Part shown: positions 1 through 64,000 of the stretch, one piece after another
Position numbering within the stretch: the stretch's first letter is position 1
Layout: each line of letters starts with the position of its first letter
Virus record (IMG/VR): IMGVR_UViG_3300049215_000771
Coordinates: 62,001-126,000 of that record
Length of the DNA: 64,000 nt
Strand: one strand, 5' to 3'
Made by a program: the position numbers and the translations under genes
Notes under the pieces: model-generated
Databases searched by the model: none
What the model was told of the DNA's origin: nothing
Seen by the model: the letters and a program-made list of their open reading frames with translations, nothing else

Positions 1-2
1 CG

Positions 3-425
3 ATTGGCGAGCCGGGTATCAAGTGCCCGAATGCCATCCTTCGTATCCCGACTGTTATTCGTCTGACCCGGTATGACAAGCTGCCGCAGGCGAAGATCAA
101 GTACAACCGTCGCACCATCTACCGCAGGGACAACAACACCTGCCAGTATTGTGGCGCACGACCGGGGACGAAGGAACTGTCGCTTGACCACGTTATTCCT
201 CGTGCCCAGGGCGGTAAGACCGTGTGGGAAAATATCGTGGTCGCTTGCACGGACTGCAACGCTCGGAAGGCAGACCGCACCCCGGCCCAGGCCGGTATGA
301 AGCTGCTCCGTCAGCCGAAGAAGCCGAAGTTCAACCTTTATTCTGGAGACATCCGGGTGAAGGATTGGGAAACTTGGCTGGGTGTGGCCTACTGGCTGAC
401 CGAACTCAAGAACGACGAGGAGTAA
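3..425 (+). CDS. HNH endonuclease (McrA-like), 5'-truncated by window edge
   Basis: Frame 3 is open from the window start: RRDNNTCQYCG...LSLDHVIPRAQGGKTVWENIVVACTDCNARK, i.e. CxxC-DH-N-CxxCN. Confidence 0.85.
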   Translation: MGEPGIKCPNAILRIPTVIRLTRYDKLPQAKIKYNRRTIYRRDNNTCQYCGARPGTKELSLDHVIPRAQGGKTVWENIVVACTDCNARKADRTPAQAGMKLLRQPKKPKFNLYSGDIRVKDWETWLGVAYWLTELKNDEE

Positions 426-431
426 CCCTTG

Positions 432-456
432 GCCGGGCGTATAGAATACGCCCGGC
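432..456 (+). terminator. GC-rich hairpin after HNH gene
   Basis: GCCGGGCGTAT-AGA-ATACGCCCGGC, 11-bp stem; weak U-tract. Confidence 0.45.
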
Positions 457-473
457 TATTTCTATATACAGGC

Positions 474-644
474 ATGAAACGTGTCACTTTCAAGGAATGG
501 CTGGAAAAACGGGAAGGCAAGGTCAAGATTGCCGGCAAACCCGTGCGCCGACTCCCGCCTCCAAAACCTGGCGAAGATTCCGTGAAGACCGTCGATGGCC
601 TTCACCAGTACAAGCCCATGTCCGAACTTCCTCCTGGGCTTTAG
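474..644 (+). CDS. hypothetical basic protein, 56 aa (TAG stop)
   Basis: ATG 474, MKRVTFKEWLEKREGK...; fills the gap between hairpin and promoter. Confidence 0.55.
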   Translation: MKRVTFKEWLEKREGKVKIAGKPVRRLPPPKPGEDSVKTVDGLHQYKPMSELPPGL

Positions 645-652
645 TTTTGATC

Positions 653-681
653 TTTACAACCAGTGTATTTCGAGATAGAAT
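653..681 (+). promoter_or_regulatory. sigma70-type promoter
   Basis: TTTACA-17-TAGAAT. Confidence 0.7.
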
Positions 682-714
682 CTGGTCATGACTGTTTTCT
701 AACCGAGAAGAACC

Positions 715-987
715 ATGACCACCAAAGTCACCCAAGCGGAATGCGAAGAGGCCAGGCCCGTTTGTGATCTGGTCTACACTGTCATCAAGGATCACCCGGA
801 AGGGATCAATTATCCCGACCTGATCCGTGAAATCAGGCTGCGGGGATGCACGATTTCTGATCTTTCGGAGCGTGTGCATTTTTCGCTGCACTGTATGGTT
901 TGTCACGGGGTTTGCGATAGGCTGGAAGCGCCGACCCTGGAGCGTATCTACCAACTTCCGGCACTGGAGAAGAAGTCCAATGAGTAA
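715..987 (+). CDS. hypothetical protein, possible winged-helix
   Basis: 90-aa ORF after the promoter; LVYTVIKDHPEGINYPDLIREI resembles a wHTH start. Confidence 0.55.
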   Translation: MTTKVTQAECEEARPVCDLVYTVIKDHPEGINYPDLIREIRLRGCTISDLSERVHFSLHCMVCHGVCDRLEAPTLERIYQLPALEKKSNE

Positions 988-1778
988 GCGCAAGAATCAG
1001 TGGTTCGAGGAACGCAAGGTCCAGCAGCCGGCGACTGTTTGTCTTTGAGGCAGCCAACACCCTTCTCGTCGAACTTCAGTTCGGCGAAGGCGGCACGGAC
1101 TCAAAGCTGTTCGTTGCTGACCTTCTACTCACCTACCAACGCTACGCCGCCATCAAAGGCTTCAAGACAGAACTCCTCTCCGAAGAAAATGGCAAAGCCA
1201 TGCTCAAGGTGATGGGGAAGAATGTCTGGACGGCCTTCAAGAATGAACCCGGCAAGCACGTTGTTCAGCGTGTGCCTCCGACCGAGCGTTCGGGGCGGTG
1301 GCAAACATCTGTGATTTCCGTCGCCGTCCTGCCGCTGCCCCCGGAAAACAAGCTGGTTCCACTCCAAGAAAAAGACTTGGAAATTACCACGCAAACCGGC
1401 AAGCAGAAGGCGGGCGGACAAAACGTCAACAAAGTCGCCAGCGCCGTCAGGATGAAGCATAAGCCTACGGGTCTGTCTGTATTCATCAACGGGCGGGACC
1501 AAGGCCAGAACAAGAAGGAAGCCCTGCATGTTCTGACGGCCAGGGTCAACCAGCTTCGTCTCGACAAGACCGCCTCCGATTACGACAATCTGAGGACGGG
1601 ACAGATGAAGGGAATCGGCGACAAACTCGGTGGTAGGGGCGACAAGATTCGTACCTACAACTTCATCAAGTCGAGGGTGGTGGATCACAGACTCGGCGTG
1701 AAGACCGGAAACATCAAGGAAGTGATGAAGGGAAACCTCACACTCCTGTTCGACAGTCAAGAAAAAGATGAAGAATAA
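980..1778 (+). CDS. prfA: class I peptide chain release factor, RF1-like, lacking domain 1; predicted +1 frameshift at 1043-1049 (about 265 aa)
   Basis: GGQ motif (AGGQNVNK), VQRVPPTE (PxT) and RTYNF..RVVDHR. RF homology (LVELQFGEGGTDSKLF) continues upstream of ATG 1200 to 1047 with no in-frame ATG/GTG/TTG. ATG 980 (GGAG upstream) opens a 22-codon frame ending CTT TGA. Confidence 0.85.
1043..1049 (+). other. candidate programmed +1 ribosomal frameshift site CUU-UGA
   Basis: CTT(1043-1045) TGA(1046-1048); the +1 codon GAG at 1047 is in the RF frame. Same core as the prfB shift site, but no Shine-Dalgarno 3 nt upstream. Confidence 0.6.
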
Positions 1779-1783
1779 CAAAG

Positions 1784-1821
1784 AAAAGGCCAGGCCGATT
1801 TGATTCGGCCTGGCCTTTTTT
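1784..1821. terminator. bidirectional intrinsic terminator
   Basis: AAAAGGCCAGGCCGA...TCGGCCTGGCCTTTTTT between convergent genes. Confidence 0.8.
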
Positions 1822-1833
1822 CCCTTTTTTGTT

Positions 1834-2610
1834 TCAATTAGCCTTGAATCGGACATATTTGTGGGCTGTCCAGAAGTCGGAAGCGAGTTCCGGGTTCTCG
1901 ATGTAAGCGTAAGGCATTTCAAAGTAACCACTCATGCCCCAGCTTGCGCCCCAGGAATTGCGGACCTTGACCATCTTCGTGGCGTCGTTATAGCCAACTG
2001 CACATACAGCGTGACCACCAACAACCTGCTCGCCAGGCTTCGGCATCGGCATGATGCCAGTGTTGGCAACAGCGTCAGACTCGAAACTTTCGTATACGAC
2101 GAAACCGAAAATGAAAGGGTAGCCCTGCGCCAAGCACTGCTTCATGGCGGTCAAATTGCCATCGCCAATCTGCAAGCCCTTGTCAATGCTGTGCCAGTAA
2201 CCATCAGACCAAACAGGCTTAGATGGTTTTTCGGCGAACTTGTTGCCCTGGTCGGTGTACGGCCACAGGCTTTCGTGAGGAACGCCAAATCGAACAAGGG
2301 TGTTCATGGCATGAGCCAGGGTAGAACCATCATCCGATTGGGTGGTTCCATCCTGAAGGCGGTTCCACCAGTAGATTGCCAAACGAGATGGTACAAACTC
2401 GCCCAGCTTCAATTTCATCATGAGGAATTCAGCGAAACCAGCGGCAGAGTTGCCGGTGCAGGAACCAAGCTGCCCCTGGTCGTAGACAGCCGGACATTGC
2501 GGCGTCAGGTCAACTTCTGCGGGAAGGTTTGCTGCCTCGATTTCGGGCAGGAACTTGTGAGGGTGGTCAATGACCGGACCCTTCTTCCAACCATATGCGT
2601 ATTTTCCCAT
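1834..2610 (-). CDS. papain-family (C1A) cysteine peptidase
   Basis: QGQLGSCTGN, GGHAVCAVGY and VRNSWG catalytic motifs. Confidence 0.9.
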   Translation of the reverse strand: MGKYAYGWKKGPVIDHPHKFLPEIEAANLPAEVDLTPQCPAVYDQGQLGSCTGNSAAGFAEFLMMKLKLGEFVPSRLAIYWWNRLQDGTTQSDDGSTLAHAMNTLVRFGVPHESLWPYTDQGNKFAEKPSKPVWSDGYWHSIDKGLQIGDGNLTAMKQCLAQGYPFIFGFVVYESFESDAVANTGIMPMPKPGEQVVGGHAVCAVGYNDATKMVKVRNSWGASWGMSGYFEMPYAYIENPELASDFWTAHKYVRFKAN

Positions 2611-2674
2611 AAGCCTCCATTCAAAACTGAGAGAAGAAAAGACATGAGTATGTATTCCTCAACAACAAGTTTCG

Positions 2675-3238
2675 ATGTACAATGACCATATGCAGCACGA
2701 CAAACTCACGAATCTGGTGAAAGAATTCGCCTTGTCATTTGGCGATTTCACCCTCTCTAGTGGCGCAAAATCCCCATATTTTGTGGATATGAGCAAGGTC
2801 ACAAACCACGGTGAAGGTTTGGATGTCATCACCCTGGAATTTTCCCGAATGATAGGAGATGCCGATGCCATTGGCGGTCCAGTTTTGGGCGCAGCCCCTC
2901 TTGTAGCTGGAACTATCTTGGCTCATCGCCGGGATCATTTCGGTATGGCGAAGCCATTGCGAGGTTTCCTGGTTCGTAAAGAGCCGAAAGATGGGGAATA
3001 TATTGAAGGTTTCCTGAAGAAAGGCGACAAAGTGGTAGTCGTTGAGGATGTTGTTACCACGGGGACGCAAACCTTCAATGCCATCAAGCACGTTGAGGCC
3101 GCAGGAGGCCGAGTTGTGGGTGTTCTGGCGGTTCTGGATCGTCTCGCCGGGGCCAAGGGGAAGCTGGCCGATTACCACTTCCGGGCGCTGCTCACGATAG
3201 AAGATTTGGGAATTTCTGCGAACCTAACGGCCCCTTGA
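2675..3238 (+). CDS. pyrE: orotate phosphoribosyltransferase
   Basis: GDFTLSSGAKSPYFVD, LVRKEPK and VVVVEDVVTTG PRPP-binding loop. Confidence 0.88.
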   Translation: MYNDHMQHDKLTNLVKEFALSFGDFTLSSGAKSPYFVDMSKVTNHGEGLDVITLEFSRMIGDADAIGGPVLGAAPLVAGTILAHRRDHFGMAKPLRGFLVRKEPKDGEYIEGFLKKGDKVVVVEDVVTTGTQTFNAIKHVEAAGGRVVGVLAVLDRLAGAKGKLADYHFRALLTIEDLGISANLTAP

Positions 3239-3258
3239 CGGGTCTTACTGGAGGCGAC

Positions 3259-3735
3259 ATGCACGTTGGCGATTTTTTCCGGGGTGTGGCCCGGTTTATT
3301 GACGAGAAGTTTGTACACTACGCTGGCAGGCCGCTGGTACACTACAGGCTCCTGCCGGTCAGTGTCAAACATGATGCGGACGGGTTGTATTACCCTGAGT
3401 CCACCGAGAAGAAGTGGGAAAACAAACCTACCTTTCTGCGAGGTTTTTACGAGATTCCTGTCTCGACAGCGACCGGCCAGTTTGGTATTGATGCACCAGA
3501 CGAAATGCTTGTTGAGTTGGGATTTAACGACACTGTGAAGGCGCTCGGCAAAGTTCCTGGCATCGGCGATCTCTTCCTGGATTGCAACCATGACAAGTGG
3601 ATTGTCGTCCAAAGAAGCAGAAAAGATGACATGGTGCGAGGCCAAAACCGCCTGATTTTGACAGTTTGTCGGTTCCAGGAGTCTGTGACTACGGGAGGCA
3701 AGCAAGATGTCGAACATCATCAAGGAACTGTATGA
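3259..3735 (+). CDS. hypothetical protein, resembles T4 gp14-like neck/head-completion proteins
   Basis: ATG 3259 after GGAGG; LYYPE...QFGID..DE...GKVPGIGDLF pattern recalled from neck proteins. Confidence 0.4.
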   Translation: MHVGDFFRGVARFIDEKFVHYAGRPLVHYRLLPVSVKHDADGLYYPESTEKKWENKPTFLRGFYEIPVSTATGQFGIDAPDEMLVELGFNDTVKALGKVPGIGDLFLDCNHDKWIVVQRSRKDDMVRGQNRLILTVCRFQESVTTGGKQDVEHHQGTV

Positions 3736-4846
3736 CAAGGGACTGGCAAGCTGTGGCGGACATCACTGGATGCCCGACAACATGCACTACATCACGATGA
3801 TGGGTTCGGTCGCCTACGGCGTCAGCAACGACACATCCGACACCGACATTTACTCCTTCTGCATCCCGCCGAAGGACAACTTGTTCCCGCACCTTCGGGG
3901 CGAGATCGTCGGGTTCGGCGATGCCAAGCACGCCAACAACAGGTTCCGCAACCATCAGCAGCATCACGTCAAGGATGTTGGCGCTGAGAAGGAGTACGAT
4001 CTCAACGTCTACAACATCGTTGACTACTTCCAGTTGGTGATGGAAAACAACCCGAACATGATCGACAGTTTGTTCACTCCGCAGTTCTGTGTTCTGCACA
4101 GTACCCGGATCGGCCAGATGGTTCGTGAGGCTCGGAAAACTTTCCTTCACCGTGGCGCATGGCACGCCTTCAAGGGCTACAGCTATGCTCAACTGAAAAA
4201 GATGAGGCCGGGCGAGGAATTGGTCTGCCCGGAGTGTGAGCAGATCAGCAAGGGGTGGCATTCCAAGGACAACAAGTTCGAGGTTGCCTACGCCTTGATG
4301 CTCGACTTGTGGGCAGCCCTGGAGCGTGACCAGGGAACTTTGACGGACGAGGAACTGGACAAGTATTGCTTTTACTGTGCCAAGTCCAGGAAGGTTTCCA
4401 AGCTGGAGAAGCAGAAGGTCAACCGGCGTGTCGGGAAGCGAAAGGAATCTGTCGAGAAGTACGGATTCGACCCGAAATTCGCCTACCACGTTGTTCGGCT
4501 CCTGGGTGAAATCGAACAGATTCTCACCGAGGGTGACATCGACCTGCAACGGAACCGTGAGCAACTGAAGTCCATCCGGCGTGGCGAATGGACTCTCGAA
4601 CAAATCGAGAGTTACTTCGCCGACAAGGAACCCCAGCTTGAAACTCTCTACAACGAGAACAAGGCTGGGTTGCCGTGGGGTCCGAAGGACGGGGACTTGC
4701 AGAAGAACGTCAAGCAGCTTCTTTTCCATTGCCTGGAAGAACACTACGGTTCGCTTGACAAGTGTGTGGTCAATGTCGATGCCGCCGCAAACGCCCTTCG
4801 GGAGATCGAGGGAATCGTCGCTCGTTACAGAAAGGCGCTTGCATGA
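3707..4846 (+). CDS. Pol-beta superfamily nucleotidyltransferase (RlaP/PF10127-like)
   Basis: GSVAYGVSNDTSDTDI, NNPNMIDSLF, KFAYHVVRLL. Confidence 0.8.
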   Translation: MSNIIKELYDKGLASCGGHHWMPDNMHYITMMGSVAYGVSNDTSDTDIYSFCIPPKDNLFPHLRGEIVGFGDAKHANNRFRNHQQHHVKDVGAEKEYDLNVYNIVDYFQLVMENNPNMIDSLFTPQFCVLHSTRIGQMVREARKTFLHRGAWHAFKGYSYAQLKKMRPGEELVCPECEQISKGWHSKDNKFEVAYALMLDLWAALERDQGTLTDEELDKYCFYCAKSRKVSKLEKQKVNRRVGKRKESVEKYGFDPKFAYHVVRLLGEIEQILTEGDIDLQRNREQLKSIRRGEWTLEQIESYFADKEPQLETLYNENKAGLPWGPKDGDLQKNVKQLLFHCLEEHYGSLDKCVVNVDAAANALREIEGIVARYRKALA

Positions 4847-5478
4847 GGATGTTGGCAACAAGCCTCAAGGACGTTTCGGTCGTCGAGATGCCTCGTCATC
4901 TCGACGACCGAGGCTTCTTTCAGGAAGTCTACAGTCATCGTTGGGCATTTTCCATGCCCATGTACACCATCGGCTATGGCTATCTTGATTGGAAGCAAGT
5001 GAATTGGTCGTTCAGTGCCCCAGGAGTAATCCGGGGCATTCATGTCGCCCCATACGCCAAGTTTGTTACCTGCGTTGGTGGCCATGTTTTTGATGTGGTT
5101 GTTGATTTGCGGCCCGAATCGCCGACCTATCTGAAATGGGAAGGTTTCAACCTAATTTTCACCGAGCCAAGAAGCATCGTTGTTCCTCCAGGCTGTGGGC
5201 ATGGGTTTGCCGTTATCGAGCCTGCGTCTGTTATGTACCTTCAGTCCGACGTTTTTGGCCCCGACAAGGAATGGACAGTTCGCTGGGATGACCCGGAGAT
5301 CGCTGTTCAGTGGCCGCTTCCTGGTGCGCCCGTGTTGTCAGAAAGGGATGCCCTGGCGAAAACCCTGGCCGAGATCAAACAAGCACGAAGTCAGCAAACT
5401 GTATCTGCATCGCCTCATGGGGGAACTTCTTCCCGGAAGCGAGATCAGGGTCCGCTGACCCCCACCAGTTCTCCTTGA
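4843..5478 (+). CDS. rmlC: dTDP-4-dehydrorhamnose 3,5-epimerase
   Basis: DDRGFFQE, GVIRGIH, VFDVVVDLRPESPTY, PPGCGHGF, RWDDPEIAVQWP; ATG overlaps the upstream TGA. Confidence 0.9.
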   Translation: MRMLATSLKDVSVVEMPRHLDDRGFFQEVYSHRWAFSMPMYTIGYGYLDWKQVNWSFSAPGVIRGIHVAPYAKFVTCVGGHVFDVVVDLRPESPTYLKWEGFNLIFTEPRSIVVPPGCGHGFAVIEPASVMYLQSDVFGPDKEWTVRWDDPEIAVQWPLPGAPVLSERDALAKTLAEIKQARSQQTVSASPHGGTSSRKRDQGPLTPTSSP

Positions 5479-6265
5479 TTCGCCGCACGATGGTTGGCCG
5501 GGTTGTGAAGAAGGTTTCAACATCTTGCTTGATGGTCGATTCCACAACAATCTCTAGCCCGGCCTGTTTGAACCATTCTTTGTAGGTTTTGATCGGGTCG
5601 ATTAGCCTGGTTGTTTTGTCCCCCTTCAGCCCCATTCCAAGCAATTCCTGGGGCGTGAATATCAGTTGTAGGTAGGCTTTGTTTAGTTTTCGGTACAGGT
5701 GCGTGCCATGCCTGGATGTCCAGGGGTGGCAGCGTACATGCACTTCCCCCTCAGTTTTCTTGAAGCGGTTGATTAGCTTCAGAATCGTCACCGGGTCATC
5801 TGTGTGATCCAACACGTCGTACAGCAACACTACGTCGAAGTCCCCTTCGGTCAGTGGTTTACTTGTCAGAATAAGGCCAGGTGTCGAAAAATCCTTCACA
5901 ATGGGGTCGTACCCGACTGAAAGAACCGCCCCGTGGTCAACGGCTCGGCGGGCCACATGGCCTTCGCCGCACCCGTAGTCCAAGAATTTTTTGCCTTTCA
6001 AGTTGGCATTCATGAATTCGATGATGCCTTCGGCTCGGTTGTTCTTACCTTCTTCTGTGTCGCTGGCAACAAGAGCTTCTTCGATGGCTTCCGGCCAGAT
6101 GTTGCTTTTCGTCAACATGCGCAGGTCGGTTAGCTCGGCGAGTTTTTCGTCGGGAGTGGCTGGGGCTGGGGTGACACGTTTTTCTTCATCCAGGATGGAT
6201 TTGAAGTAAGCGAGCATGTGTTCAAGGGCACGGATATATTCTTTGACGTTTTTCAGGTTAGTCAT
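5375..6265 (-). CDS. class I SAM-dependent methyltransferase
   Basis: FLDYGCGEG motif I; FDVVLLYDVLDH. Confidence 0.8.
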   Translation of the reverse strand: MTNLKNVKEYIRALEHMLAYFKSILDEEKRVTPAPATPDEKLAELTDLRMLTKSNIWPEAIEEALVASDTEEGKNNRAEGIIEFMNANLKGKKFLDYGCGEGHVARRAVDHGAVLSVGYDPIVKDFSTPGLILTSKPLTEGDFDVVLLYDVLDHTDDPVTILKLINRFKKTEGEVHVRCHPWTSRHGTHLYRKLNKAYLQLIFTPQELLGMGLKGDKTTRLIDPIKTYKEWFKQAGLEIVVESTIKQDVETFFTTRPTIVRRIKENWWGSADPDLASGKKFPHEAMQIQFADFVLV

Positions 6266-6291
6266 CGCTTCCTCACTCTAATATGTAGTTA

Positions 6292-6837
6292 TTGTACCTG
6301 GAGCATCAAATGATCCATTTTGATCGACAAATCGTTGTTGGAATAGTGTTGGATATTTCCATCCAGCATCGCAACGGCAGCAGACACATTGATATAGTGA
6401 AGTCGGGATTAGTTGATTTTTCAACTAAGTTGGGCCTGAACTGTGGCATTTATGTCGCTCATCCCAACAAACACGAAATGCCAAGACAACAAGGAGAAAG
6501 TGTGGCGGGCATCTTCTCTTATAGTGAGCCACTTGGTTTCCGTCCCGCTGATGCGTTTCTTCAGGCGACGGAGATGATCGCCGCTCAGGAAGCAGACGAG
6601 AAGTATGTGGTCCTGATTACCGACCGTTTCAGGCCGAGCAACCAGTACCTCAAACCTTTGTCGCTTAACGAAAGCAGGAAATATGGGTGTAAGTTCCTGT
6701 TTCTTGGTATAGGCGATACATATGACAGAAGTGACCTCAACAAGTTCAAGGAACATAAAGATTGCAGCGTCTATCATTTCGATGACCCGGCTCAGGTGGC
6801 ACAAAAAATTACCGAAACCATCATCATAGGTGTATAA
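6292..6837 (+). CDS. degenerate vWA-like domain protein
   Basis: IVLDIS, VVLITD and FLFLGIG strand pattern; MIDAS incomplete; start uncertain. Confidence 0.45.
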   Translation: MYLEHQMIHFDRQIVVGIVLDISIQHRNGSRHIDIVKSGLVDFSTKLGLNCGIYVAHPNKHEMPRQQGESVAGIFSYSEPLGFRPADAFLQATEMIAAQEADEKYVVLITDRFRPSNQYLKPLSLNESRKYGCKFLFLGIGDTYDRSDLNKFKEHKDCSVYHFDDPAQVAQKITETIIIGV

Positions 6838-7629
6838 ATGGCGGAAAACCACAAGGCGAGGCCGTATCAGAACATGCCCTTTCACATGAAAGCAGTTGAC
6901 ATCATTGTTCCTTTCCACGGCGAGCATGATCGTGTAGCGAAACTGTTGGAAAGTATCTTCTTCACGGTGCGAACAAATCGCTACCGGGTGACGCTGGTGG
7001 ATGATGCCTCGCCTAACAGCGTTTTCCACACACAATTCAGCAAGGTTCCAGGTGTGTATGCGATTCGCAATGACAAGCAAATTGGTTTCGGTGCATCTGT
7101 CAACAAGGCTATTGCTCACACCGCCGCTCCCATCATTTCTGCCAAGGGCCAGAAGATTTTGCCACCAAACTACATCTGTATCATCCAGTCAGACGTGGTT
7201 GTTGAATCCAACACCTGGCTCTCGAAACTTGGAGAAACTTTGCAGGAGTTGAAAGATCATGGCGTCAAGATGGTTAGCCCGCTCACTGATAATCCAGTAG
7301 TCAACGACGACAGGCTCAAGGCCGGCAAAAACGAGTTGAGAGAAGACACAGTTGCCCTCTCCAGTGGGTTTTTGCCGATGTACTGCGTCCTGTGTCATCG
7401 AGAGCTATTCAAGCGAATTGGCAAGCTGAAGGAACTTCCTTACGCTGGCGGGGAGGCTGAGGAATTTGCGTTCAGGATGAAGCAAAATGGTTTCCGACAG
7501 GCTGTTTGTGGTCAAAGCTGGGTCCACCATGATGGGCGGGCCACGCTCTCGAAGTACGATAACGATAAGAAAGTACAAGAAATCTTGCGAAAAGCTGCCT
7601 ATCAAGTTCCGCAGCAACCCAAAAAATGA
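6838..7629 (+). CDS. glycosyltransferase family 2
   Basis: VDIIVPFH, LVDDAS, IGFGASVN, IQSDVVV, WVHHDG. Confidence 0.85.
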   Translation: MAENHKARPYQNMPFHMKAVDIIVPFHGEHDRVAKLLESIFFTVRTNRYRVTLVDDASPNSVFHTQFSKVPGVYAIRNDKQIGFGASVNKAIAHTAAPIISAKGQKILPPNYICIIQSDVVVESNTWLSKLGETLQELKDHGVKMVSPLTDNPVVNDDRLKAGKNELREDTVALSSGFLPMYCVLCHRELFKRIGKLKELPYAGGEAEEFAFRMKQNGFRQAVCGQSWVHHDGRATLSKYDNDKKVQEILRKAAYQVPQQPKK

Positions 7630-7684
7630 GATGGGGTTTCTACATATCATTGAAAGTTGTCAAACATTCACGGAGGACAATCTC

Positions 7685-7834
7685 ATGAGATGCAAGAAAC
7701 CAAATGGTTCCTTTACCACCGTCACCTGGCGGTTTTTCTACCCGCAGTGCGAGGTAGGTGATCTTCACTGCAACGGTCTGGCCGGTGCTTGGGTAGCGGC
7801 TGTTACCATCTGCAATCAGCAGTTGTTCTTCTAA
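7685..7834 (+). CDS. small Cys-rich hypothetical protein, 49 aa
   Basis: GGAGG RBS then ATG 7685 (MRCKKPNG...); followed by a terminator. Confidence 0.45.
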   Translation: MRCKKPNGSFTTVTWRFFYPQCEVGDLHCNGLAGAWVAAVTICNQQLFF

Positions 7835-7845
7835 GACAACTGAAT

Positions 7846-7878
7846 GAAAAAAGCGGGGATTATTTCCCCGCTTTTTTC
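7846..7878. terminator. bidirectional intrinsic terminator
   Basis: GAAAAAAGCGGGGA-TTATT-TCCCCGCTTTTTTC. Confidence 0.8.
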
Positions 7879-8323
7879 ATGCGCAGAATTTGGCGTACAT
7901 TTCCTTGGCGATGGCCTCGTACACGGCGTCAGTCGGCTTGCCGGCCTCGCTGTGGTAGTGAGTTTTCCCGCCAGCGTCGGCGCTGATGCTAAATTGCTTG
8001 TCGAAGACTTCCCACACCATTTGTTGGATTGTTTCGATGGTGCGGGGTTTCAGGTCGGCGAGCCGTCGAAGGATCATTCTTCCTTCATTCTCATATTCAT
8101 CTTTGGGAACTTCACAAGGCACGAGCCGGATGGGGTCGTGTTTGTAGAGAGTTTCCACCATCCAGTCGTAGTCGCTGCCGAACTGGAGGCGATCTTCCAT
8201 TTTCTCGATCTGGTGGAATTGTTGAAGTTCTTTACGCTCCTCGTCGCTGAGTTGCGACCCATAGGGCCGGGTGCGGAAGCGTTGTTTGAGTTCGGCAAAC
8301 TTTTCCTGTTGCTGTTTGTTCAT
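7877..8323 (-). CDS. hypothetical protein with DEYExE motif (DUF1871-like)
   Basis: MNKQQQEKF... after GGAG; DEYENEGRMIL. Confidence 0.55.
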   Translation of the reverse strand: MNKQQQEKFAELKQRFRTRPYGSQLSDEERKELQQFHQIEKMEDRLQFGSDYDWMVETLYKHDPIRLVPCEVPKDEYENEGRMILRRLADLKPRTIETIQQMVWEVFDKQFSISADAGGKTHYHSEAGKPTDAVYEAIAKEMYAKFCA

Positions 8324-8471
8324 GGCAGTCTCCGCATAACCCGCAATGCGGGCATTTGTCAATTGGTTCCCCGATCACCCGTAGGAACATTTCATCGTCC
8401 AGCAACATGATCGGGTAGTAATAGCACAGGTTGCAACACGGGCAGTATTCAACTTCGGCGAGGACGCTCAT
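8232..8471 (-). CDS. small Cys-rich protein (CxxC pairs)
   Basis: MSVLAEVEYCPCC...KCPHCGLC; overlaps the next gene by about 90 nt. Confidence 0.35.
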   Translation of the reverse strand: MSVLAEVEYCPCCNLCYYYPIMLLDDEMFLRVIGEPIDKCPHCGLCGDCHEQTATGKVCRTQTTLPHPALWVATQRRGA

Positions 8472-8478
8472 GCCATAT

Positions 8479-9108
8479 TTACGGCAGGAGCGCTTTGATT
8501 CGAGGGAGTAGATTGAACAGTTCGTCATCGCTGGCGTCCTTTCCATCCCACGGCGATATTTGAATGTGTCGCTCCGTGGGATACACCAGGTCGTAGTTTT
8601 TCGGGTCGTAGGAACGAGGCTCCTTGGTGGGCTGAAAGCCCAATGCCTTCATCTTCTCCTGCACACCAGCCGTTCTCGGCCCCAGGTCATCCACCAACAA
8701 GTTGTGTGGATGTGACGGGATTTTTCCGAAGTCTTCCCGTCCATATAACTCTACATCAGGCAGGCCGAGGCGTCGAGCCAACTTCCATTGCCAAGTGGCC
8801 TTGCCGGACGTGAGGATGGCGGTGGTTGGGTCCAGGGCGAGGCACGCTTGCACGAACTCGATGGTCCTGGGGCGGGCGAAAGCAACAACGGTGTAGCCGT
8901 CCCGATCTTCCTGAATGACGCCGCCCCGGTCAAGCCAGAACTGGATTTGTTGCATTCGGGACATGGCTTTGAAGCGGTCGCCATGAATGCGGCGAGCCTC
9001 GAAGCGTTCTTTCAAAGTTTCCGCTTCGGGCATGGGAATGAAACCAGAAAAGGCGGTGTCCAGTGCATGGACAACCGCCAATGTTCCGTCGAAGTCAATG
9101 TGTATCAC
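8479..9108 (-). CDS. HAD-superfamily hydrolase
   Basis: GTG start gives MIHIDFDGT (DxDGT); ILTSG; LLVDD. Confidence 0.7.
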   Translation of the reverse strand: MIHIDFDGTLAVVHALDTAFSGFIPMPEAETLKERFEARRIHGDRFKAMSRMQQIQFWLDRGGVIQEDRDGYTVVAFARPRTIEFVQACLALDPTTAILTSGKATWQWKLARRLGLPDVELYGREDFGKIPSHPHNLLVDDLGPRTAGVQEKMKALGFQPTKEPRSYDPKNYDLVYPTERHIQISPWDGKDASDDELFNLLPRIKALLP

Positions 9109-9242
9109 AGCAGCACCTTGCACAAAATGGCAGGGACAAGAAGGCTCACGCCGGCCCAACCAACAGGATGAAATGACGTGAATTTTTTGTTGGCGTACCA
9201 GCCAAGCGTGAGACACACGGCATAGATGCCAATTGCGGTCAT
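9105..9242 (-). CDS. small membrane protein, 45 aa
   Basis: GGAGG RBS; MTAIGIYAVCLTLGWYANKK...SLLVPAILCKVLL; GTGA overlap with the HAD gene. Confidence 0.55.
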   Translation of the reverse strand: MTAIGIYAVCLTLGWYANKKFTSFHPVGWAGVSLLVPAILCKVLL

Positions 9243-9280
9243 GTTTTGGTCCTCCTGTCAGGAAGACCGGCAATCCGGCT

Positions 9281-10459
9281 TTAGGTTCGGGATTCTTTCC
9301 GAATGTTGCTGCTGCTCATGTCGCTGGGTGGCAGCACTTCATCCGGGATCGGTTTCGCCAGGTTGTTGAGATAGTGCGGGCACTTCTCGATGATCTCCAC
9401 CAGCGAAGTCTTCACGCCGTTGATGATCCGGTTGAACACCAGGAAGCGACAGTTGGCCTTTCTGATGCTGTCAATGGCATCGAAACGCTTCTTCTCATCG
9501 TTGCCGTAATACTTCAGGTCGCCGATACGGATGAAGGTGTCCATGCCGACGATGAAGGTGCAGCCGGGGAACAGTTGGGCTTTCTCGGCGAAGGTGGGCG
9601 TCGTGGTGAAATGCAGGTTGCCGGCCCAGGCCGCTCCTTGGATTTGTTCCCACACTTGGTCTTCACGAGTCTTCATGTCGTAGTAGCTGATCGGTGGCTT
9701 GTCCACGTTCCTGATGCACAACTCGAAATCCACCGACTCGCCGTGAAGTTCGTGGACCTTCTGAGCGATTTCCTTGTGGCGGGTGTGCATCGGGTTCCAG
9801 GCACCGGGCATCAGGTACTTCACACTTCCATCAGTCGGCTGACGATTCATGATGAGGGTGAATAGCTGGCGTTTGTCCTGAACCAGTTCCCTCCATTCGG
9901 GGCGGCTCAGGGTGACTTCGCTTCTGCATTCGGCGGGGATGGAGTTGTGCAGGAAACCGAGGACACCTTCTTGCTCGAAGCCGGCCACGAGAGCGTCGAT
10001 AATGCGCTCGGCGGCGAAAGTTTCTTCATCCTCACGGGTCGTTCGGCCACGATGGTCGATTTCGTAGGCGTAGCTGCCGGTGCGGTCTTTGTTCTGGATT
10101 GCTACGAAAACTTGATGTTGACGACCGGCACGCTCATTGCCATCCTTCTTCAAGGAACAAGAAGCGCCGACGCCGACGACATCATAGTTGCCGGCCAGTT
10201 TTGCGGCCCGGATATAGGCAGCCATCGCCAGGGTGCGGGCCGCTTCGATAGAGCAGTATTTGTCGGGTTTGCCCTTCACGAAGTCGTCGAAGGCGTGCTG
10301 GTCATAAGGAACAACGGCTTCCAGGAGCGTATTCGAGCCGCCGCCGTGACGGAGCAACATTCCGATGACTTCAGCGCCGCCGCCCGTGATGGCGAGAACA
10401 GCTTTATGCTGCCCAGGAAGGGCGTGCAGCTTGCGGACCAATTCTTCTGTGTGGTTCAT
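9281..10459 (-). CDS. CinA/PncC-like domain fused to NMN/NaMN adenylyltransferase-like domain
   Basis: N-terminal VLAITGGG...LLEAVVPY...CSIEAARTLA; C-terminal PGAWNPMHTRH (HxxH) and FIVGMDTFIRI. Confidence 0.7.
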   Translation of the reverse strand: MNHTEELVRKLHALPGQHKAVLAITGGGAEVIGMLLRHGGGSNTLLEAVVPYDQHAFDDFVKGKPDKYCSIEAARTLAMAAYIRAAKLAGNYDVVGVGASCSLKKDGNERAGRQHQVFVAIQNKDRTGSYAYEIDHRGRTTREDEETFAAERIIDALVAGFEQEGVLGFLHNSIPAECRSEVTLSRPEWRELVQDKRQLFTLIMNRQPTDGSVKYLMPGAWNPMHTRHKEIAQKVHELHGESVDFELCIRNVDKPPISYYDMKTREDQVWEQIQGAAWAGNLHFTTTPTFAEKAQLFPGCTFIVGMDTFIRIGDLKYYGNDEKKRFDAIDSIRKANCRFLVFNRIINGVKTSLVEIIEKCPHYLNNLAKPIPDEVLPPSDMSSSNIRKESRT

Positions 10460-10478
10460 GGTTTCTCCTTTGCAGTAG

Positions 10479-10507
10479 ATAGTACCACGACAAATTCTGA
10501 TTGTAAA
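10479..10507 (-). promoter_or_regulatory. sigma70-type promoter (divergent pair, leftward)
   Basis: Minus strand TTTACA-17-TACTAT. Confidence 0.65.
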
Positions 10508-10519
10508 TCGAAAAGGCAC

Positions 10520-10548
10520 TTTACAGTTGGGCGTTTTCGGGCTACAAT
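10520..10548 (+). promoter_or_regulatory. sigma70-type promoter (divergent pair, rightward)
   Basis: TTTACA-17-TACAAT. Confidence 0.7.
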
Positions 10549-10578
10549 CATGTGCCTTACCTGATTCTAGGACTTTGT

Positions 10579-10812
10579 ATGGCTAAACCCCGAAGCTGCC
10601 CTTACTGCCAGCGCACCCTCCCCATTGGACAAGGATATAGGTTCGACGAACAGATCAATATGATTTGCGAAGGTTGTGGGAAAGTTATATTTCCGACAAC
10701 CGCCGCCCACGAACCCCCGCCTCCCCGAAATCAGTGGGATCAGCAGCATTTGCAGGTGAGGCCGCAACAATATGGCCCGCTCAAAGACCCTGATGCCGAA
10801 ATCTACCAGTAA
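10579..10812 (+). CDS. zinc-ribbon protein
   Basis: CPYC...CEGC. Confidence 0.6.
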   Translation: MAKPRSCPYCQRTLPIGQGYRFDEQINMICEGCGKVIFPTTAAHEPPPPRNQWDQQHLQVRPQQYGPLKDPDAEIYQ

Positions 10813-10821
10813 GAGGAAGAC

Positions 10822-11523
10822 ATGAGCGACAAACCCGCCATCTTGACGGAACTGGAGCGTGTGTACGAACTGTTGAATGAAAAGTTGTTCGATGGCAAGC
10901 TGAGTCCTGTCAATATCGTCATCGGTCGTGGCGCTGATTACCCGAAGAAGAAGGTGACACTGCGTTACTTCAACGAGTCGAAAAGCCTGGTCGTGGGAGC
11001 CGATTTCCCCGGCCTGGAATACGGCGATCTGCCGCTTGCGCTCCTGCACGAGATGATTCATATCAGGAATGCCCAGGCCGAAGTCGTCGATTGCACCACC
11101 AACCATTACCACAACAAGGCTTTCCTGACTGCGGCGCTTGCTGTGGGCCTCGTGGTCATCAAGCACAAGACCCAAGGGTGGTCGCTTACCACGACGATGT
11201 ATCCGAGGAACGTCGTCCAGAAAAAATACATCATGAAGCCCACCAGGGATGCCGCCACACGCCTTGGTGAAGTTTTCGCCCTCATCAAGTTCGACAAAAC
11301 GATCTTCAAACAAGCCAAGTCGGAAATCCGCCAACAAGCCAAAGAAGACAAGCCCAGCAAAACGTACTTCCTCAAGTACGTTTGCAACTGCCCTCCACCC
11401 CACAACAGCATTCGCAGCGGTCGCCGGCCCGATGGCCCCAATGCCCTCAATATCCAGTGCCAGAACTGTCATTCTACTTTCGTGTGCGTGACGGAACTGG
11501 ACCCCGATGATGAACAGGAGTAG
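10822..11523 (+). CDS. SprT-like zinc metalloprotease with C-terminal Zn ribbon (TAG stop)
   Basis: LLHEMIH (HExxH), YHNKAF; C-terminal YVCNC...IQCQNC. Confidence 0.75.
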   Translation: MSDKPAILTELERVYELLNEKLFDGKLSPVNIVIGRGADYPKKKVTLRYFNESKSLVVGADFPGLEYGDLPLALLHEMIHIRNAQAEVVDCTTNHYHNKAFLTAALAVGLVVIKHKTQGWSLTTTMYPRNVVQKKYIMKPTRDAATRLGEVFALIKFDKTIFKQAKSEIRQQAKEDKPSKTYFLKYVCNCPPPHNSIRSGRRPDGPNALNIQCQNCHSTFVCVTELDPDDEQE

Positions 11524-11526
11524 TCT

Positions 11527-11772
11527 GTGCCGCAGTCTGATGAAAGCATCCTCGCCCATATTCGGAGCGAACTCGCTACCAGTCCGCATGTGAAACAGTA
11601 CAAACTGACCGTTTCCTACACTGGTTGCGGAAGCATCAGCATCACCGGCACCGTCCGAAGCTACTTCCACAAGCAGATAGCGAACGAGGCCGTCAGAAAA
11701 GTTTTGCAAAATACCAAGACCACTATCTTATTCAAGAACGATATTGATGTGGTGTCGGAAAGTCATGGCTGA
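11527..11772 (+). CDS. BON-domain-like protein
   Basis: SISITGTVRSYFHKQIANEAV. Confidence 0.6.
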   Translation: MPQSDESILAHIRSELATSPHVKQYKLTVSYTGCGSISITGTVRSYFHKQIANEAVRKVLQNTKTTILFKNDIDVVSESHG

Positions 11773-11792
11773 CAATAATTTGCGGCCACTAC

Positions 11793-11821
11793 TTTACAAC
11801 TCACGGTTTGCGGGGTATCAT
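11793..11821 (+). promoter_or_regulatory. sigma70-type promoter
   Basis: TTTACA-17-TATCAT. Confidence 0.7.
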
Positions 11822-11858
11822 CCCCGTGTCAAAATTGTGAAGATGAGGAGAGTGGTCC

Positions 11859-12497
11859 ATGCCGCAAGTGATCTTTCCACCCCGTCCGAAGGGCCGGATG
11901 AATCCGAAGGATTTGCCGTTCTACGAGGAGAGCGGCCTGTGGTGTGCCCAGCGCAAGTTCAACGGCACCAGGAACTTGATCCATATTGAGGCCACCGGCA
12001 AGGTCAGCGTGTGGGGTCGGCATGGCGAGCCGCACAAGAAGTTTTCTTTCAACAACACCTACCGGGACGAATTATTGTCCTGCCTCAAATTGGACAAGGG
12101 CGTTGAGTATTGGCTTGACTCCGAAGTGATGAACAAGCAGGCCAACGCCACCAACGAAATCATCCTTTACGACGTTCTTCAGGTGGGTCGCTATTTCTTC
12201 GGCAGCCCTGACCAGATGCAGCGCCTCGAAATTCTCAAGGGCATTTGTGGTGATCCACAAGACCTTGAGCCGGGCGGACTTGCACTTCGCCTGACAGACC
12301 GGGTGTGGATGGCGCAGACTTTCCCGGACCATTTCGTTGATCGGTTCAACGAGTCCCTTTCAAATCCCAAATTGGAGGGTTTGGTACTACGCAAGCGCAA
12401 GGCAGCCCTCGATCATTTCGGCAATGTCGAATACGAAACCGGCAACCTGATCCGGTGTCGCAAGCCATTTGCCGAAGACAAGGGATATAACCTGTAA
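11859..12497 (+). CDS. ATP-dependent ligase-like adenylation domain (no OB domain)
   Basis: AQRKFNGTR (motif I), WLDSEV, LYDVL, EGLVLRK; only 212 aa. Confidence 0.7.
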   Translation: MPQVIFPPRPKGRMNPKDLPFYEESGLWCAQRKFNGTRNLIHIEATGKVSVWGRHGEPHKKFSFNNTYRDELLSCLKLDKGVEYWLDSEVMNKQANATNEIILYDVLQVGRYFFGSPDQMQRLEILKGICGDPQDLEPGGLALRLTDRVWMAQTFPDHFVDRFNESLSNPKLEGLVLRKRKAALDHFGNVEYETGNLIRCRKPFAEDKGYNL

Positions 12498-12502
12498 CGG
12501 GC

Positions 12503-12531
12503 TTGACGCCGAGCAGTTGCCAGGATATTCT
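12503..12531 (+). promoter_or_regulatory. sigma70-type promoter
   Basis: TTGACG-17-TATTCT. Confidence 0.5.
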
Positions 12532-12580
12532 TGTCAGATGGGGCTGGGCGTATGAACATCGTATTTTGAGGAGAGCAAGC

Positions 12581-13882
12581 ATGTCTTCGGACAAAAACGA
12601 AGCCGGCGTGGAATTGCCGGATGGCATTACGCATCTGCATGGTGCCATGTATCTGGTCCGGTTCAACTTGCTGCAAGTGCCGGACCCGGACGCCAAGTGC
12701 GGCGACGAGGCCAACAAGGAGTACGAATTCCGCAACCCCAGGACGCTCACCGAGAAGGGCCAATCGGTCCTGTTCGATAAGCAGAAGTCGCAGGAGATGC
12801 GGGATTCCATCAGGGAGAAGACTCTGCTCACGCCTTTCATCTGCCGCTGGAAGAACAAGGCGGTCCAGATGGTTGGGGGCGAGCGGCGGCATCGGGCGGT
12901 GTCGTGGCTGATCCACAAGAAGGAGATGGTCAAAGACCCCCGCTCGCTCAAGTTCAACGACGACATGGAGCCGCAGTACGATTACAGTCCTGCGGACCAG
13001 GTGTACGAATTCGTCCTGTGTCAAATCTACCATGCCTCCAACGATCTGGATGCTTTGGCTCTCGCTTACACGGAGAATGACTGCCGTGTGAATCAGGGGC
13101 CGGGGCACGACATCGCTATGGTGTTGGAACTCCGCAAGTGCGGTGCTTCCGACGAGAAGATCATGGGGGTGATGTCGAAGGACGAGAAGTGGTTGCGGGA
13201 TACCGACAACCTCATCGCCGGCCTCGACGAGTCCACGTTGCGTGACGTGATCGAGGACACCATCGACCGTGAAGCCGCCCTCGAACTCCTTCCCATCAAG
13301 GAGAAGTTCAATGAGGAAGTCACGGCGAAGGTGAAGGAAGTCGCCAAAGACCTGGCCGACAAAGACTACAAGAAGCGATTCGAGCGTCTGACCAAGCGTC
13401 TGACCGAGGCCCGTGACGAACAGGAGATCGCCGAAGGCAATGTCGCTGATTCTTCTTTCCGCTCCGATGCCCAACAAGCTGAGGATCAGGAGAGCCTGAC
13501 GGAAGCTACGGCCAAGGTGCAACGCATCGCCAAAGACCGTGCCGGCGACAAGCCCAAGGTGACGCCTGGCAATGTCCGCAGTGGTCTGCGGGTCATTGTC
13601 GGCGAAGGTGAGTCCGAGGACGGCGAAGGGACTGCCGCTCCTTCTGGTGGTGCCCGCCCGCCGACTCAACCCAAGGCGTTGCGATACGCCAAGATCAAGG
13701 AAGCCTATATCGACGTTCTGGATGATCTGGTGAAGAAGGGCGGCAAACACCCGGAGTTCAAGGAATTCACCGCTTCGCCTGATGCCTGCAAGCTGGCGAA
13801 GAAGCTGATCTCGGCGCTGGCGACGGGAGACAGCGAGTGCATCGAGATCATTCGCCTTCACTACAAGGGGCTTTCTGGATGA
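12581..13882 (+). CDS. ParB/Srx-like N-terminal domain protein with coiled-coil C-terminus
   Basis: SIREKTLLTPFICR...QMVGGERRHRAV; GAGGAG RBS. Confidence 0.65.
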   Translation: MSSDKNEAGVELPDGITHLHGAMYLVRFNLLQVPDPDAKCGDEANKEYEFRNPRTLTEKGQSVLFDKQKSQEMRDSIREKTLLTPFICRWKNKAVQMVGGERRHRAVSWLIHKKEMVKDPRSLKFNDDMEPQYDYSPADQVYEFVLCQIYHASNDLDALALAYTENDCRVNQGPGHDIAMVLELRKCGASDEKIMGVMSKDEKWLRDTDNLIAGLDESTLRDVIEDTIDREAALELLPIKEKFNEEVTAKVKEVAKDLADKDYKKRFERLTKRLTEARDEQEIAEGNVADSSFRSDAQQAEDQESLTEATAKVQRIAKDRAGDKPKVTPGNVRSGLRVIVGEGESEDGEGTAAPSGGARPPTQPKALRYAKIKEAYIDVLDDLVKKGGKHPEFKEFTASPDACKLAKKLISALATGDSECIEIIRLHYKGLSG

Positions 13883-13934
13883 GGCTTCCTTCGCAAGAAG
13901 GGAGTGGTGTGCCACCCTGTTCTACAGGGCACAG

Positions 13935-13969
13935 CCCCGGTGGGAGTAAAATCCCACCGGGGTTTTTTT
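13935..13969 (+). terminator. intrinsic terminator
   Basis: CCCCGGTGGGA-GTAAAA-TCCCACCGGGG followed by T7. Confidence 0.85.
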
Positions 13970-13993
13970 GTTTTGGCGGGATACATATCTGCA

Positions 13994-14302
13994 ATGATCT
14001 ACACCTGCCCCAACTGCGGTTTTCAGCTTGAAGAAAAACTGAACGATGGGCTGACCCATTGTTCGCATTGTCAAAGGGTGTTCGACAGCAGCGATTACAA
14101 CAGGCTCCTCTCCGCTGCCTGGCTGGTTCGTCGGCACAATCAAACCAAAGAACAACTAATGTTCCAGATGAATATGCCCGAAGACGAGGCTATACTCGTA
14201 TGCACCTTCGTTGGTGACTATGGATATAACCACGAGGAATTCCAAAGGGTATTGAAGAAGCTGGGCGTTGCGCAGCGGGCATATATGAATTACTCGGCCT
14301 GA
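13994..14302 (+). CDS. zinc-ribbon protein
   Basis: YTCPNCG...HCSHC. Confidence 0.65.
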   Translation: MIYTCPNCGFQLEEKLNDGLTHCSHCQRVFDSSDYNRLLSAAWLVRRHNQTKEQLMFQMNMPEDEAILVCTFVGDYGYNHEEFQRVLKKLGVAQRAYMNYSA

Positions 14303-14360
14303 CCGATATTGATATTGATCCTTTGCCGCCACTGCGATATTATCTGCTAAGGAGGGGCAA

Positions 14361-14990
14361 ATGAGAATCAATTTCTTCGGCGGGCCTGGCTGCGGCAAAA
14401 GTACCATTGCCGCCAAAATCTTCTCCGAACTGAAGATCAGGAACTACAGCATCGAAATCGTTCATGAGTACATCAAGAAATGGGCGTACATGAAGCGGGT
14501 GCCGCAATCGTTCGATCAGGTGTACATTTTTGGCCAGCAGTTGCACGCTGAAGACCTGGTGTGTCAAAGCGGCGTGCAACACCTTGTCACGGACTCGCCT
14601 CTCTACATGCAACCGTTCTACGCAAGAACCTACAATGTGCCGATCTGGAACGAGTTGATGATGATCGCCAAGCAGTACGAAAGGATTCACCCTTCTCTCA
14701 ACATCTTTCTGAATCGGGCTGTTACCTATCAGCAGAACGGGCGCTATGAGACGCCCGAAGTAGCGCTGGACCGTGATGCCAAAATGCGAGAATTTCTGGA
14801 ACAGCAATGTATCCCCTTTGTCGTTTTCAAACCGACAGATTATACTGACATTCTCAATTATGTTGATCTCTACCTTTCCTCGCCGGATACCAAGGCCGAG
14901 GATTTGGTGAAGAAAGAACTCAAGAAAAAGCCCAAGCGAAAACGTCGTGACCCTGAAGTTGTGGATTACACGGAGTACAGTTGCTCATGA
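14361..14990 (+). CDS. P-loop kinase, NadR/AAA_28-like
   Basis: INFFGGPGCGKST, VHEYIK, LVTDSPL. Confidence 0.75.
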   Translation: MRINFFGGPGCGKSTIAAKIFSELKIRNYSIEIVHEYIKKWAYMKRVPQSFDQVYIFGQQLHAEDLVCQSGVQHLVTDSPLYMQPFYARTYNVPIWNELMMIAKQYERIHPSLNIFLNRAVTYQQNGRYETPEVALDRDAKMREFLEQQCIPFVVFKPTDYTDILNYVDLYLSSPDTKAEDLVKKELKKKPKRKRRDPEVVDYTEYSCS

Positions 14991-15859
14991 GTTGCCAGAT
15001 CATTGACGGGAATGCCATCAGCGAAGCTATCCGGGCCGAACTTGCTGTTGAAGTTGCCAAGTTCAAAGAAGATTACAACGTCCAGCCCAGGCTGGCGGTC
15101 GTGTTGATTGGCGATGACCCGGCCAGCCAAATCTACGTCAAGAAGAAACGACAGGCGTGCGAGGAAGTCGGTATTGCCAGTTGTGTTGTTAGCCCACATT
15201 TGGGGCATATGCCTCAAAGAAGACTTGAAGAATCTATCCAGCATCTTGATGAGAACGAAGATATTCATGGTATCTTGGTGCAGCTTCCGCTGCCCAAGGA
15301 AATCAACGTGATGAGAATCTTCGACATGATTGACCCGCTCAAAGATGTGGATGTTTTTACGCCCTACAACGTCGGCTTGCTTGTGCAGGGAAGACCCAGG
15401 TACAAGCCTTGCACGCCTCACGCCGTCCAGCAACTTCTTGCCAGGTCTGGCATCCCGATTGCTGGACAGCATGTTGTGGTCATCAACCGCAGCAATGTCG
15501 TGGGCAAGCCCTTGTCCTCGATGCTGATTCAGGATTGCGATGATTTTGCCAACGCCACGGTCACAGTTTGCCACGACCGGACCCCGCCCGAAATGCTGGA
15601 GGAACTGACCAGGATGGCCGACATCGTTGTTGTGGCAGTTGGTCAGCCCGGCTTTCTCACCAGCAAGATGCTCAAACCTGGTGCAGTCGTTGTGGACGTT
15701 GGGATTACCAGAATCGACGACAAGGTGTACGGCGATGCCGATCCATCTTGCTATGAGGTTGCGAGCTATATTACCCCTGTGCCGGGCGGCGTCGGCCCCA
15801 TGACCGTTACCATGCTTTTGGAAAATACCCTCGCCGCCGCAAAACTGCTTCAGTTGTGA
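14987..15859 (+). CDS. folD: methylenetetrahydrofolate dehydrogenase/cyclohydrolase
   Basis: IHGILVQLPLP, KDVD, PCTPHA, GKPL, ITPVPGGVGPMTVTML. Confidence 0.95.
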   Translation: MSCQIIDGNAISEAIRAELAVEVAKFKEDYNVQPRLAVVLIGDDPASQIYVKKKRQACEEVGIASCVVSPHLGHMPQRRLEESIQHLDENEDIHGILVQLPLPKEINVMRIFDMIDPLKDVDVFTPYNVGLLVQGRPRYKPCTPHAVQQLLARSGIPIAGQHVVVINRSNVVGKPLSSMLIQDCDDFANATVTVCHDRTPPEMLEELTRMADIVVVAVGQPGFLTSKMLKPGAVVVDVGITRIDDKVYGDADPSCYEVASYITPVPGGVGPMTVTMLLENTLAAAKLLQL

Positions 15860-15888
15860 TTTACAACCAGACTAGATGCTGGTATTAT
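15860..15888 (+). promoter_or_regulatory. sigma70-type promoter
   Basis: TTTACA-17-TATTAT. Confidence 0.7.
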
Positions 15889-15895
15889 GGAAATC

Positions 15896-16930
15896 ATGGC
15901 ATCGTTTCTAACGAAAAAGGGGGCCACAGTGGACTTACGGGTGTTTGGTCTTGGGCAGTCACAGGAGTACGCCGACCAGGTGTGCCGGTCGATAGGGTTC
16001 AAGCGTACACCACACACTGAGGAGTTCCAGGATGACGGTGAGCCGTATGTCCTCTCGAAAGAAAACGTCCGGGGCTGTGATGTTTTTGTCGTTTCTTCTC
16101 TCTACAGTTGTGAGAAGGAACGGCTGGCCGACAAGTTCATCAAGTTGTTGTTTTTTGCTCGATCTCTCCGGGATGCCAGCGCTGGCAGATTGACGTTGGT
16201 GGTTCCCTACCTGGCCTACCAACGACAAGACCGGAAAACGGAATCGAGAGCGCCTGTTTACACCAAGTATGTCCCGGAGATGGTGGAAGGTTTGCTGGGG
16301 AAGGACGCTCGCATTTTGACGATGGATGCCCATAATCTTTCCGCCTTCCAGTCCGGCTTCCGCATGATGATCGACCATCTGGAGGCGAAGCCTTTGGTTG
16401 GCGACTGGTTCAGTAGAAACTACAAGGATTTCGACGAATTGGACGTTGACAACCTCGTGGCTTGTTCGCCGGACGAGGGTGGGGTGAAACGTACTGGCTA
16501 CTACCGTGACGAACTTTCGTCGAACCTGAAGGTTGATGTCGGCGTGGCGGCGGTTTACAAGGAGCGACGGGGCAAGAAGGTCCATTCACACGGCGTCATG
16601 GGTCACGTCAAGGGCAAGGACGTGATCTTGTTTGACGACTTGATCTCCAGCGGCAAAACGCTGATGGTCGCCACACAGGAGGTTGAGAAGGCCGGGGGCA
16701 GGGTTCGGGCGGCGGTTTGCACCCACGGTTTGTTTGTGGGCAACGCCAACGAGAACATTGGACACTTGATCGAGAAGGGGGTTAAGGTCGTGGTGACGGA
16801 CACGGTTGAACCGTTCCGGCTCGCCCCCGCTTTGAGGGAGAAGTTGGCGGTCATTCCAACTGCCAAACTGTTCGGGGAGGCCATTCGCTGTATTCACAAC
16901 GAGGAGTCCTTGAGCCGATTGTTGGGATAA
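15896..16930 (+). CDS. prs: ribose-phosphate pyrophosphokinase family protein
   Basis: FQDDGE, VPYLAYQRQDR, MDAH, SPDEGG, ILFDDLISSGKT. Confidence 0.9.
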   Translation: MASFLTKKGATVDLRVFGLGQSQEYADQVCRSIGFKRTPHTEEFQDDGEPYVLSKENVRGCDVFVVSSLYSCEKERLADKFIKLLFFARSLRDASAGRLTLVVPYLAYQRQDRKTESRAPVYTKYVPEMVEGLLGKDARILTMDAHNLSAFQSGFRMMIDHLEAKPLVGDWFSRNYKDFDELDVDNLVACSPDEGGVKRTGYYRDELSSNLKVDVGVAAVYKERRGKKVHSHGVMGHVKGKDVILFDDLISSGKTLMVATQEVEKAGGRVRAAVCTHGLFVGNANENIGHLIEKGVKVVVTDTVEPFRLAPALREKLAVIPTAKLFGEAIRCIHNEESLSRLLG

Positions 16931-16940
16931 TGCCAAGGAA

Positions 16941-16965
16941 ACGGGGCGGGAAAGTCCCGCCCCGT
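16941..16965. terminator. hairpin between convergent prs and csrA
   Basis: ACGGGGCGGGA-AAG-TCCCGCCCCGT. Confidence 0.65.
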
Positions 16966-16975
16966 GATGGCTGCT

Positions 16976-17173
16976 TTAGACGACAGCTTCAAGATGCTGT
17001 TCTTCAACCGGCTCGGCGAGTTCTGACCGAAGGACGGTAATATCCTTCTCGGCCTCGATTCCGATGCGGACCTTGTTGCGGTTGTCAATCCTAACAACTG
17101 TGATACGAATATCCTGCATGTTTGGTCCCTTGAGGATGATCGTTTCGTCTTTCTTCCGAGATAGCACAAGCAT
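16976..17173 (-). CDS. csrA: carbon storage regulator CsrA/RsmA
   Basis: MLVLSRKKDETIIL...VRIGIEAEKDITVLRSEL. Confidence 0.88.
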   Translation of the reverse strand: MLVLSRKKDETIILKGPNMQDIRITVVRIDNRNKVRIGIEAEKDITVLRSELAEPVEEQHLEAVV

Positions 17174-17270
17174 GGGTACTTCCTTTCTTGCAATAGTGCC
17201 GATTCGTTATCTACAAGAGTACCCTGCAACTTTTTTTCCGAAGGACGCCAGAAAATTCTGATACGATGGC

Positions 17271-17298
17271 TTTACAACCAGATATTTTGGCGTACCAT
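17271..17298 (+). promoter_or_regulatory. sigma70-type promoter
   Basis: TTTACA-16-TACCAT; downstream 8-bp leader hairpin at 17312-17338. Confidence 0.55.
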
Positions 17299-17377
17299 CT
17301 GAATAGAGCGTATACGGCAACTGTGGCCCCTGCCGTATTGAATCTCACGATATTGGGGTCAGTCGAGGAGTGAACCG

Positions 17378-17836
17378 ATGAGCATGTCACTCGAAAAAGC
17401 GCAGCGAGTCGCTGAACTCGCTCAGGAAAGGGTCGGCCTCCTGGAGCGGCTGGCCGACGTGAACCGAGAAATTGCCGCAGCGATGGCTGATGAGCCTGGA
17501 GCCGTCTCCGATACCACTGTGGTTCGCAGCACAGCCCCCGCTCCGAAGAAAGCGAAGAAGACCGGCATCACTGTGATCGGCAAGGGCGTCCCTCGCAAAA
17601 CGGACGACGGCAAGCAGCCCGATCTCCCAACCCTTCTGGCGCAGATCGCCGCCGAGCAACAGCGTCCGCTCAAGATCGCCGACTTCGTGTCCCTGGCACG
17701 GGCGGCAGGCTACCAGACCGACGCCAAGGACTTCCCCAACATGGTCTACCAGGCGCTCCTCAAGCTGGTCAAGCGGGGTATCCTCGAAAAAGACCAGGAG
17801 AGCCGGGACTACCATTACGTTGGCCAGGCGGCGTAA
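17378..17836 (+). CDS. coiled-coil plus winged-helix DNA-binding protein
   Basis: Basic linker KKAKK; C-terminal MVYQALLKLVKRG; GAGGAG RBS. Confidence 0.6.
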   Translation: MSMSLEKAQRVAELAQERVGLLERLADVNREIAAAMADEPGAVSDTTVVRSTAPAPKKAKKTGITVIGKGVPRKTDDGKQPDLPTLLAQIAAEQQRPLKIADFVSLARAAGYQTDAKDFPNMVYQALLKLVKRGILEKDQESRDYHYVGQAA

Positions 17837-17854
17837 CCCGCTATCTCGATACAC

Positions 17855-17885
17855 AAACGGCCCGCCTTCTTTGGCGGGCCGTTTT
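17855..17885 (+). terminator. intrinsic terminator
   Basis: AAACGGCCCGCC-TTCTTT-GGCGGGCCGTTTT. Confidence 0.8.
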
Positions 17886-17886
17886 C

Positions 17887-17915
17887 TTTACAACCACACA
17901 CATTCGTAGTATCAT
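17887..17915 (+). promoter_or_regulatory. sigma70-type promoter
   Basis: TTTACA-17-TATCAT. Confidence 0.7.
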
Positions 17916-17954
17916 CCTACGGGCAAACCTTCCTCAAACCTGAAAGGAACTAGA

Positions 17955-18290
17955 ATGCAGCAGCCCAAGGTCAAAATCGTTGCGCAAGTCCTGAATGAAA
18001 TGGGCTTGTGCCGGGAACCCGACACGAACAAGCTGCCGGATGGCTGGCGGCAGCGTGTCGAGAAGGCACTTGCCAAGCAAGGTGTCAAATGCCATATGAC
18101 GACCATTTACGAGGTTCGTCGTAAGGAAGTGGCCCGCCTTCAGGAAGAAGCGAGGCGTGTGACCTTGCCTCAGCCGGCTCGCCTGCAACCAGTCACGGTC
18201 CATGCTCCTCCGGTGACGGGGCAATTTCAGGAAGCCCCGGCCAACAACACGCCGGCGCAGGAGCCTGACCTGACGCAAAAGTCAAGATGA
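17955..18290 (+). CDS. hypothetical protein
   Basis: 111-aa ORF with AAGGA RBS. Confidence 0.6.
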   Translation: MQQPKVKIVAQVLNEMGLCREPDTNKLPDGWRQRVEKALAKQGVKCHMTTIYEVRRKEVARLQEEARRVTLPQPARLQPVTVHAPPVTGQFQEAPANNTPAQEPDLTQKSR

Positions 18291-18291
18291 A

Positions 18292-18747
18292 GTGGGGGTC
18301 TACCTCGCTGACCGGGCGCTGGCGATGGTCGCCGAGGACTTCCACACGGGCATGGAGTTGCTGAAGATCGAGAAGGATCAACTCGCCGAGTACGTCATCG
18401 ACTTAGCGAAGCAACTCCGAGAGAAAGAACAACAGGAGAGCAAACCCAAACTCTCCATGCCGACGCCCAAGGTCTTGAAGAAGGTGACGGTTGTTGGTTT
18501 GTTGCCGGACCAGGCTCGCAACCTGGAAGAAAAACTGGCGGGCCTAGCCGAGTTGAACTTCATCGACAAGAACCGGCGCTCACCAACAGCCATTCCGCCA
18601 GTTCAAGACATTTTGGTGCTTGCAGCGGAATTCGTCAGCGTTCCGATGAAGATCGAAGCCAAGAAGCGAGCCGAGAACGGCACCCAGGTCATCTTGCACC
18701 GGGGCGGGGTTGGCCTGATGGCACAGAAACTCAAAGAAATCCTATGA
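18292..18747 (+). CDS. hypothetical protein
   Basis: 151-aa ORF containing VTVVGLLPDQ; start uncertain. Confidence 0.55.
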   Translation: MGVYLADRALAMVAEDFHTGMELLKIEKDQLAEYVIDLAKQLREKEQQESKPKLSMPTPKVLKKVTVVGLLPDQARNLEEKLAGLAELNFIDKNRRSPTAIPPVQDILVLAAEFVSVPMKIEAKKRAENGTQVILHRGGVGLMAQKLKEIL

Positions 18748-18836
18748 TTTTCAAGCCGGGTGATAAAGTCATGTGCATCAGCACCGACGCCCCCGCTCAT
18801 TTTCTGGCGTACCATTGACGAAGGATAGATACACCT

Positions 18837-18930
18837 GGAAGCGAATGCCGTCTGGTGTAGGCCGCAGTCTTCAAAACTGTTGTAGGGTGTGAACAACACT
18901 CTAGGAGGGTTCGATTCCCTTTCGCTTCCG
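18837..18930 (+). tRNA. selC: tRNA-Sec-like, anticodon UCA
   Basis: 8-bp acceptor GGAAGCGA/TCGCTTCC, 5-bp T stem with TTCGATT loop, TGGT D-loop, loop CTTCAAA (TCA at 18871-18873), 8-bp variable arm, G73; no encoded CCA. Confidence 0.85.
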
Positions 18931-19407
18931 TTCAACATACTCGGCGGCTTTTCTTAACAAGTCTGGATTGTCTTCAAATAAACCTAGAGCAGTGTTGCAA
19001 GTCCGACACAATAAACCACGAACATGCCCCTCAGCATGGCAGTGGTCAACAGCAAGTCGTTTGCCATCAGGATCGGGTTTTCCGCACAGGGCACACACGC
19101 CATTCTGTGATTCAAGTAACAAGTTGTAGTCATCAACTGATAAGCCAAATTCACGCCGAAGTTTGTTTTTCCAAACTACTTCGGCGTGATGTTTTTTGTC
19201 ACAGGTGGCATACCGTTTCTTGCAGTATGTTTTGTGCCATTCTTTGTTATTTTCGTAGCGGTCGCCGTATTTGTGACTGTTGTTTTTCCAGTAGTTTTGC
19301 TTGTACTTACGCTGGCAATCTCGACATTTGGTGTGCCGACGTTTTCCGCCATCACGGGGAGCGAATTCTTCAATCGGTTTGTCTATTTCGCAGGTGTTAC
19401 AAATCAT
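18901..19407 (-). CDS. endonuclease VII-like HNH (homing) endonuclease
   Basis: CNTC/CRDC Zn motifs; CALC...LAVDHCH..GHVRGLLCRTCNTALG. Confidence 0.85.
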   Translation of the reverse strand: MICNTCEIDKPIEEFAPRDGGKRRHTKCRDCQRKYKQNYWKNNSHKYGDRYENNKEWHKTYCKKRYATCDKKHHAEVVWKNKLRREFGLSVDDYNLLLESQNGVCALCGKPDPDGKRLAVDHCHAEGHVRGLLCRTCNTALGLFEDNPDLLRKAAEYVERKRKGIEPS

Positions 19408-19973
19408 AGTTTGGCGGTACTCTCCATAAGGGCTTTTACGTTCTCACGACAAAACCCGAATTCGTCCCTTTCAATGAACTCATAGATCACTCCTGTCAGC
19501 AAAGAAGGTTTCGTGAACACCTGGGTCAATCCAGGACACTTCATTGGTTCGTCGGACGTAAATTCGGCGTACCCCTTCTGCTTCCAATCTTCCATTGTTT
19601 GTTGAACGCTATCTACCTGATAGGCGATATGGTGGATTCCTCCAACGCCGCCACGGGCAGCAACCCAATCTCCTACAATGGAACCAGGGGAGCCATCCGA
19701 AACAAAAATTTCAGGTGCAAGATGGTAATTTTGCATCACTTCACGCACAAGGCCGGCAGGTTCTTCGGGCATGTAGTTTACTCCACCGTAAACCCAATGA
19801 ACCTGAGTGCCAGCTTTCTTCTCAGGCGGCTCCAGGGCAATGCACTTGGCGGTTTGTCCTTCGCCAAAGTCAATGTCGAATTCCTGCTGAACGTGGTAGC
19901 CCAGGGCGTCGATGAAAAACTTCGCCGACTTCCAACGGTCGGCTACTCGATAGGCAATATGATCTAGTCGCAT
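19404..19973 (-). CDS. VOC/glyoxalase-fold protein (HPPD-like)
   Basis: MRLDHIAYRV, GGIHHIAYQV, IYEFIER. Confidence 0.75.
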   Translation of the reverse strand: MRLDHIAYRVADRWKSAKFFIDALGYHVQQEFDIDFGEGQTAKCIALEPPEKKAGTQVHWVYGGVNYMPEEPAGLVREVMQNYHLAPEIFVSDGSPGSIVGDWVAARGGVGGIHHIAYQVDSVQQTMEDWKQKGYAEFTSDEPMKCPGLTQVFTKPSLLTGVIYEFIERDEFGFCRENVKALMESTAKL

Positions 19974-20010
19974 GATTTCTCCTTGTAGCAACACTCAACT
20001 AAGGTAGTTT

Positions 20011-20853
20011 ATGATTCCAGATTTGAATCCCGTCACCCGTGTTTGTTCGTTTCCATCAGAAATCAAGAATGAACTTCTGATGATGAACAAGTATCAGCCT
20101 GTTGATAAAGACATCTTAATTGTTGTCCACAACCAACTGCCGTACTTGAAGAATTGCGTCGAATCAATTCGTGAGAATACTGATAACTACAAGTTGTATA
20201 TATGGGACAATGCTTCTGGTGAGGAAATGAAAGATTGGTTAGCCGAGCAGAAAGACATTCAGGTTCATGGCTCGACGGCAAACCAGGGTTTCATTCTGCC
20301 GAACAACAAGCTGGCCTGGTACAGTCGCTCGCCTTATTTGGTCTTGCTCAACTCGGATACCAAGGTGTACCCTGGATGGGACAAGGCCATGATCGCCTTT
20401 CTCCAGGCCGGCTACGCCCAGGCCGGGTACTTAGGCGGTTTCCTTGATTGGCGTGGGTTCGGGCACAAATTCGGCTTCGGCGAGAATGTTGAGTACATCT
20501 GTGGCTGGTGTTTCGCCATGCCCAGGGATGTTTTTCAGCAGCATGGACTGTTTGACGCTCATCATCTGACCTTCGCCTATTGCGAGGACGCTGACCTTTC
20601 TTTGAGGCTCCGAGAGGCCAATTTGCGACTCTATGCCCTGCATTTGGGGTTAGTTTCGCACTACCAGAACAAGACCATCGAGGAGGTTTCCAAGGTTCTG
20701 GATTGCTCTAAAGCCATAGAAGCTAACCACTTGTACATGCGCAAACGGTGGGAAAAGTACCTGCCGAAAAAACCGGCTGATGCGCCGAAATCTGGTGCTG
20801 ACAACGGGTTATTGGTTTACAACACTGGCAGTCGTGGGGTAGAATCTGCGTAA
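20011..20853 (+). CDS. glycosyltransferase family 2
   Basis: ILIVVHNQ, IWDNAS, LLNSDT, YCEDADLSLR; start uncertain. Confidence 0.85.
   Translation: MIPDLNPVTRVCSFPSEIKNELLMMNKYQPVDKDILIVVHNQLPYLKNCVESIRENTDNYKLYIWDNASGEEMKDWLAEQKDIQVHGSTANQGFILPNNKLAWYSRSPYLVLLNSDTKVYPGWDKAMIAFLQAGYAQAGYLGGFLDWRGFGHKFGFGENVEYICGWCFAMPRDVFQQHGLFDAHHLTFAYCEDADLSLRLREANLRLYALHLGLVSHYQNKTIEEVSKVLDCSKAIEANHLYMRKRWEKYLPKKPADAPKSGADNGLLVYNTGSRGVESA
20816..20845 (+). promoter_or_regulatory. sigma70-type promoter for clpX
   Basis: TTTACA-18-TAGAAT. Confidence 0.55.
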
Positions 20854-20883
20854 CGGCTGCCGTCAACGGGAAGAGGTAAAAAC

Positions 20884-22230
20884 ATGGCAAAGAAAGACAA
20901 GGGTTCGTCGGTCTGTGACTACTGTGGCAAAAGCAGCAAGCAGGCTGGCGTCTTGGTCGAAGGACCGCCAGCGAAAAATGAAGTGAACGGTCGTCCACCT
21001 GGATCGAGGCCGTACATTTGTCCTGGCTGCATCGAACTGTGTGCTGACGTGGTGAAGCAGAAGATGATGAAGCAGGGAACCGCTGATGTCATCCCCAAGA
21101 ACCTGCCGACTCCACGGCAGATCGTGGAGGAACTGGATCAGTACATTGTCGGCCAGGATCGAGCCAAGCGTGTCCTGGCCGTTGCCGTCCACAACCACTA
21201 CAAGCGGCTCAGGGACGATGCCGAGCGGCTGGACACCTACGACCCGGAAGATGAGTTGGCGAACACGACCATCGAGAAGGCGAACGTGCTGCTGGTCGGT
21301 CCTACGGGGTGTGGCAAGACATTGCTGGCCCGGACGCTGGCCCGCATTGTTGGTGTTCCTTTCGCAATCGGAGACGCCACGACGCTCACGGAAGCTGGTT
21401 ATGTCGGCGAAGATGTTGAGAACCTGGTTCTGAAGCTGGTTCGCAACGCCGAATTCAATGTCGAACTGGCCCAGCAGGGTATCATCTACCTGGACGAAGT
21501 TGACAAGATCGGGCGCACTACCTCGAACGTCTCGATTACTCGTGACGTATCAGGAGAAGGGGTCCAGCAAGCCCTGCTGAAGATGCTGGAAGGCACTGTC
21601 TGCAACGTGCCGCCGCAAGGTGGGCGCAAGCACCCGGAACAGCAGTACATCCAGGTGGACACGACCAACATCTTGTTCATCTGTGGTGGAACCTTCGTGG
21701 GCCTGGATCAGATCGTGAAACGCCGCACCGGAAAAAGTGGTATGGGTTTTGGCCAGGTCCGGCCTGCCGGCCTGACCGACCAGAAAGAAAAAAACCAACT
21801 CATCGAGCAGGTTTCGACGGACGACCTGGTGGAATTTGGCATCATCCCGGAGTTTGTTGGTCGGTTGCCGGTCATCGCTCCACTGATGGAGATGGACGAG
21901 GATGCCCTGGTGGACGTGCTGACGAAGCCCAAGGACGCCATCGTAAAACAGTACAAGAAGCTGTTCCGCATGGATGAAGTGAAACTGGAATTTACTGACA
22001 AGGCAATCCGTGAAATCGCCAAACTCGCCATCGAGAAGGGTACTGGCGCTCGTGGTCTTCGCAGCGTGGTGGAAGGTTTCATGACCGACACCATGTACGT
22101 TCTCCCGGAGCATAGCGGAGAAACCATCGTGATCGACGAAAGTATGGTCAAGGGCGAACGTCCGATCTTCGAGAAGCCCAAGGCTGTGGAAATCGTGGAA
22201 CCGCCCAAAGAAGAAGAAAAGGCAGCCTGA
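20884..22230 (+). CDS. clpX: ATP-dependent Clp protease ATP-binding subunit ClpX
   Basis: C4 Zn finger, [41 protein letters not shown]; loop SGMGF at the IGF position. Confidence 0.95.
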
Positions 22231-22538
22231 TGTTTGATGGCGTCTACTTCATTCAGAATGTGCCTGGCTTTGAATTGCTGCACGGCCCATTGCTGGCGCT
22301 GTGGACGCCGGTAGACACTCACGGCAAGTTCTTCGCACTTACGGGAGGGGAGGTAGTAAATTACCTCCTCTCCCTTCATCAGCCACACCTTGATGGTTTT
22401 GGTCCTACCCCCGACGCAGCCGAAGCCGACCTGTTTGCCAAGATTAACAAGGAATACGACAACTCGCCCGTTCTGCAAAGCCTATTAAGGAGAGTCGATG
22501 GCGCTGACGGTCTGCTTCAATTGCGACAAAACATATAA
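22230..22538 (+). CDS. hypothetical protein
   Basis: 102-aa ORF; start overlaps the clpX stop. Confidence 0.5.
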   Translation: MFDGVYFIQNVPGFELLHGPLLALWTPVDTHGKFFALTGGEVVNYLLSLHQPHLDGFGPTPDAAEADLFAKINKEYDNSPVLQSLLRRVDGADGLLQLRQNI

Positions 22539-22677
22539 CCACAGACAGGTTTCTTGTCCTTACTGCGGAACCCACAATTTCTTCTCGGACACGGACACAA
22601 TCCCGGAAGCGGTTGAATACTTGTGTCAGAACATGGAGACGAAAGCCGAGCGGGAAAAACAGATTAAGTTGAAGTAA
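22498..22677 (+). CDS. small zinc-finger protein, 59 aa
   Basis: AAGGAG RBS; CFNC...CPYCG. Confidence 0.6.
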   Translation: MALTVCFNCDKTYNHRQVSCPYCGTHNFFSDTDTIPEAVEYLCQNMETKAEREKQIKLK

Positions 22678-22750
22678 CTGCGTCGTGTGCAACGAGAATT
22701 GAACCCGCCCTGGTGGGTGAGGTTCTACCGCTGGCTGAAGGAAAAATACG

Positions 22751-23173
22751 ATGAGTGAACCACTGGACCTCCTGAAAACCTACCACGATCACATCTCTCG
22801 GTCCATCGACGAGAAGGGTGTGTACCCCCATCAGATGATGTGTGAGGACGACGATGGAAAGCTGGGCGTTTACGCCCTGATGTTGAACAAACCTCACGAA
22901 GTTCTCCAGGCAGTGCTGAAAGCGCTGATGGAACACAAGCCGAAGCAACTCATTTATGGCCTGGACCGTTTCTGCAAGTCGGGCCAGGGGACTACCCTGG
23001 GCGACTGCATCGCCGGGTTGTATTGGAATGGTGAAGCATGGCGTCCCTTCATCATCGAGTACCAACATGAGCCGAGGGTCGTGAAGCCAATCGACTTCGA
23101 CAACCAGTGGTGGAAGAAATCGCTCCAACAGGAGTGGACGGACTTCCTGAAGCGGGCGCTCTTGCAAGAATAA
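22751..23173 (+). CDS. hypothetical protein
   Basis: 140-aa ORF with typical codon usage. Confidence 0.6.
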   Translation: MSEPLDLLKTYHDHISRSIDEKGVYPHQMMCEDDDGKLGVYALMLNKPHEVLQAVLKALMEHKPKQLIYGLDRFCKSGQGTTLGDCIAGLYWNGEAWRPFIIEYQHEPRVVKPIDFDNQWWKKSLQQEWTDFLKRALLQE

Positions 23174-23181
23174 GGATAATA

Positions 23182-23895
23182 ATGGGAAAACCTATTTTTC
23201 GTGTCATTGGTGACGTTCATGGTCACTACAACGCCTACGTCAATATCGCCAAGCAAGCTGAGAACAGTTTGCAGATTGGCGACTTGGGCTTTGAGTACGA
23301 TTGTTTGAAGCAATTGGACCCGGAGCATCACAAAGTTTTGGCCGGCAATCACGACAACTACGACAAGTGGGGGACGGAGAAGTTCATCCATATGCAGACC
23401 GGCCACTGGCTCGGCGATTATGGCGTGTACACTGTGCCTGGTTTTGGGGACATCTTCTTTGTTCGGGGTGGTTACTCTATTGACTGGAGATACCGGATGC
23501 CCGGTCGAAGCTGGTGGAAGGATGAGGAACTGACCTACGAAGAAATGCAGAAGGCTTTGGAACTTTACAACCAAGTGAAACCGGAGTATGTTTTCACTCA
23601 TGAGTGTCCTGGCGAGATCATCGACGCCGCCTTCGGTCAGAAAACATGGGATGGGGAGTTGTTGAAGCCCAGCATGACGGCGAAGTTGTTGGATACCATG
23701 TGGGGTAATCACGCCCCGAAGTATTGGTTGTTCGGCCATCATCACAAAACATGGACTGCGGAGTTGCGGGGTACGATCTTCCGTTGTCTCCCGGAGTTGG
23801 GGTTTGTGGATTTCGACAAGGATCGGGAGATCGTGTACGCAGAAAGTCCGGGAGGCAAGGCGTTGGCGAAACTTCAATCACAGGAATGGGATTAG
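23182..23895 (+). CDS. calcineurin-like metallophosphoesterase (TAG stop)
   Basis: GDVHG, GDLG, GNHD, THECP, FGHHH. Confidence 0.88.
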   Translation: MGKPIFRVIGDVHGHYNAYVNIAKQAENSLQIGDLGFEYDCLKQLDPEHHKVLAGNHDNYDKWGTEKFIHMQTGHWLGDYGVYTVPGFGDIFFVRGGYSIDWRYRMPGRSWWKDEELTYEEMQKALELYNQVKPEYVFTHECPGEIIDAAFGQKTWDGELLKPSMTAKLLDTMWGNHAPKYWLFGHHHKTWTAELRGTIFRCLPELGFVDFDKDREIVYAESPGGKALAKLQSQEWD

Positions 23896-23902
23896 GGGGT
23901 CT

Positions 23903-24490
23903 ATGCAAAAATTCGTAGCAACAGTGTTCGATGGCGAATCGTGGGATAAGCACGGTTTGCCGTGGGTGCGAGCAGCAAAATCAACAGGCTATCATGGCCT
24001 GATAATCGACAATGGTTTGTCGGAAGAAGCAAAAAGCAAGGTGTTGGAACTGAAATTCCGACTGGTTCCCCAGGGAAGCGCCAAGACTAGGCATTTCGCC
24101 GCCTTGGTAGACAGCCTGAAAGAAGGTGAGCAATGCTTTTTGTGTCCCGTCGATCACGATTTCAAGTCCGCCGACTTGGACTCGTATTTCGCCGGTCCCG
24201 GTTTGGTTTGCGCCTGCGAAGGCGAATGGCATTTGCCCAACGCCGTTCTGCCAATCGCTAACATCTACAGGCGGGCCGATGCGACTCGCTTGATTGAGGA
24301 GAAGGTGATTCCTGTTTATGGTTCCACGCTGGACACCAGGCTGATGTGTGGCGATTTGGAGGCATGGGCGGGATTCGTGGGATATTACAATTTCCTGCTT
24401 CATTCGGCTTTTCTGGAGGCATGGCTTGAGGTTGATAGGATGGCACTCAACCTGTACGCTGCGCATTTTCCAGGCCGGGTGAGGGTGTGA
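23903..24490 (+). CDS. hypothetical protein, possibly glycosyltransferase-like
   Basis: LIIDNGLS; weak resemblance only. Confidence 0.45.
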   Translation: MQKFVATVFDGESWDKHGLPWVRAAKSTGYHGLIIDNGLSEEAKSKVLELKFRLVPQGSAKTRHFAALVDSLKEGEQCFLCPVDHDFKSADLDSYFAGPGLVCACEGEWHLPNAVLPIANIYRRADATRLIEEKVIPVYGSTLDTRLMCGDLEAWAGFVGYYNFLLHSAFLEAWLEVDRMALNLYAAHFPGRVRV

Positions 24491-24493
24491 CCT

Positions 24494-24775
24494 ATGTGCT
24501 TTCAAGACCCAGGTGGTACAATGCTGATGAAGCTGATGATTCCCAAAGGGAAGAGTCTTTACGACGACGCTCCCTTCGACGTGCGGAGGCGTCTGTTTGA
24601 GACTTTCAAACGCTTCAAAGTCATCGACTCTCGTGAGATCGTTGGCGAGAGCCTGCTTCGACTGGAACGGGTGTGTCGGAAGACCAAACGGCATCAACAG
24701 AAGCCGCCGACGCCCACTGACCAGCAAAGCAGGACGCTGTTTGAAATGCTCCGATACTACAAGTCACTGAAATGA
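24494..24775 (+). CDS. hypothetical protein
   Basis: 93-aa ORF, in frame with the upstream gene across one TGA. Confidence 0.45.
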   Translation: MCFQDPGGTMLMKLMIPKGKSLYDDAPFDVRRRLFETFKRFKVIDSREIVGESLLRLERVCRKTKRHQQKPPTPTDQQSRTLFEMLRYYKSLK

Positions 24776-25002
24776 ACAACCGCTGGAACCCCGACATCCT
24801 CAACGACGTAATAGTGGAGGAAGAACCCGAAAACCCGTTCGACTTCGATGACAAGCCCCACCTGAGAACGGATAACTATCATCAGCACCGGAACCTGATG
24901 GGTATTTATGCCCTTCTCATCACGCTTGGCCTGTTTGTTTTTGTTTCGGTTTTTCTGGTCGGCATTGTTCATATAGTTGACCTGATTAAAACCATGAAAT
25001 GA
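24772..25002 (+). CDS. small membrane protein
   Basis: C-terminal hydrophobic helix; ATGA overlap. Confidence 0.55.
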   Translation: MNNRWNPDILNDVIVEEEPENPFDFDDKPHLRTDNYHQHRNLMGIYALLITLGLFVFVSVFLVGIVHIVDLIKTMK

Positions 25003-25011
25003 AAGGCAAAT

Positions 25012-25449
25012 ATGGCTAACAAGCATCTATTGTTCGTGTATGGCTCCCTGAAGCAAGGAATGATGCGGAACGTGGCGCTGCGTGGTCAGCGATACATCGG
25101 TATTGCTACCACGCAGCCCCATTACGCTATGTATCAACTCGCTGGCTACCCGGCCCTCATCAAGAACGACCATCCCGAAGCGGAAACATTGTTGAAAGAA
25201 GGCGAGGAAATCTACGGCGAGTTGTATGAACTTGACAACGCCTGTGTTATGGAACTTGACAAGATCGAGGCGTGTGACCAGGGTTTGTACGAAAGGCGTA
25301 ATGTGGACCTGAAGGAAATTTGGCCGTCATTCCTTCCTTCTTGTCAGGAAGTCTTTGGAGCATTTCACCAGAAGCGGGCCGAGACTTACTTCTACAAGAA
25401 ACCAATCGGTGGCGCACGCAACTGCGGCCATTTCTGGAGTCCACGCTGA
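25012..25449 (+). CDS. gamma-glutamylcyclotransferase (AIG2-like)
   Basis: LFVYGSLK, IYGELY, LDKIE...YER. Confidence 0.8.
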   Translation: MANKHLLFVYGSLKQGMMRNVALRGQRYIGIATTQPHYAMYQLAGYPALIKNDHPEAETLLKEGEEIYGELYELDNACVMELDKIEACDQGLYERRNVDLKEIWPSFLPSCQEVFGAFHQKRAETYFYKKPIGGARNCGHFWSPR

Positions 25450-25455
25450 TCCTGG

Positions 25456-25484
25456 TTTACATCCGTGCAAAAACGGAGTAAAAT
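25456..25484 (+). promoter_or_regulatory. sigma70-type promoter
   Basis: TTTACA-17-TAAAAT. Confidence 0.7.
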
Positions 25485-25490
25485 CAGGAC

Positions 25491-26084
25491 ATGGACAAGC
25501 TGAAAGTGCTGCAACTGCTGGTCAAACACGCACGCCCGGAAATCCTCAAGGAATACCGGCGTGATTCGTGTATTGCGTCTAGCGGCGTTGGCCTGGATGT
25601 CCTCGATCATTTCGGCATCCTGGGCGAGCCATTGGCTGTCAAGGTAATGATTTGGAACCCGGCCTTCGTTAAGCGTATTGAGGCCGGTCATCCGTTCCCC
25701 AAAGATCGAGCCGAGTTGGATGTTTGGGTAAAGGAGGATGGTGCTTGGAACGTCGGCCTTGGGCTAGGCGGCGATCCTGAACCGATGAAGTGGCCTGGGC
25801 ACCTTGTCATCATCGGCGAGCGACGATACTTGTTGGATTTGTCGCTCGATCAGGCTAGTCGTCCCCAACATAACATCAACTTGGATGTCCTGGGGGCGGA
25901 AATTACGGATGATTTCTTGTCTGGCAAAGAGCCTCGTATCGTGGAGATCGGTGGCAGTATCATAAGATTCATTGCATGGCCGGACAACTTGGGGTATACT
26001 AATTCACCAGACTGGATGTTTCGCACCCGACGAAACAGGATTGTCCAACGGGTGATTCGGAGCATCGAGGAGGAATTAGGATGA
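25491..26084 (+). CDS. hypothetical protein
   Basis: 197-aa ORF directly after the promoter. Confidence 0.65.
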   Translation: MDKLKVLQLLVKHARPEILKEYRRDSCIASSGVGLDVLDHFGILGEPLAVKVMIWNPAFVKRIEAGHPFPKDRAELDVWVKEDGAWNVGLGLGGDPEPMKWPGHLVIIGERRYLLDLSLDQASRPQHNINLDVLGAEITDDFLSGKEPRIVEIGGSIIRFIAWPDNLGYTNSPDWMFRTRRNRIVQRVIRSIEEELG

Positions 26085-26455
26085 ACCCTGTTATCGGCAT
26101 TGTGTTGCTGTCACTATTCATGGCGCTGTCGCTTGGTGCCCTGGCAACACTGGTCGTGAAATATAGAAACCGCTGGCTGACCCTCAAGGCCCGCCAAGAA
26201 GCGAATTTGGCTGTGGACTTGGACTTGGCGACAAGCGACCAACTCCTCGCCGAAATGCGTAAACGCCCAAGAACTTATCTCCTGTTGTTGCCCGTAAACA
26301 ACATGGAGGAAGGTTGCTTCGGCCTCTCGGTCGAAGTTCACAATATCGACGCCGTTCCTGCTGCTGGCATTCTCAAAGTGGCGGCTGCAATGGCTGAGAA
26401 GGAACTGCGTAAACAAGGTGTCGAACTACCCGATATGCCCGATCTACCGGAGTAA
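26081..26455 (+). CDS. membrane-anchored hypothetical protein
   Basis: N-terminal TM helix; ATGA overlap. Confidence 0.6.
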   Translation: MNPVIGIVLLSLFMALSLGALATLVVKYRNRWLTLKARQEANLAVDLDLATSDQLLAEMRKRPRTYLLLLPVNNMEEGCFGLSVEVHNIDAVPAAGILKVAAAMAEKELRKQGVELPDMPDLPE

Positions 26456-26458
26456 GTC

Positions 26459-26668
26459 ATGGCAGAACTATGGGGCGACAAAGATGACCCCGATCCGGGT
26501 CCGAACCCGATCTGGTCCATTGTCCGTATCGCTATTTTCACAGCCATCATCTTGGTTTTTTACTTCTTCTTTCTTCGCCCTACATTCGTTCGAGGGGCTG
26601 ATGTCGAACAAAATGTGCGAAAGCTGCCCGTGGAATCCAACATCGTACTGCCATCACAGGATGAATGA
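26459..26668 (+). CDS. small membrane protein
   Basis: Single hydrophobic segment. Confidence 0.5.
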   Translation: MAELWGDKDDPDPGPNPIWSIVRIAIFTAIILVFYFFFLRPTFVRGADVEQNVRKLPVESNIVLPSQDE

Positions 26669-26819
26669 TTGGGCATCACTTCTTGACGAACAAGGTTACA
26701 TCCGGCCTCACGGGTGTCATGAGCGGGAAGATACCGACACGCCTGCTCCCGAAAATGAATGTGTTGGTCACACCCTACATCTCAGAAAGCGAGACTGTCA
26801 TGGGGAACAAGTGGGTTGA
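26601..26819 (+). CDS. small Cys/His-rich protein (CxxCPW...CH...C)
   Basis: GAGGGG RBS; MSNKMCESCPW...HGCHE...ECVG. Confidence 0.5.
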   Translation: MSNKMCESCPWNPTSYCHHRMNDWASLLDEQGYIRPHGCHEREDTDTPAPENECVGHTLHLRKRDCHGEQVG

Positions 26820-27165
26820 CATTCACAACGATCCTGACTGGCAGCGCTACGAAAAACACGTTCGAGAGAACGTCGTCCCGAACCTCAAAGACAGTTCCAT
26901 CTTCATCTCCATCACGCCCAACGATGGAAAGCCGGACGTGAAATTCGCCGTGGAATTGGGTTTTGCCATTATGTATGATAAACCCATCATCCTCGCCATC
27001 CCGCCCGGCACGAAGGTTCCCGACAGGTTGGTGAAAGTTGCCGACCGGATCGTGGAAATCGACATGAACGACGAAGACAGCCGCAACCGCCTGATGGAAA
27101 CCATCATGGAGATGAGGGCGGAATTCGGCGAGCAGGATGGCGAACATCGTCACGGGGAAGAGTAA
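26800..27165 (+). CDS. hypothetical protein
   Basis: MGNKWVDI...FAVELGFAIMYDKPIIL, resembling part of the nucleoside deoxyribosyltransferase fold. Confidence 0.55.
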   Translation: MGNKWVDIHNDPDWQRYEKHVRENVVPNLKDSSIFISITPNDGKPDVKFAVELGFAIMYDKPIILAIPPGTKVPDRLVKVADRIVEIDMNDEDSRNRLMETIMEMRAEFGEQDGEHRHGEE

Positions 27166-27407
27166 TGAGTCGCATTGTTTTCGGCCTTGACATCGACAAA
27201 CATCTCCAAGATGTGAGAGATACCGTCAATGAGTTCCTTAGCATCGTTTTGATGTGCGGTCATTGGCCTCTTGAACTCAATCCGAGGCCCGCCAGTTTCA
27301 AGACGCTGAACAAGTACATGGAACTCAAATTCAGGATGGTGGACATGGAGATGTGGAAGGAATGGCTGGAGAAGGAATTTCCCAACATTTTCGATTTCGA
27401 CAACTGA
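27165..27407 (+). CDS. hypothetical protein
   Basis: 80-aa ORF, TAATG overlap. Confidence 0.55.
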   Translation: MSRIVFGLDIDKHLQDVRDTVNEFLSIVLMCGHWPLELNPRPASFKTLNKYMELKFRMVDMEMWKEWLEKEFPNIFDFDN

Positions 27408-27408
27408 A

Positions 27409-27492
27409 GGGACCGTAGCTCAATGGTAGAGCAGGGGATTTGAATTGTGTCTCATAATCCCTTGGTTGCTGGTTCGAGTCCAGCCGGTCCCA
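27409..27492 (+). tRNA. tRNA(CAU), Ile2-like, with 12-nt insertion in the anticodon arm
   Basis: Acceptor GGGACCG/CGGTCCC, D stem GCTC/GAGC, T arm GCTGG-TTCGAGT-CCAGC; anticodon stem GGGGA/TCCCT encloses 19 nt instead of 7 (extra TTTGAATTGTGT, 27439-27450) before CTCATAA. Confidence 0.8.
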
Positions 27493-27503
27493 CAGGAGAT
27501 ACC

Positions 27504-27713
27504 ATGAAGAAATTCTTCAAGTGGTATTGGGAACATATCAAGTCCGCCTATAGCTTCGGCGGCTATCCCCACCCATTGAATTGCCAGGGGAAAGAATTCT
27601 GGCGTGCCGAGTGGCGACATACCAAGTCCCTTTTTATCGTCGCCATGTTGCCGCAAGCCATTTTGTTCGGCTTGCTGGCGCTGGCGATCTTGGGGTGTCT
27701 GATCTTCCAATGA
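27504..27713 (+). CDS. small membrane protein
   Basis: AGGAG RBS; C-terminal TM helix. Confidence 0.55.
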   Translation: MKKFFKWYWEHIKSAYSFGGYPHPLNCQGKEFWRAEWRHTKSLFIVAMLPQAILFGLLALAILGCLIFQ

Positions 27714-28201
27714 ACCTCGAAGTTGTTCTGAAAGAAGTCTGCGGCGGCAACCTTGATGATTTTGGACGGTTGCTTCGTCGTGAGTTTCAATACAGGCATC
27801 CGACACTGGAGAAACACATGCGACCATTGGTTATCGACAACGACGCCAAGGCTAAAATCGCCGAAGTCATCGCCTACGCCGAGAATCACAAATACAACAA
27901 AGATTACATGGCGTTGCGCATGACAGGGAAGGCTGGCGTGCCTGGCGATATGGACTCCTACATCTGCTACCTCCAGGTTGGATACAAGTGCGTCTACACC
28001 ATCGAGGAGCAACCCGAACCGCTGGGCTGGTGTCATCACCTGTCAGTTTCGGTGGACAACCCGGCGAGAGTTCCCAGCATTCCTGCGGTCGAGTTGTTGA
28101 TGCAGGAATTCGGCATCACTCGCAAGCTGAAGGAAGAAGGGGTTCATGTGTGGATCGAGGATGTTACTCCGAAGGCGGTGAATATATTGGCGAAAATATG
28201 A
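27710..28201 (+). CDS. hypothetical protein
   Basis: ATGA overlap; WCHHLSVSV motif. Confidence 0.6.
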   Translation: MNLEVVLKEVCGGNLDDFGRLLRREFQYRHPTLEKHMRPLVIDNDAKAKIAEVIAYAENHKYNKDYMALRMTGKAGVPGDMDSYICYLQVGYKCVYTIEEQPEPLGWCHHLSVSVDNPARVPSIPAVELLMQEFGITRKLKEEGVHVWIEDVTPKAVNILAKI

Positions 28202-28259
28202 AGTCGATATTGAGTGAGCCAATATCCTGGCGTATAATCGTTCCACGGAGGGAAGAAAT

Positions 28260-29228
28260 ATGCGCATCACACAACGTATCCCCAGCCCTACAGAACAACG
28301 TGCCCGGAAAATACTCGAACGTCCTTTCCGGTTCATTTTCAATGCGGATTTCGATAACCCGAAGAAACGGAAGGAAATCCTTGGCGAGATGCCAGATATT
28401 GAAAAGTTCAACGAACAAAGAAAGAAGGTGGTTCAGCTTCGCAACGGAGACAAGATTGCCCCGGAAATGCGTCCATGCTACGAGGAACCATTGCTCACAC
28501 GAGAACAGGAGTACCATCTTTTCAGGAAGATGAATTACTTCAAGTATCGGGCCAAGAAGTTGATGGCGGACCTGAATCCGAGACGATGCAGCGATAAGCG
28601 CCTTGATAAAATCGAGTCGCTGCTGGAGGAAGCCAACAAGATCAGGAACCAGATCGGCAACTCCAACTTCCGGCTCGCTACCCAACTGCTCCGCAAGCAG
28701 TCCAGTTTCTACAGGGAACACAGTTTGACGGACGGCCTCCTGAGTGATGCCTACTTTGATGTGTTGAAGGCTATTGACTACTTCAACTTCAACCTGGGCA
28801 ACAAGTTCTCGACGTATTGCACCTGGGTACTGCGGAAGAATTTCAGCAGGGATTTGAAAAATCAGGCGAAGTATCAGGAACGCTTCACGACGGGAATGGA
28901 AGACCCGCTGAACGAAATCAAAGATGATGGTGATGGCTACAAGGAAGAAATCACTTACGAGAACAACCGCAAACTGGTTGACAAATTGTTGGAACTTCTG
29001 GCTGAAAGCGACTGCAACGGTGACGTGCAGCGCCAGGTGTATGCGATTGAGGAGTGGTTCGGACTACACGGAAAAGAACACCGCACCCTCGACGCCATCA
29101 GTCAAGATATGGACGTTACCAAAGAAAGAGTCCGACAACTCAAGGAGAAGGGGTTGCAGGTGATTCGGGAAAAAGTGAAGGAACTTGGAATCGTATTTGA
29201 GGAAGCTGATGAAGAAGAAGTGGCCTGA
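28260..29228 (+). CDS. sigma-70 family RNA polymerase sigma factor
   Basis: Region 2 SNFRL...LKAIDYFN...KFSTYCTW; region 4 RTLDAISQDMDVTKERVRQL; LFRKMNYFK. Confidence 0.88.
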   Translation: MRITQRIPSPTEQRARKILERPFRFIFNADFDNPKKRKEILGEMPDIEKFNEQRKKVVQLRNGDKIAPEMRPCYEEPLLTREQEYHLFRKMNYFKYRAKKLMADLNPRRCSDKRLDKIESLLEEANKIRNQIGNSNFRLATQLLRKQSSFYREHSLTDGLLSDAYFDVLKAIDYFNFNLGNKFSTYCTWVLRKNFSRDLKNQAKYQERFTTGMEDPLNEIKDDGDGYKEEITYENNRKLVDKLLELLAESDCNGDVQRQVYAIEEWFGLHGKEHRTLDAISQDMDVTKERVRQLKEKGLQVIREKVKELGIVFEEADEEEVA

Positions 29229-30189
29229 AGGCACGCAACTGACCGTCAATGAGAATTCTTGTGATTGGCCCAGCACCAAGGACAAGAAGGAGTGGCTGTG
29301 TTCGGCGGCATTCCCGGCACCTGACAGTGCCGGGATTCGTCCTTTGTACATCACTGGTCGGGGCCGGGTAAAATCTACCTGGTTCGCATCCGGGTACGGA
29401 CCCACGGCCCTGGAAGCGGAAGATGCCTGTTGGGAAAATTACAACAGCATCATCAACTGCAAGCATGATCTTGAGAGGATCGCTCACGTCGATCTTCCCG
29501 ACGACCAGCCCAAGGTTTACTTGTTGGATGGTGATGCTGTTTGTAAAACGTGTCAATTGTATCTTCCTTTCTACTACATGGATGACCGGCTGCATAAGTC
29601 GATGTGCCTGGCCCATCGTGGACATGAACACCAGAAGCGGAAGTATGGCGACCGCCCTTACATCGTGCATCCCCGCCAGGTCTACACGAAAACTGCATTC
29701 TGGAAGCCGAAACGCCCGGAAGAAGAGCGCATCGTGATGGGTTGCGCCGCCTGGATGCACGACCTGAAAGAAGATTGTCAAAGCAAGGACTCCAACCCTT
29801 TCATCTCGGATGATGAGATGAGGGAAGCAGGCGGCGATCAATCGTTTCAGTTGGTGTACTGGCTCACGAACCCATCGAAAGGCGTGAAGAAGCCGAGGGC
29901 TTACCGGAAGCAGATGGATCGGGAGCATATCGCTGTTGCCCCGCACCCGGCGAAGATCATCAAGATGTTCGACCGTATCTGCAATCTGAATGATTTGTAC
30001 GAATGCAACGACATGGATTTCTTGGCTCTCTACGCCAGCGAGAGCCGGCTGTTGTGGGATGTCCTCAAGGATGCAGACGAGAAGCTGGCACGGGACATGC
30101 TCGCTGTGATCGAGCAAGTCGAGAGGAGAGCGCAAAATGGCATCAACACCAGGAGTTCGCAAGACCCACAAAATCTATCACAAGACTAA
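29209..30189 (+). CDS. HD-domain hydrolase, RelA/SpoT (Mesh1/SAH)-like, with extra N-terminal domain
   Basis: HQKRKYGDRPYIVHP, AAWMHDLKED, KMFDRICNL. Confidence 0.8.
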   Translation: MKKKWPEGTQLTVNENSCDWPSTKDKKEWLCSAAFPAPDSAGIRPLYITGRGRVKSTWFASGYGPTALEAEDACWENYNSIINCKHDLERIAHVDLPDDQPKVYLLDGDAVCKTCQLYLPFYYMDDRLHKSMCLAHRGHEHQKRKYGDRPYIVHPRQVYTKTAFWKPKRPEEERIVMGCAAWMHDLKEDCQSKDSNPFISDDEMREAGGDQSFQLVYWLTNPSKGVKKPRAYRKQMDREHIAVAPHPAKIIKMFDRICNLNDLYECNDMDFLALYASESRLLWDVLKDADEKLARDMLAVIEQVERRAQNGINTRSSQDPQNLSQD

Positions 30190-31348
30190 CCCCAACAGCT
30201 TGCCGAATCCCTACAATTGGGAACTTCGCATCAGGTTGTTGGACCAGGCCGGCGAATTTATCGAGATGGTCAGCCAGATCGCTGCATTCCGTCTCCTGAA
30301 AGGTGATGCCGCCGAACTGGTTCTTGTGAAGGAACCAACCATCCAGTTGAAGGTTCCTACTGAGGAGTGGCGACCCTTCGCTAAAGGTGCGCCTCAAAAG
30401 CACCAAGCGAAGTGGCACAACTGGTTGCACGCCCGCCGCACCATCTTGTACGGCAATTATCACATCTTGTCTCCTGAAGGCCATCTGATGTTCCATTGCA
30501 ACAATCAGAAGGCTTTGTGGTATCTCAACCGTGACCTGGTTGAGATCGTCGCCCACGATCCGCCCACCCTCCAGTTGAAGTTTATTCCTGGCGGGCCGGG
30601 GCACGTCGGCGATGACTACTACCTGACTCCGAAGATCAATCGCTGTGTGGTCTGTGGTGGTACGAACGGCCTGAATCGCCATCACGTTGTTCCGAGTTGC
30701 TACAGACGCTACATGGGATTGGACATCAAAAGCCATTCCTACCACGACGTTTTGTTGTTGTGCCTGGATTGCCACGAGTCCTACGAGGTCGAGGCCAATA
30801 GGCTGAAACATGAGATCGGGGTGGAGTACAACTGCCCGACGCATTGCATCTACGACCGACAAACAGGCGAGATGGTGTTGTACGATCATGACAACGGCAG
30901 GGCCGTTCAAGCCGCCATCGCCCTGGTCCGCAACGGAGAACGGATTCCTGAACCCCGCCGCCAGGAGTTGATGTCCCATATCTCGTCATGGCTAGGCCGA
31001 GAGGCTACCCACGATGACGTGCTGGAAATTTCCAAGCGGGGGCATCGCCACAGGAAGATGGAAGGCTGCTACGACCACGGTGAATACATCGTCCGCCAGA
31101 TGAAAAATCTGGCAGATGTACAAAAATTCATCGAGCGATGGCGACATCACTTCCTGGCGGTGATGCAGCCCAAGTACCTGCCGGCGAATTGGGACGTGGA
31201 GAAGGCAATTCTGCCGGAAGATTACGAACCTATCGGCGGTTCGCTGAGTCTTCACCATGAGCGGAGCCGAGAGTACGAGGGTCCGAAGCGTCCTTATTGG
31301 AGGAATCCTGATGGGGATGGTCAAACACTACCTGATGGAATACTGTGA
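30137..31348 (+). CDS. HNH-like protein resembling the C-terminal domain of eukaryotic EXD2
   Basis: LYGNY.ILSPEG...KALWYL...YYL...CVVCG...HHVVP.CYRR...SHSYHDVLLLCLDCH; RWRHHFL..MQPKYLP. Confidence 0.7.
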   Translation: MASTPGVRKTHKIYHKTNPNSLPNPYNWELRIRLLDQAGEFIEMVSQIAAFRLLKGDAAELVLVKEPTIQLKVPTEEWRPFAKGAPQKHQAKWHNWLHARRTILYGNYHILSPEGHLMFHCNNQKALWYLNRDLVEIVAHDPPTLQLKFIPGGPGHVGDDYYLTPKINRCVVCGGTNGLNRHHVVPSCYRRYMGLDIKSHSYHDVLLLCLDCHESYEVEANRLKHEIGVEYNCPTHCIYDRQTGEMVLYDHDNGRAVQAAIALVRNGERIPEPRRQELMSHISSWLGREATHDDVLEISKRGHRHRKMEGCYDHGEYIVRQMKNLADVQKFIERWRHHFLAVMQPKYLPANWDVEKAILPEDYEPIGGSLSLHHERSREYEGPKRPYWRNPDGDGQTLPDGIL

Positions 31349-31526
31349 GGCGACCTGTCCCGGCGACTACGACGCCCAGGATGAGTTGTTCGAGCAGATC
31401 GTCAGCGGCGAGGTCAAGGTGTCGCTGGAGGAAATGAAGGTGGTGGTTGACCGTTACAGGGGGAGGGATCATGTACAAGAAATACCCAAGAACCCTCCAC
31501 CTTCCGTGGAGTCCGGGCCGCAGTGA
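31311..31526 (+). CDS. small acidic hypothetical protein
   Basis: GGAGGA RBS. Confidence 0.5.
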   Translation: MGMVKHYLMEYCEATCPGDYDAQDELFEQIVSGEVKVSLEEMKVVVDRYRGRDHVQEIPKNPPPSVESGPQ

Positions 31527-32109
31527 CGACGACAAGGTTCTCGACGGAGTTGAACACTTCGTCGGGAAGGAAATCATCGTTACTGAGAAGCTGGATGGGG
31601 AAAACACCACCATGTACCGGGATCATATTCACGCCCGGTCGATTGATTCCAAGCATCACCCTTCCCGGACCTGGGTGAAAGCCGAGCATGGTCGTATTCA
31701 ATCCGACATTCCAGAAGGATGGCGGATTTGTGGCGAGAACGTGTACGCCAAGCATTCGATTCATTATCGAGGCTTGACGGCGTACTTCTATGTTTTCGGC
31801 ATCTACAACGACCAAGACCTGTGCTTGTCGTGGAACGACACGGAGGAATACGCCACCCTTCTCGGCCTGCAAATGGCCCCGGTTTTATACCGTGGCTCGT
31901 GGGACGAGAAGGAAGTGAGGGATTGTTGGACGGGCGAATCTTGCTACGACGCAGAACAGGAAGGCTACGTTGTTCGTTTGGCGAGTTCCTTCAAATACGA
32001 GGACTTTGCCATCTCCGCAGCGAAATTCGTCAGGGCGCATCATGTCCAGACCGACGAGTTCTGGATGTCGCAACCTGTGGTTCCCAACCTGCTCGCCCCG
32101 ATGGAGTAA
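31471..32109 (+). CDS. RNA ligase family protein
   Basis: KYPRTLHLPWS, TEKLDGEN, ICGENV, EGYVVR, AKFVR. Confidence 0.85.
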   Translation: MYKKYPRTLHLPWSPGRSDDDKVLDGVEHFVGKEIIVTEKLDGENTTMYRDHIHARSIDSKHHPSRTWVKAEHGRIQSDIPEGWRICGENVYAKHSIHYRGLTAYFYVFGIYNDQDLCLSWNDTEEYATLLGLQMAPVLYRGSWDEKEVRDCWTGESCYDAEQEGYVVRLASSFKYEDFAISAAKFVRAHHVQTDEFWMSQPVVPNLLAPME

Positions 32110-32115
32110 CCCATC

Positions 32116-32610
32116 ATGCCAATGCAACAACTGAGGGATTACGTTCGCTCCCACACTGACCGCACCGCTTGTAGGTGTGGTCAGTGTATCACTTCCGGCC
32201 CCGACCATCTGCCCGGCGACGATAATGAGTGGTCGGTGGGTGCTTTCCGTCCCCATACCGCCGACATGGTGTTCTTTGAAGTGTCGGCAACCAACAATCC
32301 CGATCCCGACACTCTTCGGCGTCTTCTTCAGGAGAACGTCCAGGGTGAGTTTGGCGATCTCAACATGCTCGACAACCAGGAACATTCCTACATCGAAGTC
32401 GGCGGCTGGATCGGCGATCAGGGGCTTGCTATGCAGTTGATGGGCCTGGGCTGGCTCCTGGGCCTGTGGCAGTGCATGACCCCCAAGTTGATCGGGCTGG
32501 ATGGCGATCTGGCGATGCAAATGGCCGGCGCAGGCTATGTTTCGCTTGTTCCGCACCCGCCCGGCCAGGAAATTCGTTATCACCCGATTGGGACTTTACA
32601 ACCCAAGTGA
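32116..32610 (+). CDS. hypothetical protein
   Basis: 164-aa ORF; HSYIEVGGWIGDQGLA. Confidence 0.6.
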   Translation: MPMQQLRDYVRSHTDRTACRCGQCITSGPDHLPGDDNEWSVGAFRPHTADMVFFEVSATNNPDPDTLRRLLQENVQGEFGDLNMLDNQEHSYIEVGGWIGDQGLAMQLMGLGWLLGLWQCMTPKLIGLDGDLAMQMAGAGYVSLVPHPPGQEIRYHPIGTLQPK

Positions 32611-32623
32611 GTTGGGGTATTAT
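32595..32623 (+). promoter_or_regulatory. sigma70-type promoter
   Basis: TTTACA-17-TATTAT. Confidence 0.7.
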
Positions 32624-32630
32624 TCCACGC

Positions 32631-32888
32631 ATGAGCAAGGTGATCGACAGTTTGTTCAACCATCACGCCGACCATCGCCCCGTCATGTTTTGGGAGTTGG
32701 ATGGTGTGATGGTGCTGGTGTTGGTGGTTCTGGCGGGATATTTCCTTCTGGAACACTGGCAGTTCATCACCTTGCAGCGGCGCAATAAGCTGGTGCTGTG
32801 GACGATCTTCGTGTACGGCATTTACATCCTGGTTCTGCTGCTTACGCTCGGCAGCCTGGTGCTGTGGGAACACTATGCCACGTCCTGA
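32631..32888 (+). CDS. small two-TM membrane protein
   Basis: Two hydrophobic segments. Confidence 0.55.
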   Translation: MSKVIDSLFNHHADHRPVMFWELDGVMVLVLVVLAGYFLLEHWQFITLQRRNKLVLWTIFVYGIYILVLLLTLGSLVLWEHYATS

Positions 32889-33300
32889 ATTTACGCCCGA
32901 CTATCTGGCGAAGCTGGAGGAACATTACCAGGAATTTCTGGACGATCCTCCTGAAGACACCAGGATCATCCCCGGCCTTCACGACAGCGAACCTTTCAAG
33001 CAGGTGTTCATGGCCGGCGACTGGCTTGCCGACCGCCTGCACGATTCCGGGGCGACGGACGATGAGATTCACAATATCACGTTCGCTCTCGGTCAGCGTT
33101 GTTTCGGTCAGTCTGACCCCTGGGAAGTTGCCAAGGCCAGTCTTCGTCGTTATTGGGAGGGGAAGGCTGACAAGCCTGGAATGAAGCTGGCGGAAGAAAT
33201 TTGTGCTGAAGTTTTTGGCGGCGACATGAAGGAACATATCGACACTCGCCAGCAACGCCGCAATGAGTTGTACGCCAAGTACAGCAAGTTTGTGGAGTGA
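32875..33300 (+). CDS. hypothetical protein
   Basis: 141-aa ORF. Confidence 0.6.
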   Translation: MPRPEFTPDYLAKLEEHYQEFLDDPPEDTRIIPGLHDSEPFKQVFMAGDWLADRLHDSGATDDEIHNITFALGQRCFGQSDPWEVAKASLRRYWEGKADKPGMKLAEEICAEVFGGDMKEHIDTRQQRRNELYAKYSKFVE

Positions 33301-33302
33301 CC

Positions 33303-33614
33303 ATGTTTTCCGCCGAAGATTTCACCGTTCAAAACTCGGAATTTCTCATCCGGCGTGGCTGGCGCATGTGGAGTCGTTCGGACTTGTTCGAGGGCAAGAT
33401 GTTGTTGCTTTGCCCGGTGGATGATTTCAAGAACATCCCCAAGGGAACCAGGATGACGCATATTTGCGGTGGACATGCGGTGAAGGGCAAAGACAAGATC
33501 ACAATGGACCACAAGGGCGGCGTGCTGGCTTACGGCATTTTGCTGGAAGACATCATTGTTCCCGACGAGAACAAGAAGTACCGAAGCATCGACGATTTTT
33601 CCGAACCTGGCTAA
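33303..33614 (+). CDS. hypothetical protein with C-terminal YRSIDD motif
   Basis: Ends ...NKKYRSIDDFSEPG; motif at 33579-33596. Confidence 0.65.
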   Translation: MFSAEDFTVQNSEFLIRRGWRMWSRSDLFEGKMLLLCPVDDFKNIPKGTRMTHICGGHAVKGKDKITMDHKGGVLAYGILLEDIIVPDENKKYRSIDDFSEPG

Positions 33615-33694
33615 TCGGCTAAAGTCCCGCCCAGCTTTGGTCGATATTACTGTAGAACGACAACGTAACTTTCAACAACGAACAGGAAACCATC

Positions 33695-35356
33695 ATGGGA
33701 CGTAAACTCGAAAAGTCCACCTACCCATCCGGCCACGGCCCGAACGATTTCCAGTGTTTCGGCCCGCCCGCCACCGAAGACGGGAATTTCGACACCTGCA
33801 AGATCGCCGACATGGGTTCCTTCTCCCAAGAGGAGAAAGATTCCAACAAGTATTATCACGCCGCCGTCGTCAAGTCGAAGATCAACGGCAACTACTACAC
33901 CTACTTCGAGTGGGGCCGGGTCGGGGCGTCCAAACCTGCTTTCCAGTTTGTCGAGTGTGGCAGCGAGGCCGACGCCCAGCGGGAATTCGCCGATCAGTGC
34001 CACGAGAAGAACGACAAGCGTGGCGTTTGGACAACCGTGGCGGGCCATCGCACGCTGACGGCCAAACCCAAGAAGGACGTGTATCTCGTCCGCCAACTCG
34101 CCACCCGTTCCACGGGTCTGCCCGATGCCAAAACCATCAAGCACACTGAGGGCGCAAAGCCGAAGCCGAAGCCCGGCAAGCCCGACGATGCCAGCGCTAC
34201 CGACAAGCCGACGAAGAAGGAAGCGAAACCAGCGGCCCCAGCCCGTCGTGCCGATCCAGTCACCAGTAAATTGCTTCAGGATTTGATCGGCGGCACGATC
34301 TCCTACACCCGTGGGAGCATGGCCGACGACTCGATTCCGACGCAAAATGCCATCGACATCGCTCGTGATGTTCTCACCGAGGCCGAGAAGCGACTGTTGA
34401 AGGTCGGCAACAGCCTCGATGACCAGATCGCCGACAAGGAACTTCGCCAGTTGTCCGGGGAACTGTACCGTCGCATCCCGAAGAAGAAGCCGGTTGGGAC
34501 GCCGGACAAGGTGTGGATTCTGTCCAGCGAGAATATCTTCTCCTGGCGGAACGACCTGGACGCCTTCGAGTCGGCGTTGTCGGCCCAGGCCGGCATTGAC
34601 GAACAGGCCGGTCAGGTTGCCGATCCCTTCCACGGCCTGCCCCTCACGATGGAATACATCGACCCGAAAACGGAACTCGGCAAGTTCCTCTACTTCTGGT
34701 GGCCGAAGGCGACGGCCAATCGCCACTACCACCTGAAAGACATGAAGATCAAGAATATGTGGAAGGTGGACCGCTTCGGCGACCCGGAGAAGGTTCGCCG
34801 CTCGCAGGACCGCATCGCCACCGAGATCGGCAAGGCGGCGCTGAAGGAACGGCCCTTGTTCCAGCCGTCCGAACGCTACGATGTTCCCGACATCAACGAG
34901 CGCAAGCTGTTCGGTCAGACCAACACGGCGCTGTTGTTTCACGGCACCCGTTCCGTCAACGTGAAGGGCATCTTGGAGAAGTCGCTGTTGCTGCCGAAGC
35001 AACTGGTCGGCGTTTCCATCAACGGGGCCATGTTTGGCCCTGGTCTGTATTGGGCCGATGACTGGAAGAAGTCGGCAGGCTACACCAGCTTGTCGGGTTC
35101 GCTCTACTCGGCGGGCTATGGCGGGGTTGCCGGTCGCCATGCCTTCATGTTCGCCGCCGATGTCGTCGTGGGGCAGCCACACGTTGCTCCTGGGCCGCAC
35201 GGTTATACCAGCCCGCCGAAGGGCCATCACTGTGTCTTCGGTATGGGCCGCAACCACACCAGCAGCCGCCAGAACAGCGGCGTGGAGAACAACGAGTGGA
35301 TCGTGTTCTCCGGTGAACAGTGCCGTCTCCGCTACCTGGCGGAATTCACGGCGTAA
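33695..35356 (+). CDS. WGR-domain poly(ADP-ribose) polymerase-like ADP-ribosyltransferase
   Basis: FEWGRVG (WGR); helical regulatory segment LSGELYRRIP; catalytic LLFHGT (H), MFGPGLYWAD (Y), NNEWIVF (E). Confidence 0.9.
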   Translation: MGRKLEKSTYPSGHGPNDFQCFGPPATEDGNFDTCKIADMGSFSQEEKDSNKYYHAAVVKSKINGNYYTYFEWGRVGASKPAFQFVECGSEADAQREFADQCHEKNDKRGVWTTVAGHRTLTAKPKKDVYLVRQLATRSTGLPDAKTIKHTEGAKPKPKPGKPDDASATDKPTKKEAKPAAPARRADPVTSKLLQDLIGGTISYTRGSMADDSIPTQNAIDIARDVLTEAEKRLLKVGNSLDDQIADKELRQLSGELYRRIPKKKPVGTPDKVWILSSENIFSWRNDLDAFESALSAQAGIDEQAGQVADPFHGLPLTMEYIDPKTELGKFLYFWWPKATANRHYHLKDMKIKNMWKVDRFGDPEKVRRSQDRIATEIGKAALKERPLFQPSERYDVPDINERKLFGQTNTALLFHGTRSVNVKGILEKSLLLPKQLVGVSINGAMFGPGLYWADDWKKSAGYTSLSGSLYSAGYGGVAGRHAFMFAADVVVGQPHVAPGPHGYTSPPKGHHCVFGMGRNHTSSRQNSGVENNEWIVFSGEQCRLRYLAEFTA

Positions 35357-35417
35357 CCATCACGATGATCTAACGGAGTGGGATGGAAAATTCCCACTCC
35401 GTTACTTGGAGGAAACC

Positions 35418-36668
35418 ATGAGAAACGAAGAACAGGCCAAGCAACTCTACATCCCGGAGAAGTTGGCAGTCGGGTTCCAGAAACGTGAAGGAACCTACAA
35501 CGGGATGCTGGCCTACGTCATCTACTACGACAAGACCGGGACGCTTCGGAAAGAAAAATCCTGGCAGTCGTGGCGTGACAAGAAGATCAAGGCGCAGGAG
35601 ATCGAGAACAAGCCCACCGAAGGCTTCGTCCTCAACAAGAAGGTCGGCGGCTACAAGTCGCACTGGAACTTCCGGGACGCCCACGTTCGGGTGTACGATC
35701 CCAGGGGTTTCGAGTTCGAGATTTCAGTCCCGAACCTGTTGTTCATCCTCCGTGAAGGGGCTTGCTCGCCCGGCAAGGGGTTGGAAGGCCAGTTCGTGTA
35801 CGCCTGGGAAGGCACCGAGTTGGTGTTGCTGCCCTGCCATTCGGTGGACTACAAGAACAGCCAGAACTTCACCGACCTTCAGGGCAAGTCGGTCGGGGCG
35901 AAGGAACTGAAGGAAGGGGTGACGTACCTCACGAAAAAGCAGGAGGAACTGACCTACCTGGGCAAGTTCGACTACCACTTCCAGTACAATATCGCCCGCA
36001 ACCACTACTACGGGATGCAGTCGTATGCTCACTACAGGGGCTATGACGTGAACGAGGAGTGGAAGCACCCGCCCAAGAAGGACCAGAAGGGCGTCGTCAA
36101 GCGCTACGTTTTCTGGAATGGCAAGGAATTCGTCTACCTGAACGATCTCAAGTCGCTCGGTACGGCCAAGGACGACGGCGTTCATCCCGACTTCGCCGAG
36201 TTGGTGGACAAGTACAACAAATCCCCGCACGGCAGCAAGGTGGTGAAACTCTTCTTGAAGGAAGTCCCCGGCAAGAAGAACCCCGACCACTGGCAGAACC
36301 AGGAAGAAGACTGGTTCTACGAGGACTCGGACGGCACGTTTGTCGAATGCCAGACCTATTACGCCTGGAACAGCGCCCGCAACAAGCGTGACGTGATCGA
36401 ATACATCCAGGCACAGGCCAAGTGGTATATCGACGAGAAGACCGGCCTGCTGACCAGGAAGGAATACAACGCCATCTGTTATTCCAAGGACGTGGAACAG
36501 AAAAACAGGCAGGAGTACAACCACAAGACCGGGCGATACGAAACCATCAAGAACACGATGGAATGGCGTGAGCCGACGAACTTCCGCCTGTTCGCCCAAA
36601 CCGAGAACGGCGGCAAGCATCGGGCTTGTGGGCCGAGCTACAAGAACGCTTTCGAGAAGGAAAAATAA
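35418..36668 (+). CDS. hypothetical phage protein
   Basis: GGAGG RBS; RVYDPRGFEFEISVPNLLFIL; strong codon bias. Confidence 0.7.
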   Translation: MRNEEQAKQLYIPEKLAVGFQKREGTYNGMLAYVIYYDKTGTLRKEKSWQSWRDKKIKAQEIENKPTEGFVLNKKVGGYKSHWNFRDAHVRVYDPRGFEFEISVPNLLFILREGACSPGKGLEGQFVYAWEGTELVLLPCHSVDYKNSQNFTDLQGKSVGAKELKEGVTYLTKKQEELTYLGKFDYHFQYNIARNHYYGMQSYAHYRGYDVNEEWKHPPKKDQKGVVKRYVFWNGKEFVYLNDLKSLGTAKDDGVHPDFAELVDKYNKSPHGSKVVKLFLKEVPGKKNPDHWQNQEEDWFYEDSDGTFVECQTYYAWNSARNKRDVIEYIQAQAKWYIDEKTGLLTRKEYNAICYSKDVEQKNRQEYNHKTGRYETIKNTMEWREPTNFRLFAQTENGGKHRACGPSYKNAFEKEK

Positions 36669-36785
36669 TGGCCCATCGTGGCTATTACGGTGGCCGAAAG
36701 TCTCGTCTGAAACATTTGACGGGCGAGACTTTCGACACCGCTGCGAAGAAAAAACCAAAACGGCATCCAAACAAGGAGAAAGATC

Positions 36786-37229
36786 GTGGCAAAGACCGAC
36801 AAAAAGACACTCGAACTGATCGAGCAAGTGAAACGGGATCGGGCTGAAATCGCCAAGCTGGACAAGCCCAGCTACAAGACCAACTGCTCGTTCACCTACA
36901 TCGAAGGGAACCGGGGCAGCGCAACCAACATTCACGTCGAAACGGACGTGAAGAAACTGATCCTGATGGCGGCGTTCCTGACGGAGAAGGAAAATTCCTA
37001 CAAGGGAGCGGCCAAGCTGCTCGGTGTGGAGAAGATTCCTGATTTCACCTGGGACGGCTACACCGTCGCCGAATGGCTGCAAGACCTGAAGACCCGCATC
37101 AGCAAGGTTCAGATTTCCAGCAAGAAAGCGAAGCTGGAGGCGCTGGAAGCCCGGCTGAAGAAGATCATCAGCCCGGAACTTCAGGCCGAACTGGAACTGG
37201 CCGATATTGAGAAGGAGTTGGGGGACTAA
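36786..37229 (+). CDS. coiled-coil hypothetical protein
   Basis: AAGGAG RBS; 147 aa. Confidence 0.65.
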   Translation: MAKTDKKTLELIEQVKRDRAEIAKLDKPSYKTNCSFTYIEGNRGSATNIHVETDVKKLILMAAFLTEKENSYKGAAKLLGVEKIPDFTWDGYTVAEWLQDLKTRISKVQISSKKAKLEALEARLKKIISPELQAELELADIEKELGD

Positions 37230-37238
37230 TCTTGCCGC

Positions 37239-37270
37239 ACGACTGCCTGGGGAATTCCCCAGGCAGTCGT
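37239..37270. repeat. 32-bp perfect palindrome
   Basis: ACGACTGCCTGGGGAATTCCCCAGGCAGTCGT; no U-tract. Confidence 0.85.
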
Positions 37271-37352
37271 ATACCCCCTGCGAAAATATGCGAGTTTCCG
37301 AACCTAGTGGATATTCGCCGGTCTTCTGAGTAGAAAGGGGGTTACGTTACCC

Positions 37353-37559
37353 ATGAAAAGCAAGATCGTTCTGGAGCAGCACGGAGCTACGATTAGCCCT
37401 GTGCCAGCGGGCAAGGCACAATATGATGTCGTTGCCCTTCACAACCGCACTCGTCCCTTGATCGGCGAGACTCTGACCGAGGAAGACGTGAAGAAGCTGC
37501 TGGCCGATGCCCGTGGCAACTTGACCGTCGAGATCAAGCCGTCCAAGAAGCGGCGCTAA
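37353..37559 (+). CDS. hypothetical protein
   Basis: 68-aa ORF. Confidence 0.6.
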   Translation: MKSKIVLEQHGATISPVPAGKAQYDVVALHNRTRPLIGETLTEEDVKKLLADARGNLTVEIKPSKKRR

Positions 37560-37602
37560 CCAACACCTTCAACCACCATCCAACAAAAAAGGAACCATCA
37601 AC

Positions 37603-38391
37603 ATGGCTACCGCAGGAGTCCGCCCCGTTGTCGAACAGGTCTGTGATGAGCAGGTCCACAACGGCGGCATGTTCACCGCCCACGATATTACCCTGGAGGT
37701 CCGCAACCGGGGGCATCGTGTGGGGCATCACGAAGTTCGAGACGCCGTTCACGACTATTTCGCTCGTGGCGGTATGGGTGTCGCATATACCCGCACCACT
37801 ATCAGCGTTCCCGCAGGTGGCACGCCCTTCCTGTATCACCGCACCGCCGACGATCCGGCCACTTACGGCAATATCCGTGGCGTCGGCCTGGTCCCCAATC
37901 CGTCCGTCAATACGATCTCCGTTCCGCCCCCGTCCAGTATCGCCAGCACCGATGACGACGAGGAAGACGACGAAGAAGATGAAGACGATGAAGACGACGA
38001 CGTGGTGGACCCCAGCGCCCTGGGCTTGCCCAATTCCGTTGCAGGCGTGGCCGTCGCAAGCCGGCCCAAGACTCACCACAAGTCCAAGTCGGCCAACAAG
38101 AACAAGCTGGTCGGTCGCACTGTTGATGGCCGTGCAACGCTGTCGTTGCCCTCGCCGTTGGTTCGGGCTGCTGGGTTCAATCCTGGCGACAAGGTGTACG
38201 CTACCGGCGTCCCTGATGGCGTGGAAGTCACCTTACACCCGACCAGTGCCGCCCTGTGTCGCAAATACACCGTGGACAACCACGGCCATATCCGCCTGAC
38301 GCAAGGTCTGTTGAAGCGTGCCGGCATTCCTGGTGGCGCTTACGATGTGTCGGGCGACAATACCAAGATCACGGTCAAACTTCACAAGTAA
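37603..38391 (+). CDS. protein with acidic linker and tandem AbrB/MraZ-like C-terminal domains
   Basis: RTVDGRATLSLP..LVRAAGFNPGDKV and YTVDNHGHIRLT..LLKRAGI. Confidence 0.55.
   Translation: MATAGVRPVVEQVCDEQVHNGGMFTAHDITLEVRNRGHRVGHHEVRDAVHDYFARGGMGVAYTRTTISVPAGGTPFLYHRTADDPATYGNIRGVGLVPNPSVNTISVPPPSSIASTDDDEEDDEEDEDDEDDDVVDPSALGLPNSVAGVAVASRPKTHHKSKSANKNKLVGRTVDGRATLSLPSPLVRAAGFNPGDKVYATGVPDGVEVTLHPTSAALCRKYTVDNHGHIRLTQGLLKRAGIPGGAYDVSGDNTKITVKLHK
37951..38001 (+). repeat. low-complexity Asp/Glu tract (17 codons)
   Basis: DDDEEDDEEDEDDEDDD. Confidence 0.85.
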
Positions 38392-38404
38392 CCAGAAAAC
38401 GGGC

Positions 38405-38433
38405 TTTACAACCAGGCTTTGCCGAAGTAATAT
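38405..38433 (+). promoter_or_regulatory. sigma70-type promoter
   Basis: TTTACA-17-TAATAT. Confidence 0.7.
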
Positions 38434-38487
38434 CTGAGCATTGACAGCGAGCCTGGTTGTTATCCCAAATCACAACGGAGGATAGTG

Positions 38488-40164
38488 ATGAGCGACACCG
38501 TTACCCTGACCCTGGAAGAGTTGGAAGAAATCAAGGCCCAACTCGTCGAAATGGATGCCGTTCTCACTCGGCTCCTGGCCCAGCCCCTTGTTTATGCAAC
38601 GGTCGTGAAGGCCGACAACAAGTTTCATCTGGACGCCTTCGAGCAGGGCGACCGGATGTTGGTGATCGACAAGAACCTTCGCAAGCAGAAGAAGTTCTAC
38701 GGCAAGATCGCCAGCCAGGGCGTCGATGACGAGGGCTGGGTCATCTTGGAATATCCCACGGGCGGGCGTGACCGGCTCAACATCGGCCTCAACGGGGAAT
38801 TGCCGCAGGTGAAACTGATCGGCAAGGACGACGGCACCAACGTCGTCATCGCCCATGACGGCAAGCTGTTCGAGGTTCACGGCTTGCCGGGGAAGGAATT
38901 CCATCCGTCGTCCACCGTCAAGGTGGATATGGAAACGAAGCAAATCCACGACGATGCTGGCGTCAGCGCCGCTGGTGACGTGGCCTACATCAAGACCATC
39001 GTGGACGAGGAACACGTCGAAGTGGAGAGCAACGGCCACAGCCGGGTCGTCATCCACGGCGTCAAGGACGAGGAAGGCGAATCCGTCAAGATCGAGCCGG
39101 GCGACCGGGTGATGTTGGATCACACCAACACCATCACCGTCCGTGTTCTCGAAAAGGACAACGCCGACCGCTTCAACCTGATCGAGCAGCAGAACGTCAC
39201 CTGGGACCAGATCGCCGGCCTGGGCGACGTGAAGGAATCGCTCGTCGAAGCGCTGGAACTGCCCTACCAGCACCCGGACATCTTCAAGTTCTACAACAAG
39301 AAGCCGCCGAAGGGCGTGTTGCTCTACGGCCCTCCGGGTTGTGGCAAGACCCTGTGTGCCAAGGCCGCTGCCAACAGCATGGCCCGCATCCACGGCAAGG
39401 AAAACTACCAGTCCGGGTTCATTTACGTCAAAGGCCCGGAATTGTTGAGCAAGTGGGTCGGCCAGACCGAGGCCGAAATCCGCCAACTGTTCGTCCGTGG
39501 CCGGGAACACTACAAGAAGCACGGCTATCCCGCCTTGCTGTTCATCGACGAAGCCGACGCCATCCTCCCGATGAGGGGTTCCGGCAAGTCGTCGGACGTG
39601 GAAAATACCATCGTTCCGATGTTCCTGTCGGAAATGGACGGCCTGGAGGAAGCACACCTGATGGTGTTGCTCGCCACCAACCAGCCGAAGCGTCTGGACC
39701 CCGCCGTGACTCGTGAAGGTCGTGTGGACCGGAAGGTTCGTGTCGGTCGTCCGACCGCCAAGAACGCACACGAATACTTCAACCTGCACATGAAGGGGAT
39801 TCCGGTCGCCGAGGGGTTCGAGGCGGAAGAACTGACGGCCCTGACGATCCGTGACCTGTTCAGCGAGAAGCGGGGTCTGTACACCGTCCAGTACAAGAAG
39901 CAGACCCATCTGTTCAAGCTGGGCGATGCCGTCAGCGGCTCGATGATCGCAACCATCGTGGATCACGCCACGAGCCAGGCCATGAAGCGTGACCTGCACG
40001 CCGGCACGCAAACGGGTGTGAACCACACCGACTTCCAGGACGCCGTGAACGGAATCTTCAAGCATCACGTCGAACTCAACCCGACGTTCGATCTCGAAGA
40101 ATTCTGTGATGCCAACAGCATCAACCGGAACGAGGCGACGTTCTCGAAACTGGTTCACGCATAA
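38488..40164 (+). CDS. AAA+ ATPase, ARC/Mpa (proteasome ATPase)-like
   Basis: N-terminal coiled coil and OB-like region (IEPGDRVMLD), GPPGCGKT, VKGPELLSKWVG, FIDEAD, SSDVENTIVP.FLSEMDG, LDPAVTREGRVD. Confidence 0.8.
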   Translation: MSDTVTLTLEELEEIKAQLVEMDAVLTRLLAQPLVYATVVKADNKFHLDAFEQGDRMLVIDKNLRKQKKFYGKIASQGVDDEGWVILEYPTGGRDRLNIGLNGELPQVKLIGKDDGTNVVIAHDGKLFEVHGLPGKEFHPSSTVKVDMETKQIHDDAGVSAAGDVAYIKTIVDEEHVEVESNGHSRVVIHGVKDEEGESVKIEPGDRVMLDHTNTITVRVLEKDNADRFNLIEQQNVTWDQIAGLGDVKESLVEALELPYQHPDIFKFYNKKPPKGVLLYGPPGCGKTLCAKAAANSMARIHGKENYQSGFIYVKGPELLSKWVGQTEAEIRQLFVRGREHYKKHGYPALLFIDEADAILPMRGSGKSSDVENTIVPMFLSEMDGLEEAHLMVLLATNQPKRLDPAVTREGRVDRKVRVGRPTAKNAHEYFNLHMKGIPVAEGFEAEELTALTIRDLFSEKRGLYTVQYKKQTHLFKLGDAVSGSMIATIVDHATSQAMKRDLHAGTQTGVNHTDFQDAVNGIFKHHVELNPTFDLEEFCDANSINRNEATFSKLVHA

Positions 40165-40183
40165 AAAATGCCGAACCAAACAC

Positions 40184-40224
40184 AAAGACCCGGCGTCTCT
40201 CATGTAGACGCTGGGTCTTTTGTG
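40184..40224 (+). terminator. intrinsic terminator
   Basis: AAAGACCCGGCGTCT...AGACGCTGGGTCTTTTGTGT. Confidence 0.75.
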
Positions 40225-40253
40225 TTTACAAGGCATGATTCTTGGGGTATGAT
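40225..40253 (+). promoter_or_regulatory. sigma70-type promoter
   Basis: TTTACA-17-TATGAT. Confidence 0.7.
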
Positions 40254-40259
40254 ACAGCC

Positions 40260-41489
40260 ATGTTCAATCTCTCCGAGGCGCTGGAGGCTCTGAAGGGCCA
40301 CGACGAGTTTGCAATCAAGGCTTATGACGGCCTGGTTACGCTTGACTACATTTTATGCTTCCCAGGCTCGTTCGATGCCGCAGAAGCCGAAATCGTGGCT
40401 CGTGGAGAGGCACAGGCTCACCGGGATGCAGAAATTCGCCGGAACTGTCGAGGGGTGACTTTCGACGAAAAGACTGGCGAGATCGTGTCTTTGCCGCTGC
40501 ACAAGTTTTTCAACATCGGCCAGACCGAGCAAACGCAGTTCCGCCACTTAACGTCCTGCAAGGCACGGATTTACGAGAAGATGGATGGTTCGATGATCCA
40601 CTTCTTCGTCCACCCGCACCGTCAGGAGTTGCTGGCGTCCACCTGCCGCTCGACGCAAACGCCCCAGGCGCAGGAGTCGCTGGGGCTGGCGAAGAAGAAC
40701 CAGCTTGTCTACGGCAAGATTCTCGCTATCATCGGTGAGGGTTGGACTCCGGTTTTCGAGTACGTCGCTGCACACAACCAGATCGTGGTGCAATATCCAC
40801 GTCCCCGGTTGGTGTATCTGATCTCTCGTCACCGGAAGACGGGCGAGTATAAGTTCCACGAAGGGTTCCCGGATACGGCAACGTATTTTGAGTTTCCCTT
40901 CCAGGACATCAACAACTACTTGGACCGCAAGGAATTCGAGGGCTACGTTTGCCACCTGGAATTCACGGAAGATGTTTCGTGCATCAAGGCGAAGAAGGGT
41001 GACAAGACGATTGTGAAGGCCAAGACGCCCTGGTACTTGGAGCGTCACCGGGCAGTGGATGCCCTGATGAGGCCGACCTACAAGTTGTACCAGGTCGTGT
41101 TCGATGGTGTCATGGACGACCTGTTGCCAACGGCTCCTGATCGGTTCAAGCCGAAGCTGGTTGGAATCTACGAAGAGGCGCAGCGTGATCTACTGAACGA
41201 GCAGCGCCGTGTTGAGAAGTTGTTCGATCTTTCGTTGGCGGCAGTGGAATCCGTTTGGAGCAGGACGTTCTCTCACGGAAAGCTGCCGGAACGCAAGATG
41301 GATCGGGTTCTCCGCAAGGCGTTCGTTGAGTACATCCAGCAGCACTACAAGTCGGATTTCTCTCTGCTGATGGCCCTGTATCTCGGCAATGACCCGTCTC
41401 CCACCATCAAGGACCGATTGATGGAAGGGTACAAGCTAAAGTACCCAAATCGGCTTTTTGCTGATTTGGAAGAAGAAGCTGTCGCATGA
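40260..41489 (+). CDS. T4 Rnl1-like RNA ligase
   Basis: CRGVTFD, LHKFFN, YEKMDGSMI, VFEY, EGYV, KAKTPWY. Confidence 0.88.
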   Translation: MFNLSEALEALKGHDEFAIKAYDGLVTLDYILCFPGSFDAAEAEIVARGEAQAHRDAEIRRNCRGVTFDEKTGEIVSLPLHKFFNIGQTEQTQFRHLTSCKARIYEKMDGSMIHFFVHPHRQELLASTCRSTQTPQAQESLGLAKKNQLVYGKILAIIGEGWTPVFEYVAAHNQIVVQYPRPRLVYLISRHRKTGEYKFHEGFPDTATYFEFPFQDINNYLDRKEFEGYVCHLEFTEDVSCIKAKKGDKTIVKAKTPWYLERHRAVDALMRPTYKLYQVVFDGVMDDLLPTAPDRFKPKLVGIYEEAQRDLLNEQRRVEKLFDLSLAAVESVWSRTFSHGKLPERKMDRVLRKAFVEYIQQHYKSDFSLLMALYLGNDPSPTIKDRLMEGYKLKYPNRLFADLEEEAVA

Positions 41490-41782
41490 AGCTATTTTCG
41501 CCCACGGATGGGCCTTCTTCACAACTAGGGGAAACGGACATGCCTGTATTCCGAGTTTGCAGTGGCGACCTGGATGTTACATTGACCCGGCAAACGCATC
41601 AGGAGGCGGCATCAGACGCTTTCGGTACTCTGCGTAGCGGAAACTTCGACAAGATGAAGCTAGGGGTGATGACCAGCGTGCTGGAGCTAGGCGACCCCGA
41701 CGAGTTGCCAGTGTTCATCGAAACCATGCACCTGGTCAAACTGAATGGACTGAACTACACCAACGCCGCAAGAAAGGGCTAA
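41486..41782 (+). CDS. hypothetical protein
   Basis: 98-aa ORF; start may be 41540. Confidence 0.5.
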   Translation: MKLFSPTDGPSSQLGETDMPVFRVCSGDLDVTLTRQTHQEAASDAFGTLRSGNFDKMKLGVMTSVLELGDPDELPVFIETMHLVKLNGLNYTNAARKG

Positions 41783-41783
41783 C

Positions 41784-42512
41784 ATGCCAATCCAGATTGG
41801 AAACATCGAGAAGAAAACCGACTCCCGCTGGCTCAACCTGTTTGAAGTCGATTATATCGGCATGACAGGCAAACCCGGCAAATGGCAGTTCGCCTCACGC
41901 AATCCCAACCCACAGCCCGGCCCCAATCCCATCACATCCAACGCCGTCATCATCGTTCCCCTCCTCAAAGATGGGCGCAAGCGGAAACTCGTCGTCATCA
42001 AGGAATTTCGCATTCCCCTGGGTGATTACGAGTATGCCGTCCCTGCCGGCCTGTTCGATCCGGGCGAGGAACTTGTCAAAACCGTCAAGCGGGAACTGAA
42101 GGAAGAAACGGGCTTGAAAGGGACGAAGATTCTCGTCACCAGCCCCGCCGTGGTTTCCAGCGCTGGCCTTTCCGATGAAGCCGTCAACTACGTTTTCGTC
42201 GAATGCACTGGCATCCCTGACAACAGTGGCAACGAGGGTACTGAAGACATCACCATCGAAGTTCTGGACATCGAAGGCGTGGCGAAACTCCGACGCTCCG
42301 GGGCCAAGATGTCTTCCAAGTTGTGGCCCATCCTCCTCATGTTCGAGGCGATGGGAAAAATCGCCATTCCCAGGAGCATCAGAGATGAAAATCGTAAGGC
42401 ATTACAACGAGGAAGAACTGAAGCAACTGCTGACCAAAGCGGTGGAGTTTCCGCAGAAGAACCGGCAGTTGAAGGTGAAGGAGATCAAGTTCCGAGTCAC
42501 GGAGCAGCGTGA
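41784..42512 (+). CDS. Nudix hydrolase, ADP-ribose pyrophosphatase-like
   Basis: KEFRIP...PAGLFDPGE.......RELKEETG; SSAGLSDE. Confidence 0.85.
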   Translation: MPIQIGNIEKKTDSRWLNLFEVDYIGMTGKPGKWQFASRNPNPQPGPNPITSNAVIIVPLLKDGRKRKLVVIKEFRIPLGDYEYAVPAGLFDPGEELVKTVKRELKEETGLKGTKILVTSPAVVSSAGLSDEAVNYVFVECTGIPDNSGNEGTEDITIEVLDIEGVAKLRRSGAKMSSKLWPILLMFEAMGKIAIPRSIRDENRKALQRGRTEATADQSGGVSAEEPAVEGEGDQVPSHGAA

Positions 42513-42582
42513 CGCCCACGACCGGCCTGGATTCGGGAACGTCGTCGAAGCGGAGATCGAAGTGGAGGAAGAAGAAAGATGA
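42385..42582 (+). CDS. small hypothetical protein
   Basis: AGGAG RBS; overlaps the Nudix tail; ATGA overlap with the next gene. Confidence 0.5.
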   Translation: MKIVRHYNEEELKQLLTKAVEFPQKNRQLKVKEIKFRVTEQRDAHDRPGFGNVVEAEIEVEEEER

Positions 42583-43580
42583 ACCTAAAAGACAAAGTAC
42601 GAGGAACCTTCCTGGGCCTCGCCATTGGCGATGCCCTGGGGAAAGCTACGGAATCGCTGTCGTTCAACACCATCATGGAGAAGTTCGGCAGGATTACCGA
42701 CTACATCAGCAATCCCCACCACAAGTATTTCGATGGCGCTCCCGTTGGCTCCTGGACTGACGACACTCAGCTTTCTCTTGCTGTGGCTCGTGGCATTGCC
42801 CACAAAGGCGAATTCGACCTGGATGCCATTGCCGAGGAACATTGTGTTGAGTTCATGAAAACTGTGGCTGGTTGGGGCAACACTACCAGAGAAGCCATCG
42901 CCAAGATCGTGGACGGTGGGCACTGGTCCCAGGCCAGCCTCACAGACCAACCCAACCGAGGCGTCGGCAATGGCGTGGCAATGAAGGTTGCCCCTGTTGG
43001 TTGCTACATGGCCTTGACCAACCCCGAATGCAACAACCCGCAGTGGGGCGAGGATGTGAAAAAGCTGATGAAGCTGGCGACTATGACGCACTTCACCAGC
43101 ATGGCGATTACTTCGGGATTCGCCCAAACCTTCGCCGTGTTCAAGTGCATGATGTCGGACCCCGAAAACTTCGATGTCAAGTCCTTCATCCGAACCATCA
43201 ACGGCGCAGGCATGATGGGGCGGCGGTACTTGTTCAAGACCATTACCCAGGATGACATTGCCAACAGGTTCGGCCTGTTGGAAAAATACGACGAGTACCC
43301 GCCCGAACGCATCATCGCCGAGTTGAAGGGTAGCTGCTACGTCTACGAGTCGCTGCCGTTCACCTTCATGTTCTTCGTCCGTAACCCACACAGTATTGAA
43401 ACGCTGTACGATGTGGTGACGGCGGGCGGGGACACGGACACCAATGGCTCCATGCTCGGCGCTCTCCTGGGCGCTCTGCACGGCACAGACATCTTTCCCG
43501 AACATCTGGTTGACGGCCTCCGTGAACGTGAGATGGTCATGGAAGTCGCCGACAGGATGTACGACAAGTTGAAGGGCTAA
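42579..43580 (+). CDS. ADP-ribosylglycohydrolase (DraG/ARH family)
   Basis: GLAIGDALG, WTDDTQ, GNGVAMK.AP, GGDTDT. Confidence 0.92.
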   Translation: MNLKDKVRGTFLGLAIGDALGKATESLSFNTIMEKFGRITDYISNPHHKYFDGAPVGSWTDDTQLSLAVARGIAHKGEFDLDAIAEEHCVEFMKTVAGWGNTTREAIAKIVDGGHWSQASLTDQPNRGVGNGVAMKVAPVGCYMALTNPECNNPQWGEDVKKLMKLATMTHFTSMAITSGFAQTFAVFKCMMSDPENFDVKSFIRTINGAGMMGRRYLFKTITQDDIANRFGLLEKYDEYPPERIIAELKGSCYVYESLPFTFMFFVRNPHSIETLYDVVTAGGDTDTNGSMLGALLGALHGTDIFPEHLVDGLREREMVMEVADRMYDKLKG

Positions 43581-43581
43581 C

Positions 43582-43977
43582 ATGGGCGTTGCCACCACGC
43601 ATTACTGCATCTTCGGCGTCATGGAAACCGACAAGAAGAAAGTCAAGGAATTCTTCTCCCTGAACGAGAAGCACCTGGACTTCATGGATGGTTATGATGA
43701 CAATGGCTACAAGGATGAAGTTACGCCGAATGAAAGCGGCATCCACGTTATCGTGGACGGCATGAATGGCGGCTACGTCGTGATCGGGAAGATCATGTTC
43801 AAAAGCCTGGAGGGTTTCCCTCTCGAAGAAATGCTGAAGATCAAACAGCCCAAGGCCAAGGAAGCGGTCAAAATCGCCAAGGAAATTACCAAGATAGACC
43901 AGAAGTTGGGAACGAATTTCATGGTTGAGCAGGAGTTTCCGACATTTGGATTGTACTTTTTTACACACTGGCACTGA
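43582..43977 (+). CDS. hypothetical protein
   Basis: 131-aa ORF. Confidence 0.6.
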   Translation: MGVATTHYCIFGVMETDKKKVKEFFSLNEKHLDFMDGYDDNGYKDEVTPNESGIHVIVDGMNGGYVVIGKIMFKSLEGFPLEEMLKIKQPKAKEAVKIAKEITKIDQKLGTNFMVEQEFPTFGLYFFTHWH

Positions 43978-43978
43978 T

Positions 43979-44170
43979 ATGTCAAACTGGACTCTAGGCC
44001 ACTGTATTATGTGGCTCCCCTTGCTCATTCTCGCCCTGGCTGTCGGTTATTTCGAGACAACCGGGCAGCCCCAACCATCCTGGCTGGTGGTCCCGGTCGG
44101 CCTGCCAATTTGTGGTATTTGCTTCATTGGCGGGTTGTTCATTCGCAGCAGCAGGAAAAACGAACCATGA
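43979..44170 (+). CDS. small membrane protein
   Basis: Two hydrophobic segments. Confidence 0.5.
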   Translation: MSNWTLGHCIMWLPLLILALAVGYFETTGQPQPSWLVVPVGLPICGICFIGGLFIRSSRKNEP

Positions 44171-44337
44171 AGATGGAACAGAAGGTTGTTACAGCTACTT
44201 CGGCGGCTGCCTTCAAGGAAGCCGTCGATAGTGCCCTGAAGGAAGGCTGGCGGGTTATTCCCGGCACGGTTGCTGTAGGCGGTTGTGGCTACGTTTGCTT
44301 CATGGAAAAACCCCAGCAAGGCCCGGCCAGAATTTGA
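44167..44337 (+). CDS. small DUF1737-like protein
   Basis: FKEAVDSALKEGWRVIPG. Confidence 0.55.
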   Translation: MKMEQKVVTATSAAAFKEAVDSALKEGWRVIPGTVAVGGCGYVCFMEKPQQGPARI

Positions 44338-44405
44338 AAAAGTTCCGAACCTTGCTCCAGGAGCAGGGTCTTCTATGCGAAGGATGAAAAAGCATCTAAC
44401 CTGAC

Positions 44406-44434
44406 TTTACAACAGGCCGGATGCGAAGTAGAAT
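44406..44434 (+). promoter_or_regulatory. sigma70-type promoter
   Basis: TTTACA-17-TAGAAT. Confidence 0.7.
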
Positions 44435-44522
44435 CCTCCTCAGTAGTTGCAGCCCACCCCCGCATTGTGCTGGAAGGGTCGGAACCTAGTTGCAACGACT
44501 CTAGCAGAAAGGCTTTACGCCA

Positions 44523-45440
44523 ATGGCCGCAAAGAAACCCGCCGCTCCCGCTTCCACTGCTTCCGCCGCTGACCTGCTCAACGAGTTGAGCGATCTGGTC
44601 CCCAAGACGGAGAAGCCGAAGGCCGGGGCCAAGCAGAAGTGGGAAGTGGTCCTGACGGGCTACCAGGCCGAGGTTTTCGGTCGCTGGATCAGCGCCAAGA
44701 ACGTGTCCGAGGTCGTGGACACTCGGTTGGAGAACAGCAAGGAAGAACTGTGTGAGTTCGCCCTGGGCGTGGTCGCCGAGGCGATGTTCAAGTCCAAGAC
44801 CCGGCCCATCAACCCGACGCTGGTGGTCAAGAAGGCCGGCTCGCAGCAGGTGGACAGCCAGGCCGTCTACTTGTTCTCCGACAAGTTCAAGTACCGCTTC
44901 CCGGAAGTCCCGGACGGCGTGAAGGCTCGTGATTTCTTCGTCCAGACCTTCGAGGGGCTGGGGCTGACGAAGGGAGACGCCGAGAAGCTGGTCGATCAGG
45001 AACTCGATCTGAACCCGGTCGTCGGCCTCCGTCCGCTGACGGAACTGACCCAGGGCAAGTACGGCGAGAAGCGCCAGTACATCGAGTCCACCGCCGAAGA
45101 GAAGGAAGCGGGCCGCAAGCTGATGCTGTTCCTCACCGGCAAGCCGGACGAGAACGGCCAATGCACGGTCGAGGCGCTGACGCCGCAGGAACGGGCGCTC
45201 ATCATCAAGCGTGACCCCGGCATCAAGGTGAAGGCGGGCTTCTACGGGCGGGTCTGCAACTACGCTCACTCGGTCGATCAGTTGAAGGCCATCTTCAAGG
45301 TGATCGTTCCCATCGCTTACCCGGCACACCAGAAGTTCGGCCTCAACGACACGCCGGAAGTTCGGGCGAAGCGCCTGATCGACGCCACCGCCGACATCAT
45401 CGGTGTGGCCGTCGTTGACGACAAGGACAGCGACGACTAA
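44523..45440 (+). CDS. hypothetical protein, strongly codon-biased
   Basis: 305-aa ORF with almost all C/G third positions. Confidence 0.75.
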   Translation: MAAKKPAAPASTASAADLLNELSDLVPKTEKPKAGAKQKWEVVLTGYQAEVFGRWISAKNVSEVVDTRLENSKEELCEFALGVVAEAMFKSKTRPINPTLVVKKAGSQQVDSQAVYLFSDKFKYRFPEVPDGVKARDFFVQTFEGLGLTKGDAEKLVDQELDLNPVVGLRPLTELTQGKYGEKRQYIESTAEEKEAGRKLMLFLTGKPDENGQCTVEALTPQERALIIKRDPGIKVKAGFYGRVCNYAHSVDQLKAIFKVIVPIAYPAHQKFGLNDTPEVRAKRLIDATADIIGVAVVDDKDSDD

Positions 45441-45448
45441 GGTGCATT

Positions 45449-45519
45449 GGCGGGAGTGGGCTGGTCGATAGGAACCCCCTGGCAGCCCAGGGCGTTGTAA
45501 TCACAGGCTCACTCCCGCC
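45449..45519 (+). ncRNA. candidate structured RNA
   Basis: GGCGGGAGTG/CACTCCCGCC closing stem with internal hairpins, followed by a terminator. Confidence 0.3.
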
Positions 45520-45529
45520 TTCTTATGCG

Positions 45530-45555
45530 AGGCGGGCCTTTGGCTCGCCTTTTTT
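45530..45555 (+). terminator. intrinsic terminator
   Basis: AGGCGGGCC-TTT-GGCTCGCCT-TTTTT. Confidence 0.75.
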
Positions 45556-45570
45556 CGTTGGGAGAATACG

Positions 45571-46002
45571 ATGATGGACGTTTGCAACAACCGGAAGGCC
45601 CGCTATGATTACCATATCCTCGATACTGTCGAGGCGGGGATCGTATTGCAGGGCACTGAAGTCAAGGCTCTCCGGGCCAAACTTGCCTCATTGGAAGGTT
45701 CTTACGCCGTCATTCGTGACGGCGAAGTGTGGATGATTGGCTCTCATGTTGAAGAGTACGACCACGGCAACCATCACAACCACAACCCCAAGCGGGAGCG
45801 GAAGCTGTTGGTCAAGCGACACGACATCAAGAAACTTTCTGGTGAGGTTCGTGTGAAGGGAAAAACCCTCGTGCCCCTTCGCATTTACTTCTCCGGGCGC
45901 TGGGCCAAGGTGGAACTGGCGCTGGCGCAGGGCAAGCAGACGCACGATAAACGGCAAACCCTGAAAGAAAGGGAGCAGCGTAAGGAAATGAAGGGCTATT
46001 GA
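45571..46002 (+). CDS. smpB: SsrA-binding protein
   Basis: NRKARYDY, EAGIVLQGTEVK, RKLL, LVPL.IYF, GKQTHDKR. Confidence 0.95.
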   Translation: MMDVCNNRKARYDYHILDTVEAGIVLQGTEVKALRAKLASLEGSYAVIRDGEVWMIGSHVEEYDHGNHHNHNPKRERKLLVKRHDIKKLSGEVRVKGKTLVPLRIYFSGRWAKVELALAQGKQTHDKRQTLKEREQRKEMKGY

Positions 46003-46475
46003 TGGAGAATATGGATCGAATTGTCGAGGTATGTCAGCGCCTCAATTTTGAATCGGATAACTGGAATCTACGCTACGAATACGCTCAGTATTTTGAAGAT
46101 GCTGACATGGTGGAAGAATGCCTCGCCCAAAGGTGGATGGCCGACAATCAGAAATGTCCGGGTCCACCATGCGTTCAAGAAGCCCACCCAGGCGAGGCGA
46201 CCTGGTTTTCTGCGGAAAATAGGGAAGATATGCGGTGGTCTTTCCCTCATTTCGTTAAATGCGACAAGGTTGATAGGAAATGGTGTCTTCCTGTTGATAT
46301 TTTCAAAAGGCTGGATGGATTCATCACGGATCGGCGGGATGGAGGGTTTCACAACAAGTGGGCAAAATCTTGGAACAGTCGGACGGATGCGGAACTAGCC
46401 CTCGCTGCGGCCTTGCCACGAAGAAAAAGAAAGTTTCGGTCGATTGATGACAATTGGAGGGCGTCAGGTTGTTAG
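45999..46475 (+). CDS. hypothetical protein with C-terminal FRSIDD motif (TAG stop)
   Basis: Ends ...RKRKFRSIDDNWRASGC; motif at 46434-46451. Confidence 0.6.
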   Translation: MMENMDRIVEVCQRLNFESDNWNLRYEYAQYFEDADMVEECLAQRWMADNQKCPGPPCVQEAHPGEATWFSAENREDMRWSFPHFVKCDKVDRKWCLPVDIFKRLDGFITDRRDGGFHNKWAKSWNSRTDAELALAAALPRRKRKFRSIDDNWRASGC

Positions 46476-46529
46476 GAAATTACCATCAGCTACACTACCC
46501 TAATTAGTTCCTAATTATGGAGGTAGTAC

Positions 46530-47021
46530 ATGGCAAGGTATGGTAATATCTTTTTCCTTCCTGGCATTGTTAGGGTATCGTTTGAAGACCCAGCACCAGG
46601 CTTCTTAGAGGACAAGTTGACGAATGGTGAGGGCGTAACCATCACCACTGTCAACCAGCCCTGGGAAGATGGTGGTCAAGTGTTGGTTGTTTCTATGGCC
46701 CCTGGAGCGGGGTCTGGAAATGTTCTTACTTTGAGAACGCCTGGGGCGCAGGTTACTCCTGACGTTTCCACTGTTTTCATTGATGCGTCACAAGGGCCGG
46801 TCGAAGTGATCTTCCCTGAAGCTGCCGCATTCCTTGGTTCGTTTACCCTGGTTTGTTTGGATAACAGCAATCCCATCACGTTGCAATCTTCGTCGGGTTC
46901 GACGATTTTTGCCCCGGAGAACTTTGAGTTCCACACTGCTGGGGATGCTTTCATTTTCCAAAGCGACAGGGTTGGTGTCTGGTATGCAATATCCAGGTAC
47001 ACCGCAAACTGGTACGCATAA
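46530..47021 (+). CDS. beta-rich protein, possibly virion-associated
   Basis: GGAGGT RBS, AT-richer codons; VFIDASQGPVEVIFP...NPITL repeat-like module seen in fibre proteins. Confidence 0.4.
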   Translation: MARYGNIFFLPGIVRVSFEDPAPGFLEDKLTNGEGVTITTVNQPWEDGGQVLVVSMAPGAGSGNVLTLRTPGAQVTPDVSTVFIDASQGPVEVIFPEAAAFLGSFTLVCLDNSNPITLQSSSGSTIFAPENFEFHTAGDAFIFQSDRVGVWYAISRYTANWYA

Positions 47022-47663
47022 ATGAAGGAATATCCGAAGATTCTTGGTCCCTACGATGCAGCCCACGGACAACCGTGCATCGCATTCTACAAACTGGACG
47101 GCTCGAATCTTCGGTTTGAATGGAACCCGAAGTCGGGCTGGTACAAATTTGGAACCCGCCGACAATTGTTCCATCCCACTGATCCGGTCTATGGGTCGGC
47201 TGTGGAAATCTTTCTCCGAAAGTACGGCGATGGCTTAATCAAAGTCATACGAGAAAACTCCGCATATCGGAAGGTTGATGGCTTGATCGCTTATGCCGAG
47301 TTCTTCGGCCCGCATAGTTTCGCCGGCAAGCACGATGCCGAGTTTTTGGGTGTTGAATCCAATGACCCCAAAGATGTGGTGTTGTTCGACATCAATATCA
47401 ACAAGAAGGGTTTTGTCTCTCCAGAAAAATTTGTTGAGCATTTTGGGCATTTGCATATTCCCGAAGTGGTCTACCGTGGCCCATTTGACCGGGATTTCAC
47501 CGAGTCAATTCGCAACAATACCCTGGGCGTTCCACTCGTCGAGGGCGTCGTCGCTAAGGGCGGCGAAGGGCATAAACTCTGGATGAGGAAGGTCAAAACC
47601 CTCGCATATCTCAAAGAACTCAAAGAACGCCTGGGAACTGGCTGGGAGCAGTATTGGGAATGA
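47022..47663 (+). CDS. RNA ligase-like covalent nucleotidyltransferase
   Basis: FYKLDGSN, AYAEFFG, VLFDI, EGVVAK, KVKT. Confidence 0.75.
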   Translation: MKEYPKILGPYDAAHGQPCIAFYKLDGSNLRFEWNPKSGWYKFGTRRQLFHPTDPVYGSAVEIFLRKYGDGLIKVIRENSAYRKVDGLIAYAEFFGPHSFAGKHDAEFLGVESNDPKDVVLFDININKKGFVSPEKFVEHFGHLHIPEVVYRGPFDRDFTESIRNNTLGVPLVEGVVAKGGEGHKLWMRKVKTLAYLKELKERLGTGWEQYWE

Positions 47664-47664
47664 C

Positions 47665-47693
47665 TTTACAACCAGCCTCCGGGGTGGTACAAT
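47665..47693 (+). promoter_or_regulatory. sigma70-type promoter
   Basis: TTTACA-17-TACAAT. Confidence 0.7.
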
Positions 47694-47723
47694 CGGCCCT
47701 AGAATGGCGTTTTCGAGGTTCCC

Positions 47724-48074
47724 ATGCAACTGCTTTCCCTCCACCAACTGAGACAACTGCACACCAAACGGCTGTATTGGCTGTTTCGGCACGTCAGGTC
47801 CGTGGTGGAGTGTATGTGTGTTCCCGACTGGTCGGACGAGGAGCCTGATATTCGCTTGCCGGCCTACAAAGCCTACCTGGGCCGGATCAAGCAGGTGATT
47901 CAGGAGCGGCCCTACGTCAGCTTCAGCAAAAGCGCTGTGGCTCGCCGCCATCGTGAGAAACTTTCCAACCTCAAGGGCAACCGCAACCGGCCTCGAAACA
48001 AACAACACCGCAAGGCTGTGAAGTTTTCTCATGAGGAAACTTTCACGGCCTGGACTGATTCCTGGGGGATTTGA
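47724..48074 (+). CDS. basic hypothetical protein
   Basis: 116-aa ORF after the promoter. Confidence 0.55.
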   Translation: MQLLSLHQLRQLHTKRLYWLFRHVRSVVECMCVPDWSDEEPDIRLPAYKAYLGRIKQVIQERPYVSFSKSAVARRHREKLSNLKGNRNRPRNKQHRKAVKFSHEETFTAWTDSWGI

Positions 48075-48704
48075 ATGAACAGCATCACCTACGGCGAGAG
48101 CAACGTCGCCATCGTATGTCTGCCTGGCTCGTCACTCCCGGAGTTGGCTTTCGCCCTGGAATTTGCTTCCAACAACTTCTGTGGGCGTGGCATCTATCGC
48201 TGGGACGTTGAGCGAGAGCGTGGCGAAAGTGGAGCCTGTATCGTCAATCTTGTTTCCCTGATGCCAGACAACAAGCCTCGCCCGCTGAAGATCAGCCAGG
48301 TTGCCCAACTCGGTGGCGCAGTGCAGCAAGGCATCATCCCGGCCACTTTGCCGTTGAAGGAATCTTTCCGATTCGACAAGGAATCTCCCCGGCTCGCCAA
48401 GGATGGCCAACATCGGCAACGCAAGTTGTTCAGTTTCGTCAGCCCTGATGTTGGCTGGGCGGAAAGCATCATCGAGTCCCATGATATTGACCCCCACCAG
48501 ACCCTTTCGACATACTCCTTCGGGTTTGCTGATATGGTGGTGGGATTGTTCGCCCTGGGCGTCAAGAATCTGAAATATCAGATGACTCGTGGCACGACTC
48601 AGCTTTACATCAAACACAAGCTGACTGACGAGCAACTGATTCGTTACTTCCAGGCCAACGGGAACGATTATCCGATTGGCTGGACTGTTGAGAAACTTCC
48701 ATGA
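48075..48704 (+). CDS. hypothetical protein
   Basis: 209-aa ORF. Confidence 0.6.
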   Translation: MNSITYGESNVAIVCLPGSSLPELAFALEFASNNFCGRGIYRWDVERERGESGACIVNLVSLMPDNKPRPLKISQVAQLGGAVQQGIIPATLPLKESFRFDKESPRLAKDGQHRQRKLFSFVSPDVGWAESIIESHDIDPHQTLSTYSFGFADMVVGLFALGVKNLKYQMTRGTTQLYIKHKLTDEQLIRYFQANGNDYPIGWTVEKLP

Positions 48705-48982
48705 GGCTCAAGCCTGCTGGGAACGTGCTGATTAAGGTCGGCATCGTTCTTTTGATGATGTCGTTTGTCAACGCAACAATCGCCACGCTCCTTGGGATCG
48801 AAATTCCCTATTGGAAAGCCATCATTTACAACATCGGCCATTTTGCCACTGGTGGTCTTGTTGTTTATTTCGTCCTGATGGGTTCCATGAAGCAAATCGT
48901 TAGCAGGGAAGTGGATGAACTTCGTTGTAAGGGTTGTACACACCCGGCCTGTTACAAGAAGCAGAAGTACGAGTTGAATTGA
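48701..48982 (+). CDS. membrane protein
   Basis: Hydrophobic segments; ATGA overlap. Confidence 0.55.
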   Translation: MRLKPAGNVLIKVGIVLLMMSFVNATIATLLGIEIPYWKAIIYNIGHFATGGLVVYFVLMGSMKQIVSREVDELRCKGCTHPACYKKQKYELN

Positions 48983-49446
48983 TGAAACCTCGTTTCGACA
49001 TCGGCGAGAAGGTTGTGTGGGCTGTTGGTGAATCCGATCACACTTTTCGGCTCACCTACACTTCCCAGCCAATGATTGTTGCTGATATGTATTACCAGCA
49101 TCCGGTCCCAATCCCCAAGAATGGGGTGCAGAAGAAATTCCATGACGCTGGTTTCTGGCCACTGCTTCCTCCTGATTCTGCCGGCCTGATTTACGTTCTG
49201 CGGTACTGGAACGACAATCATAAGGAAACCTACAAATTCGTGATGCGGCCCGATTTGCAGGATGTCGATTACAACGAGTGTTTGATTCACGAAAAATGGC
49301 TTTGGCCGTATGAACACGAAGTAAAATTGTTGGCTTGTATCTTGTGGGAACGAGCCGGCAAACCAGAAGGTAGGGATTGGGAATTTTGGTTTGCCGCTGA
49401 AGCGTGGCAACAAGAACGGCGCATCCCATACACGGGGAGGAAATAA
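48982..49446 (+). CDS. hypothetical protein with C-terminal DUF2934-like motif
   Basis: LWERAGKPEGRDWEFWFAAE. Confidence 0.6.
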   Translation: MKPRFDIGEKVVWAVGESDHTFRLTYTSQPMIVADMYYQHPVPIPKNGVQKKFHDAGFWPLLPPDSAGLIYVLRYWNDNHKETYKFVMRPDLQDVDYNECLIHEKWLWPYEHEVKLLACILWERAGKPEGRDWEFWFAAEAWQQERRIPYTGRK

Positions 49447-49715
49447 TGGATCAGAATCCGATTTCGTACCACAGGTCGCCAGGCCGACGAGGGGAACCTT
49501 TGTTGGTTTTTGCTGCGCTCACCCAGGAATCTCCATCGCCGCCGCCCATCGACGACGCCCCGCCCTTGCACGTTTTCACCCTTTCCATCGGCATGATGAT
49601 CGGCAAGTTGTTGGAGCAGAAGAAATTCGCTCCGCAAGATGCCGTCGCCGCTGCCAATTGGATTGCCGGCAAGGAAACAGCCGAGGAAGTCATCAAACTT
49701 ATATGGAATCAGTGA
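49446..49715 (+). CDS. hypothetical protein
   Basis: GGAGG RBS; TAATG overlap. Confidence 0.55.
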   Translation: MDQNPISYHRSPGRRGEPLLVFAALTQESPSPPPIDDAPPLHVFTLSIGMMIGKLLEQKKFAPQDAVAAANWIAGKETAEEVIKLIWNQ

Positions 49716-49948
49716 TGAAGAAACGGGTCAAAGCACTGTTGTTGAGGTACTGGACTTGGTACAATAACTTGAACGAACCTTGGCGAATGTTGATGATGCT
49801 TCTGATGTGTTTGCCCTTGTTTGCTTCAACTATTGTCTCCGAGTTTGTCGAGATGCCGTACAGACCGTTCGTGATGATCGGGTGCGTTCTCGTCCCATTC
49901 GGCCTGATCTGTACCAGGTGGTGGGCACACTCTAAGGACAATCCATGA
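49715..49948 (+). CDS. membrane protein
   Basis: Two hydrophobic segments. Confidence 0.5.
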   Translation: MKKRVKALLLRYWTWYNNLNEPWRMLMMLLMCLPLFASTIVSEFVEMPYRPFVMIGCVLVPFGLICTRWWAHSKDNP

Positions 49949-50490
49949 AGAAGCCGAAGAAGAAAAAGACCAAGGTGACTACCAAGAAGACGCCTGCCTT
50001 TGCAAAGGCAAAGGCGACGGTGAAAGCAAAGGCCGCAGCCGCCAAGATTGTACCGATGGTGGGTGACGCTGAACTGCTGAAGCTGGCCTGTGAGTTCGAC
50101 CTGGGGCCATTTCCCATCAGCAACGGACGCTACAAGTGGTGGGAGAAGTTTCCCAGGGAAGCCCACAGGAACCATGTTTACGTCAAGAACATGGGCAACC
50201 CCAACAAGGAAGACGATCCTGCTGCGCCCGACCGCTGGGGCATTTTCATGGAGGGCATGTCTTCCTGTCTCAACAAGGAAGGCGAGTGGCAGCACCAGGG
50301 GATGCCGAGCGGTCGTCCCGACGACTTCTACGATAAGTGCCGGTACGATACCGTCCACGAGGCCATCGCCTACTACCGGCGCTGGTGCAAGGCGATCTGT
50401 GAGTGGGCGGAACAGAAAGTGGCAAGCGCTCCCAACAAGGACAAGGTGATCCTGAATTGGGACGAGTGCCCGGACATGCCGAAGTTCTAA
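49945..50490 (+). CDS. hypothetical protein with Lys/Ala-rich N-terminus
   Basis: MKKPKKKKTK...; ATGA overlap. Confidence 0.6.
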   Translation: MKKPKKKKTKVTTKKTPAFAKAKATVKAKAAAAKIVPMVGDAELLKLACEFDLGPFPISNGRYKWWEKFPREAHRNHVYVKNMGNPNKEDDPAAPDRWGIFMEGMSSCLNKEGEWQHQGMPSGRPDDFYDKCRYDTVHEAIAYYRRWCKAICEWAEQKVASAPNKDKVILNWDECPDMPKF

Positions 50491-50507
50491 CCCGAAAGGA
50501 ACGTCCA

Positions 50508-51317
50508 ATGGACGAGAAAACTCCCGATACGACAACTGAAATGAAGGCGAACCTGGGCAAGCCCACGGCCATCGTCTTCTCGTTCGACACCACCGGCTCG
50601 ATGCAGCCCTGTATCCAACAGGTCAGGCAGAAGTTGCGTGACCTTGTTGAGATGATGCGACAGGACATCCCTGACCTGCGCATCGGCCTCATCAGCCACG
50701 GCGACTACTGCGACGGCCCCAACGCCATCCACGTCCTCGATCTGACGACGGACCTGGAAAAGATCATGCAGTTCATCAACGAGACGCCCAACACGGGCGG
50801 CGGGGACGCCCCGGAATGCTACGAGTTGGCGCTGAACCGGGCCAACAGCATGTCCTGGCCCGCCGAGGGCGGCAGCCTGGTGTTGATCGGCGACGACGAG
50901 CCGCACGATCCCAACTACCCACAGAACACCGATCATCTGGACTGGCGGGAGGAAGTGAAGGCATTGAAGGCGAAGAAGGTCAACGTCTTCCCCCTGCAAT
51001 GCCTTCAGGCCGACTACAAGAAGGGTGCGAACCTGTTTTGGGAACAGGTTTCTGGCGAGGCTGGCACGCCGCTCCTGATCCTCGAAAACTTCAAGGATTC
51101 CGCCAGTACGCTGGAAGCCGCTGCCTATGCCGCTGGTTCGGCTGCGACAGGGGATGCCGCTTTGTACAAGGGCTACCTGGGCAAGTATGCCGCCGCCCCA
51201 GCCTGTGCTTTCGATGGCGAATCCGTGGGCAGTGCCGAGAATCTGTGTTCCAACCGTGGCAAGCTGGATGCCTGGACGGAGACGAACACCACAACGGATT
51301 CCAGCAAGACCGAGTAA
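50508..51317 (+). CDS. von Willebrand factor A domain protein
   Basis: FSFDTTGSM (MIDAS DxTxS), GDYCD, GGGDAPE, LIGDDEPH. Confidence 0.85.
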   Translation: MDEKTPDTTTEMKANLGKPTAIVFSFDTTGSMQPCIQQVRQKLRDLVEMMRQDIPDLRIGLISHGDYCDGPNAIHVLDLTTDLEKIMQFINETPNTGGGDAPECYELALNRANSMSWPAEGGSLVLIGDDEPHDPNYPQNTDHLDWREEVKALKAKKVNVFPLQCLQADYKKGANLFWEQVSGEAGTPLLILENFKDSASTLEAAAYAAGSAATGDAALYKGYLGKYAAAPACAFDGESVGSAENLCSNRGKLDAWTETNTTTDSSKTE

Positions 51318-51321
51318 GTGC

Positions 51322-51350
51322 TTTACAATCGTGGCACTTCGGGGTAGTAT
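51322..51350 (+). promoter_or_regulatory. sigma70-type promoter
   Basis: TTTACA-17-TAGTAT. Confidence 0.7.
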
Positions 51351-51356
51351 AGGCTC

Positions 51357-51995
51357 ATGATTGAGCGTTACCACTTCCCGAAGTGCCACCTGAATATCGG
51401 GCAGCACAAGACAATCGACGCTTCACTCCACCTGGAAGTGAAGACGAAAGTGGAAGATGAATACGCCGAACCCGACCCCACCGACAAGTCGGAAGATTAC
51501 ACTGACGGGGTTCGTGTGACAGGCGAGTTGGCGTTCGATTCCTGGCCTGTGGATATGAAACACCCCATCAGGAAGAACGCCATCGGCCAAATCACGATCA
51601 ATGACGCAGGGGACTCGACAAGGTTTAACGTGCTGTTCGTCGAAAAGAACGGCGAGAACACCCTGCTCAAAGATCACAACGTCATCAAGTTGAAAAGGTA
51701 CTTCTGGTTGGTTTTTGCCATCGGCAGGCCGGTCTGTGACGGGTTGGAAATCTTCCCGGACTGGTACAGGGGAAAACTCGTGAACAAAGTCTTCACTTGC
51801 ACCGACTTCCGTGGCATCTGGCCCATCGGTGTTTCTTCCGTTGTCGTGGCGAAGGACAAGATTCAGGGCAAGCATATGCTCATCGACGCCCTCAAAGCAG
51901 CAGGCGTCGATCAACCCGAAATCAATGACCTGACACTGCAAGAACTGGACCTGTCTCGTCCTGGCGCTGTGGTGTTGAACAGCGGCACCTACTGA
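51357..51995 (+). CDS. hypothetical protein
   Basis: 212-aa ORF; C-terminal FTCTDFRGIWPIGVSSVVVA module. Confidence 0.6.
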   Translation: MIERYHFPKCHLNIGQHKTIDASLHLEVKTKVEDEYAEPDPTDKSEDYTDGVRVTGELAFDSWPVDMKHPIRKNAIGQITINDAGDSTRFNVLFVEKNGENTLLKDHNVIKLKRYFWLVFAIGRPVCDGLEIFPDWYRGKLVNKVFTCTDFRGIWPIGVSSVVVAKDKIQGKHMLIDALKAAGVDQPEINDLTLQELDLSRPGAVVLNSGTY

Positions 51996-52357
51996 TGAAG
52001 CGTGAAAACGATCCTGTTAATTACACCTTCATCGACCCGAACATTCGTGGTCTGGTGAAAGTTCTCAACAGCCTGGAAGGTGTTCGGACGATGGGCTGTT
52101 GTGGCGGGCACAAGAACCCCGGCCCTACACAGCGACCCGCAGGACATTGGTTTGTGACGTTTTGGGTCTACAAACGTGGTCGTGCTACCACGCTTCCGAT
52201 GATCGAGGCATTTTGCAAACGCTACAAGTCCCTCAAACTGGATGGGCCGTACTTGTCGGGCATCAAGGCACAAAGGGGCTGGTATGCAATGGAGGGCACA
52301 GGCAATCCACAAGTAACAGAAGCAAGACTGCTTAGGGAGATCGGCGATGGACGATAA
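51995..52357 (+). CDS. hypothetical protein, Tyw3-like motif
   Basis: IDPNIRGLVKVLNSLEGVRTMGCCGGH. Confidence 0.5.
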   Translation: MKRENDPVNYTFIDPNIRGLVKVLNSLEGVRTMGCCGGHKNPGPTQRPAGHWFVTFWVYKRGRATTLPMIEAFCKRYKSLKLDGPYLSGIKAQRGWYAMEGTGNPQVTEARLLREIGDGR

Positions 52358-52739
52358 GGCTGGGGCCAACCCTTACTTTGGCAAGGCGTGGAATTGCAAC
52401 ATCGAAAAATACCACCCGCAGACGGAAACGCCTGTTGGGACGCCTTGCTCGTATTGTGACGAAGAAATCGTGGAGGGCGACCAGGGATTCATCATCCCGC
52501 ATGGTGAAGCCATTACGCAAAACCAAGAAGGTGTCTTCGATCAGATGGTTGCGGTGTTCCGCCCCGTCCATCTCGATTGCTTCCTCCGACAAATCTTCGG
52601 GTCTGTTGGGCATCAGAAGAAAACCTGTTCGTGTTTCGGCGGCACTGAAGAAGACCCGCCCGGCATGACGAAACGTGAAGCAGCTTCGGCGGCAGTGAGA
52701 ATGTACGAGTCCCAATATCTGCGAGGAGTTCCACAGTGA
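52347..52739 (+). CDS. Cys/His-containing hypothetical protein
   Basis: CSYC, HLDC, CSC. Confidence 0.6.
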   Translation: MDDKAGANPYFGKAWNCNIEKYHPQTETPVGTPCSYCDEEIVEGDQGFIIPHGEAITQNQEGVFDQMVAVFRPVHLDCFLRQIFGSVGHQKKTCSCFGGTEEDPPGMTKREAASAAVRMYESQYLRGVPQ

Positions 52740-54817
52740 ACAGCGTGAAATTGTACAGCAACGGCACGGCGGTCATTTCCCGGCAATACAAGCTGGAGAA
52801 AGGTCCGAACAAGATTTCCATCCCCGTCCGCAAGGACGACCTGGATGAAGTCGTCGCCAGTGTGGGCGTGTTCGGCAACGTCACCACGCCTGTCCCGCCG
52901 AGCTACACCCCCGTCAACGCCAAGGACACGAAGCTGGACATCAACCCGGCCAGTGCCCTGAAGGACACGGCCACCAAGCTGGCCGGCAGTCAGGTCGGCA
53001 TCACCAAGGCCAGCGGTCCCGCCGTTTACGGCACGCTCGTCGGTGTCCACACCTACGAGGAAACCAACGCCAACGGCATGACGACCGAGCGCCTGAAGGT
53101 CGTTGTGCAGACCGAGAACGGCATCCAGATGGTCGCCGAGAACGACATCAGCTTCCTCAAGTTCACGGACCCGGCCACGCAGGACGAGTACAACAAGGCG
53201 CTGGCGGCTTCTTACCAGAAGATCAAGCCCGACAGCAGCTTCGTGGACCTGACCATCGTGCCGAACGAGGACAACGTGAAGTCGGCGGTGGTCGGCTACG
53301 CCACGCCGGTCGCCGCCTGGAAGCCCCGCTATCAGTTGCGGTCCACCAACGGCGTGTGGGAACTTCAATCCGAGGCGGTCGTGGACAACGACACGGACGA
53401 TGCCTGGCTGGATTCCATCATCTCCGTCATCACGGGCGAACCCATCACCTTCCAGACCGATCTGGCGGAAATCCGTCGTCCGGCTCGCACCAGGGTCAAC
53501 GTCGTCAGCGATCAGGCCCAGGGCGCTGTTGGCGTCGAAGACACCGTGGCCCGTGCCAAGGTCGCCAACGTCCGTGCCCGTGGTGGGGCGGCGATGAGGC
53601 TCCAGTCGCTCGGTGCCCCCGTGCCGGCAGCGGCGATGGGGTTTGCTGCCGAGTCCCTGGAAGACGGCGAGTACGAAGCAGCAGGTGGCAGCGCCAACTA
53701 CTGTGCCGATTCCATCGAAGTGAAGCGACAGGCCGACGCTCCGCAGGCCGAGGTTCGGGAGAGCGGCGATTTCTCCATCTTCACGTCGCCGAATCCCGTC
53801 AGCATCGCCTCCAAGAAGTCGGGCATCATCCCGATGTTCCGTGCTTTCTTGCAGGAGGCGAAAACCGTCCTGGTCTACAACAAGAAGAACCATCCGACCC
53901 GTCCGTTCCGGGCGCTGGAAATCGTCAACGAGACGAAGCACCCGCTCGGCAAGGGCGTGTGTGAAATCTACCTGGACGGCGATTTCCAGGGCAAGTCCAT
54001 CCTGGAAGCCACAGGACCGGGCCAGCCCGCTTTCCTGGTTCACGCCAAGGAAACCGGCGTGAAGTGCCACGCCACTGAGGGCCAGGTGGAGAGCCGGCGT
54101 GTCGGCATCAAGATCAAGGATGGCGTCGTGACCTGTGAGCAGGCCAGCCGCACCGAGACGACTTACACCGTCACCAACAACAAGAACGAGCCGTTCACCT
54201 ACAACATCGAACACGCTCGTCGGCTGCCCCACTCCAAGTGTGGCGTCGAGGTCAGCGAAGGTGAAGCGAAGGTTTCCGACACGCCTTCCGGCTGGCGGAT
54301 CACCCTTTCGCTGCCGGCCTTCACTGGCCCGAAAACGGGCGAAGTCGAAGTGACCATCACCGAGAACTCCGTCGATGCCCAGGCGTGGGGTATCAACAAC
54401 GGCAACGGCCCGCTGTGGATTCAGCAGAACATCATCGCCGTCAAGAACCCGCTGTCCCGCAACGGCGGCATCAAGAAGATCATCGACTTGCAGGCGAAGG
54501 TGGACGATCTCGACAGCCAGATCGAGGAGGCCGAGGAACGGGAGGAGACGCTGACGAAGGAGCAGGAGAACTTGCTCAAGCTGATCCCGAACGGCCACGC
54601 TGACCAGGCCAACGAGTGGAAAACGGAACTCGGCACCAACAAGGCCGATCTGAAGACCCTCCAGCGGGAGACGCTGCCGGGCCTGAAGAAGCAACAGCGT
54701 GAGGCGACTCAGGCCGTTCAGGAAGCCTTGAACGATCTCGTCGCCAACTGGTCCGAGAAGGTCAAGGACAACGGCAACAACGAGCCGGTTGGGGCCGGCG
54801 CTGCTTCCGAGCAGTAA
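52736..54817 (+). CDS. DUF4139/DUF4140-like protein with C-terminal coiled coil
   Basis: VKLYSNG, AAWKPRYQL, AVVDNDT.DAW....SVITGEP, PVSIASKKSGIIP. Confidence 0.7.
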   Translation: MNSVKLYSNGTAVISRQYKLEKGPNKISIPVRKDDLDEVVASVGVFGNVTTPVPPSYTPVNAKDTKLDINPASALKDTATKLAGSQVGITKASGPAVYGTLVGVHTYEETNANGMTTERLKVVVQTENGIQMVAENDISFLKFTDPATQDEYNKALAASYQKIKPDSSFVDLTIVPNEDNVKSAVVGYATPVAAWKPRYQLRSTNGVWELQSEAVVDNDTDDAWLDSIISVITGEPITFQTDLAEIRRPARTRVNVVSDQAQGAVGVEDTVARAKVANVRARGGAAMRLQSLGAPVPAAAMGFAAESLEDGEYEAAGGSANYCADSIEVKRQADAPQAEVRESGDFSIFTSPNPVSIASKKSGIIPMFRAFLQEAKTVLVYNKKNHPTRPFRALEIVNETKHPLGKGVCEIYLDGDFQGKSILEATGPGQPAFLVHAKETGVKCHATEGQVESRRVGIKIKDGVVTCEQASRTETTYTVTNNKNEPFTYNIEHARRLPHSKCGVEVSEGEAKVSDTPSGWRITLSLPAFTGPKTGEVEVTITENSVDAQAWGINNGNGPLWIQQNIIAVKNPLSRNGGIKKIIDLQAKVDDLDSQIEEAEEREETLTKEQENLLKLIPNGHADQANEWKTELGTNKADLKTLQRETLPGLKKQQREATQAVQEALNDLVANWSEKVKDNGNNEPVGAGAASEQ

Positions 54818-54826
54818 TACCCAGGT

Positions 54827-54867
54827 AACACCCTGGCTGCGCCGCCTTCGCAGCCAGGGTGTTTTTG
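54827..54867 (+). terminator. intrinsic terminator
   Basis: AACACCCTGGCTGCG...CGCAGCCAGGGTGTTTTTG. Confidence 0.85.
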
Positions 54868-54883
54868 TTTCTGGAGTTTCAAC

Positions 54884-55579
54884 ATGCAAGTCTGGCTTGA
54901 ACCTATTGAGATGGTCGGGGCATCAGTTCCGATCCCCGCCGTTCTCACACGAATTCAACTGGCGTGTTGTGATGCCGGGTTTCAAAGTCAGAAACTCAAC
55001 CAAATTCTCAATGAAGCCTGCATGGTCATGCCCGGCAATCTCGAACAAGCCAAGGGCAACTACGATCCTAGCGTTTACGCTATGGAGGTTATACAAACCG
55101 AGCGTATTCGAGTGGGATTTTTCGACAGGCTCCGTGATGCTCTCGATGAAGTTGCCCAGGCCGCTGGGGACACGATTGATTGGTGTCTGTTATTCATGGA
55201 TTACGACATCCATTTCGCTCGGCATGACGCCTTCGTGAACGGCCTGAAATGTTTTCCGTACTTGGAATGCTATCTTGTTGTCGCCGACGCCGACTCGCCA
55301 TTGATGAACAACTGGAGGAATCCACGGAAATTATCGGTACAAGTTATCACAGAGGCCACACTGCAAACAATGGCCCCCTCGATGGGTTTCCAGAATCCGA
55401 TTGGAATTCAAGGCATATTTGCGCAACAACCATTGCCGGCCCCAGCAGCGAGTGGTAATATGCCCGCTGTCTCGCCTTCTGGTTGGCTGAATGACTATGA
55501 AGACCCTGAAGAAGTGGAAGAAGTGGTCAAGCCACAACCAAAGCCCAAGACAAAATATCGGAGCATCGACGACCCGTGA
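54884..55579 (+). CDS. hypothetical protein with C-terminal YRSIDD motif
   Basis: Ends ...PKTKYRSIDDP; motif at 55556-55573. Confidence 0.65.
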   Translation: MQVWLEPIEMVGASVPIPAVLTRIQLACCDAGFQSQKLNQILNEACMVMPGNLEQAKGNYDPSVYAMEVIQTERIRVGFFDRLRDALDEVAQAAGDTIDWCLLFMDYDIHFARHDAFVNGLKCFPYLECYLVVADADSPLMNNWRNPRKLSVQVITEATLQTMAPSMGFQNPIGIQGIFAQQPLPAPAASGNMPAVSPSGWLNDYEDPEEVEEVVKPQPKPKTKYRSIDDP

Positions 55580-55589
55580 GGATTATGTC

Positions 55590-56207
55590 ATGTGGCGAAA
55601 ATTTATCTGGCTGCTTCGACGATTGATCGGGCGGAAACTGCCTCCTGCCCCTGCTACGCTGCCAAAAGGCACCAGATACTACAATCCCAATATCGAAGCA
55701 GGACGTTTCGGCGTCCTGGTTGTGGAGAAGGAACCGACACCGAGGACAATTTTCGGAGCAAGGGGGACGACGCATTACTTGGCGTTTCCGTATATTGTAT
55801 TTATCATTCGATTTTCGGTGCAGCATCGGAGCGGCAAGCCGGTGTATATTTTCGATCACCTGCAAGTTGGTTTCTCGATGACTTCATTGACTTCTGCCAA
55901 TGATTATATTTCTGCATTGCCGCTCTCAAATTACGAGGGCAGTTTGCCCCTTGGTGTGTGTTTGGGAGAAGGGCCAGCAAGGTACAGGCACAGTTACTCC
56001 AGTTACGATTCGCCCGAAGAAATGGCGAACTCAATCATCGCTTACTACTGGTCCAGTAGCTTCACGAAACTGCAACCTGAAGAAATGAAACGCTGGGCCA
56101 AGAAATCACCAGACAAGTTGTCCAAGTTGTTCTACAACACCGACACGCTGCGGCGGATTGCAATGCTTCCAAAACACGAGGAGTTGGGCTATGGGACACA
56201 GCACTGA
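55590..56207 (+). CDS. prokaryotic E2 (family D)-like protein
   Basis: EPTPRTIF...LAFPYIVF...LPLSNY....GVCLG. Confidence 0.45.
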   Translation: MWRKFIWLLRRLIGRKLPPAPATLPKGTRYYNPNIEAGRFGVLVVEKEPTPRTIFGARGTTHYLAFPYIVFIIRFSVQHRSGKPVYIFDHLQVGFSMTSLTSANDYISALPLSNYEGSLPLGVCLGEGPARYRHSYSSYDSPEEMANSIIAYYWSSSFTKLQPEEMKRWAKKSPDKLSKLFYNTDTLRRIAMLPKHEELGYGTQH

Positions 56208-56691
56208 GCAGCATGTTCGAGTCGGCACGAGCATCATCGTGGTTCGTGAGGGCAAGGTGTTGGCGGGCCGGCGAAAAGGGTCGCACGCCGAAGGTTTGAT
56301 CTCTTTCCCTGGCGGGCATCTCGATTTTGGTGAGACTTGGGAAAAATGTGCCTTCCGAGAACTCGAAGAAGAATGTGGGGACCAGTTACAGGTAAAGTTG
56401 AGGCCGCAAGCTAACATTGCCTCGCTTGGTCAGTCGCCGCCTGTCGGCCCACTAAGCTGGCGGCTGGACTGGTTCACTACGAACGACATCATGCCTCAGT
56501 ACGGCAAGCACTACATCACGATCTTCATGGTCGCTGATTGGGTTTCCGGGGAGGCTATCAATACCGAGCCTGACAAGTGTGAGGGCTGGGAATGGATCAC
56601 CTTCGACGAACTGAAGGCGCTGGGTGATAAGGCCGCTCAGTGGATTCCCATCAACCTCATCGAAGCCTACCGAGGAAGGATTGGCATATGA
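56191..56691 (+). CDS. Nudix hydrolase (MutT-like)
   Basis: FPGGHLDFGETWEKCAFRELEEECG; EPDKCEGWEW. Confidence 0.88.
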   Translation: MGHSTEQHVRVGTSIIVVREGKVLAGRRKGSHAEGLISFPGGHLDFGETWEKCAFRELEEECGDQLQVKLRPQANIASLGQSPPVGPLSWRLDWFTTNDIMPQYGKHYITIFMVADWVSGEAINTEPDKCEGWEWITFDELKALGDKAAQWIPINLIEAYRGRIGI

Positions 56692-57248
56692 TGTTTGCTG
56701 ACGCTGAAGGGGTTATCTCGTCGATCCCCTGGGTTTTCGTCATTGTGGTTGTTGGCATTTTCCTCTTCATCAAGATCGGGTTGCCAATGATCCGTGGTTC
56801 TGCCGCAGGGCAGGCCAACAACATGACGTTCCACACGACGGAGCAACTGGAAGAAGAAATCCACAACTTCAATTACGATACCGCCGCCAAGAGCGCCACG
56901 CTCACGCCACACGAGATTTACTTGATGAAACAGGCTGGCTACGAGCCTGTGCAGATCGTGTTTGGCAACGTGGTTTACAGCATGGGCGTGGCTGGTTTGT
57001 TTCGCACTATTGTCCGTGCCTTCACTCGTGGTGAGATGTACGATTTCACCAGGCTCAACAAGGACGCCCGCCAGCTTGCCCGCAATCGCCTTCTGGCCGA
57101 GGCTCACGAACTCGGCGCTGACCATGTGTTCGGCGTGGTTTTCGACACGAAGGAATACGCCGATTTTATCGAGATCATCGCCACCGGCACTGCCTGCAAG
57201 AAGGTGAGTGAAGGTGTCGTCAACCAGCAAATCGCAGTGGGCGTATGA
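56688..57248 (+). CDS. membrane-anchored YbjQ (UPF0145)-like protein
   Basis: N-terminal TM; ARQLARNRLLAEAHELGADHVFGV...IATGTA. Confidence 0.7.
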   Translation: MMFADAEGVISSIPWVFVIVVVGIFLFIKIGLPMIRGSAAGQANNMTFHTTEQLEEEIHNFNYDTAAKSATLTPHEIYLMKQAGYEPVQIVFGNVVYSMGVAGLFRTIVRAFTRGEMYDFTRLNKDARQLARNRLLAEAHELGADHVFGVVFDTKEYADFIEIIATGTACKKVSEGVVNQQIAVGV

Positions 57249-57841
57249 GATTCAAACCGGAAGACATTGACCCGTTGTTGTTGAGATTGATTGTTGATCT
57301 CAACAACAACGGGCTTTTAACTACAGGTTGCTGCCAGGGCAGAAGGACCGCCGAAGAGTTTTATGTGGCCCAGGAACTATCCCAGCGAGGCATCCCTGCG
57401 TCCATAAAACGAAGCATCAAGCGTTTTCTCTCCATGAGAATCAGCGATTGGTTGTACCGTGTAGACCGGGCCACACGGGAAAAACAAGAACAAGAATACA
57501 AATACAGAAAACGATACCACTCACCGGAAGCCTATGTTGGTTTCTGGCCGGCTTTGCCTGCGTCAATCGAAGAATACGCTCGGTCGGTAGGGTTGTATGT
57601 CTATGGCGGCAATGACATGACAGGGATGGCGAGCATTCGTGTATGCTCTCCTCCAGGGGAGCCAGGAGCCGTTGTCGGTTACAAAGGCCCAAGATATAAC
57701 TTCATCGCCGAATCGTGGACCAAAGAAGGCATTGAACTGGTCATCAAGGCTAATGAAGCCTTCGGCGAGAAAATGTACAGGGTGTTGGAATATGCTACCA
57801 GTGTTCATCAAAGCCAGAAGGATTCATCGACGGCATACTAA
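57245..57841 (+). CDS. hypothetical protein, Tyw3-like motif
   Basis: IDPLLLRLIVDLNNNGLLTTGCCQG; same pattern as 51995..52357. Confidence 0.5.
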   Translation: MRFKPEDIDPLLLRLIVDLNNNGLLTTGCCQGRRTAEEFYVAQELSQRGIPASIKRSIKRFLSMRISDWLYRVDRATREKQEQEYKYRKRYHSPEAYVGFWPALPASIEEYARSVGLYVYGGNDMTGMASIRVCSPPGEPGAVVGYKGPRYNFIAESWTKEGIELVIKANEAFGEKMYRVLEYATSVHQSQKDSSTAY

Positions 57842-57860
57842 TCTAGTCACCGACAGTGGT

Positions 57861-58139
57861 ATGTTGTGTAGCTGGATTCACTGGCCCAAGAACTTCATCA
57901 AGAATTTGTTCACCGAAGGTTATCGTTTTCTCAAGAACGATATTTTCGGATGGAACCTGGGTGCTATGGCCTGGGTCCAGTGGTTCCTCGTATTGTCGCC
58001 GTTCGCCTTTCACGGCTGGAGCGGTGGCTGGGAACATTTGTGGAACCACAACGCTCCAGTCATTTTTATCCTGTTCCTGGCAGCGTTTTTCAGTCGGTCT
58101 AAATCAAGGCGCACCAGTTGTGGCAACGATGACGACTAG
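57861..58139 (+). CDS. membrane protein (TAG stop)
   Basis: Hydrophobic, Trp-rich. Confidence 0.5.
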   Translation: MLCSWIHWPKNFIKNLFTEGYRFLKNDIFGWNLGAMAWVQWFLVLSPFAFHGWSGGWEHLWNHNAPVIFILFLAAFFSRSKSRRTSCGNDDD

Positions 58140-58142
58140 GAC

Positions 58143-58171
58143 TTTACAACCATACCGAAACGGGGTATTAT
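58143..58171 (+). promoter_or_regulatory. sigma70-type promoter
   Basis: TTTACA-17-TATTAT. Confidence 0.7.
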
Positions 58172-58190
58172 GCGGGAGGAGGACAGACCG

Positions 58191-58745
58191 ATGGATTTTG
58201 AGGTTCCCGCCAACGTCGAGATTCATAAGCAAGCCATTCCGGGCGGGTGGTCTTACCCGCTCAAAACCAGCGAGATTGTGACCGCCCTTGACCTGGGCGA
58301 TCTGGATAAGAAGATCGACATTTTTTATATGAACGACCGTCCAGGTCCAACCCTTCCTCGCAACCAGAAGAAATACCGCTCCGAGGGGTGGTTCAACATT
58401 TTTTCCATCACCTGGTATGGGCATATGCGTAAGTCCGAGATGCACTTCTTCATGGGTGTGCATCTTTGCAAGCCCAAGTACCGGCAGCGGCTCAACAAAA
58501 TCATCACAGAAGAAGTGTTCCCGGTCATTAAGCCCTGGATGAAAGATGTTGGGAGATTACCAAACATCAACAGCATCTCCCTCGACTATCACACCTTCTT
58601 CCCCAAACCCGGCGTGTACCAAAAACTGGAATGGGGTTTGGAACTGCGAGAGAACAAGGACCACCGCAAGTGGTTCAAAGTCATCGACCTGGACAAGAAG
58701 GAAGGCGAAGATGAAGGCGCAGAAGGGACAGTTCTGGCGACGTAA
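58191..58745 (+). CDS. hypothetical protein
   Basis: GGAGGA RBS. Confidence 0.6.
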   Translation: MDFEVPANVEIHKQAIPGGWSYPLKTSEIVTALDLGDLDKKIDIFYMNDRPGPTLPRNQKKYRSEGWFNIFSITWYGHMRKSEMHFFMGVHLCKPKYRQRLNKIITEEVFPVIKPWMKDVGRLPNINSISLDYHTFFPKPGVYQKLEWGLELRENKDHRKWFKVIDLDKKEGEDEGAEGTVLAT

Positions 58746-59148
58746 TCACGAGTGTATTTGGGTCCGTTTCGTTTTTGGTATTGAGGATGATACCGTTCAC
58801 TTCTTGGAATATCAACCCAATGGTGTCGTGCCATACCGTGGTTCCGAGAAGATGTACGAAGAAGACGAAGATTACCCTTCCTGGGTTCAGATCAGCGCCC
58901 CGGAAGCGGAGTTGTTGATTGTCAACATGAAGGATCAGGACACCGAGTACAGCTATCGCCTGGGGAAGAAGGCTGACGCCGAAAAATTGGCCCAGGCGTT
59001 GAAGATACTGGAACGGAAGAAGGTATCGTCGGTTTGTATCCGTGACAACGTGGTTCGTATATCGACCGACAACGGGGCAGAATACGAGATCGCTTTGACG
59101 AGGGATGGGTATTCGAGCAGGCAGACTGGCCTGCCTGACCCGTGGTGA
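58711..59148 (+). CDS. hypothetical protein
   Basis: MKAQKGQFWRRN... Confidence 0.55.
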   Translation: MKAQKGQFWRRNHECIWVRFVFGIEDDTVHFLEYQPNGVVPYRGSEKMYEEDEDYPSWVQISAPEAELLIVNMKDQDTEYSYRLGKKADAEKLAQALKILERKKVSSVCIRDNVVRISTDNGAEYEIALTRDGYSSRQTGLPDPW

Positions 59149-59157
59149 GGAAAAGCC

Positions 59158-59388
59158 ATGCCGAGGATTAAGTCGGGCGTTCAGAAGAAGCGCAAAAACT
59201 TCGATATTGCTGTCAAGCATCTCGATATGCTTGAGTATATCAAGAAGAAGCACAACATGGATTCTGACACGGAAGCCGTGCGTTGGTGCATTGCTCACAC
59301 TTTCTCCGTTGAAAAAATGGAGGAAGACAGCATCCAAATGCGGTTCGTAGATAAAGAAGGGAAAATTCGTGGAGTGATCTTCCTTTAA
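59158..59388 (+). CDS. small ribbon-helix-helix-like protein
   Basis: KNFDIAVKHLDMLEYIKKKHNMDSDTEAVRWCI. Confidence 0.5.
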   Translation: MPRIKSGVQKKRKNFDIAVKHLDMLEYIKKKHNMDSDTEAVRWCIAHTFSVEKMEEDSIQMRFVDKEGKIRGVIFL

Positions 59389-59392
59389 GACT

Positions 59393-59463
59393 GCCCCGTT
59401 GGTACATTGGCTGTGCCGTGGCCTCTAAAGCCACAGAAGTCGGTTCGATTCCGGCACGGGGTA
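59393..59463 (+). tRNA. amber suppressor tRNA, anticodon CUA (copy 1)
   Basis: GCCCCGT/ACGGGGT acceptor, GTGGC-CTCTAAA-GCCAC (CTA at 59425-59427), GTCGG-TTCGATT-CCGGC, A73. Confidence 0.85.
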
Positions 59464-59466
59464 CAA

Positions 59467-59539
59467 GCCCTGGTAGCTCAGTGGTCAGAGCGGTTGACTC
59501 TAAATCAACGTGTCGTGGGTTCGATCCCCACCCAGGGCG
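59467..59539 (+). tRNA. amber suppressor tRNA, anticodon CUA (copy 2)
   Basis: GCCCTGG/CCAGGGC acceptor, GCTC/GAGC D stem, GTTGA-CTCTAAA-TCAAC (CTA at 59500-59502), GTGGG-TTCGATC-CCCAC, G73. Confidence 0.88.
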
Positions 59540-59560
59540 CTGCATATCATAGGGAGGTTC

Positions 59561-59656
59561 ATGATGAGACTTCGTTTCCACGAACAGGTTCCCACTATTG
59601 GCGGTTCCTACAGCGGGTATCACGGCGGTTGGCGAACTTCCGAGTCGCTTCTTTAA
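59561..59656 (+). CDS. 31-aa ORF starting MMRLRF
   Basis: GGGAGG RBS; in frame with the next gene, separated by TAA. Confidence 0.4.
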   Translation: MMRLRFHEQVPTIGGSYSGYHGGWRTSESLL

Positions 59657-59665
59657 GGTCGTCCG

Positions 59666-60262
59666 ATGAGACTGAGATTCCAACACGACAATGTGGAGGA
59701 TGGCCAGGGCTGCGGTACAATTCTAAGTTTGGAACCACAGTTCCGTACCATCTACACAATGGGTAACGGGTATAGCACACGCAGTAGGTACGATGGAAAC
59801 ATTGTTACCCTGCCGTGGCCACATTTGATCTTTGTGTTTCGCTACACGAAGGTTGAGGGCGGCTATATGTATGGTGGTTTGTACGGCAACGGCCTGCGGG
59901 TGTTGTTGAAATCGGAGCCACTGCGCTCTTTCGATGACCTGGTGGCATACGCTCCTACCGAACATCACGGTGGAGGGCTGGCGTGTACCGATCATGGATG
60001 GGATAATTCCTTGTTCAAAAACCCACAGGAGTTGATGGGAACGATTCTGGAGATTTGGTGGGGGAGCGCCCATCACATGCGTCCGCCTCTCGACATTTCT
60101 GCATGGAAGAAGATGTCGGTAGAAGAAGTCGTAACCTACAAGTGGGGAGAAGTTGCCAAACTTTCTACCTTGCTGCCGTTTTCTGGCGAACTTATCGACA
60201 AGGACGTTGGTATTCTTCCAAGTGTGTTGAAAAAAGGACCGAAATTGTATGGCCGCAGATGA
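59666..60262 (+). CDS. prokaryotic E2 (family D)-like protein, paralog of 55590..56207
   Basis: LEPQFRTIY...LPWPHLIFVFRY...LAC. Confidence 0.4.
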   Translation: MRLRFQHDNVEDGQGCGTILSLEPQFRTIYTMGNGYSTRSRYDGNIVTLPWPHLIFVFRYTKVEGGYMYGGLYGNGLRVLLKSEPLRSFDDLVAYAPTEHHGGGLACTDHGWDNSLFKNPQELMGTILEIWWGSAHHMRPPLDISAWKKMSVEEVVTYKWGEVAKLSTLLPFSGELIDKDVGILPSVLKKGPKLYGRR

Positions 60263-60599
60263 TTGGGTTGGGAAACGCTTTCCAGAACCGCCTGAACGCC
60301 TCACCCGTCCATACTTTGACCCTGACCATGTTGGTCGGGGTTATTGTATGTACTGCCGTGACGATCACGACAGTCCCGGACCAGTTTTCATGTGGCGAGA
60401 TAACAACACCCTTCTTCTCAAGCCAGGCCACATGAACTGTGTTTTGTGTGGGCAGCGGTACTTCGCCGAACTTGAAGACTTGGAATTGTTGTGTGGTTTT
60501 CCGCCCACGATGAACAACATCTACGATTTCGAGACGATCTACGCCCGGTGGAAGGCTCGCTACCGTTCCATTGACGACCCCTGGCAATCCAGTTCTTAG
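60249..60599 (+). CDS. Zn-binding hypothetical protein with C-terminal YRSIDD motif (TAG stop)
   Basis: CMYC, CVLC; ends ...KARYRSIDDPWQSSS; motif at 60561-60578. Confidence 0.65.
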   Translation: MAADDWVGKRFPEPPERLTRPYFDPDHVGRGYCMYCRDDHDSPGPVFMWRDNNTLLLKPGHMNCVLCGQRYFAELEDLELLCGFPPTMNNIYDFETIYARWKARYRSIDDPWQSSS

Positions 60600-60628
60600 T
60601 TTACAACCACGAAAATACGGAGTAGTAT
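60600..60628 (+). promoter_or_regulatory. sigma70-type promoter
   Basis: TTTACA-17-TAGTAT. Confidence 0.7.
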
Positions 60629-60634
60629 CTTATC

Positions 60635-61582
60635 ATGAACGACAGGCGCAAAGGAACACTGATCGGCCTGGCGATTGGCGATGCTCTTGGAGCCGCCGTC
60701 GAATTTCGTGATCCAGGCACTTTCGCCCCCGTCACCTGTTATCGCAGCGGCGGGCCGCACAGTCTTGCTCCTGGGCAATGGACTGATGACACCAGCATGG
60801 CCCTGGCGCTGGCTGACAGCATCGGCGAGATGGGTTGGAATCTGCACGATCAGATGACCCGTTATGTCAAGTGGTGGCAAGAAGGTGAGTACGCTGTCAA
60901 CGGCTGGTGTTTCGACATCGGCGGGACGACGGCTTCCTCTCTCAGCAACTTCATGGAAACCAATCAGGTTGAAGGTTGCTCCGACCCCGGCGAAGATATG
61001 AGTGGCAATGGGTCCATCATGAGGCTGGCTCCCGTCGCCATCAAGTATTACGACTACTTCCCCAATCGAATCAGGGAGTTGTCGATGATCGCCGATGACT
61101 CCAGCCGTACCACGCACGCCAGTCCGCAATGCCGTTCGGCGTGTCGTGCCCTGGCAGTGATGCTTGCCGGCCTCATCAACGGCGAGAAGAAGGAAGTGGT
61201 GTTGGATACCGACAGTGGTTGGTATTTTCTTGCTGAATTGCACAACATCGAACCGCTGCACCCGAAGATTCTGGATGTTCTGAAGGGCAGCTACAAGACG
61301 AAGAATCCGCCCGAAATCAAGGGATCGGGTTGGGTTGTGCAAAGCCTGGAGGCGGCATTGTGGGCTTTCTACAACTCTGGCAGTTTTGAGGAAGCGGTGC
61401 TGAAAGCCGTCAACCTGGGGGATGACGCTGATACAACTGGCGCTGTGTGTGGACAACTTGCCGGCGCTTGTTGGGGCGAGAGTGGCATTCCTACGTCACT
61501 GTTGACGGGATTGGCTCGTCACGACATGCTCAACAAGGCGCTGGTCAGCTTGATGGGAGCAGAGAATGTCATTTCAGGGTAA
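60635..61582 (+). CDS. ADP-ribosylglycohydrolase (DraG/ARH family), second copy
   Basis: GLAIGDALG, WTDDTSM, GNGSIMRLAP, GDDADTT. Confidence 0.92.
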   Translation: MNDRRKGTLIGLAIGDALGAAVEFRDPGTFAPVTCYRSGGPHSLAPGQWTDDTSMALALADSIGEMGWNLHDQMTRYVKWWQEGEYAVNGWCFDIGGTTASSLSNFMETNQVEGCSDPGEDMSGNGSIMRLAPVAIKYYDYFPNRIRELSMIADDSSRTTHASPQCRSACRALAVMLAGLINGEKKEVVLDTDSGWYFLAELHNIEPLHPKILDVLKGSYKTKNPPEIKGSGWVVQSLEAALWAFYNSGSFEEAVLKAVNLGDDADTTGAVCGQLAGACWGESGIPTSLLTGLARHDMLNKALVSLMGAENVISG

Positions 61583-62243
61583 GTTCCTTGTCGCCCGCCC
61601 GATTCTGAAAGACCCCGTGTTCGGCGGCAAGGTGGTGTTCATTACCCGTTCGGACAAGAACGGGTCCGAGGGGTTCATTCTCAATGGCCCTCAGTGTGGT
61701 CGTGTTGGTTTCGGCGAAATGAAGGGTGAGGAAGTCCCCCAAGATCGGGAACAAATGACCAAGATGGTCAACGAGGGTAAGATTGACTCGGCCCCTCTCT
61801 ACAGTGGTGGGCCTTGTCAAAGTCCATCCATCGTGATGTTCCACGGCTACCCGGATTTCATCGAATCTGCCGACAAGGACGAATTCCAGATTGGTTCGAC
61901 CCTGTTGGATGAAGTGAGTGGGGACAAAACCATCATTCCGGGCGTCTACTACGGCGAACCGTCAACGATGGCTCAGATCATCATGGGCAAGCGGGTTGTT
62001 GAAGGAAAATTTCGGTTCTTCAATAACCAGGCTGCCTGGAGCGCCGGCCAACTCGAACGTGAGATTGAAGCGGGAGCGTGGGATGTAGTGGAAGCCGACA
62101 TTGAGGCTGTCTTCGACCCGGCCAAGGCCGACAAAATCTGGTCTGAAAAATACAACTATCAGGCCAAAGATTTCATCAAGGACATGCTTCAAAATGACGA
62201 CGACCTGCCCCCGTTCCGAATGCCGGAACCTTCTGACAATTGA
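61566..62243 (+). CDS. YqgE/AlgH (UPF0301) family protein
   Basis: GKFLVARP.LKDP.F, SEGFILN, LYSGGPC, AWSAGQLEREIEAGAW. Confidence 0.8.
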   Translation: MSFQGKFLVARPILKDPVFGGKVVFITRSDKNGSEGFILNGPQCGRVGFGEMKGEEVPQDREQMTKMVNEGKIDSAPLYSGGPCQSPSIVMFHGYPDFIESADKDEFQIGSTLLDEVSGDKTIIPGVYYGEPSTMAQIIMGKRVVEGKFRFFNNQAAWSAGQLEREIEAGAWDVVEADIEAVFDPAKADKIWSEKYNYQAKDFIKDMLQNDDDLPPFRMPEPSDN

Positions 62244-62491
62244 GGCGACCGATGACGATTGCTGAACTGGCTGATGCCTTGACTCGTCCGACCCTGCTGC
62301 ATGAAATTTTGGGCGAGTACGAGGGCGACTTCTCGATTGGTGTGGCCGGTACTGTGGCGCAGCCGGCCATTTCTTTGCGTGTCCAGACAGGGAAACATTC
62401 TTTCCCTGAAAGTGTGGAAATTGATGGTGAGATTTTCCCACTTCACGTTGAGGAAGGATTTGTCTCACCAACACCATTGGGGAAGTCATGA
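62240..62491 (+). CDS. hypothetical protein
   Basis: 83-aa ORF; the start may be the ATG near 62252. Confidence 0.5.
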   Translation: MRRPMTIAELADALTRPTLLHEILGEYEGDFSIGVAGTVAQPAISLRVQTGKHSFPESVEIDGEIFPLHVEEGFVSPTPLGKS

Positions 62492-63606
62492 GTCACGACA
62501 CCATCATCAAGAATTTTGCCGAACAAAAGGTCAACAGCCGCCGCAAGGAAGTTGCCTGGGGCAGCGGCAACGTCTTCTGTGAAGATGGCTTGATCTACAG
62601 CTACGGGACGCATTTCCCGATGGCGAAGTTTCTTGGCCAACAGAAGGGCGAAAACTTCTTCATCAAGAACGGCGACAAGTACAGTTGCAGCACGGCCAGC
62701 CACCAAAGCAGTGTCCAACACGCCTGCAAGGGACCGACTGTTTCCCGTACTGCTATCGCCGCAGCCGGCTTCAGTTTCTTCGATCTGACGCTGGACGACA
62801 TCGTGTGCTACCGCCCGGACTACACGCATCATTGCTACTACGACCGGGACACGAAACGATATTTCGAGGAGCGCCATTACCGCCGTGGTGAAGGCTGGAG
62901 CAGCGACGACGCTCCCCGCACCGACAGTGAAGATGAGTTCTACGTCGGCGCTCTGGAAGGTGAACTGGTTGACGACCCCTGGACGCCGCCGAAGCAGGGC
63001 ATGTTCATCTCACACTACCGCCGTGAGGGGGACGCCAAGGAGCGTATCGTCAGCGGCTACTGGCACATCCTTGGGGCCGTCGTGTTGAGGAAACGACTCT
63101 ATCCGAACGGCAAGCCCCCGGAAGTCGAGCAACACTACCTTTGTTCCCTGGATGAAGGAAGCTACTTCGTTTCGCAACTTCCCATTCAGGTCAAAACTGT
63201 CGAGCAAGCCTTCAGGTGCCTCAAGCCGAAGGCTGTGCTGGCTGCCGAACGGAAGGGGATCGAAGTCAAGCGTCAGGGCGAATGGTTCTTCGTGCCGACT
63301 GGACTGAACAACACTGCAATGGCGAAGCTGGTCGGTTGCACCATCACCCAATTGAAGGCCAAGGCGTCGGAAAGTCCGCTGCCCCGGCCCACCAACCAGA
63401 ACAGCAACCTGCATATGTGTCGTCAGGTCACTGTCGGCGATGCCTTATACGCCAGGGGCAACGTCTACCACCGTTGGGCTTCGCAGATCGGTGGAAAGTT
63501 TCATTCCACCGGCCAGCACAAGACCATTCACTTGGGCGATGAGTGGCATACCGTTCATCGCAATACCGAAGTGGCAGCGTGGAGTCAGGGCGGGAGTTTC
63601 GACTGA
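62488..63606 (+). CDS. hypothetical phage protein
   Basis: IYSYGTHFP and KRQGEWFFVP motifs; 372 aa. Confidence 0.7.
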   Translation: MSHDTIIKNFAEQKVNSRRKEVAWGSGNVFCEDGLIYSYGTHFPMAKFLGQQKGENFFIKNGDKYSCSTASHQSSVQHACKGPTVSRTAIAAAGFSFFDLTLDDIVCYRPDYTHHCYYDRDTKRYFEERHYRRGEGWSSDDAPRTDSEDEFYVGALEGELVDDPWTPPKQGMFISHYRREGDAKERIVSGYWHILGAVVLRKRLYPNGKPPEVEQHYLCSLDEGSYFVSQLPIQVKTVEQAFRCLKPKAVLAAERKGIEVKRQGEWFFVPTGLNNTAMAKLVGCTITQLKAKASESPLPRPTNQNSNLHMCRQVTVGDALYARGNVYHRWASQIGGKFHSTGQHKTIHLGDEWHTVHRNTEVAAWSQGGSFD

Positions 63607-63615
63607 GAGGGAGCG

Positions 63616-64000
63616 ATGAAGAAGGTTCTCGCATTACTGACCATGTTGATCTTGCCCGCCGTCACCTTGGCAGGGCAATTGACGCAGGATCAGGTTGATA
63701 GCCTGAAGGTCTACCAGGCCGGGATCAGGTCCATCAACCAACTTCAAAGTGATGGCCTGCTCAATGAAGAGCAGGCCAATCACTATCGTCAGGAACACCT
63801 GCAACTGGCCGGCGTGATCGCCAAACAGCCTGTGCCTTCGACCGATGTGTTGGATGAACTGATCCACCAGAACGATACCAGTCGGTTTTGGGGATTTTTT
63901 ACCTTCATCAACATCATGAAGGTGTTCGCTGGTATTTTGTTGGCAATTGCCATCACCTGGCTGTTCGTGATCTACATCGGCCCGATCCTGGTGAAGATGC
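63616..64000 (+). CDS. signal-peptide membrane protein, 3'-truncated by window edge
   Basis: GAGGGAG RBS; MKKVLALLTMLILPAVTLA; open to the window end. Confidence 0.65.
   Translation, partial: MKKVLALLTMLILPAVTLAGQLTQDQVDSLKVYQAGIRSINQLQSDGLLNEEQANHYRQEHLQLAGVIAKQPVPSTDVLDELIHQNDTSRFWGFFTFINIMKVFAGILLAIAITWLFVIYIGPILVKM

What the first reader, a model, noticed from the sequence alone, without database searches (positions are those of the whole stretch)
27409..27492. tRNA(CAU) with a 12-nt insertion in the anticodon arm: mini-intron or switchable tRNA
Seen: an otherwise intact Ile2-like tRNA (G27-U43, GCTGG T arm) whose anticodon stem encloses 19 nt. Removing 12 nt (TTTGAATTGTGT or an equivalent register) restores CTCATAA. 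The insert can pair with the anticodon region (ATTGTG with CATAAT), masking it. It is far too short for a group I intron, and I could not see a clean bulge-helix-bulge. Inference: it could be excised and re-ligated by a phage nuclease plus one of the RNA ligases in this window, protect against anticodon nucleases until spliced, or be a decaying gene. The perfect stems elsewhere argue against decay.
Basis: partly seen in the sequence, partly recalled or inferred. Interest (0 to 1): 0.72.

Follow-up and report, generated by a model that had tools for sequence, protein, structure and literature searches.

The report
Interrupted isoleucine tRNA gene in huge phage
A giant bacteriophage from a moss microbiome carries an otherwise perfect isoleucine (CAU) tRNA gene with 12 extra bases that hide its anticodon, and related phages carry different short, mostly 21-base hairpin inserts in the same gene, a kind of tRNA interruption with no known removal mechanism in bacteria or their viruses.

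Summary
Window 27409-27492 is a real tRNA (Rfam 64.9 bits). It has 12 extra bases, TTTGAATTGTGT (27439-27450), between the 5' strand of the anticodon stem and an intact CTCATAA loop. The insert is in the DNA: it appears in two independent assemblies and a 43x Logan contig.

The body is of the tRNA-Ile2 (CAU, lysidine) type. The genome is a 533-kb phage of a bacterium (sigma-70, ClpX).

In relatives, the syntenic tRNA upstream of the same sigma gene takes one of two forms:
- Uninterrupted in six.
- Carrying a 21-nt insert at positions 32/33, 34/35 or 35/36 in four.

This genome's own tRNA-Lys has such a 21-nt insert too. All five share one layout: 2 nt, a 4-bp helix with a 6-nt loop, then 5 nt. 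The helix shows compensatory changes. Exact removal always restores the canonical loop, so the family looks like removable mini-introns.

The 12-mer lacks that hairpin. It pairs with the anticodon loop instead, exactly where the family's 3' half would lie. It looks like a 21-nt element minus 9 nt.

- Leading reading (0.42): a crippled half-element giving a non-decoding RNA.
- Rivals: genuine splicing (0.3), or a function while unspliced (0.2).

No EndA, RtcB, RNase III, BHB or group I features were found. Only unspliced RNA was seen.

The parts
27409..27492 (+). tRNA gene of the tRNA-Ile2 (anticodon CAU) type, 84 nt, no encoded CCA
   Evidence: Rfam RF00005 64.9 bits; ARAGORN. The D arm and anticodon arm are identical to 21 uninterrupted tRNA(CAU) genes from metagenome contigs, many of which end in an encoded CCA. 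One of these (L060) is 81% identical to E. coli genes annotated tRNA-Ile that have a CAT anticodon.
27434..27438 (+). 5' strand of the anticodon stem (GGGGA)
   Evidence: Sequence; Rfam alignment.
27439..27450 (+). The 12-nt insert TTTGAATTGTGT, between tRNA positions 31 and 32
   Evidence: A 12-column gap in the alignment with syntenic orthologs. The sequence is unique in the 533-kb genome.
27451..27457 (+). Intact canonical anticodon loop CTCATAA (anticodon CAT at 27453-27455)
   Evidence: Identical to the loop of all uninterrupted orthologs and of E. coli tRNA-Ile(CAU). Predicted to be paired with the insert.
27458..27462 (+). 3' strand of the anticodon stem (TCCCT)
   Evidence: Sequence; Rfam alignment.
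27165..27407 (+). Upstream 80-aa ORF; its stop codon ends one base before the tRNA
   Evidence: ORF list. The only homolog found is itself.
27494..27713 (+). AGGAGA ribosome-binding site (27494-27499) followed by a 69-aa ORF (ATG at 27504), starting 2 nt after the tRNA; the tRNA sits inside an operon
   Evidence: Sequence; ORF list. No promoter-like site lies directly upstream of the tRNA. An RNA-library contig spans 27382-27532.
28260..29228 (+). Sigma-70-like gene, used as the synteny anchor for finding orthologous tRNAs
   Evidence: Pfam Sigma70_r2/r4; relatives; tree.
31447..32109 (+). RNA ligase of the Rnl2 family (PF09414)
   Evidence: Pfam E 2.3e-33; genome search. A gene hitting the same Pfam family lies downstream of sigma in two relatives, including one whose tRNA is uninterrupted.
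40242..41489 (+). RNA ligase of the T4 Rnl1 family (PF09511)
   Evidence: Pfam E 7e-16; genome search.
3707..4846 (+). RlaP, an RNA-ligase-associated Pol-beta nucleotidyltransferase
   Evidence: Pfam PF10127 E 7e-13. Described as typical of jumbo-phage RNA repair in PMC7824862.

Best explanation
This is a phage tRNA-Ile2 (CAU) gene whose anticodon loop is interrupted by a 12-nt sequence specific to this lineage.

The gene lies in an operon, and an RNA-library contig carries it with the insert and both flanks; DNA carry-over in that library cannot be excluded.

Predicted: the RNA keeps the cloverleaf, but bases 1-5 of the insert pair with U33, C34, A35, A37 and A38. The anticodon arm becomes a long hairpin and CAU is hidden. 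As it stands the RNA cannot decode.

Inferred: the insert is a truncated member of a family of 21-nt hairpin mini-inserts that repeatedly interrupt this same gene in the phage's clade, and also this genome's tRNA-Lys.
- Family layout: 2 nt, a 4-bp helix closing a 6-nt loop, then 5 nt.
- The 12-mer supplies positions 1-12 of that layout: UU, UGAA, UUGUGU.
- The tRNA's own CUCA and UAAUC sit where positions 13-21 would be.
- A 9-nt slippage deletion between a former (U/C)UCA helix strand and the loop's CUCA would produce exactly this sequence.

The rule that fits all five 21-nt inserts places the cuts 2 nt 5' and 5 nt 3' of the helix. Applied here it would cut after A31 and after C40. That would not restore CUCAUAA.

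So this copy is most likely a recently crippled gene that gives a non-decoding tRNA-like RNA. AUA decoding would be left to the phage's tRNA-Ile(UAU) and the host.
For: - The insert is real and fixed in the population.
- Six syntenic orthologs are uninterrupted: G001, G002, G005, L253, L265 and, by gap length, probably the 93%-identical relative P0003, whose gap is 83 nt against 96 nt here.
- Four orthologs and the genome's tRNA-Lys carry 21-nt inserts with one shared layout. The 4-bp helix is paired in 20 of 20 cells, has four pair types at its outer pair, and 1 of 500 shuffles reaches the observed score.
- In the target, the insert pairs with the loop at the same index positions as the family helix. 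A31-U39 and G30-C40 take the place of the family's exon/3'-flank helix.
- 12 = 21 - 9. The 6-nt stretch UUGUGU matches the L251 loop UUGUCU at 5 of 6 positions.
- No geometry of the family type can excise 12 nt, because only 5 nt would be left for the hairpin (arithmetic).
- There is a backup for AUA: a tRNA-Ile(UAU) at genome 27217-27315, conserved in G001. AUA is only 8.4% of Ile codons.
- Some relatives have no detected tRNA beside the sigma gene (L261, L047, L048).
- Only the unspliced form was seen in RNA libraries.
Against: - Everything outside the insert is perfect. The body is identical at 71 of 72 positions to the bodies in L260 and L251, although their sigma proteins are only 72-74% identical. 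So either the change is very recent or the RNA is still under selection.
- The insert is fixed in several samples, which argues against a strongly harmful change.
- Sequence similarity of the 12-mer to the first 12 nt of the family is not significant (shuffle p 0.09). The truncation model rests on geometry and arithmetic, not on demonstrated homology.
- The cutting rule of the family is itself inferred, not observed.
- Mature tRNAs are poorly captured by the RNA libraries used, so the lack of a spliced form says little.
Confidence: 0.42

Rival explanations
1. It is a genuine mini-intron. The 12 nt are cut out of the precursor and the halves are sealed in the anticodon loop by a phage RNA ligase (Rnl1 or Rnl2 family). 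This gives a normal tRNA-Ile2 that the host TilS then modifies. Until then the insert masks the anticodon, for example from host anticodon nucleases.
For: - Exact removal restores the loop found in every ortholog.
- The clade evidently tolerates inserts in this very gene while keeping its body and all seven loop bases intact, 35 of 35 bases in five interrupted genes.
- L252 and L260 share an insert at the same site that has diverged at 8 of 21 positions. The split loop around it is unchanged.
- The target's body is 71/72 identical to L260 and L251, and the insert is fixed.
- The genome holds four RNA ligase genes and RlaP.
- There is a precedent of unexplained tRNA introns in Lak megaphages (PMC6784885).
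Against: - No EndA, RtcB or RNase III in the genome.
- No bulge-helix-bulge, and the position is not canonical.
- The 12-mer lacks the hairpin, the length and the purine-rich 3' end of the inserts that look removable.
- RNA ligases are common in jumbo phages regardless of introns.
- An Rnl2-family ligase gene also lies downstream of sigma in L253, whose tRNA is uninterrupted.
- No spliced joint was seen, though this is weak evidence.
Confidence: 0.3
2. It works unspliced as a tRNA-like RNA with a closed anticodon arm. It is processed by RNase P and RNase Z and CCA is added, but it does not decode. It might act as a decoy or sponge for an enzyme that recognises tRNA-Ile2: TilS, an anticodon nuclease, or the nuclease that cuts the 21-nt inserts.
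For: - The body is conserved and the insert fixed.
- The same phage clade keeps other tRNA-like genes with long, closed anticodon arms that no single excision turns into a normal tRNA. One is a 103-nt family conserved in G000, G001 and G002. Another is a ~50-nt module found in five tRNA-like genes.
- The target's arm mimics the geometry of the 21-nt elements.
Against: - It is present in one lineage only, with no conservation of the 12-mer.
- No partner protein was identified.
- The loop CTCATAA is preserved, although a non-decoding RNA would not need it.
Confidence: 0.2
3. It is an assembly or sequencing artefact, or the gene is really a different tRNA: ARAGORN's Phe-GAA with a long variable arm, or Ser-UGA with a 37/38 intron.
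For: ARAGORN reports Phe(GAA) without its intron option and Ser(UGA) with it.
Against: - Identical sequence in a 43x Logan contig and in an independent ENA scaffold.
- The Phe reading needs a mismatched stem, U37 and an unpaired 16-nt variable region.
- The Ser reading lacks the long variable arm of Ser tRNAs.
- Orthologs and cellular homologs fix the register as CAU.
Confidence: 0.03

Closest known systems
'Enigmatic' tRNA introns of Lak megaphages (Devoto et al. 2019, PMC6784885)
   Same: - A phage of over 500 kb that infects bacteria.
- Large tRNA gene sets.
- Some tRNA genes interrupted in the anticodon loop by sequences that are not group I introns.
- No known splicing mechanism.
- Presence and absence of the insert vary between related genomes.
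   Different: - The Lak intron whose sequence I read (tRNA-Tyr) is predicted at tRNA positions 37-129, about 93 nt long. The paper says another may itself encode a tRNA.
- Where the same Lak intron occurs it is typically identical across cohorts.
- Here the inserts are 12 or 21 nt long.
- They sit at 31/32, 32/33, 34/35 or 35/36 of one and the same gene.
- They differ in sequence between relatives.
- The phage is unrelated to Lak in composition (53% GC against 26%).
Archaeal and eukaryal tRNA introns (bulge-helix-bulge motif, EndA/Sen endonuclease, RtcB or Trl1 ligase)
   Same: - Short protein-spliced introns in or near the anticodon loop.
- Non-canonical positions and gain and loss are known in archaea.
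- The intron often pairs with the anticodon.
   Different: - The host is a bacterium.
- No EndA or RtcB in the phage.
- No two 3-nt bulges separated by 4 bp. A 12-nt intron cannot hold a strict BHB.
- The relaxed bulge-helix-loop form would need a 3-nt bulge where only U36 bulges, and its cut sites would not restore a 7-nt loop.
Bacterial and phage group I introns in tRNA anticodon loops
   Same: They sit in the anticodon loop of bacterial-type tRNA genes, and related genomes differ in whether they carry the intron.
   Different: Group I introns need a catalytic core of roughly 200 nt or more. Here there are 12 or 21 nt, and no Rfam intron or ribozyme family is hit.
T4 anticodon-loop break repair (host PrrC nuclease; phage Pnkp and Rnl1)
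   Same: The phage encodes Rnl1- and Rnl2-family ligases and RlaP. These enzymes could seal a nick in an anticodon loop, which is the step any splicing of this tRNA would need.
   Different: That pathway repairs a single cut made by a host defence nuclease. It does not remove a segment. No segment-excising nuclease is known or was found.
Pseudo-tRNAs in large phage tRNA arrays
   Same: A tRNA gene with one disabling change in the anticodon loop, in a genome with some 60 tRNA genes and backup decoding.
   Different: There is no other defect. The same gene is hit by structured inserts in sister lineages, which ordinary decay does not predict.

Membership tests
tRNA (Rfam RF00005) | Cloverleaf with conserved D and T arm sequence, scoring above the gathering threshold | tested here: met
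   64.9 bits against a threshold of 29, with model positions 1-71 all matched. All four stems are perfect.
tRNA-Ile2 (CAU, lysidine type) | CAU anticodon in a body resembling known tRNA-Ile(CAU) rather than tRNA-Met | tested here: met
   After removal of the 12 nt the loop is CTCATAA. The D arm and anticodon arm are identical to 21 uninterrupted tRNA(CAU) genes. One of those (L060) is 81% identical to E. coli genes annotated tRNA-Ile with a CAT anticodon, G27-U43 and a GCTGG T stem.
tRNA-Ile2 (CAU, lysidine type) | C34 converted to lysidine by TilS, and charging by IleRS | not testable with these tools
   There is no TilS in the phage genome; the best PP-loop hit scores 15 bits, below the cut-off. 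Host TilS would be needed.
Group I intron | Catalytic core (P3-P9) of about 200 nt or more | tested here: not met
   The insert is 12 nt. There are no Rfam hits other than tRNA at E up to 1.
BHB intron (archaeal/eukaryal type) | Two 3-nt bulges separated by a 4-bp helix that carry the splice sites | tested here: not met
   Minimum-free-energy and suboptimal folds show a continuous helix with a single 1-nt bulge (U36) and an 8-nt loop. Twelve nt cannot hold a strict BHB.
BHB intron (archaeal/eukaryal type) | Splicing endonuclease (EndA/Sen) and RtcB or Trl1 ligase available | tested here: not met
   PF01974 and PF01139 give no match at E up to 1 in the 533-kb genome, while the control genomes do match. 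The host is bacterial (sigma-70, ClpX).
21-nt hairpin mini-inserts of this phage clade (defined here) | Lies in the anticodon loop, and exact removal restores the canonical 7-nt loop | tested here: met
21-nt hairpin mini-inserts of this phage clade (defined here) | Length of 21 nt with the layout 2 nt, 4-bp helix, 6-nt loop, 4-bp helix strand, 5 nt | tested here: not met
   The insert is 12 nt and has no hairpin of its own. The 3' strand of the equivalent helix is the tRNA's own C32-A35, with 3 of 4 pairs formed.
21-nt hairpin mini-inserts of this phage clade (defined here) | Sequence similarity to other members | tested here: inconclusive
   Profile score 26 of 60 at offset 0. Shuffle p 0.09, or 0.23 over all offsets; uniform-random p 0.026. 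The 5' end UUUG matches L264, and UUGUGU matches the L251 loop at 5 of 6 positions.
Decaying pseudogene | Further disabling changes: broken stems, or lost invariant bases | tested here: not met
   None are present. The body is 71/72 identical to L260 and L251. This does not exclude a very recent inactivation.

The most novel reading that the evidence does not exclude
A clade of huge phages of bacteria carries a previously undescribed class of tRNA mini-introns. These are 21-nt hairpin cassettes (2 nt, a 4-bp helix with a 6-nt loop, 5 nt) that sit at different positions of the anticodon loop of tRNA-Ile2 and tRNA-Lys.

On this reading a nuclease measures from the hairpin and cuts them out at the RNA level. 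The cuts leave ends that the phage's Rnl1 or Rnl2 ligases can seal.

The cassettes come and go between sister phages. One possible driver is that an insert hides a conserved tRNA gene or its anticodon from endonucleases or anticodon nucleases used in phage-phage or host-phage conflict.

The 12-nt insert of this window is either a minimal working form or a half-element of that system.
Probability: 0.3. Interest if true: 0.85.

Novelty: new variant of a known kind. Interest (0 to 1): 0.7.

Why it matters
Bacteria and their viruses are thought to interrupt tRNA genes only with self-splicing group I introns. Short protein-spliced tRNA introns are regarded as a hallmark of archaea and eukaryotes. 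The only earlier hint to the contrary is the unexplained introns of Lak megaphages.

Here one orthologous tRNA gene shows at least four independent short interruptions within a small clade. They share a constant length and a covarying hairpin, and the split loop around them is perfectly preserved. That combination is hard to explain unless the RNA is repaired after transcription.

If so, an unknown RNA-cutting activity in bacteria or phages awaits discovery. It may be coupled to the RNA ligases that jumbo phages carry in numbers. The system would be directly testable with a 94-nt transcript.

For annotation, such genes are called 'undetermined' or mis-typed by standard tRNA finders. ARAGORN calls this one Phe or Ser, so phage tRNA repertoires are being miscounted.

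If instead this 12-mer is a dead half-element, it is a rare snapshot of how such an insert is lost.

Tried and rejected
- Exact-pattern scans of IMG/VR for the target's arm with a variable gap found nothing.
- Scans for the ~50-nt module found nothing and only chance hits plus G001.
- Scans for the core of the 103-nt family found only chance hits plus G001.
- A scan for the target's T arm and acceptor found three unrelated phage tRNAs, all uninterrupted.
- A scan of GTDB genomes with a sigma alignment returned only distant cellular sigma factors.
- A phage-collection BLAST of 5 kb around the tRNA hit only the 3' half of a tRNA-Met in two Stenotrophomonas phages.
- The 80-aa neighbour gene has no homolog other than itself.
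- Four relatives (P0003, P0005, P0007, P0011) were located, but their DNA could not be fetched. Only gene spacing could be used for them.
- Known ribozymes and RNA families are rejected: there is no Rfam hit besides tRNA in any interrupted gene at E up to 1.
- BHB and BHL motifs, EndA, RtcB and a phage RNase III are all rejected.
- A donor copy of the 12-mer elsewhere in the genome is rejected: it is unique up to one mismatch.
- An internal promoter is rejected.
- Homology of the 12-mer to the family by sequence alone was tested and is not significant.
- An RNase III-like staggered cut was considered for the 21-nt inserts. The predicted 3' overhangs are 1, 2, 2 and 3 nt and the stems are short, so this stays only a lead.

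Full report
**What is there.** Window 27409-27492 (+) is a tRNA gene. ARAGORN finds it, and Rfam's tRNA model scores it 64.9 bits over all 71 model positions. That alignment has 14 nt where the model has 2 in the anticodon loop.

Read from the sequence, all four stems are perfect. The anticodon stem GGGGA/TCCCT encloses 19 nt: TTTGAATTGTGT (27439-27450) followed by CTCATAA (27451-27457).

The gene sits one base after the stop codon of an 80-aa ORF. It ends two bases before the AGGAGA ribosome-binding site of a 69-aa ORF. No promoter-like site lies in front of it, so it lies inside an operon.

**Where it comes from.** The window is bases 62001-126000 of a 532,729-bp IMG/VR virus record with 52.7% GC.
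- Rfam finds 59 tRNA matches in the record.
- Sigma-70, ClpX-like, PRPP synthetase, Rnl1 and RlaP genes mark it as a huge phage of a bacterium.
- Public runs that hold it are moss and plant metagenomes.

**Is the insert real?** Yes.
- A 71-kb Logan contig at 43x from the probable source sample is identical over 24800-30500, with no indel variants.
- An ENA scaffold from another assembly, seen in three samples, is identical through the tRNA.
- An RNA-library contig of 151 nt at depth 2 covers 27382-27532 without change. This is the unspliced form with both flanks.
- No joint that skips the insert was seen. However, the coverage is sparse, DNA carry-over cannot be excluded, and such libraries capture mature tRNAs poorly.

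**Which tRNA, and which register.** Seven-base loops with U33 and a purine at 37 can be made in several registers (CAU, UAU, UGU, UGA). ARAGORN itself wavers between Phe-GAA and Ser-UGA. Comparison settles the question.

Relatives found through the sigma gene 0.8 kb downstream have a tRNA in the same place. G001, G002 and G005 carry uninterrupted tRNA(CAU) genes with the loop CTCATAA. The alignment puts a clean 12-column gap directly before CTCATAA in the target.

A metagenome scan that allowed 0-30 nt between the two halves of the arm found 21 contigs. All had zero spacing. Many end in an encoded CCA, as cellular tRNA genes do. One of these is 81% identical to E. coli genes annotated tRNA-Ile that have a CAT anticodon, G27-U43 and a GCTGG T stem.

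**The unexpected part: the same gene is interrupted differently in sister phages.** A protein search with the sigma factor gave a ladder of relatives from 93% down to about 45% identity. Where DNA could be fetched, the syntenic tRNA reads as follows. All are confirmed as tRNAs by Rfam at 55.7-75.5 bits.

| Locus | Sigma identity | Anticodon loop | Insert position |
|---|---|---|---|
| L260 | 74% | C\|GTAGGCTTATCAGCCTTTCGA\|TCATAA | 32/33 |
| L252 | 71% | C\|GTCGGCCTGATAGCCGCCGGA\|TCATAA | 32/33 |
| L264 | 57% (60% by BLASTP) | CTC\|TTTGGCTTAGTTGCCATCAGA\|ATAA | 34/35 |
| L251 | 72% | CTCA\|AAGGGCTTGTCTGCCCGCAAG\|TAA | 35/36 |
| L253 | 70% | uninterrupted | none |
| L265 | 57% | uninterrupted | none |

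The target genome's own tRNA-Lys(CUU) (genome 13184-13277) reads CTC|TTGTGCTAGAAAGCACCCAAG|TTAA. Its relatives in G001 and G002 have CTCTTAA.

All five inserts are exactly 21 nt and share one layout: 2 nt, a 4-bp helix closing a 6-nt loop, then 5 nt.
- On the ungapped alignment A2 the helix is paired in 20 of 20 cells.
- The outer pair takes four forms (GC, AU, CG, UA) and the next pair has one compensatory change.
- Only 1 of 500 shuffles reaches the observed covariation score, and all slid controls fall to 25-55% paired.
- A second short helix joins the exon base(s) at the 5' junction and the first insert base(s) to insert positions 18-21. Its sequence changes with the insertion site.

Removing the 21 nt restores the ortholog's loop in every case. 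All 35 loop bases of the five interrupted genes are intact. L252 and L260 share the site, but their inserts differ at 8 of 21 positions.

On the sigma tree the interrupted genes form a well-supported clade of nine. Four outgroups are uninterrupted, and the state differs even between sisters (L252 against L253; L260 against L251).

The bodies of the target, L260 and L251 are identical at 71 of 72 positions, although their sigma proteins are only 72-74% identical.

**What this says about the family.** The following features together argue that the 21-nt inserts are removed from the RNA. This is inference; no spliced RNA was observed.
- constant length
- a covarying hairpin
- a junction helix that tracks the site
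- preservation of the split loop and of the tRNA body

They are not group I introns, by size and by the lack of any Rfam hit. They are not BHB introns either. The 4-bp helix cannot be the central BHB helix, because exon 1 would then have to include it.

The genome has no EndA, RtcB or RNase III. The simplest rule that fits all five is a cut 2 nt 5' and 5 nt 3' of the helix. The enzyme is unknown.

The phage's four RNA ligase genes and RlaP could do the sealing. But such genes are usual in jumbo phages as a defence against anticodon nucleases (PMC7824862). An Rnl2-family ligase gene also lies downstream of sigma in L253, whose tRNA is uninterrupted.

**What this says about the 12-mer.** It does not belong to the family by its defining features, since it has neither the 21 nt nor its own hairpin. 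No rule of that geometry can excise 12 nt.

Yet its predicted fold copies the family's geometry, with the tRNA itself as the 3' half. Number the insert i1-i12 = UU UGAA UUGUGU.
- U3, G4 and A5 pair with A35, C34 and U33, where the family has i16, i15 and i14. A6 faces C32.
- UUGUGU is the 6-nt loop. It matches the L251 loop at 5 of 6 positions.
- U36 bulges where the family has 1-2 unpaired bases.
- i1 pairs with A38, as i1 pairs with i19 in L260 and L264.
- A31-U39 and G30-C40 stand where the exon bases pair with i20 and i21.

Since 12 = 21 - 9, a 9-nt slippage deletion gives exactly the observed sequence. It would run between a former 3' helix strand (U/C)UCA and the loop's CUCA, in a 21-nt element at 31/32. 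This is my inference. A profile test of sequence similarity alone is not significant (p 0.09).

Under the family rule this RNA would be cut after A31 and after C40, which destroys it. The closest relative (P0003, 93%) has an 83-nt gap where the window has 96 nt. That fits a 72-nt tRNA with the same 11-nt spacer, so it probably lacks the insert. The change would then be recent, which explains the perfect body without invoking function.

**Weighing the readings.**

Crippled half-element giving a non-decoding RNA: 0.42. This fits several facts:
- the geometry
- the arithmetic
- the lack of any removal route
- the backup tRNA-Ile(UAU)
- the rarity of AUA (8.4% of Ile codons)
- the absence of a detected tRNA in some relatives

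Genuine splicing: 0.30. This is favoured by the fixation of the insert, the strong conservation of this gene in the clade, and the clade's evident ability to live with inserts here.

Function while unspliced: 0.20. The clade keeps other tRNA-like genes with closed, extended anticodon arms.

Artefact or another tRNA identity: about 0.03.

**Comparison with what is known.** The nearest precedent is the 'enigmatic introns' of Lak megaphage tRNAs. The one whose sequence I read, in tRNA-Tyr, is predicted at positions 37-129 and is about 93 nt long. Where the same Lak intron occurs it is typically identical across cohorts (PMC6784885). The huge-phage survey PMC7162821 does not mention tRNA introns. 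Two further literature searches found no description of short hairpin inserts in phage tRNAs.

I therefore file the finding as a new variant of a known kind: interrupted phage tRNA genes. The 21-nt family is the more important discovery, and the 12-mer is an atypical member of it.

Noticed in passing
Genome 13184-13277 (outside the window; L034:31-124): This phage's tRNA-Lys(CUU) has a 28-nt anticodon loop, CTC|TTGTGCTAGAAAGCACCCAAG|TTAA. The 21-nt hairpin insert has the same layout as those in relatives' tRNA-Ile2 genes. Its 5' half is identical at 24 of 24 positions to the tRNA-Asn of G001 and G002, but it has A73 and CUU.
   Followed up: partly
L251:3183-3275, L252:3288-3381, L260:657-749, L264:1665-1757: Syntenic tRNA-Ile2 genes of related phages carry 21-nt inserts at 35/36, 32/33, 32/33 and 34/35. 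The inserts share a covarying 4-bp helix and a 6-nt loop.
   Followed up: yes
Genome about 880-1000, 4872-4971, 6212-6337, 14780-14905, 34759-34889; also L051:10184-10307 and L054:18134-18256: A conserved module of about 50 nt (..GTCTCAGCGCC AATTTG TCC-TTCG-GGA ATGC .. GGGATTACAT) replaces or fills the anticodon arm of five tRNA-like genes. Diverged copies with compensatory changes in the UUCG hairpin (TCC/GGA against GGC/GCC) occur in G001 and G002. No single excision gives a canonical loop, and there is no Rfam hit.
   Followed up: partly
Genome 25614-25717; L051:5509-5612; L054:13019-13122: A tRNA-like gene of about 103 nt has a 36-nt anticodon 'loop' that folds into a long arm. It is conserved in three genomes, with an invariant core GGTTTTATAGTTGCC and covarying outer helices (GCTG/CAGC against TCCG/CGGA).
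   Followed up: partly
Window 18837-18930 and 59393-59540: There is a tRNA-Sec-like gene (anticodon UCA, 76.5 bits to RF01852). There are also two adjacent tRNAs with anticodon CUA, which would be opal and amber suppressor-type tRNAs. Yet this phage's long ORFs read through with the standard code.
   Followed up: no
Genome 27217-27315 (L037): A tRNA-Ile(UAU) has a normal anticodon arm and a 27-nt variable arm. It is conserved in G001. It would read AUA without lysidine.
   Followed up: partly
Genome 55504-55586, 494717-494799 (-), 498892-499001 (-): Further odd tRNA genes in the same genome: an 18-nt anticodon loop with a GGCC/GGTC hairpin, a 12-nt insertion in the D loop, and a 43-nt anticodon loop with a 6-bp inner helix. 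The only canonical readings for the first and third give A34 anticodons (AAG, AGU).
   Followed up: partly
Window 27165-27404 (protein P0001): The same protein is on record on a contig of 673,178 bp, longer than the 532,729-bp IMG/VR record, which is classed as 'provirus'. The record may be a trimmed part of a larger genome.
   Followed up: no
Contig carrying P0007 (no DNA held), genes at 2713-3255 (-): In one relative a gene with a weak HNH_2 endonuclease hit lies directly beside the tRNA slot. Free-standing homing endonucleases that target tRNA gene regions are known from T4 (SegB; from my own knowledge). This could bear on why the gene is an insertion hot spot.
   Followed up: no
Window 33695-35356: A 553-aa protein has a WGR domain and a poly(ADP-ribose) polymerase catalytic domain.
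   Followed up: no
Window 27447-27713: A GTG inside the 12-nt insert opens a frame that runs through the tRNA in phase with the downstream 69-aa ORF. This is probably coincidence, because the ATG at 27504 has its own AGGAGA site.
   Followed up: no

What the first reader, a model, noticed from the sequence alone, without database searches (positions are those of the whole stretch)
33579..60578. Four dissimilar proteins share a C-terminal [YF]RSIDD motif conserved at protein level only
Seen: KKYRSIDDFSEPG* (33303..33614), KRKFRSIDDNWRASGC* (45999..46475), TKYRSIDDP* (54884..55579) and ARYRSIDDPWQSSS* (60249..60599). Each copy lies within 7 residues of the stop and follows a basic stretch. The codons differ (Ser AGC/TCG/AGC/TCC; Arg CGA/CGG/CGG/CGT; Ile ATC/ATT), so this is not a DNA repeat, and I see no other similarity among the proteins. 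Inference: a short linear motif acting as a docking, sorting or modification tag. Candidate readers in this window are the ARC-like ATPase, ClpX, and the PARP/ARH pair (RS in a basic context is a known Ser-ADP-ribosylation acceptor context in eukaryotes). It could also bind a host hub or target proteins to the virion. I know no described system with this tag.
Basis: partly seen in the sequence, partly recalled or inferred. Interest (0 to 1): 0.88.

Follow-up and report, generated by a model that had tools for sequence, protein, structure and literature searches.

The report
Shared tail tag on phage proteins
A six-residue peptide ([Y/F/W]-R-S-I-D-D) is kept by selection at the tail of at least six unrelated small proteins of a roughly 0.67-Mb phage, and of proteins in other phages, so it looks like a portable docking tag, most likely linked to head assembly, though what reads it is unknown.

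Summary
[YF]RSIDD occurs four times in the six-frame translation, against 0.003 expected. All four copies lie 1-7 residues before a stop, on four proteins with no detectable similarity to each other, and synonymous codons differ.

The tag is under protein-level selection. Orthologues of all four families (50-78% identity; the P3 family down to about 30%) keep it while the preceding linker drifts, and Ser switches codon box (AGC/TCN). More distant P3 homologues lack the tail, so it is a modular add-on at the end of a disordered linker.

Two further carrier families turned up in other parts of the same genome, one in a relative, and several in unrelated phage contigs. In those unrelated contigs the tagged bodies are fragments of head-module proteins: major head protein, maturation protease, and a portal-position protein. 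1.74 Mb of unrelated viral DNA contained no hit.

Ser-ADP-ribosylation is disfavoured, because Ser is replaced by Asn or Thr in homologues.

Best reading (about 0.4): a prohead-directed targeting or docking tag, working like T4's capsid targeting sequence but placed at the C-terminus. Main rival: a tether to an AAA+ unfoldase (ClpX or the ARC-like ATPase).

The parts
33297..33614 (+). P1, a 103-105 aa carrier. Tag YRSIDD at 33579-33596, followed by FSEPG and a TAA stop. It sits directly upstream of the WGR-PARP gene.
   Evidence: Orthologues P0124-P0127 (56-78% identity) all keep KKYRSIDD. P1-PARP adjacency is conserved in L014.
45999..46475 (+). P2, a 158 aa carrier. Tag FRSIDD at 46434-46451, followed by NWRASGC and a TAG stop. 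It sits just downstream of SmpB.
   Evidence: The orthologue L005 4381-4830 (57% identity) ends ...KRKRNYRSIDDKWQVPKW*.
54884..55579 (+). P3, a 231 aa carrier. It has a folded domain of about 170 aa, a disordered linker of about 55 aa, a basic patch, then tag YRSIDD at 55556-55573, then P and a TGA stop.
   Evidence: AF2 gives pLDDT above 90 for residues 1-170 and 52-73 for 171-231. Ten tail-bearing homologues down to 30% identity keep the tag; more distant ones lack the tail. No fold match in PDB or BFVD.
60249..60599 (+). P4, a 116 aa Cys4 (zinc-ribbon-like) carrier. Tag YRSIDD at 60561-60578, followed by PWQSSS and a TAG stop. It sits directly upstream of an ADP-ribosylglycohydrolase gene.
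   Evidence: Orthologues in L004, L006 and L010 (48-50% identity) end RFRSIDDDWKPSD*, RWRSIDAEFKPSLD* and RYRSIDEDWKVAPND*. The P4-ARH-DUF179 gene order is conserved.
20884..22230 (+). Candidate reader (untested): a phage ClpX with a zinc-binding N-domain, GYVG pore loop, RKH loop and an MGF (IGF-type) loop.
   Evidence: Pfam hit. Motifs read in the sequence.
38485..40164 (+). Candidate reader (untested): a classic-clade AAA ATPase with an N-terminal coiled coil and beta domains, ARC/Mpa-like.
   Evidence: Pfam AAA hit. The longest single-stretch PDB matches are Mpa/ARC. Conserved in L014 at 82% identity and in L222.
50403..51317 (+). Candidate reader (weak, untested): a VWA-domain protein with a DxTxS MIDAS-like motif. 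It is syntenic in four tag-bearing relatives but absent from the same slot in L013.
33695..35356 (+). WGR-PARP with an H-Y-E triad. It carries no tag itself.
60635..61582 (+). ADP-ribosylglycohydrolase directly downstream of P4, with its own promoter at 60600.

Best explanation
The peptide, with consensus [KR]-x-[YFW]-R-[S/T/N]-I-D-[D/E]-x-[W/F], is a portable docking tag. It sits in a disordered tail, usually C-terminal and once internal, has been attached to many unrelated protein bodies, and is read as a peptide by one common partner.

My leading mechanism is that the partner belongs to the assembling phage head: scaffold or core, the inner face of the major head protein, the portal, or the prohead protease. 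On this reading the tag brings its carriers into or onto the prohead. That works like the capsid targeting sequence shared by T4 IPI-III, Alt, gp67 and gp68, and like the C-terminal targeting tails of the HK97 and SPN3US prohead proteases, except that the tag is at the C-terminus. P1-P4 would then be head-internal (ejected) or head-assembly accessory proteins. The I-D-[D/E] core could also serve as a site for a T4-type prohead protease, whose consensus is L/I-x-E.

Shown: the motif is real, non-random, selected at protein level, modular, placed in a disordered tail, present in several phage lineages, and attached to fragments of head proteins in other phages.

Inferred: that a head component reads it, that carriers are packaged, and that any cleavage happens.
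For: Enrichment and controls.

Conservation: the tag is the best-conserved segment in each family. Identity for motif / body / preceding 10 residues is 1.00 / 0.66 / 0.61 for P1, 0.73 / 0.32 / 0.21 for P3, and 0.72 / 0.55 / 0.28 for P4. Orthologues switch Ser codon box and Arg box.

Modularity: distant P3 homologues end right after the domain. The L303 and L310 carriers share only the 12-residue tag.

Disorder: AF2 predicts a disordered tail for P3.

More carriers in the same genome: L063 3403-4197 (internal copy) and L231 1587-2081 (-). One more in a relative: L011 7225-7569.

Head link: all carriers found outside this clade have bodies matching pieces of head-module proteins.
- L311 3263-3778 matches the head maturation protease core (E 2e-20).
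- L315 10091-10357 matches major head protein profile positions 357-406 (E 2e-14).
- L315 10539-10802 matches major head protein positions 179-236 (E 2e-11).
- L310 and the second L303 carrier match positions 352-396.
- The first L303 carrier resembles the C-terminal end of the 640-aa protein in the portal position of L315.

Precedent: the T4 CTS and the SPN3US protease propeptide are described in PMC7411985. The HK97 protease tail (Duda et al. 2013) is from my own knowledge; the reference appears in the lists seen.
Against: No head gene of the window's own phage was seen, so the link rests on other phages.

In L315 the full-length protease, the scaffold-position protein, the major head protein and the portal-position protein lack the tag. 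The tagged proteins there are fragments, and it is unclear why a phage would package those.

In the window the carriers lie among auxiliary genes (PARP, ARH, NUDIX, SmpB, RNA ligases). They sit in operons driven by the same sigma-70-type promoter as ClpX and the AAA ATPase, which looks early rather than late.

Most tags have Asp, not Glu, at the position a T4-type protease would need.

No binding test of any kind could be run.
Confidence: 0.4

Rival explanations
1. The tag is a tether to an AAA+ unfoldase, either the phage ClpX N-domain or the ARC/Mpa-like ATPase. Carriers are then short-lived substrates, or adaptors and decoys whose bodies bind a target (including head proteins, through native assembly interfaces) and whose tail hands it to the machine. 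This would work like SspB with its C-terminal XB peptide.
For: P3 has the architecture of SspB: a folded domain, a long disordered linker and a short conserved C-terminal peptide. A complete ClpX and an ARC-like AAA ATPase lie in the same 64 kb, behind the same promoter class as the carrier operons. The AAA ATPase is conserved in relatives. Variable residues after the tag, and one internal copy, fit a docking site better than a pore-engaged degron. Head-protein fragments could be decoys or binders.
Against: No sequence resemblance to known ClpX-binding peptides (own knowledge). No evidence that L303, L310, L311 or L315 encode such ATPases, although only short loci were seen. Relatives L218/L222 have the AAA ATPase but showed no tag in about 28 kb. 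Co-location in a 673-kb genome is weak evidence.
Confidence: 0.2
2. The tag docks early phage proteins onto a conserved host hub, such as RNA polymerase, the ribosome, the sliding clamp or SSB. It would then be a host-takeover motif, or a mimic of a host motif.
For: The carriers are small ORFans in early-looking operons. The precedent of unrelated T4 proteins sharing a clamp-binding C-terminal tail is own knowledge.
Against: It does not match the known clamp (QL[SD]LF) or SSB-tip (DDDIPF) motifs (own knowledge). It does not explain why tagged bodies in other phages are fragments of head proteins. In 82 pattern hits across 185,579 species genomes, the only close look-alikes were on phage-like contigs, not on recognisable cellular proteins.
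Confidence: 0.12
3. The tag is only a processing site for the prohead protease or for the papain-like peptidase at 1834-2610(-). Cleavage trims the variable C-terminal extension or separates domains, as it might in the L063 protein.
For: The I-D-[D/E] core resembles the T4 gp21 consensus L/I-x-E (own knowledge; PMC7411985). The residues after the tag vary in length and sequence, from 0 to about 10. An internal copy lies between two regions of one protein. T4-type protease homologues occur in L311 and L315.
Against: Removing 0-7 terminal residues has no obvious purpose. The L011 and P3-type carriers end 0-1 residue after the tag. Conservation extends to the aromatic residue and the Arg upstream, and to a Trp two residues downstream, which suits a binding epitope more than a cleavage site.
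Confidence: 0.08
4. The tag is an acceptor site for a covalent modification: Ser- or Arg-ADP-ribosylation by the WGR-PARP, reversed by the ARH enzymes, or phosphorylation.
For: P1 is co-operonic with the PARP and P4 with an ARH, and both adjacencies are conserved. The PARP has an H-Y-E triad. Arg is invariant.
Against: Ser is replaced by Asn or Thr in several homologues. Strict conservation of Ile and Asp and of flanking aromatics is not typical of PARP acceptor sites (own knowledge). Tagged head-protein fragments in L303/L310/L311/L315 show no ADP-ribosylation genes in the DNA seen.
Confidence: 0.05

Closest known systems
T4 capsid targeting sequence (CTS) of IPI, IPII, IPIII, Alt, gp67 and gp68
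   Same: A short terminal peptide shared by otherwise unrelated, mostly small phage proteins encoded away from the head gene cluster. It contains an [I/L]-x-acidic element. It works by docking to the prohead core (PMC7411985).
   Different: The CTS is N-terminal and is removed by gp21. This tag is C-terminal (once internal), has a different consensus with an invariant Arg and a basic run before it, and neither incorporation nor cleavage has been shown.
C-terminal targeting tails of prohead proteases (HK97 gp4; SPN3US gp245 propeptide) and encapsulin cargo-loading peptides
   Same: A C-terminal peptide on a flexible linker directs a protein to the inside of an HK97-fold shell. It is transferable to foreign cargo.
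   Different: Those signals are known for one or a few proteins per system and have other sequences. Here at least six bodies in one genome carry the tag, and the one protease-like carrier (L311) is a truncated core rather than clearly the working protease.
SspB XB peptide tethering to the ClpX N-domain
   Same: A folded binding domain, a long disordered linker and a short conserved C-terminal docking peptide. A ClpX with a zinc-binding domain is encoded nearby.
   Different: No sequence similarity. XB is basic and hydrophobic without the acidic pair. The interaction is untested.
Sliding-clamp-binding C-terminal tails (T4 gp43, gp33, gp55; bacterial QL[SD]LF)
   Same: Unrelated proteins share a C-terminal peptide that plugs into one hub.
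   Different: The consensus differs. The carriers are not recognisable replication or transcription proteins.

Membership tests
Short linear motif (SLiM) / docking tag in general | Short, lies in a disordered region, conserved at protein level while flanks drift, and occurs on unrelated proteins | tested here: met
T4-type capsid targeting sequence | Carriers are incorporated into the prohead | not testable with these tools
   Needs virion or prohead proteomics, or co-expression. The only support is indirect: head-protein-derived bodies in L303/L310/L311/L315.
T4-type capsid targeting sequence | N-terminal position, removed by the prohead protease at L/I-x-E | tested here: not met
   The tag is C-terminal or internal, and the P1-equivalent residue is mostly Asp. 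So it may work like a CTS, but it is not a member of that family.
Prohead-protease C-terminal targeting tail (HK97/SPN3US type) | The tail sits on the working prohead protease of the phage | tested here: inconclusive
   The L311 carrier matches the protease profile only over positions 48-162 of 519. The full-length protease of L315 (positions 27-190) has no tag.
ssrA-like C-terminal degron | Fixed position at the extreme C-terminus with a free carboxylate and a non-polar end (LAA type) | tested here: not met
   0 to about 10 variable residues follow the tag, and 192 follow it in L063. The tag is acidic.
SspB-XB-type ClpX tether | Binds the ClpX zinc-binding domain | not testable with these tools
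   Only single-chain prediction was available. The ClpX zinc-binding domain is present.
Ser-ADP-ribosylation acceptor (KS/RS context) | A Ser that is indispensable as the acceptor | tested here: not met
   Ser is Asn in P0132 and P0134, and Thr in P0130, L011 and L311.
DNA repeat / mobile-element scar | Nucleotide-level conservation including synonymous sites | tested here: not met
Bacterial clamp-binding or SSB-tip motif | Consensus QL[SD]LF, or a terminal DDDIPF | tested here: not met
   Read directly from the tails. The consensus sequences are from own knowledge.

The most novel reading that the evidence does not exclude
The tagged proteins form a phage-encoded targeted-delivery set. Each body is a binder or decoy: fragments of portal-like, capsid and protease proteins, plus ORFan domains such as P1-P4. 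The common tail hands whatever the body has bound (a host defence sensor that recognises capsid or portal folds, or a rival phage's head proteins) to one effector machine, such as the phage ClpX or the ARC-like unfoldase. This would be a natural adaptor-plus-handle degradation system.
Probability: 0.12. Interest if true: 0.9.

Novelty: new variant of a known kind. Interest (0 to 1): 0.68.

Why it matters
Huge uncultivated phages consist mostly of ORFans. A six-to-ten-residue tag that groups at least six of them in one genome, and links them to tagged head-protein fragments in other phages, gives a sequence-only way to sort such proteins into one pathway.

If the tag is a head-targeting signal, it would predict which proteins are packaged and ejected, that is, the first weapons to enter the host. 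It would also provide a ready cargo-loading peptide.

If it is instead a tether to an unfoldase, it would be a phage-encoded adaptor or degron code.

Tried and rejected
1. Stop-codon read-through. The window has tRNA(CUA) x2 and tRNA(UCA) plus an RF1-like fragment, and P2 and P4 end in TAG. However, orthologues end in TGA or TAA, and read-through adds only about 12 residues before the next stop. Rejected as the cause.

2. A fifth window copy at 25491-26084 (RSIEEELG). Rejected, because the orthologue has RKIEEELKK.

3. L205 4773-5108(-) (HRSIDDN). Its score of 15.9 lies within the control range, so it is left as doubtful.

4. Weakened, not excluded.

5. Close relatives in IMG/VR, JGI metagenome contigs, GTDB genomes and GenBank phages. 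None were found for P3, P4 or the 693-aa neighbour. Relatives came only from the protein collection and its assemblies.

6. Motif scan of collections with a fully degenerate pattern. Codon-restricted patterns were used instead, so those censuses are lower bounds.

7. Walking the genome through its promoter motif. This gave only about 70 kb of new sequence.

8. AF2 of P1. pLDDT was 60, too poor for a fold search.

9. P3 fold searches. No match in PDB or BFVD. P0149 and P0150 gave no PDB hit.

10. Literature search for RSIDD and for phage linear motifs. Nothing relevant.
Full report
**What the window is.**
The window is bases 62,001-126,000 of IMG/VR contig 3300049215_000771, which is 532,729 bp long. 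A sister contig, _000772, is 134,115 bp and carries the same promoter motif. One protein of the window sits on a 673,178-bp contig in another assembly, so the genome is probably about 0.67 Mb.

Nearly all genes are on the + strand. Identified genes include:
- ClpX, a sigma-70-family factor, FolD and PRPP synthetase;
- a WGR-PARP, two ADP-ribosylglycohydrolases and two NUDIX proteins;
- SmpB, three RNA ligases and RlaP;
- a classic-clade AAA ATPase of ARC/Mpa architecture, a VWA protein and a papain-like peptidase;
- an RF1-like fragment.

No head or tail gene lies in the window. No GenBank phage is similar.

The 693-aa DUF4139/MuiA-like protein has homologues at 43-61% identity in cellular contexts. 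The named ones are Planctomycetota (Isosphaeraceae, Tundrisphaera), and the neighbours in L008 are typical planctomycete genes. This is a weak hint at the host.

**The observation.**
[YF]RSIDD occurs four times in the six-frame translation, always on the + strand, and 1, 5, 6 and 7 residues before the stops of four ORFs. Composition predicts 0.003 copies.

Codons differ at synonymous sites, and the surrounding DNA does not align. With the tails removed, the proteins show no similarity to each other and match no Pfam, PHROG or NCBIfam family.

**Selection.**
Orthologues were found for all four families, and every one keeps the tag.
- P1: four orthologues at 56-78% identity.
- P2: one at 57%.
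- P4: three at 48-50%.
- P3: ten tail-bearing homologues down to 30% identity.

In each family the six tag residues are the best-conserved segment. For P3, identity is 0.73 in the tag, 0.32 in the folded body and 0.21 in the ten residues before the tag.

Between orthologues Ser moves between the AGC and TCN codon boxes, and Arg between CGN and AGG. That is hard to explain without selection on the amino acid.

Arg and Ile never vary. The first position is Y, F or W (rarely H, A or R). Ser can be Thr or Asn. The last acidic residue can be Asp, Glu or Ala. An aromatic residue often follows two positions later. A run of Lys/Arg precedes the tag.

**Modularity and structure.**
The AlphaFold2 model of P3 has a confident domain (residues 1-170, pLDDT above 90) and a disordered tail of about 60 residues that ends in the tag. 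More distant P3 homologues stop right after the domain. The tail is therefore an add-on.

The P3 domain matches nothing in PDB or BFVD. The P1 model was too poor to use.

**More carriers.**
- In other stretches of the same genome:
  - L231 1587-2081(-) ends ...RRTRRYRSIDDV*.
  - L063 3403-4197 has ...KNKYRSIDAPWNKEPPP... at residues 67-72 of 264, followed by a domain of about 190 residues. A position near the C-terminus is therefore usual but not required.
- In a more distant relative, L011, a further family ends ...KHRRTIDD*.
- A family-weighted PSSM scores every accepted carrier at 19.9 or more. 1.74 Mb of unrelated IMG/VR DNA gave a maximum of 17.6.

About 135 kb of the genome could be read, and it holds six carriers.

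**The tag in other phages.**
A codon-restricted DNA pattern run on 185,579 species genomes gave 82 hits, about the chance number. Three loci stood out as close look-alikes a few residues from a stop, and all are on phage-like contigs binned with Acidobacteriota MAGs:
- L303, with two adjacent carriers, one of which was not selected by the pattern;
- L310;
- L311.

The same kind of pattern on IMG/VR gave five hits. One was P4 itself and one was L315, which has two carriers.

These contigs share no detectable protein with the window. The tagged bodies on them are pieces of head-module proteins:
- L311 3263-3778: the core of a head maturation protease (E 2e-20).
- L315 10091-10357: major head protein profile positions 357-406 (E 2e-14).
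- L315 10539-10802: major head protein positions 179-236 (E 2e-11).
- L310, and the second L303 carrier: major head protein positions 352-396. The L303 copy is broken by a frameshift, probably an assembly error.
- The first L303 carrier: resembles the C-terminal repeats of the 640-aa protein in the portal position of L315.

L315 also has full-length versions in the usual order: the portal-position protein, the protease, a scaffold-position protein and the major head protein. None of them carries the tag. The small 88-aa protein is a copy of the last 60 or so residues of the major head protein, with the native end replaced by the tag.

**What this means for mechanism.**
The data establish a portable peptide tag read by a common partner. 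They do not identify the partner.

I rank a head-assembly partner first (0.4).
- For it: every carrier found outside the window's clade derives from a head protein. T4 gives an exact functional precedent, a short terminal peptide shared by unrelated small proteins encoded away from the head cluster, which docks to the prohead core and contains an [I/L]-x-acidic element (PMC7411985). Prohead proteases are also known to carry C-terminal targeting tails (PMC7411985; Duda et al. 2013, own knowledge).
- Against it: the tagged head proteins are fragments while the full-length ones are untagged. The window's carriers sit in early-looking operons among auxiliary genes. No head gene of this phage was seen.

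The main rival (0.2) is a tether to an AAA+ unfoldase. P3 has the architecture of SspB, both a ClpX and an ARC-like ATPase are co-expressed neighbours, and head-protein fragments would make sense as binders or decoys.

The remaining rivals are a host hub (0.12), a pure cleavage site (0.08) and a modification acceptor (0.05). The last is disfavoured by the Ser to Asn/Thr substitutions.

**Comparison with known systems.**
The tag may work like the T4 CTS or an HK97/encapsulin-type cargo peptide. It is not a member of those families, because position, consensus and (as far as can be seen) processing all differ.

No paper in the searchable library mentions this motif. I therefore class it as a new variant of a known kind of system: a shared terminal targeting or docking peptide.

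**Limits.**
- Only about a fifth of the genome was readable.
- The collection scans needed fixed codons and so undercount carriers.
- The portal assignment in L315 rests on gene order only.
- MAG binning does not prove the host.
- No interaction could be modelled, because only single chains can be predicted here.

Noticed in passing
window 653, 11793, 15860, 17271, 17887, 20816, 32595, 38405, 44406, 47665, 58143, 60600 (all + strand): A strongly conserved sigma-70-type promoter, TTTACA(AC)-N17-TAnnAT, usually written gacTTTACAACca...gGTAnnATc. It lies 27-120 nt upstream of genes including ClpX, PRPP synthetase, the AAA ATPase, the second ARH and all four carrier operons. It never occurs on the - strand. 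Across the 667 kb it clusters near this region.
   Followed up: partly
window 18837-18930, 59393-59464, 59467-59540; 1200-1778: Suppressor-type tRNAs (anticodon UCA once, CUA twice) together with a truncated RF1-like release factor that has a PxT-type 'PPT' motif and GGQ. TAG ends only 4 of 77 called genes. This suggests amber recoding or suppression at some stage of infection. The 5' part of the release-factor gene is not in frame with the rest.
   Followed up: partly
window 33695-35356, 42579-43580, 60635-61582, 41784-42512, 56158-56691, 15887-16930, 2675-3238: A dense NAD/ADP-ribose gene set: WGR-PARP with an H-Y-E triad, two ADP-ribosylglycohydrolases, two NUDIX hydrolases, PRPP synthetase and a phosphoribosyltransferase. 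The P1-PARP and P4-ARH-DUF179 gene orders are conserved in relatives.
   Followed up: partly
window 45571-46002, 3707-4846, 31447-32109, 40242-41489, 47022-47663: A phage-encoded SmpB plus an RNA-repair set (RlaP and three RNA ligases). No tmRNA gene was found in the window.
   Followed up: no
window 52736-54817; L007, L008: The 693-aa DUF4139/MuiA-like protein is 57-61% identical to homologues in plainly cellular contexts (one a 1.2-Mb contig) and 43-44% to named Planctomycetota proteins. That is closer than to some phage relatives (53%), which points to recent exchange between host and phage.
   Followed up: partly
L315 10091-10357 and 10539-10802; L303 2600-3215; L310 3244-3615; L311 3263-3778: Small stand-alone genes that are copies of pieces of the phage's own head proteins (major head protein, protease, portal-position protein), each with the tag replacing the native end. 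I know of no described role for such fragments.
   Followed up: partly
L013 about 20248-20699 (- strand): A tag-like sequence with Pro in place of the otherwise invariant Arg (KKYPSIDDNW), 25 residues from the stop, PSSM score 18.8. It may be a decayed or variant copy.
   Followed up: no
window 1834-2610 (- strand): A papain-family (C1) cysteine peptidase gene, one of the few - strand genes. It is a possible processing enzyme.
   Followed up: no
window 49945-50490: A 181-aa protein with a histone-H1-like Lys/Ala-rich N-terminal tail, just upstream of the VWA gene. This order is conserved in relatives.
   Followed up: no

Follow-up and report, generated by a model that had tools for sequence, protein, structure and literature searches.

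PARP1, PARP2 and PARP3 are central to eukaryotic DNA-damage signalling. Their architecture recurs in bacteria, where the PARPs of Herpetosiphon aurantiacus (HaPARP) and Clostridioides difficile CD160 (CdPARP) combine a WGR domain, a helical domain and an ADP-ribosyltransferase (ART) domain with an H-Y-E triad. HaPARP is DNA-dependent and makes poly(ADP-ribose) (PAR), a reaction reversed by its cognate PARG, and CdPARP also makes PAR (PMC8120803, PMC4245714). PARP-like proteins with an H-Y-E ART, annotated as poly(ADP-ribose) polymerase, are likewise found in the cultured jumbo phages Xanthomonas XacN1 and Xoo-sp13, Klebsiella FBKp34 and Stenotrophomonas CM1/RAS14 (PMC7824862), and a break-sensor-type role has been proposed for jumbo-phage 'PARP1' genes (PMC11662467). 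The T4 enzymes Alt, ModA and ModB are also phage-encoded, NAD+-using ADP-ribosyltransferases, but are mono-transferases of the R-S-E clade without WGR or helical regulatory (HD) domains. Type XIII retrons (Mx162/Mx65 type), which combine a SWIM/DEDE protein with a WGR-like plus HEAT/ARM accessory protein, are the class of retron in which a WGR-like domain has already been documented (PMC7736814).

Here we analyse a 553-residue PARP encoded within a 64,000-nucleotide stretch of DNA (the window), in which all features described below lie on the + strand. The source genome, an IMG/VR virus record of 532,729 bp (the 533-kb phage) from moss metagenomes, has a CheckV completeness estimate of 100% and encodes a large terminase ORF. 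Together with the PHROG family matches of the ORFs around PARP, this bears out the original prediction that the gene belongs to a phage.

Results

The PARP gene (33695..35356) begins with ATG and has zero internal stops. Taken together, Pfam, a family profile run against PDB chains, and AlphaFold2 with Foldseek support the architecture first proposed for it, a WGR domain, a helical regulatory domain and an H-Y-E ART. The WGR domain occupies aa 1-149 (33695..34141), a span that includes a beta-hairpin and an N-terminal extension specific to the family. The W73-G74-R75 motif is encoded at 33911-33919, and residues N51, K52, Y54, G74 and K105 show little or no variation across an alignment of 50 sequences. 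A disordered K/P/A-rich linker of net charge +5 (aa 150-186; 34142..34252) follows, recognised by its composition and by a block-mean pLDDT of 47-55 over aa 151-180; every relative has such a linker, variable in sequence. The HD, which is PARP_reg-like by profile search and fold (aa ~187-314; 34253..34636), is modelled as helices over residues 188-303 and contains the motifs YRRIPKK (aa 258-264) and LDAFES (aa 288-293), with L288 and D289 conserved in at least 90% of the aligned sequences.

The ART catalytic domain (aa ~315-553; 34637..35353) carries the motifs FHGT (aa 415-418), GLYWA (aa 450-454) and NNEW (aa 532-535), which supply the triad H416 (34940-34942), Y452 (35048-35050) and E534 (35294-35296). 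A conserved family-specific insertion (aa ~363-400; 34781..34894), opposite a gap in PARP1 in the profile alignment, consists of a helix (363-378) and the conserved motif ERPLFQPSER, and is missing from PARP1. Residues H416, G417, Y452, K459, Y463 and E534 are invariant across all 50 sequences, down to 23% identity, which is far beyond chance.

Pfam identified the WGR domain (PF05406; aa 44-108, E 5e-10) and the PARP catalytic domain (PF00644; aa 400-551, E 8e-19), and each match passes its curated cut-off. A single-sequence Pfam scan was negative for PARP_reg even at E <= 1, as in many bacterial PARPs, where Pfam misses this domain too, though models show a helical domain (PMC5966428). Two of the three domains sought by HMM were therefore found directly, and the third was recovered by the family profile. 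This 50-sequence profile aligns with the PARP1 WGR-HD-ART construct 4dqy_C in one stretch (E 9.8e-68), spanning profile positions 38-521 of 524 with the HD motifs included. The AlphaFold2 model (pLDDT 89.1, pTM 0.85) has the ART fold on which the original prediction depended, and in Foldseek it matches WGR-HD-ART chains of PARP1 and PARP2 over about 560 columns (8g0h_B, E 4e-23; 4dqy_C, TM 0.75 target-normalised and 0.63 query-normalised). DNA-bound PARP1 and PARP2 structures resemble the model over all three domains. Because of this profile alignment and predicted fold match, we regard the helical segment as homologous to the PARP regulatory domain despite the Pfam miss.

In structural alignments, human PARP1, PARP2 and PARP3 are ~17% identical to the phage protein. 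H416, Y452 and E534 align with the WHGS, GIYFAD and YNEY motifs of PARP1, and the triad-flanking motifs, the second tyrosine (Y463) and the lysine (K459) are shared. The phage enzyme lacks the zinc fingers and BRCT domain of PARP1 and has the minimal WGR-HD-ART layout of the human PARP2 and PARP3 cores. N532 stands where the PARP1 LLYNEY motif has a tyrosine, and the loop preceding E534 is ~27 residues shorter than its PARP1 equivalent. We know of no HPF1-like factor for the phage PARP; there is instead a prokaryotic, predicted DNA-binding partner, termed X here. The contrast originally drawn with T4 Alt and Mod is a sound one: in place of an R-S-E motif without accessory domains, the phage protein combines an H-Y-E triad with WGR and HD.

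The phage PARP belongs to a large clade separate from the Herpetosiphon and C. difficile enzymes and confined to huge phages and, sporadically, Planctomycetota (2 of 301 sampled genomes). The family numbers about 1300 members. Specific to it, relative to those bacterial PARPs, are the conserved N-terminal extension, the post-WGR beta-hairpin, the K/P-rich linker and the ART insertion of roughly 30-40 residues. The proteins of cultured jumbo phages cover only the ART (aa ~395-551) or HD plus ART (aa ~194-551), at 22-37% identity. Among 50,697 deposited phage records, the only full-length match is in LR756511.1, an uncultured 595-kb phage (99% coverage, 61% identity). The PARP tree, whose base is a polytomy with long outgroup branches, indicates that the gene has been kept in at least five deep phage lineages. 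Bacterial examples are indeed sporadic, as originally stated, but their rarity was overstated, because both phage and bacterial PARPs have already been published (PMC4245714, PMC5966428, PMC7824862, PMC9503650). For the same reason this is not a new kind of enzyme. What is new here is the X partner context, the adjacency of planctomycete homologs to type XIII retrons and the accompanying set of eraser and salvage genes.

Partner gene X (37603..38391) encodes 262 aa, which modelling and fold comparison resolve into a predicted winged-helix N-domain, an acidic disordered linker (aa 93-166) and an AbrB/MraZ-like C-domain. Pfam gave a weak MazE match and found nothing in the N-domain; Foldseek matches to the X fold occur only at E > 0.008, and these and the atlas results are low-confidence leads. 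X went unmentioned in the original prediction. It is conserved beside PARP in phages and Planctomycetota and accompanies three divergent WGR-PARP lineages. Among phages its N-domain adjoins PARP in 9 of 19 loci, and among planctomycetes in 21 of 35. In the reverse search, 7 of 10 viral X loci had a PARP within 8 kb upstream. Three of these PARPs (L074, L076 and L078) fall in another subfamily, of canonical WGR-PARP_reg-PARP layout; in L076 and L078 a gap of 34-62 bp separates PARP from the X that follows it. In the third lineage, P0189 (32% identical), the gap is 4 bp. Distances among the PARPs correlate with those among the X proteins (Mantel r 0.50, a value reached by 0 of 2000 permutations). 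No X lies within 8 kb of PARP in the L015-L025 clade, and none lies next to P0223.

In the 533-kb phage the two genes are separated by 2.2 kb and three ORFs (35400..37559; phrog_2475, phrog_2574 and a 68-aa ORF), inserted in this phage only and with no counterpart in related loci; an atlas search with one of them (35400-36668) gave nothing useful. Prediction of a PARP-X complex scored 0.51 against 0.00 for the best control, a result rated 'weak support', with runs agreeing on at most 24% of contacts. The weakly predicted contact includes the ART insertion. We do not take this prediction as proof of binding. Within our partial coverage of the literature, no PARP has been described alongside an AbrB or winged-helix partner.

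Several further neighbours recur near PARP. An RNA ligase gene (PF09414; 31447..32109) lies upstream of PARP, a position conserved in five phage loci. Downstream of X lie a proteasome-type (Mpa/PAN-like) AAA ATPase (38485..40164), also a PARP neighbour in L010, L026 and L027; a T4 RnlA-family RNA ligase (40242..41489); a NUDIX hydrolase, weakly NudE-like (ADP compounds; 41784..42512), syntenic with PARP in L010, L014 and L027; and an ADP-ribosylglycohydrolase (ARH; 42579..43580), syntenic in six fetched phage loci and L079. Such synteny can reflect common timing rather than common function.

Across the whole genome, the phage encodes two ARHs, one NUDIX enzyme, two macrodomains, a PARG-like protein with a GGG..QEE signature and a NAPRTase-family salvage enzyme. 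ARH and NUDIX genes are syntenic with PARP in several phages. We rejected ARH as a universal partner, since none was found in five genomes of the L015-type clade and its neighbours, three of them incomplete. PARG, although present here, was rejected as a conserved partner because it is absent from five related phage genomes, four of which are at least 98% complete. Among planctomycetes, a bacterial-type PARG occurs in all three PARP-carrying genomes and in 1 of 14 control genomes.

PARP3 and PARP4 are H-Y-E enzymes, yet are classed as mono-transferases. The retained glutamate of the phage PARP is compatible with polymer synthesis, as originally suggested, but is not proof of it, and the shorter acceptor-side loop, the asparagine at position 532 and the missing PARG of the five related phages count against polymer. 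Indirect support comes from the PARG-like ORF in this phage and the PARG genes of the three planctomycetes.

The closest cellular PARPs, from Planctomycetota, adjoin HEAT-ARM_XIII, SWIM_XIII and RT_XIII genes; of the WGR_XIII model, just the HEAT part is matched by the planctomycete HEAT/ARM protein. Of 35 cellular loci, 19 have a type XIII retron RT no more than 6 kb from PARP, and in 13 of those 19 the X N-domain is fused to this RT. In the phage, no RVT_1 was detected anywhere in the 533-kb genome, nor was an RT found in 18 related full-length phage loci. Type XIII components thus accompany the planctomycete homologs alone, and the retron link to the phage PARP is indirect because its own genome carries no RT. 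Neither PMC7736814 nor PMC13712802 names PARP among the type XIII components, and within our partial literature coverage we found no description of it in such retrons. No PADLOC model matches PARP. The retron link of the bacterial relatives did not feature in the original prediction.

Discussion

We propose that the phage PARP is an intact enzyme of DNA-dependent type and that, together with X, it makes up a module for reversible ADP-ribosylation, gated by nucleic acid and used in conflict between phage and host or between phages, rather than a drain on NAD+. We assign this reading a probability of about 0.5. DNA-end-triggered ADP-ribosylation, as first suggested, is a reasonable inference from sequence because the gating parts are conserved (N51/Y54, W73-G74-R75, L288-D289 and 'YrrIPKK'). 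By homology, the WGR domain would bind a nucleic-acid end or nick; HD autoinhibition would then be relieved, admitting NAD+ to the H416-Y452-E534 site; and the enzyme would attach ADP-ribose, probably as chains, to itself and to DNA-bound proteins close by. Comparative genomics indicates that PARP and X form a two-gene module, within which X may restrain PARP, direct it or be modified by it. The output may be a regulated signal during infection, with PARP as its writer, the ARH, NUDIX, macrodomain and PARG-like enzymes removing and recycling it, and the NAPRTase-family salvage enzyme sustaining it.

The same gated architecture, shared with PARP1-3, would also suit a housekeeping break sensor that flags nicks or breaks in the 533-kb phage genome as it replicates, and that brings in or coordinates repair and ligation. 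Retention of the gene in at least five deep phage lineages fits such a role, and two ligase-family genes flank PARP in the window, while the distant relative P0189 adjoins an NAD-dependent DNA ligase and a GyrB-like gene. The flanking ligases of this phage, however, belong to RNA-ligase families (PF09414 and T4 RnlA) and are not DNA ligases, and no known PAR-reader repair factors were identified. Moreover, the sporadic cellular homologs (2/301), linked to retrons and toxin-antitoxin genes, follow the pattern of conflict genes and not that of core repair. We consider this role doubtful, though a genuine contender.

The arrangement of PARP and X raises the prospect of a toxin-antitoxin-like or exclusion module, in which PARP would be toxic through NAD+ consumption or mass ADP-ribosylation and X would serve as DNA-binding antitoxin and autoregulator, giving addiction or abortion of superinfection by rival phages. 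Elsewhere X follows PARP in tight operons, 4-62 bp apart, X is adjacent to PARP in most lineages, its C-domain is AbrB/MazE/MraZ-like, its disordered linker is weakly predicted to dock on the ART, and a PemK toxin-antitoxin pair adjoins P0112. Retron effectors are themselves toxins checked by RT-msDNA (PMC7736814), and the X N-domain is RT-fused in 13 of the 19 retron-linked loci. Several features sit awkwardly with this idea: X lies 2.2 kb and three ORFs downstream here, exceeds typical type II antitoxins in size and differs from them in domain arrangement; PADLOC has no model for PARP; and an autoinhibited, WGR-gated enzyme needs no antitoxin in any obvious way. An antitoxin role for X therefore appears unlikely.

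Since WGR is an end-binding module, the acceptor might instead be nucleic acid. PARP1-3 can cap phosphorylated DNA or RNA ends in vitro, and the phage PARP could do the same, feeding or blocking RNA-ligase repair. Its conserved synteny with the PF09414 RNA ligase, the T4 RnlA-family ligase, NUDIX and ARH would accord with this, but may be coincidence, and sequence cannot separate protein from nucleic-acid acceptors; we rate this as improbable. Most improbable is ungated host takeover or NAD drain, by constitutive T4 Alt/Mod-like action on host proteins or burning of NAD+, for although phages commonly turn to ARTs as a first-line strategy (PMC9503650, PMC7824862), strong conservation marks both the WGR and the autoinhibitory HD, which would be superfluous in a constitutive enzyme, the gene lies outside any head or packaging context, and the NAD drain once suggested for this protein is disfavoured by the salvage and eraser genes of the phage.

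The gated, reversible module that we favour may extend beyond phages. Tentatively, and as one joint proposition that we hold to be possible but not probable, PARP and X would constitute a hitherto undescribed nucleic-acid-sensing pair common to huge phages and Planctomycetota that was captured by type XIII retrons. In the retron setting, the WGR domain would read the state of msDNA or invading DNA ends, PARP would be the effector, and the RT-fused winged-helix domain of X would tether the two; phage copies would be either the ancestral source of the effector or a counter-weapon. Were this joint proposition true, prokaryotes would use PARP-type poly-ADP-ribosylation as an immune output, and eukaryotic DNA-damage PARPs would be related to an ancient conflict system.

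Compact, intact enzymes of WGR-HD-ART architecture are available by the hundred in the clade, which also supplies X as a conserved candidate partner. By gene content, a single phage unites writer, several erasers and NAD+ salvage, and its bacterial cousins have a direct genomic link to retron anti-phage systems. The purpose of phage and bacterial PARPs can now be tested, using the recombinant protein pair and retron-PARP operons in defence assays. Two further observations accord with our main reading. Contigs 100% identical to the phage PARP gene are present in four metatranscriptome libraries, a match that comes without a silent-region control. In addition, some planctomycete homologs bear histone-H1-like K/A-rich N-terminal tails, whose sequence points to nucleic-acid association.

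A predicted DNA-dependent PARP encoded by the phage

The PARP gene lies exactly where the original prediction had placed it (window 33695-35356, + strand, ATG start, 553 aa), and the WGR (aa 73-75), FHGT (aa 415-418), GLYWA (aa 450-454) and NNEW (aa 532-535) motifs that it named were all located. The proposed HMM search for WGR, PARP_reg and PARP bore out two of the three domains. Pfam matched WGR at aa 44-108 (E 5e-10) and the PARP catalytic domain at aa 400-551 (E 8e-19), both above curated cut-offs, whereas a single-sequence scan gave no PARP_reg match even at E <= 1. PHROGs assigns the ORF to phrog_23333, 'polymerase'. The best PDB sequence matches by direct comparison are PARP1 constructs spanning WGR, helical regulatory (HD) and ADP-ribosyltransferase (ART) domains; FHGT aligns with PARP1 WHGS and GLYWAD with GIYFAD, with weak collinear stretches across the WGR and helical segment. 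The PARP1 motifs WHGS, GIYFAD and YNEY carry the H862-Y896-E988 triad (literature numbering).

The middle segment, previously described as regulatory-like, proved to be real. A profile of 50 full-length relatives, with identity down to 23%, aligned to the PARP1 WGR-HD-ART crystal construct 4dqy_C in one stretch (positions 38-521 of 524, E 9.8e-68) that covers the HD, pairing 'LtnelYsrIPkk' with 'LSNRFYTLIPHD' and 'LDaf' with 'LDNLL'. The AlphaFold2 model built from the same alignment has a mean pLDDT of 89.1 and a pTM of 0.85, with values below 50 confined to aa 162-170 in the linker and aa 438-444 in a loop. By Foldseek, the whole model matches the WGR-HD-ART chains of DNA-bound PARP1 (8g0h_B, E 4e-23; 4dqy_C, TM 0.75 by target and 0.63 by query) and of PARP2 (6x0l_P) over ~560 columns, in agreement with the expected ART fold. 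All 50 sequences retain H416, G417, Y452, K459, Y463 and E534, and conservation reaches at least 90% at N51, Y54, G74, L288 and D289. Because profile alignment, model, structural match and residue conservation concur, the initial observation is confirmed, regulatory-like segment included, and the intact ORF shows all the sequence and fold hallmarks of DNA-dependent PARPs.

Several features set this protein apart from PARP1. Its N-terminus has a conserved extension, the beta-hairpin at aa 110-123 precedes an invariant YLVR..TRSTGLPDA motif, and the K/P-rich linker (aa 150-186, net charge +5) is disordered. The ART domain contains a family-specific insertion (aa ~363-400) with a conserved ERPLFQPSER, the loop ahead of the catalytic Glu is ~27 residues shorter, and N532 stands at the position of Tyr in PARP1's LLYNEY. 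Bacterial WGR-helical-ART PARPs, whose regulatory domain Pfam often misses (PMC5966428), and PARPs in a few phages (PMC4245714, PMC7824862, PMC9503650, PMC11662467) have already been published, so the enzyme belongs to a known kind. A 536-aa antisense ORF (window 33647-35257, - strand) covers nearly the whole gene; similar long antisense ORFs are numerous across the window, where GC is roughly 50-60%, and this one is taken to be a shadow ORF rather than a gene.

Distribution in huge phages and Planctomycetota

A word-indexed search returned at least 857 PARP homologs; contigs of 300-670 kb carry many of those that are full-length. Exhaustive searching of representatives yielded 1297 clusters at E <= 1e-3, 73 of them at E <= 1e-30. 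IMG/VR holds 18 full-length loci. Among 50,697 deposited phage records the only full-length match is LR756511.1 (uncultured phage, 595 kb, 61% identity), and matches in cultured jumbo phages are confined to the ART or HD+ART part. In one-genome-per-species collections, 34 of 35 PARP loci come from Planctomycetota, complete chromosomes of 7.8 and 8.3 Mb among them, and this is likely the host phylum of the phage. Since just two of 301 sampled Planctomycetota genomes carry the gene (one being the centre genome itself), it is a sporadic accessory gene there. We found no description of the size of this clade in the searchable literature.

In a maximum-likelihood tree, 26 planctomycete PARPs group together (99/98) with a single phage lineage, L012-L014, as their sister (94/96), and at least four other phage lineages, that of the window included, meet at an unresolved base. 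This topology fits a single transfer between phage and bacterium, in either direction. Five planctomycete PARPs (L051, L054, L055, L057, L058) bear K/A-rich, histone H1-like N-terminal tails of up to ~130 aa, and the PARP P0113 is encoded two genes away from an SMC gene.

A partner gene downstream of PARP

A 262-aa gene, here called X (window 37603-38391, + strand), recurs downstream of PARP in related phages. In its model, a winged-helix N-domain and an AbrB-type C-domain of two half-repeats are both predicted with confidence; the linker that joins them is disordered and, in this phage, acidic. Fold matches are weak (E > 0.008) and fall on MraZ, PadR and Fur DNA-binding domains; in an atlas search the C-domain fell among MazE/MraZ-type clusters. 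F24, A26, H42, H50, Y62 and Y78 are invariant in the N-domain, of which the His and Tyr residues could belong to a site for a ligand or metal and not simply serve DNA binding.

An N-domain HMM places X beside PARP in 9 of 19 phage loci and in 21 of 35 planctomycete loci, where it is standalone in 8 and forms the N-terminus of a reverse transcriptase (RT) in 13. Searching in reverse from X, PARP was found within 8 kb upstream in seven of ten viral loci. Three of these seven (L074, L076, L078) carry a different, canonical PARP subfamily with Pfam WGR and PARP matches, PARP_reg being above cut-off in L074 and L078 and weak in L076; the gap to the downstream X is 34-62 bp in L076 and L078. Outside the window, X genes lie at L080:6510-7256, L076:7971-8654 and L078:7977-8639. 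In a distant third lineage (P0189, 32% identical) only 4 bp separate PARP from an X-like gene downstream, with an NAD-dependent DNA ligase alongside. In total, X is found after three divergent lineages of WGR-PARP. None was found beside the distant PARP P0223, downstream of which a dCMP deaminase gene (L083:6605-7519) contains an intein.

Across 31 pairs, PARP and X distances are correlated (Mantel r 0.50), and none of 2000 permutations gave so high a value; shared genome ancestry contributes to the correlation. Complex prediction scored 0.51 against 0.00 for the best control and was rated 'weak support', with between-run agreement of at most 24%; among benchmark cases, 51 of 78 solved complexes attain that mark, as do 2 of 108 mismatched pairs, and passes at or below 0.60 are more often wrong than right. 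The predicted interface joins PARP aa 327-339 and 388-395, the latter in the family-specific insertion, to X aa 103-113. Three ORFs (phrog_2475, phrog_2574 and a 68-aa ORF) separate the two genes in this phage; in the closest relative, L010, the gap is ~245 bp. Comparative genomics marks X as a conserved partner of PARP, of predicted DNA-binding type, and we found no description of the pairing in the searchable literature.

Association with type XIII retrons

A retron-type RT lies within 6 kb of PARP in 19 of the 35 cellular loci. Where the flank suffices, the order is HEAT-ARM_XIII, SWIM_XIII, RT_XIII, PARP on the same strand (PADLOC E ~1e-137 to 1e-155), as on a Gemmataceae chromosome (L037:23-7620) and in L038-L041, L043, L044, L046, L052, L056, L059 and L060; in L054 and L058 the retron gene set is downstream of PARP and inverted. 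In loci with a shorter RT (L048, L050) or none (L045, L047, L049, L061, L066), X stands as a separate gene beside PARP.

Among retron classes, type XIII is known for a 'WGR-like + HEAT/ARM' accessory protein, which co-evolves with the RT (PMC7736814). Because the match between the planctomycete HEAT/ARM protein and the PADLOC WGR_XIII model is limited to the HEAT part, PARP may supply the WGR for these retrons. PARP is unmentioned in PMC7736814 and in a 2026 survey (PMC13712802), no PADLOC model covers the PARP of the operon, and we found no description of the attachment in the searchable literature. The 533-kb phage genome itself contains no RT.

ADP-ribose and RNA-processing genes

The phage carries one PARP copy and two ADP-ribosylglycohydrolase (ARH) genes. 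The first (window 42579-43580, + strand) is about equidistant from DraG/MJ1187 and ARH3 types, has a weakly NudE-like NUDIX gene directly upstream, and is syntenic with PARP in L010, L012, L013, L014, L023, L026 and L079. The second (window 60635-61582) closely resembles the Tri1-type arginine-ADP-ribose hydrolase (6dre_A, E 8e-56); instead of acting as a PARP eraser, it may be an antidote to arginine-specific ART toxins. The genome further has two macrodomains, a NAPRTase-family enzyme and a PARG-like ORF of bacterial type (213 aa); this ORF bears GGG..QEE and GAWGCGAF motifs and belongs to a phage-like gene array close to the record end. By homology, putative erasers and NAD+ salvage thus accompany PARP in the same genome. 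PARG was absent from five related phages examined, and ARH from five genomes of the L015-type clade and its neighbours, three of them incomplete. Bacterial-type PARG occurs in 3 of 3 PARP-carrying planctomycete genomes versus 1 of 14 controls. The tight array (G000:C1:523648-525459; L069:9649-11460) consists of a macrodomain gene, a 160-aa ORF and the PARG-like gene, in which 13 residues separate GGG from QEE; a DnaB-like helicase, a dCMP deaminase and a DegT-type aminotransferase are its neighbours.

Two RNA ligases of different families, PF09414 (window 31447-32109, + strand) and T4 RnlA-like (window 40242-41489, + strand), flank PARP within 9 kb, which suggests RNA-repair capacity. A proteasome-type (Mpa/PAN-like) AAA ATPase gene (window 38485-40164; TIGR03689, 330 bits, below cut-off; IetA/TRIP13-like in PADLOC) also neighbours PARP in L010, L026 and L027, and is followed by a strong terminator-like hairpin (15-bp stem, 40184-40220). 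A 403-aa protein (window 30137-31348) with a Cys/His-rich, HNH-like-looking motif and no family match is conserved upstream of PARP in L010, L012, L013 and L023.

Proposed role

By homology with PARP1-3 and the Herpetosiphon enzyme, HD autoinhibition would be relieved once the WGR domain has bound a nucleic-acid end or nick, leading to ADP-ribosylation of PARP itself and nearby proteins, probably as chains; the Herpetosiphon PARP is DNA-dependent and PAR-forming (PMC8120803, PMC4245714). RNA-ligase, NUDIX and ARH genes are typical of NAD/ADP-ribose conflict regions (PMC9503650). Because the phage PARP sits among such genes and its cellular homologs are sporadic and retron-linked, we infer that the module would serve phage-host or phage-phage conflict rather than core repair. 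Less likely alternatives are that PARP signals repair of the phage's own DNA or, with slightly lower probability, that it belongs to a toxin-antitoxin-like exclusion module; that the enzyme ADP-ribosylates nucleic-acid ends is less probable again. The plain NAD drain put forward earlier is unlikely, since the phage encodes both NAD+ salvage and eraser genes.

The phage and its possible transcription

Assignment of the gene to a phage held up: the source is a 532,729-bp IMG/VR virus record (CheckV completeness estimate 100%) with a large terminase ORF and neighbouring ORFs that match PHROG families; the window covers positions 62001-126000 of this record. The record is labelled 'provirus', excised from a 673-kb contig, and the phage occurs in moss metagenomes. 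Short contigs, 100% identical, from four moss/plant metatranscriptome libraries lie within the PARP gene and downstream ORFs, which suggests transcription of the region in situ, DNA carry-over being a possible alternative source. The window further encodes a ParB-N-domain protein (12503-13882), a ClpX-like ATPase (20884-22230), a sigma-70-like factor (28260-29228) and a metal-dependent phosphohydrolase (29185-30189, phrog_990), the kind of genes that commonly make up the large auxiliary repertoires of huge phages.
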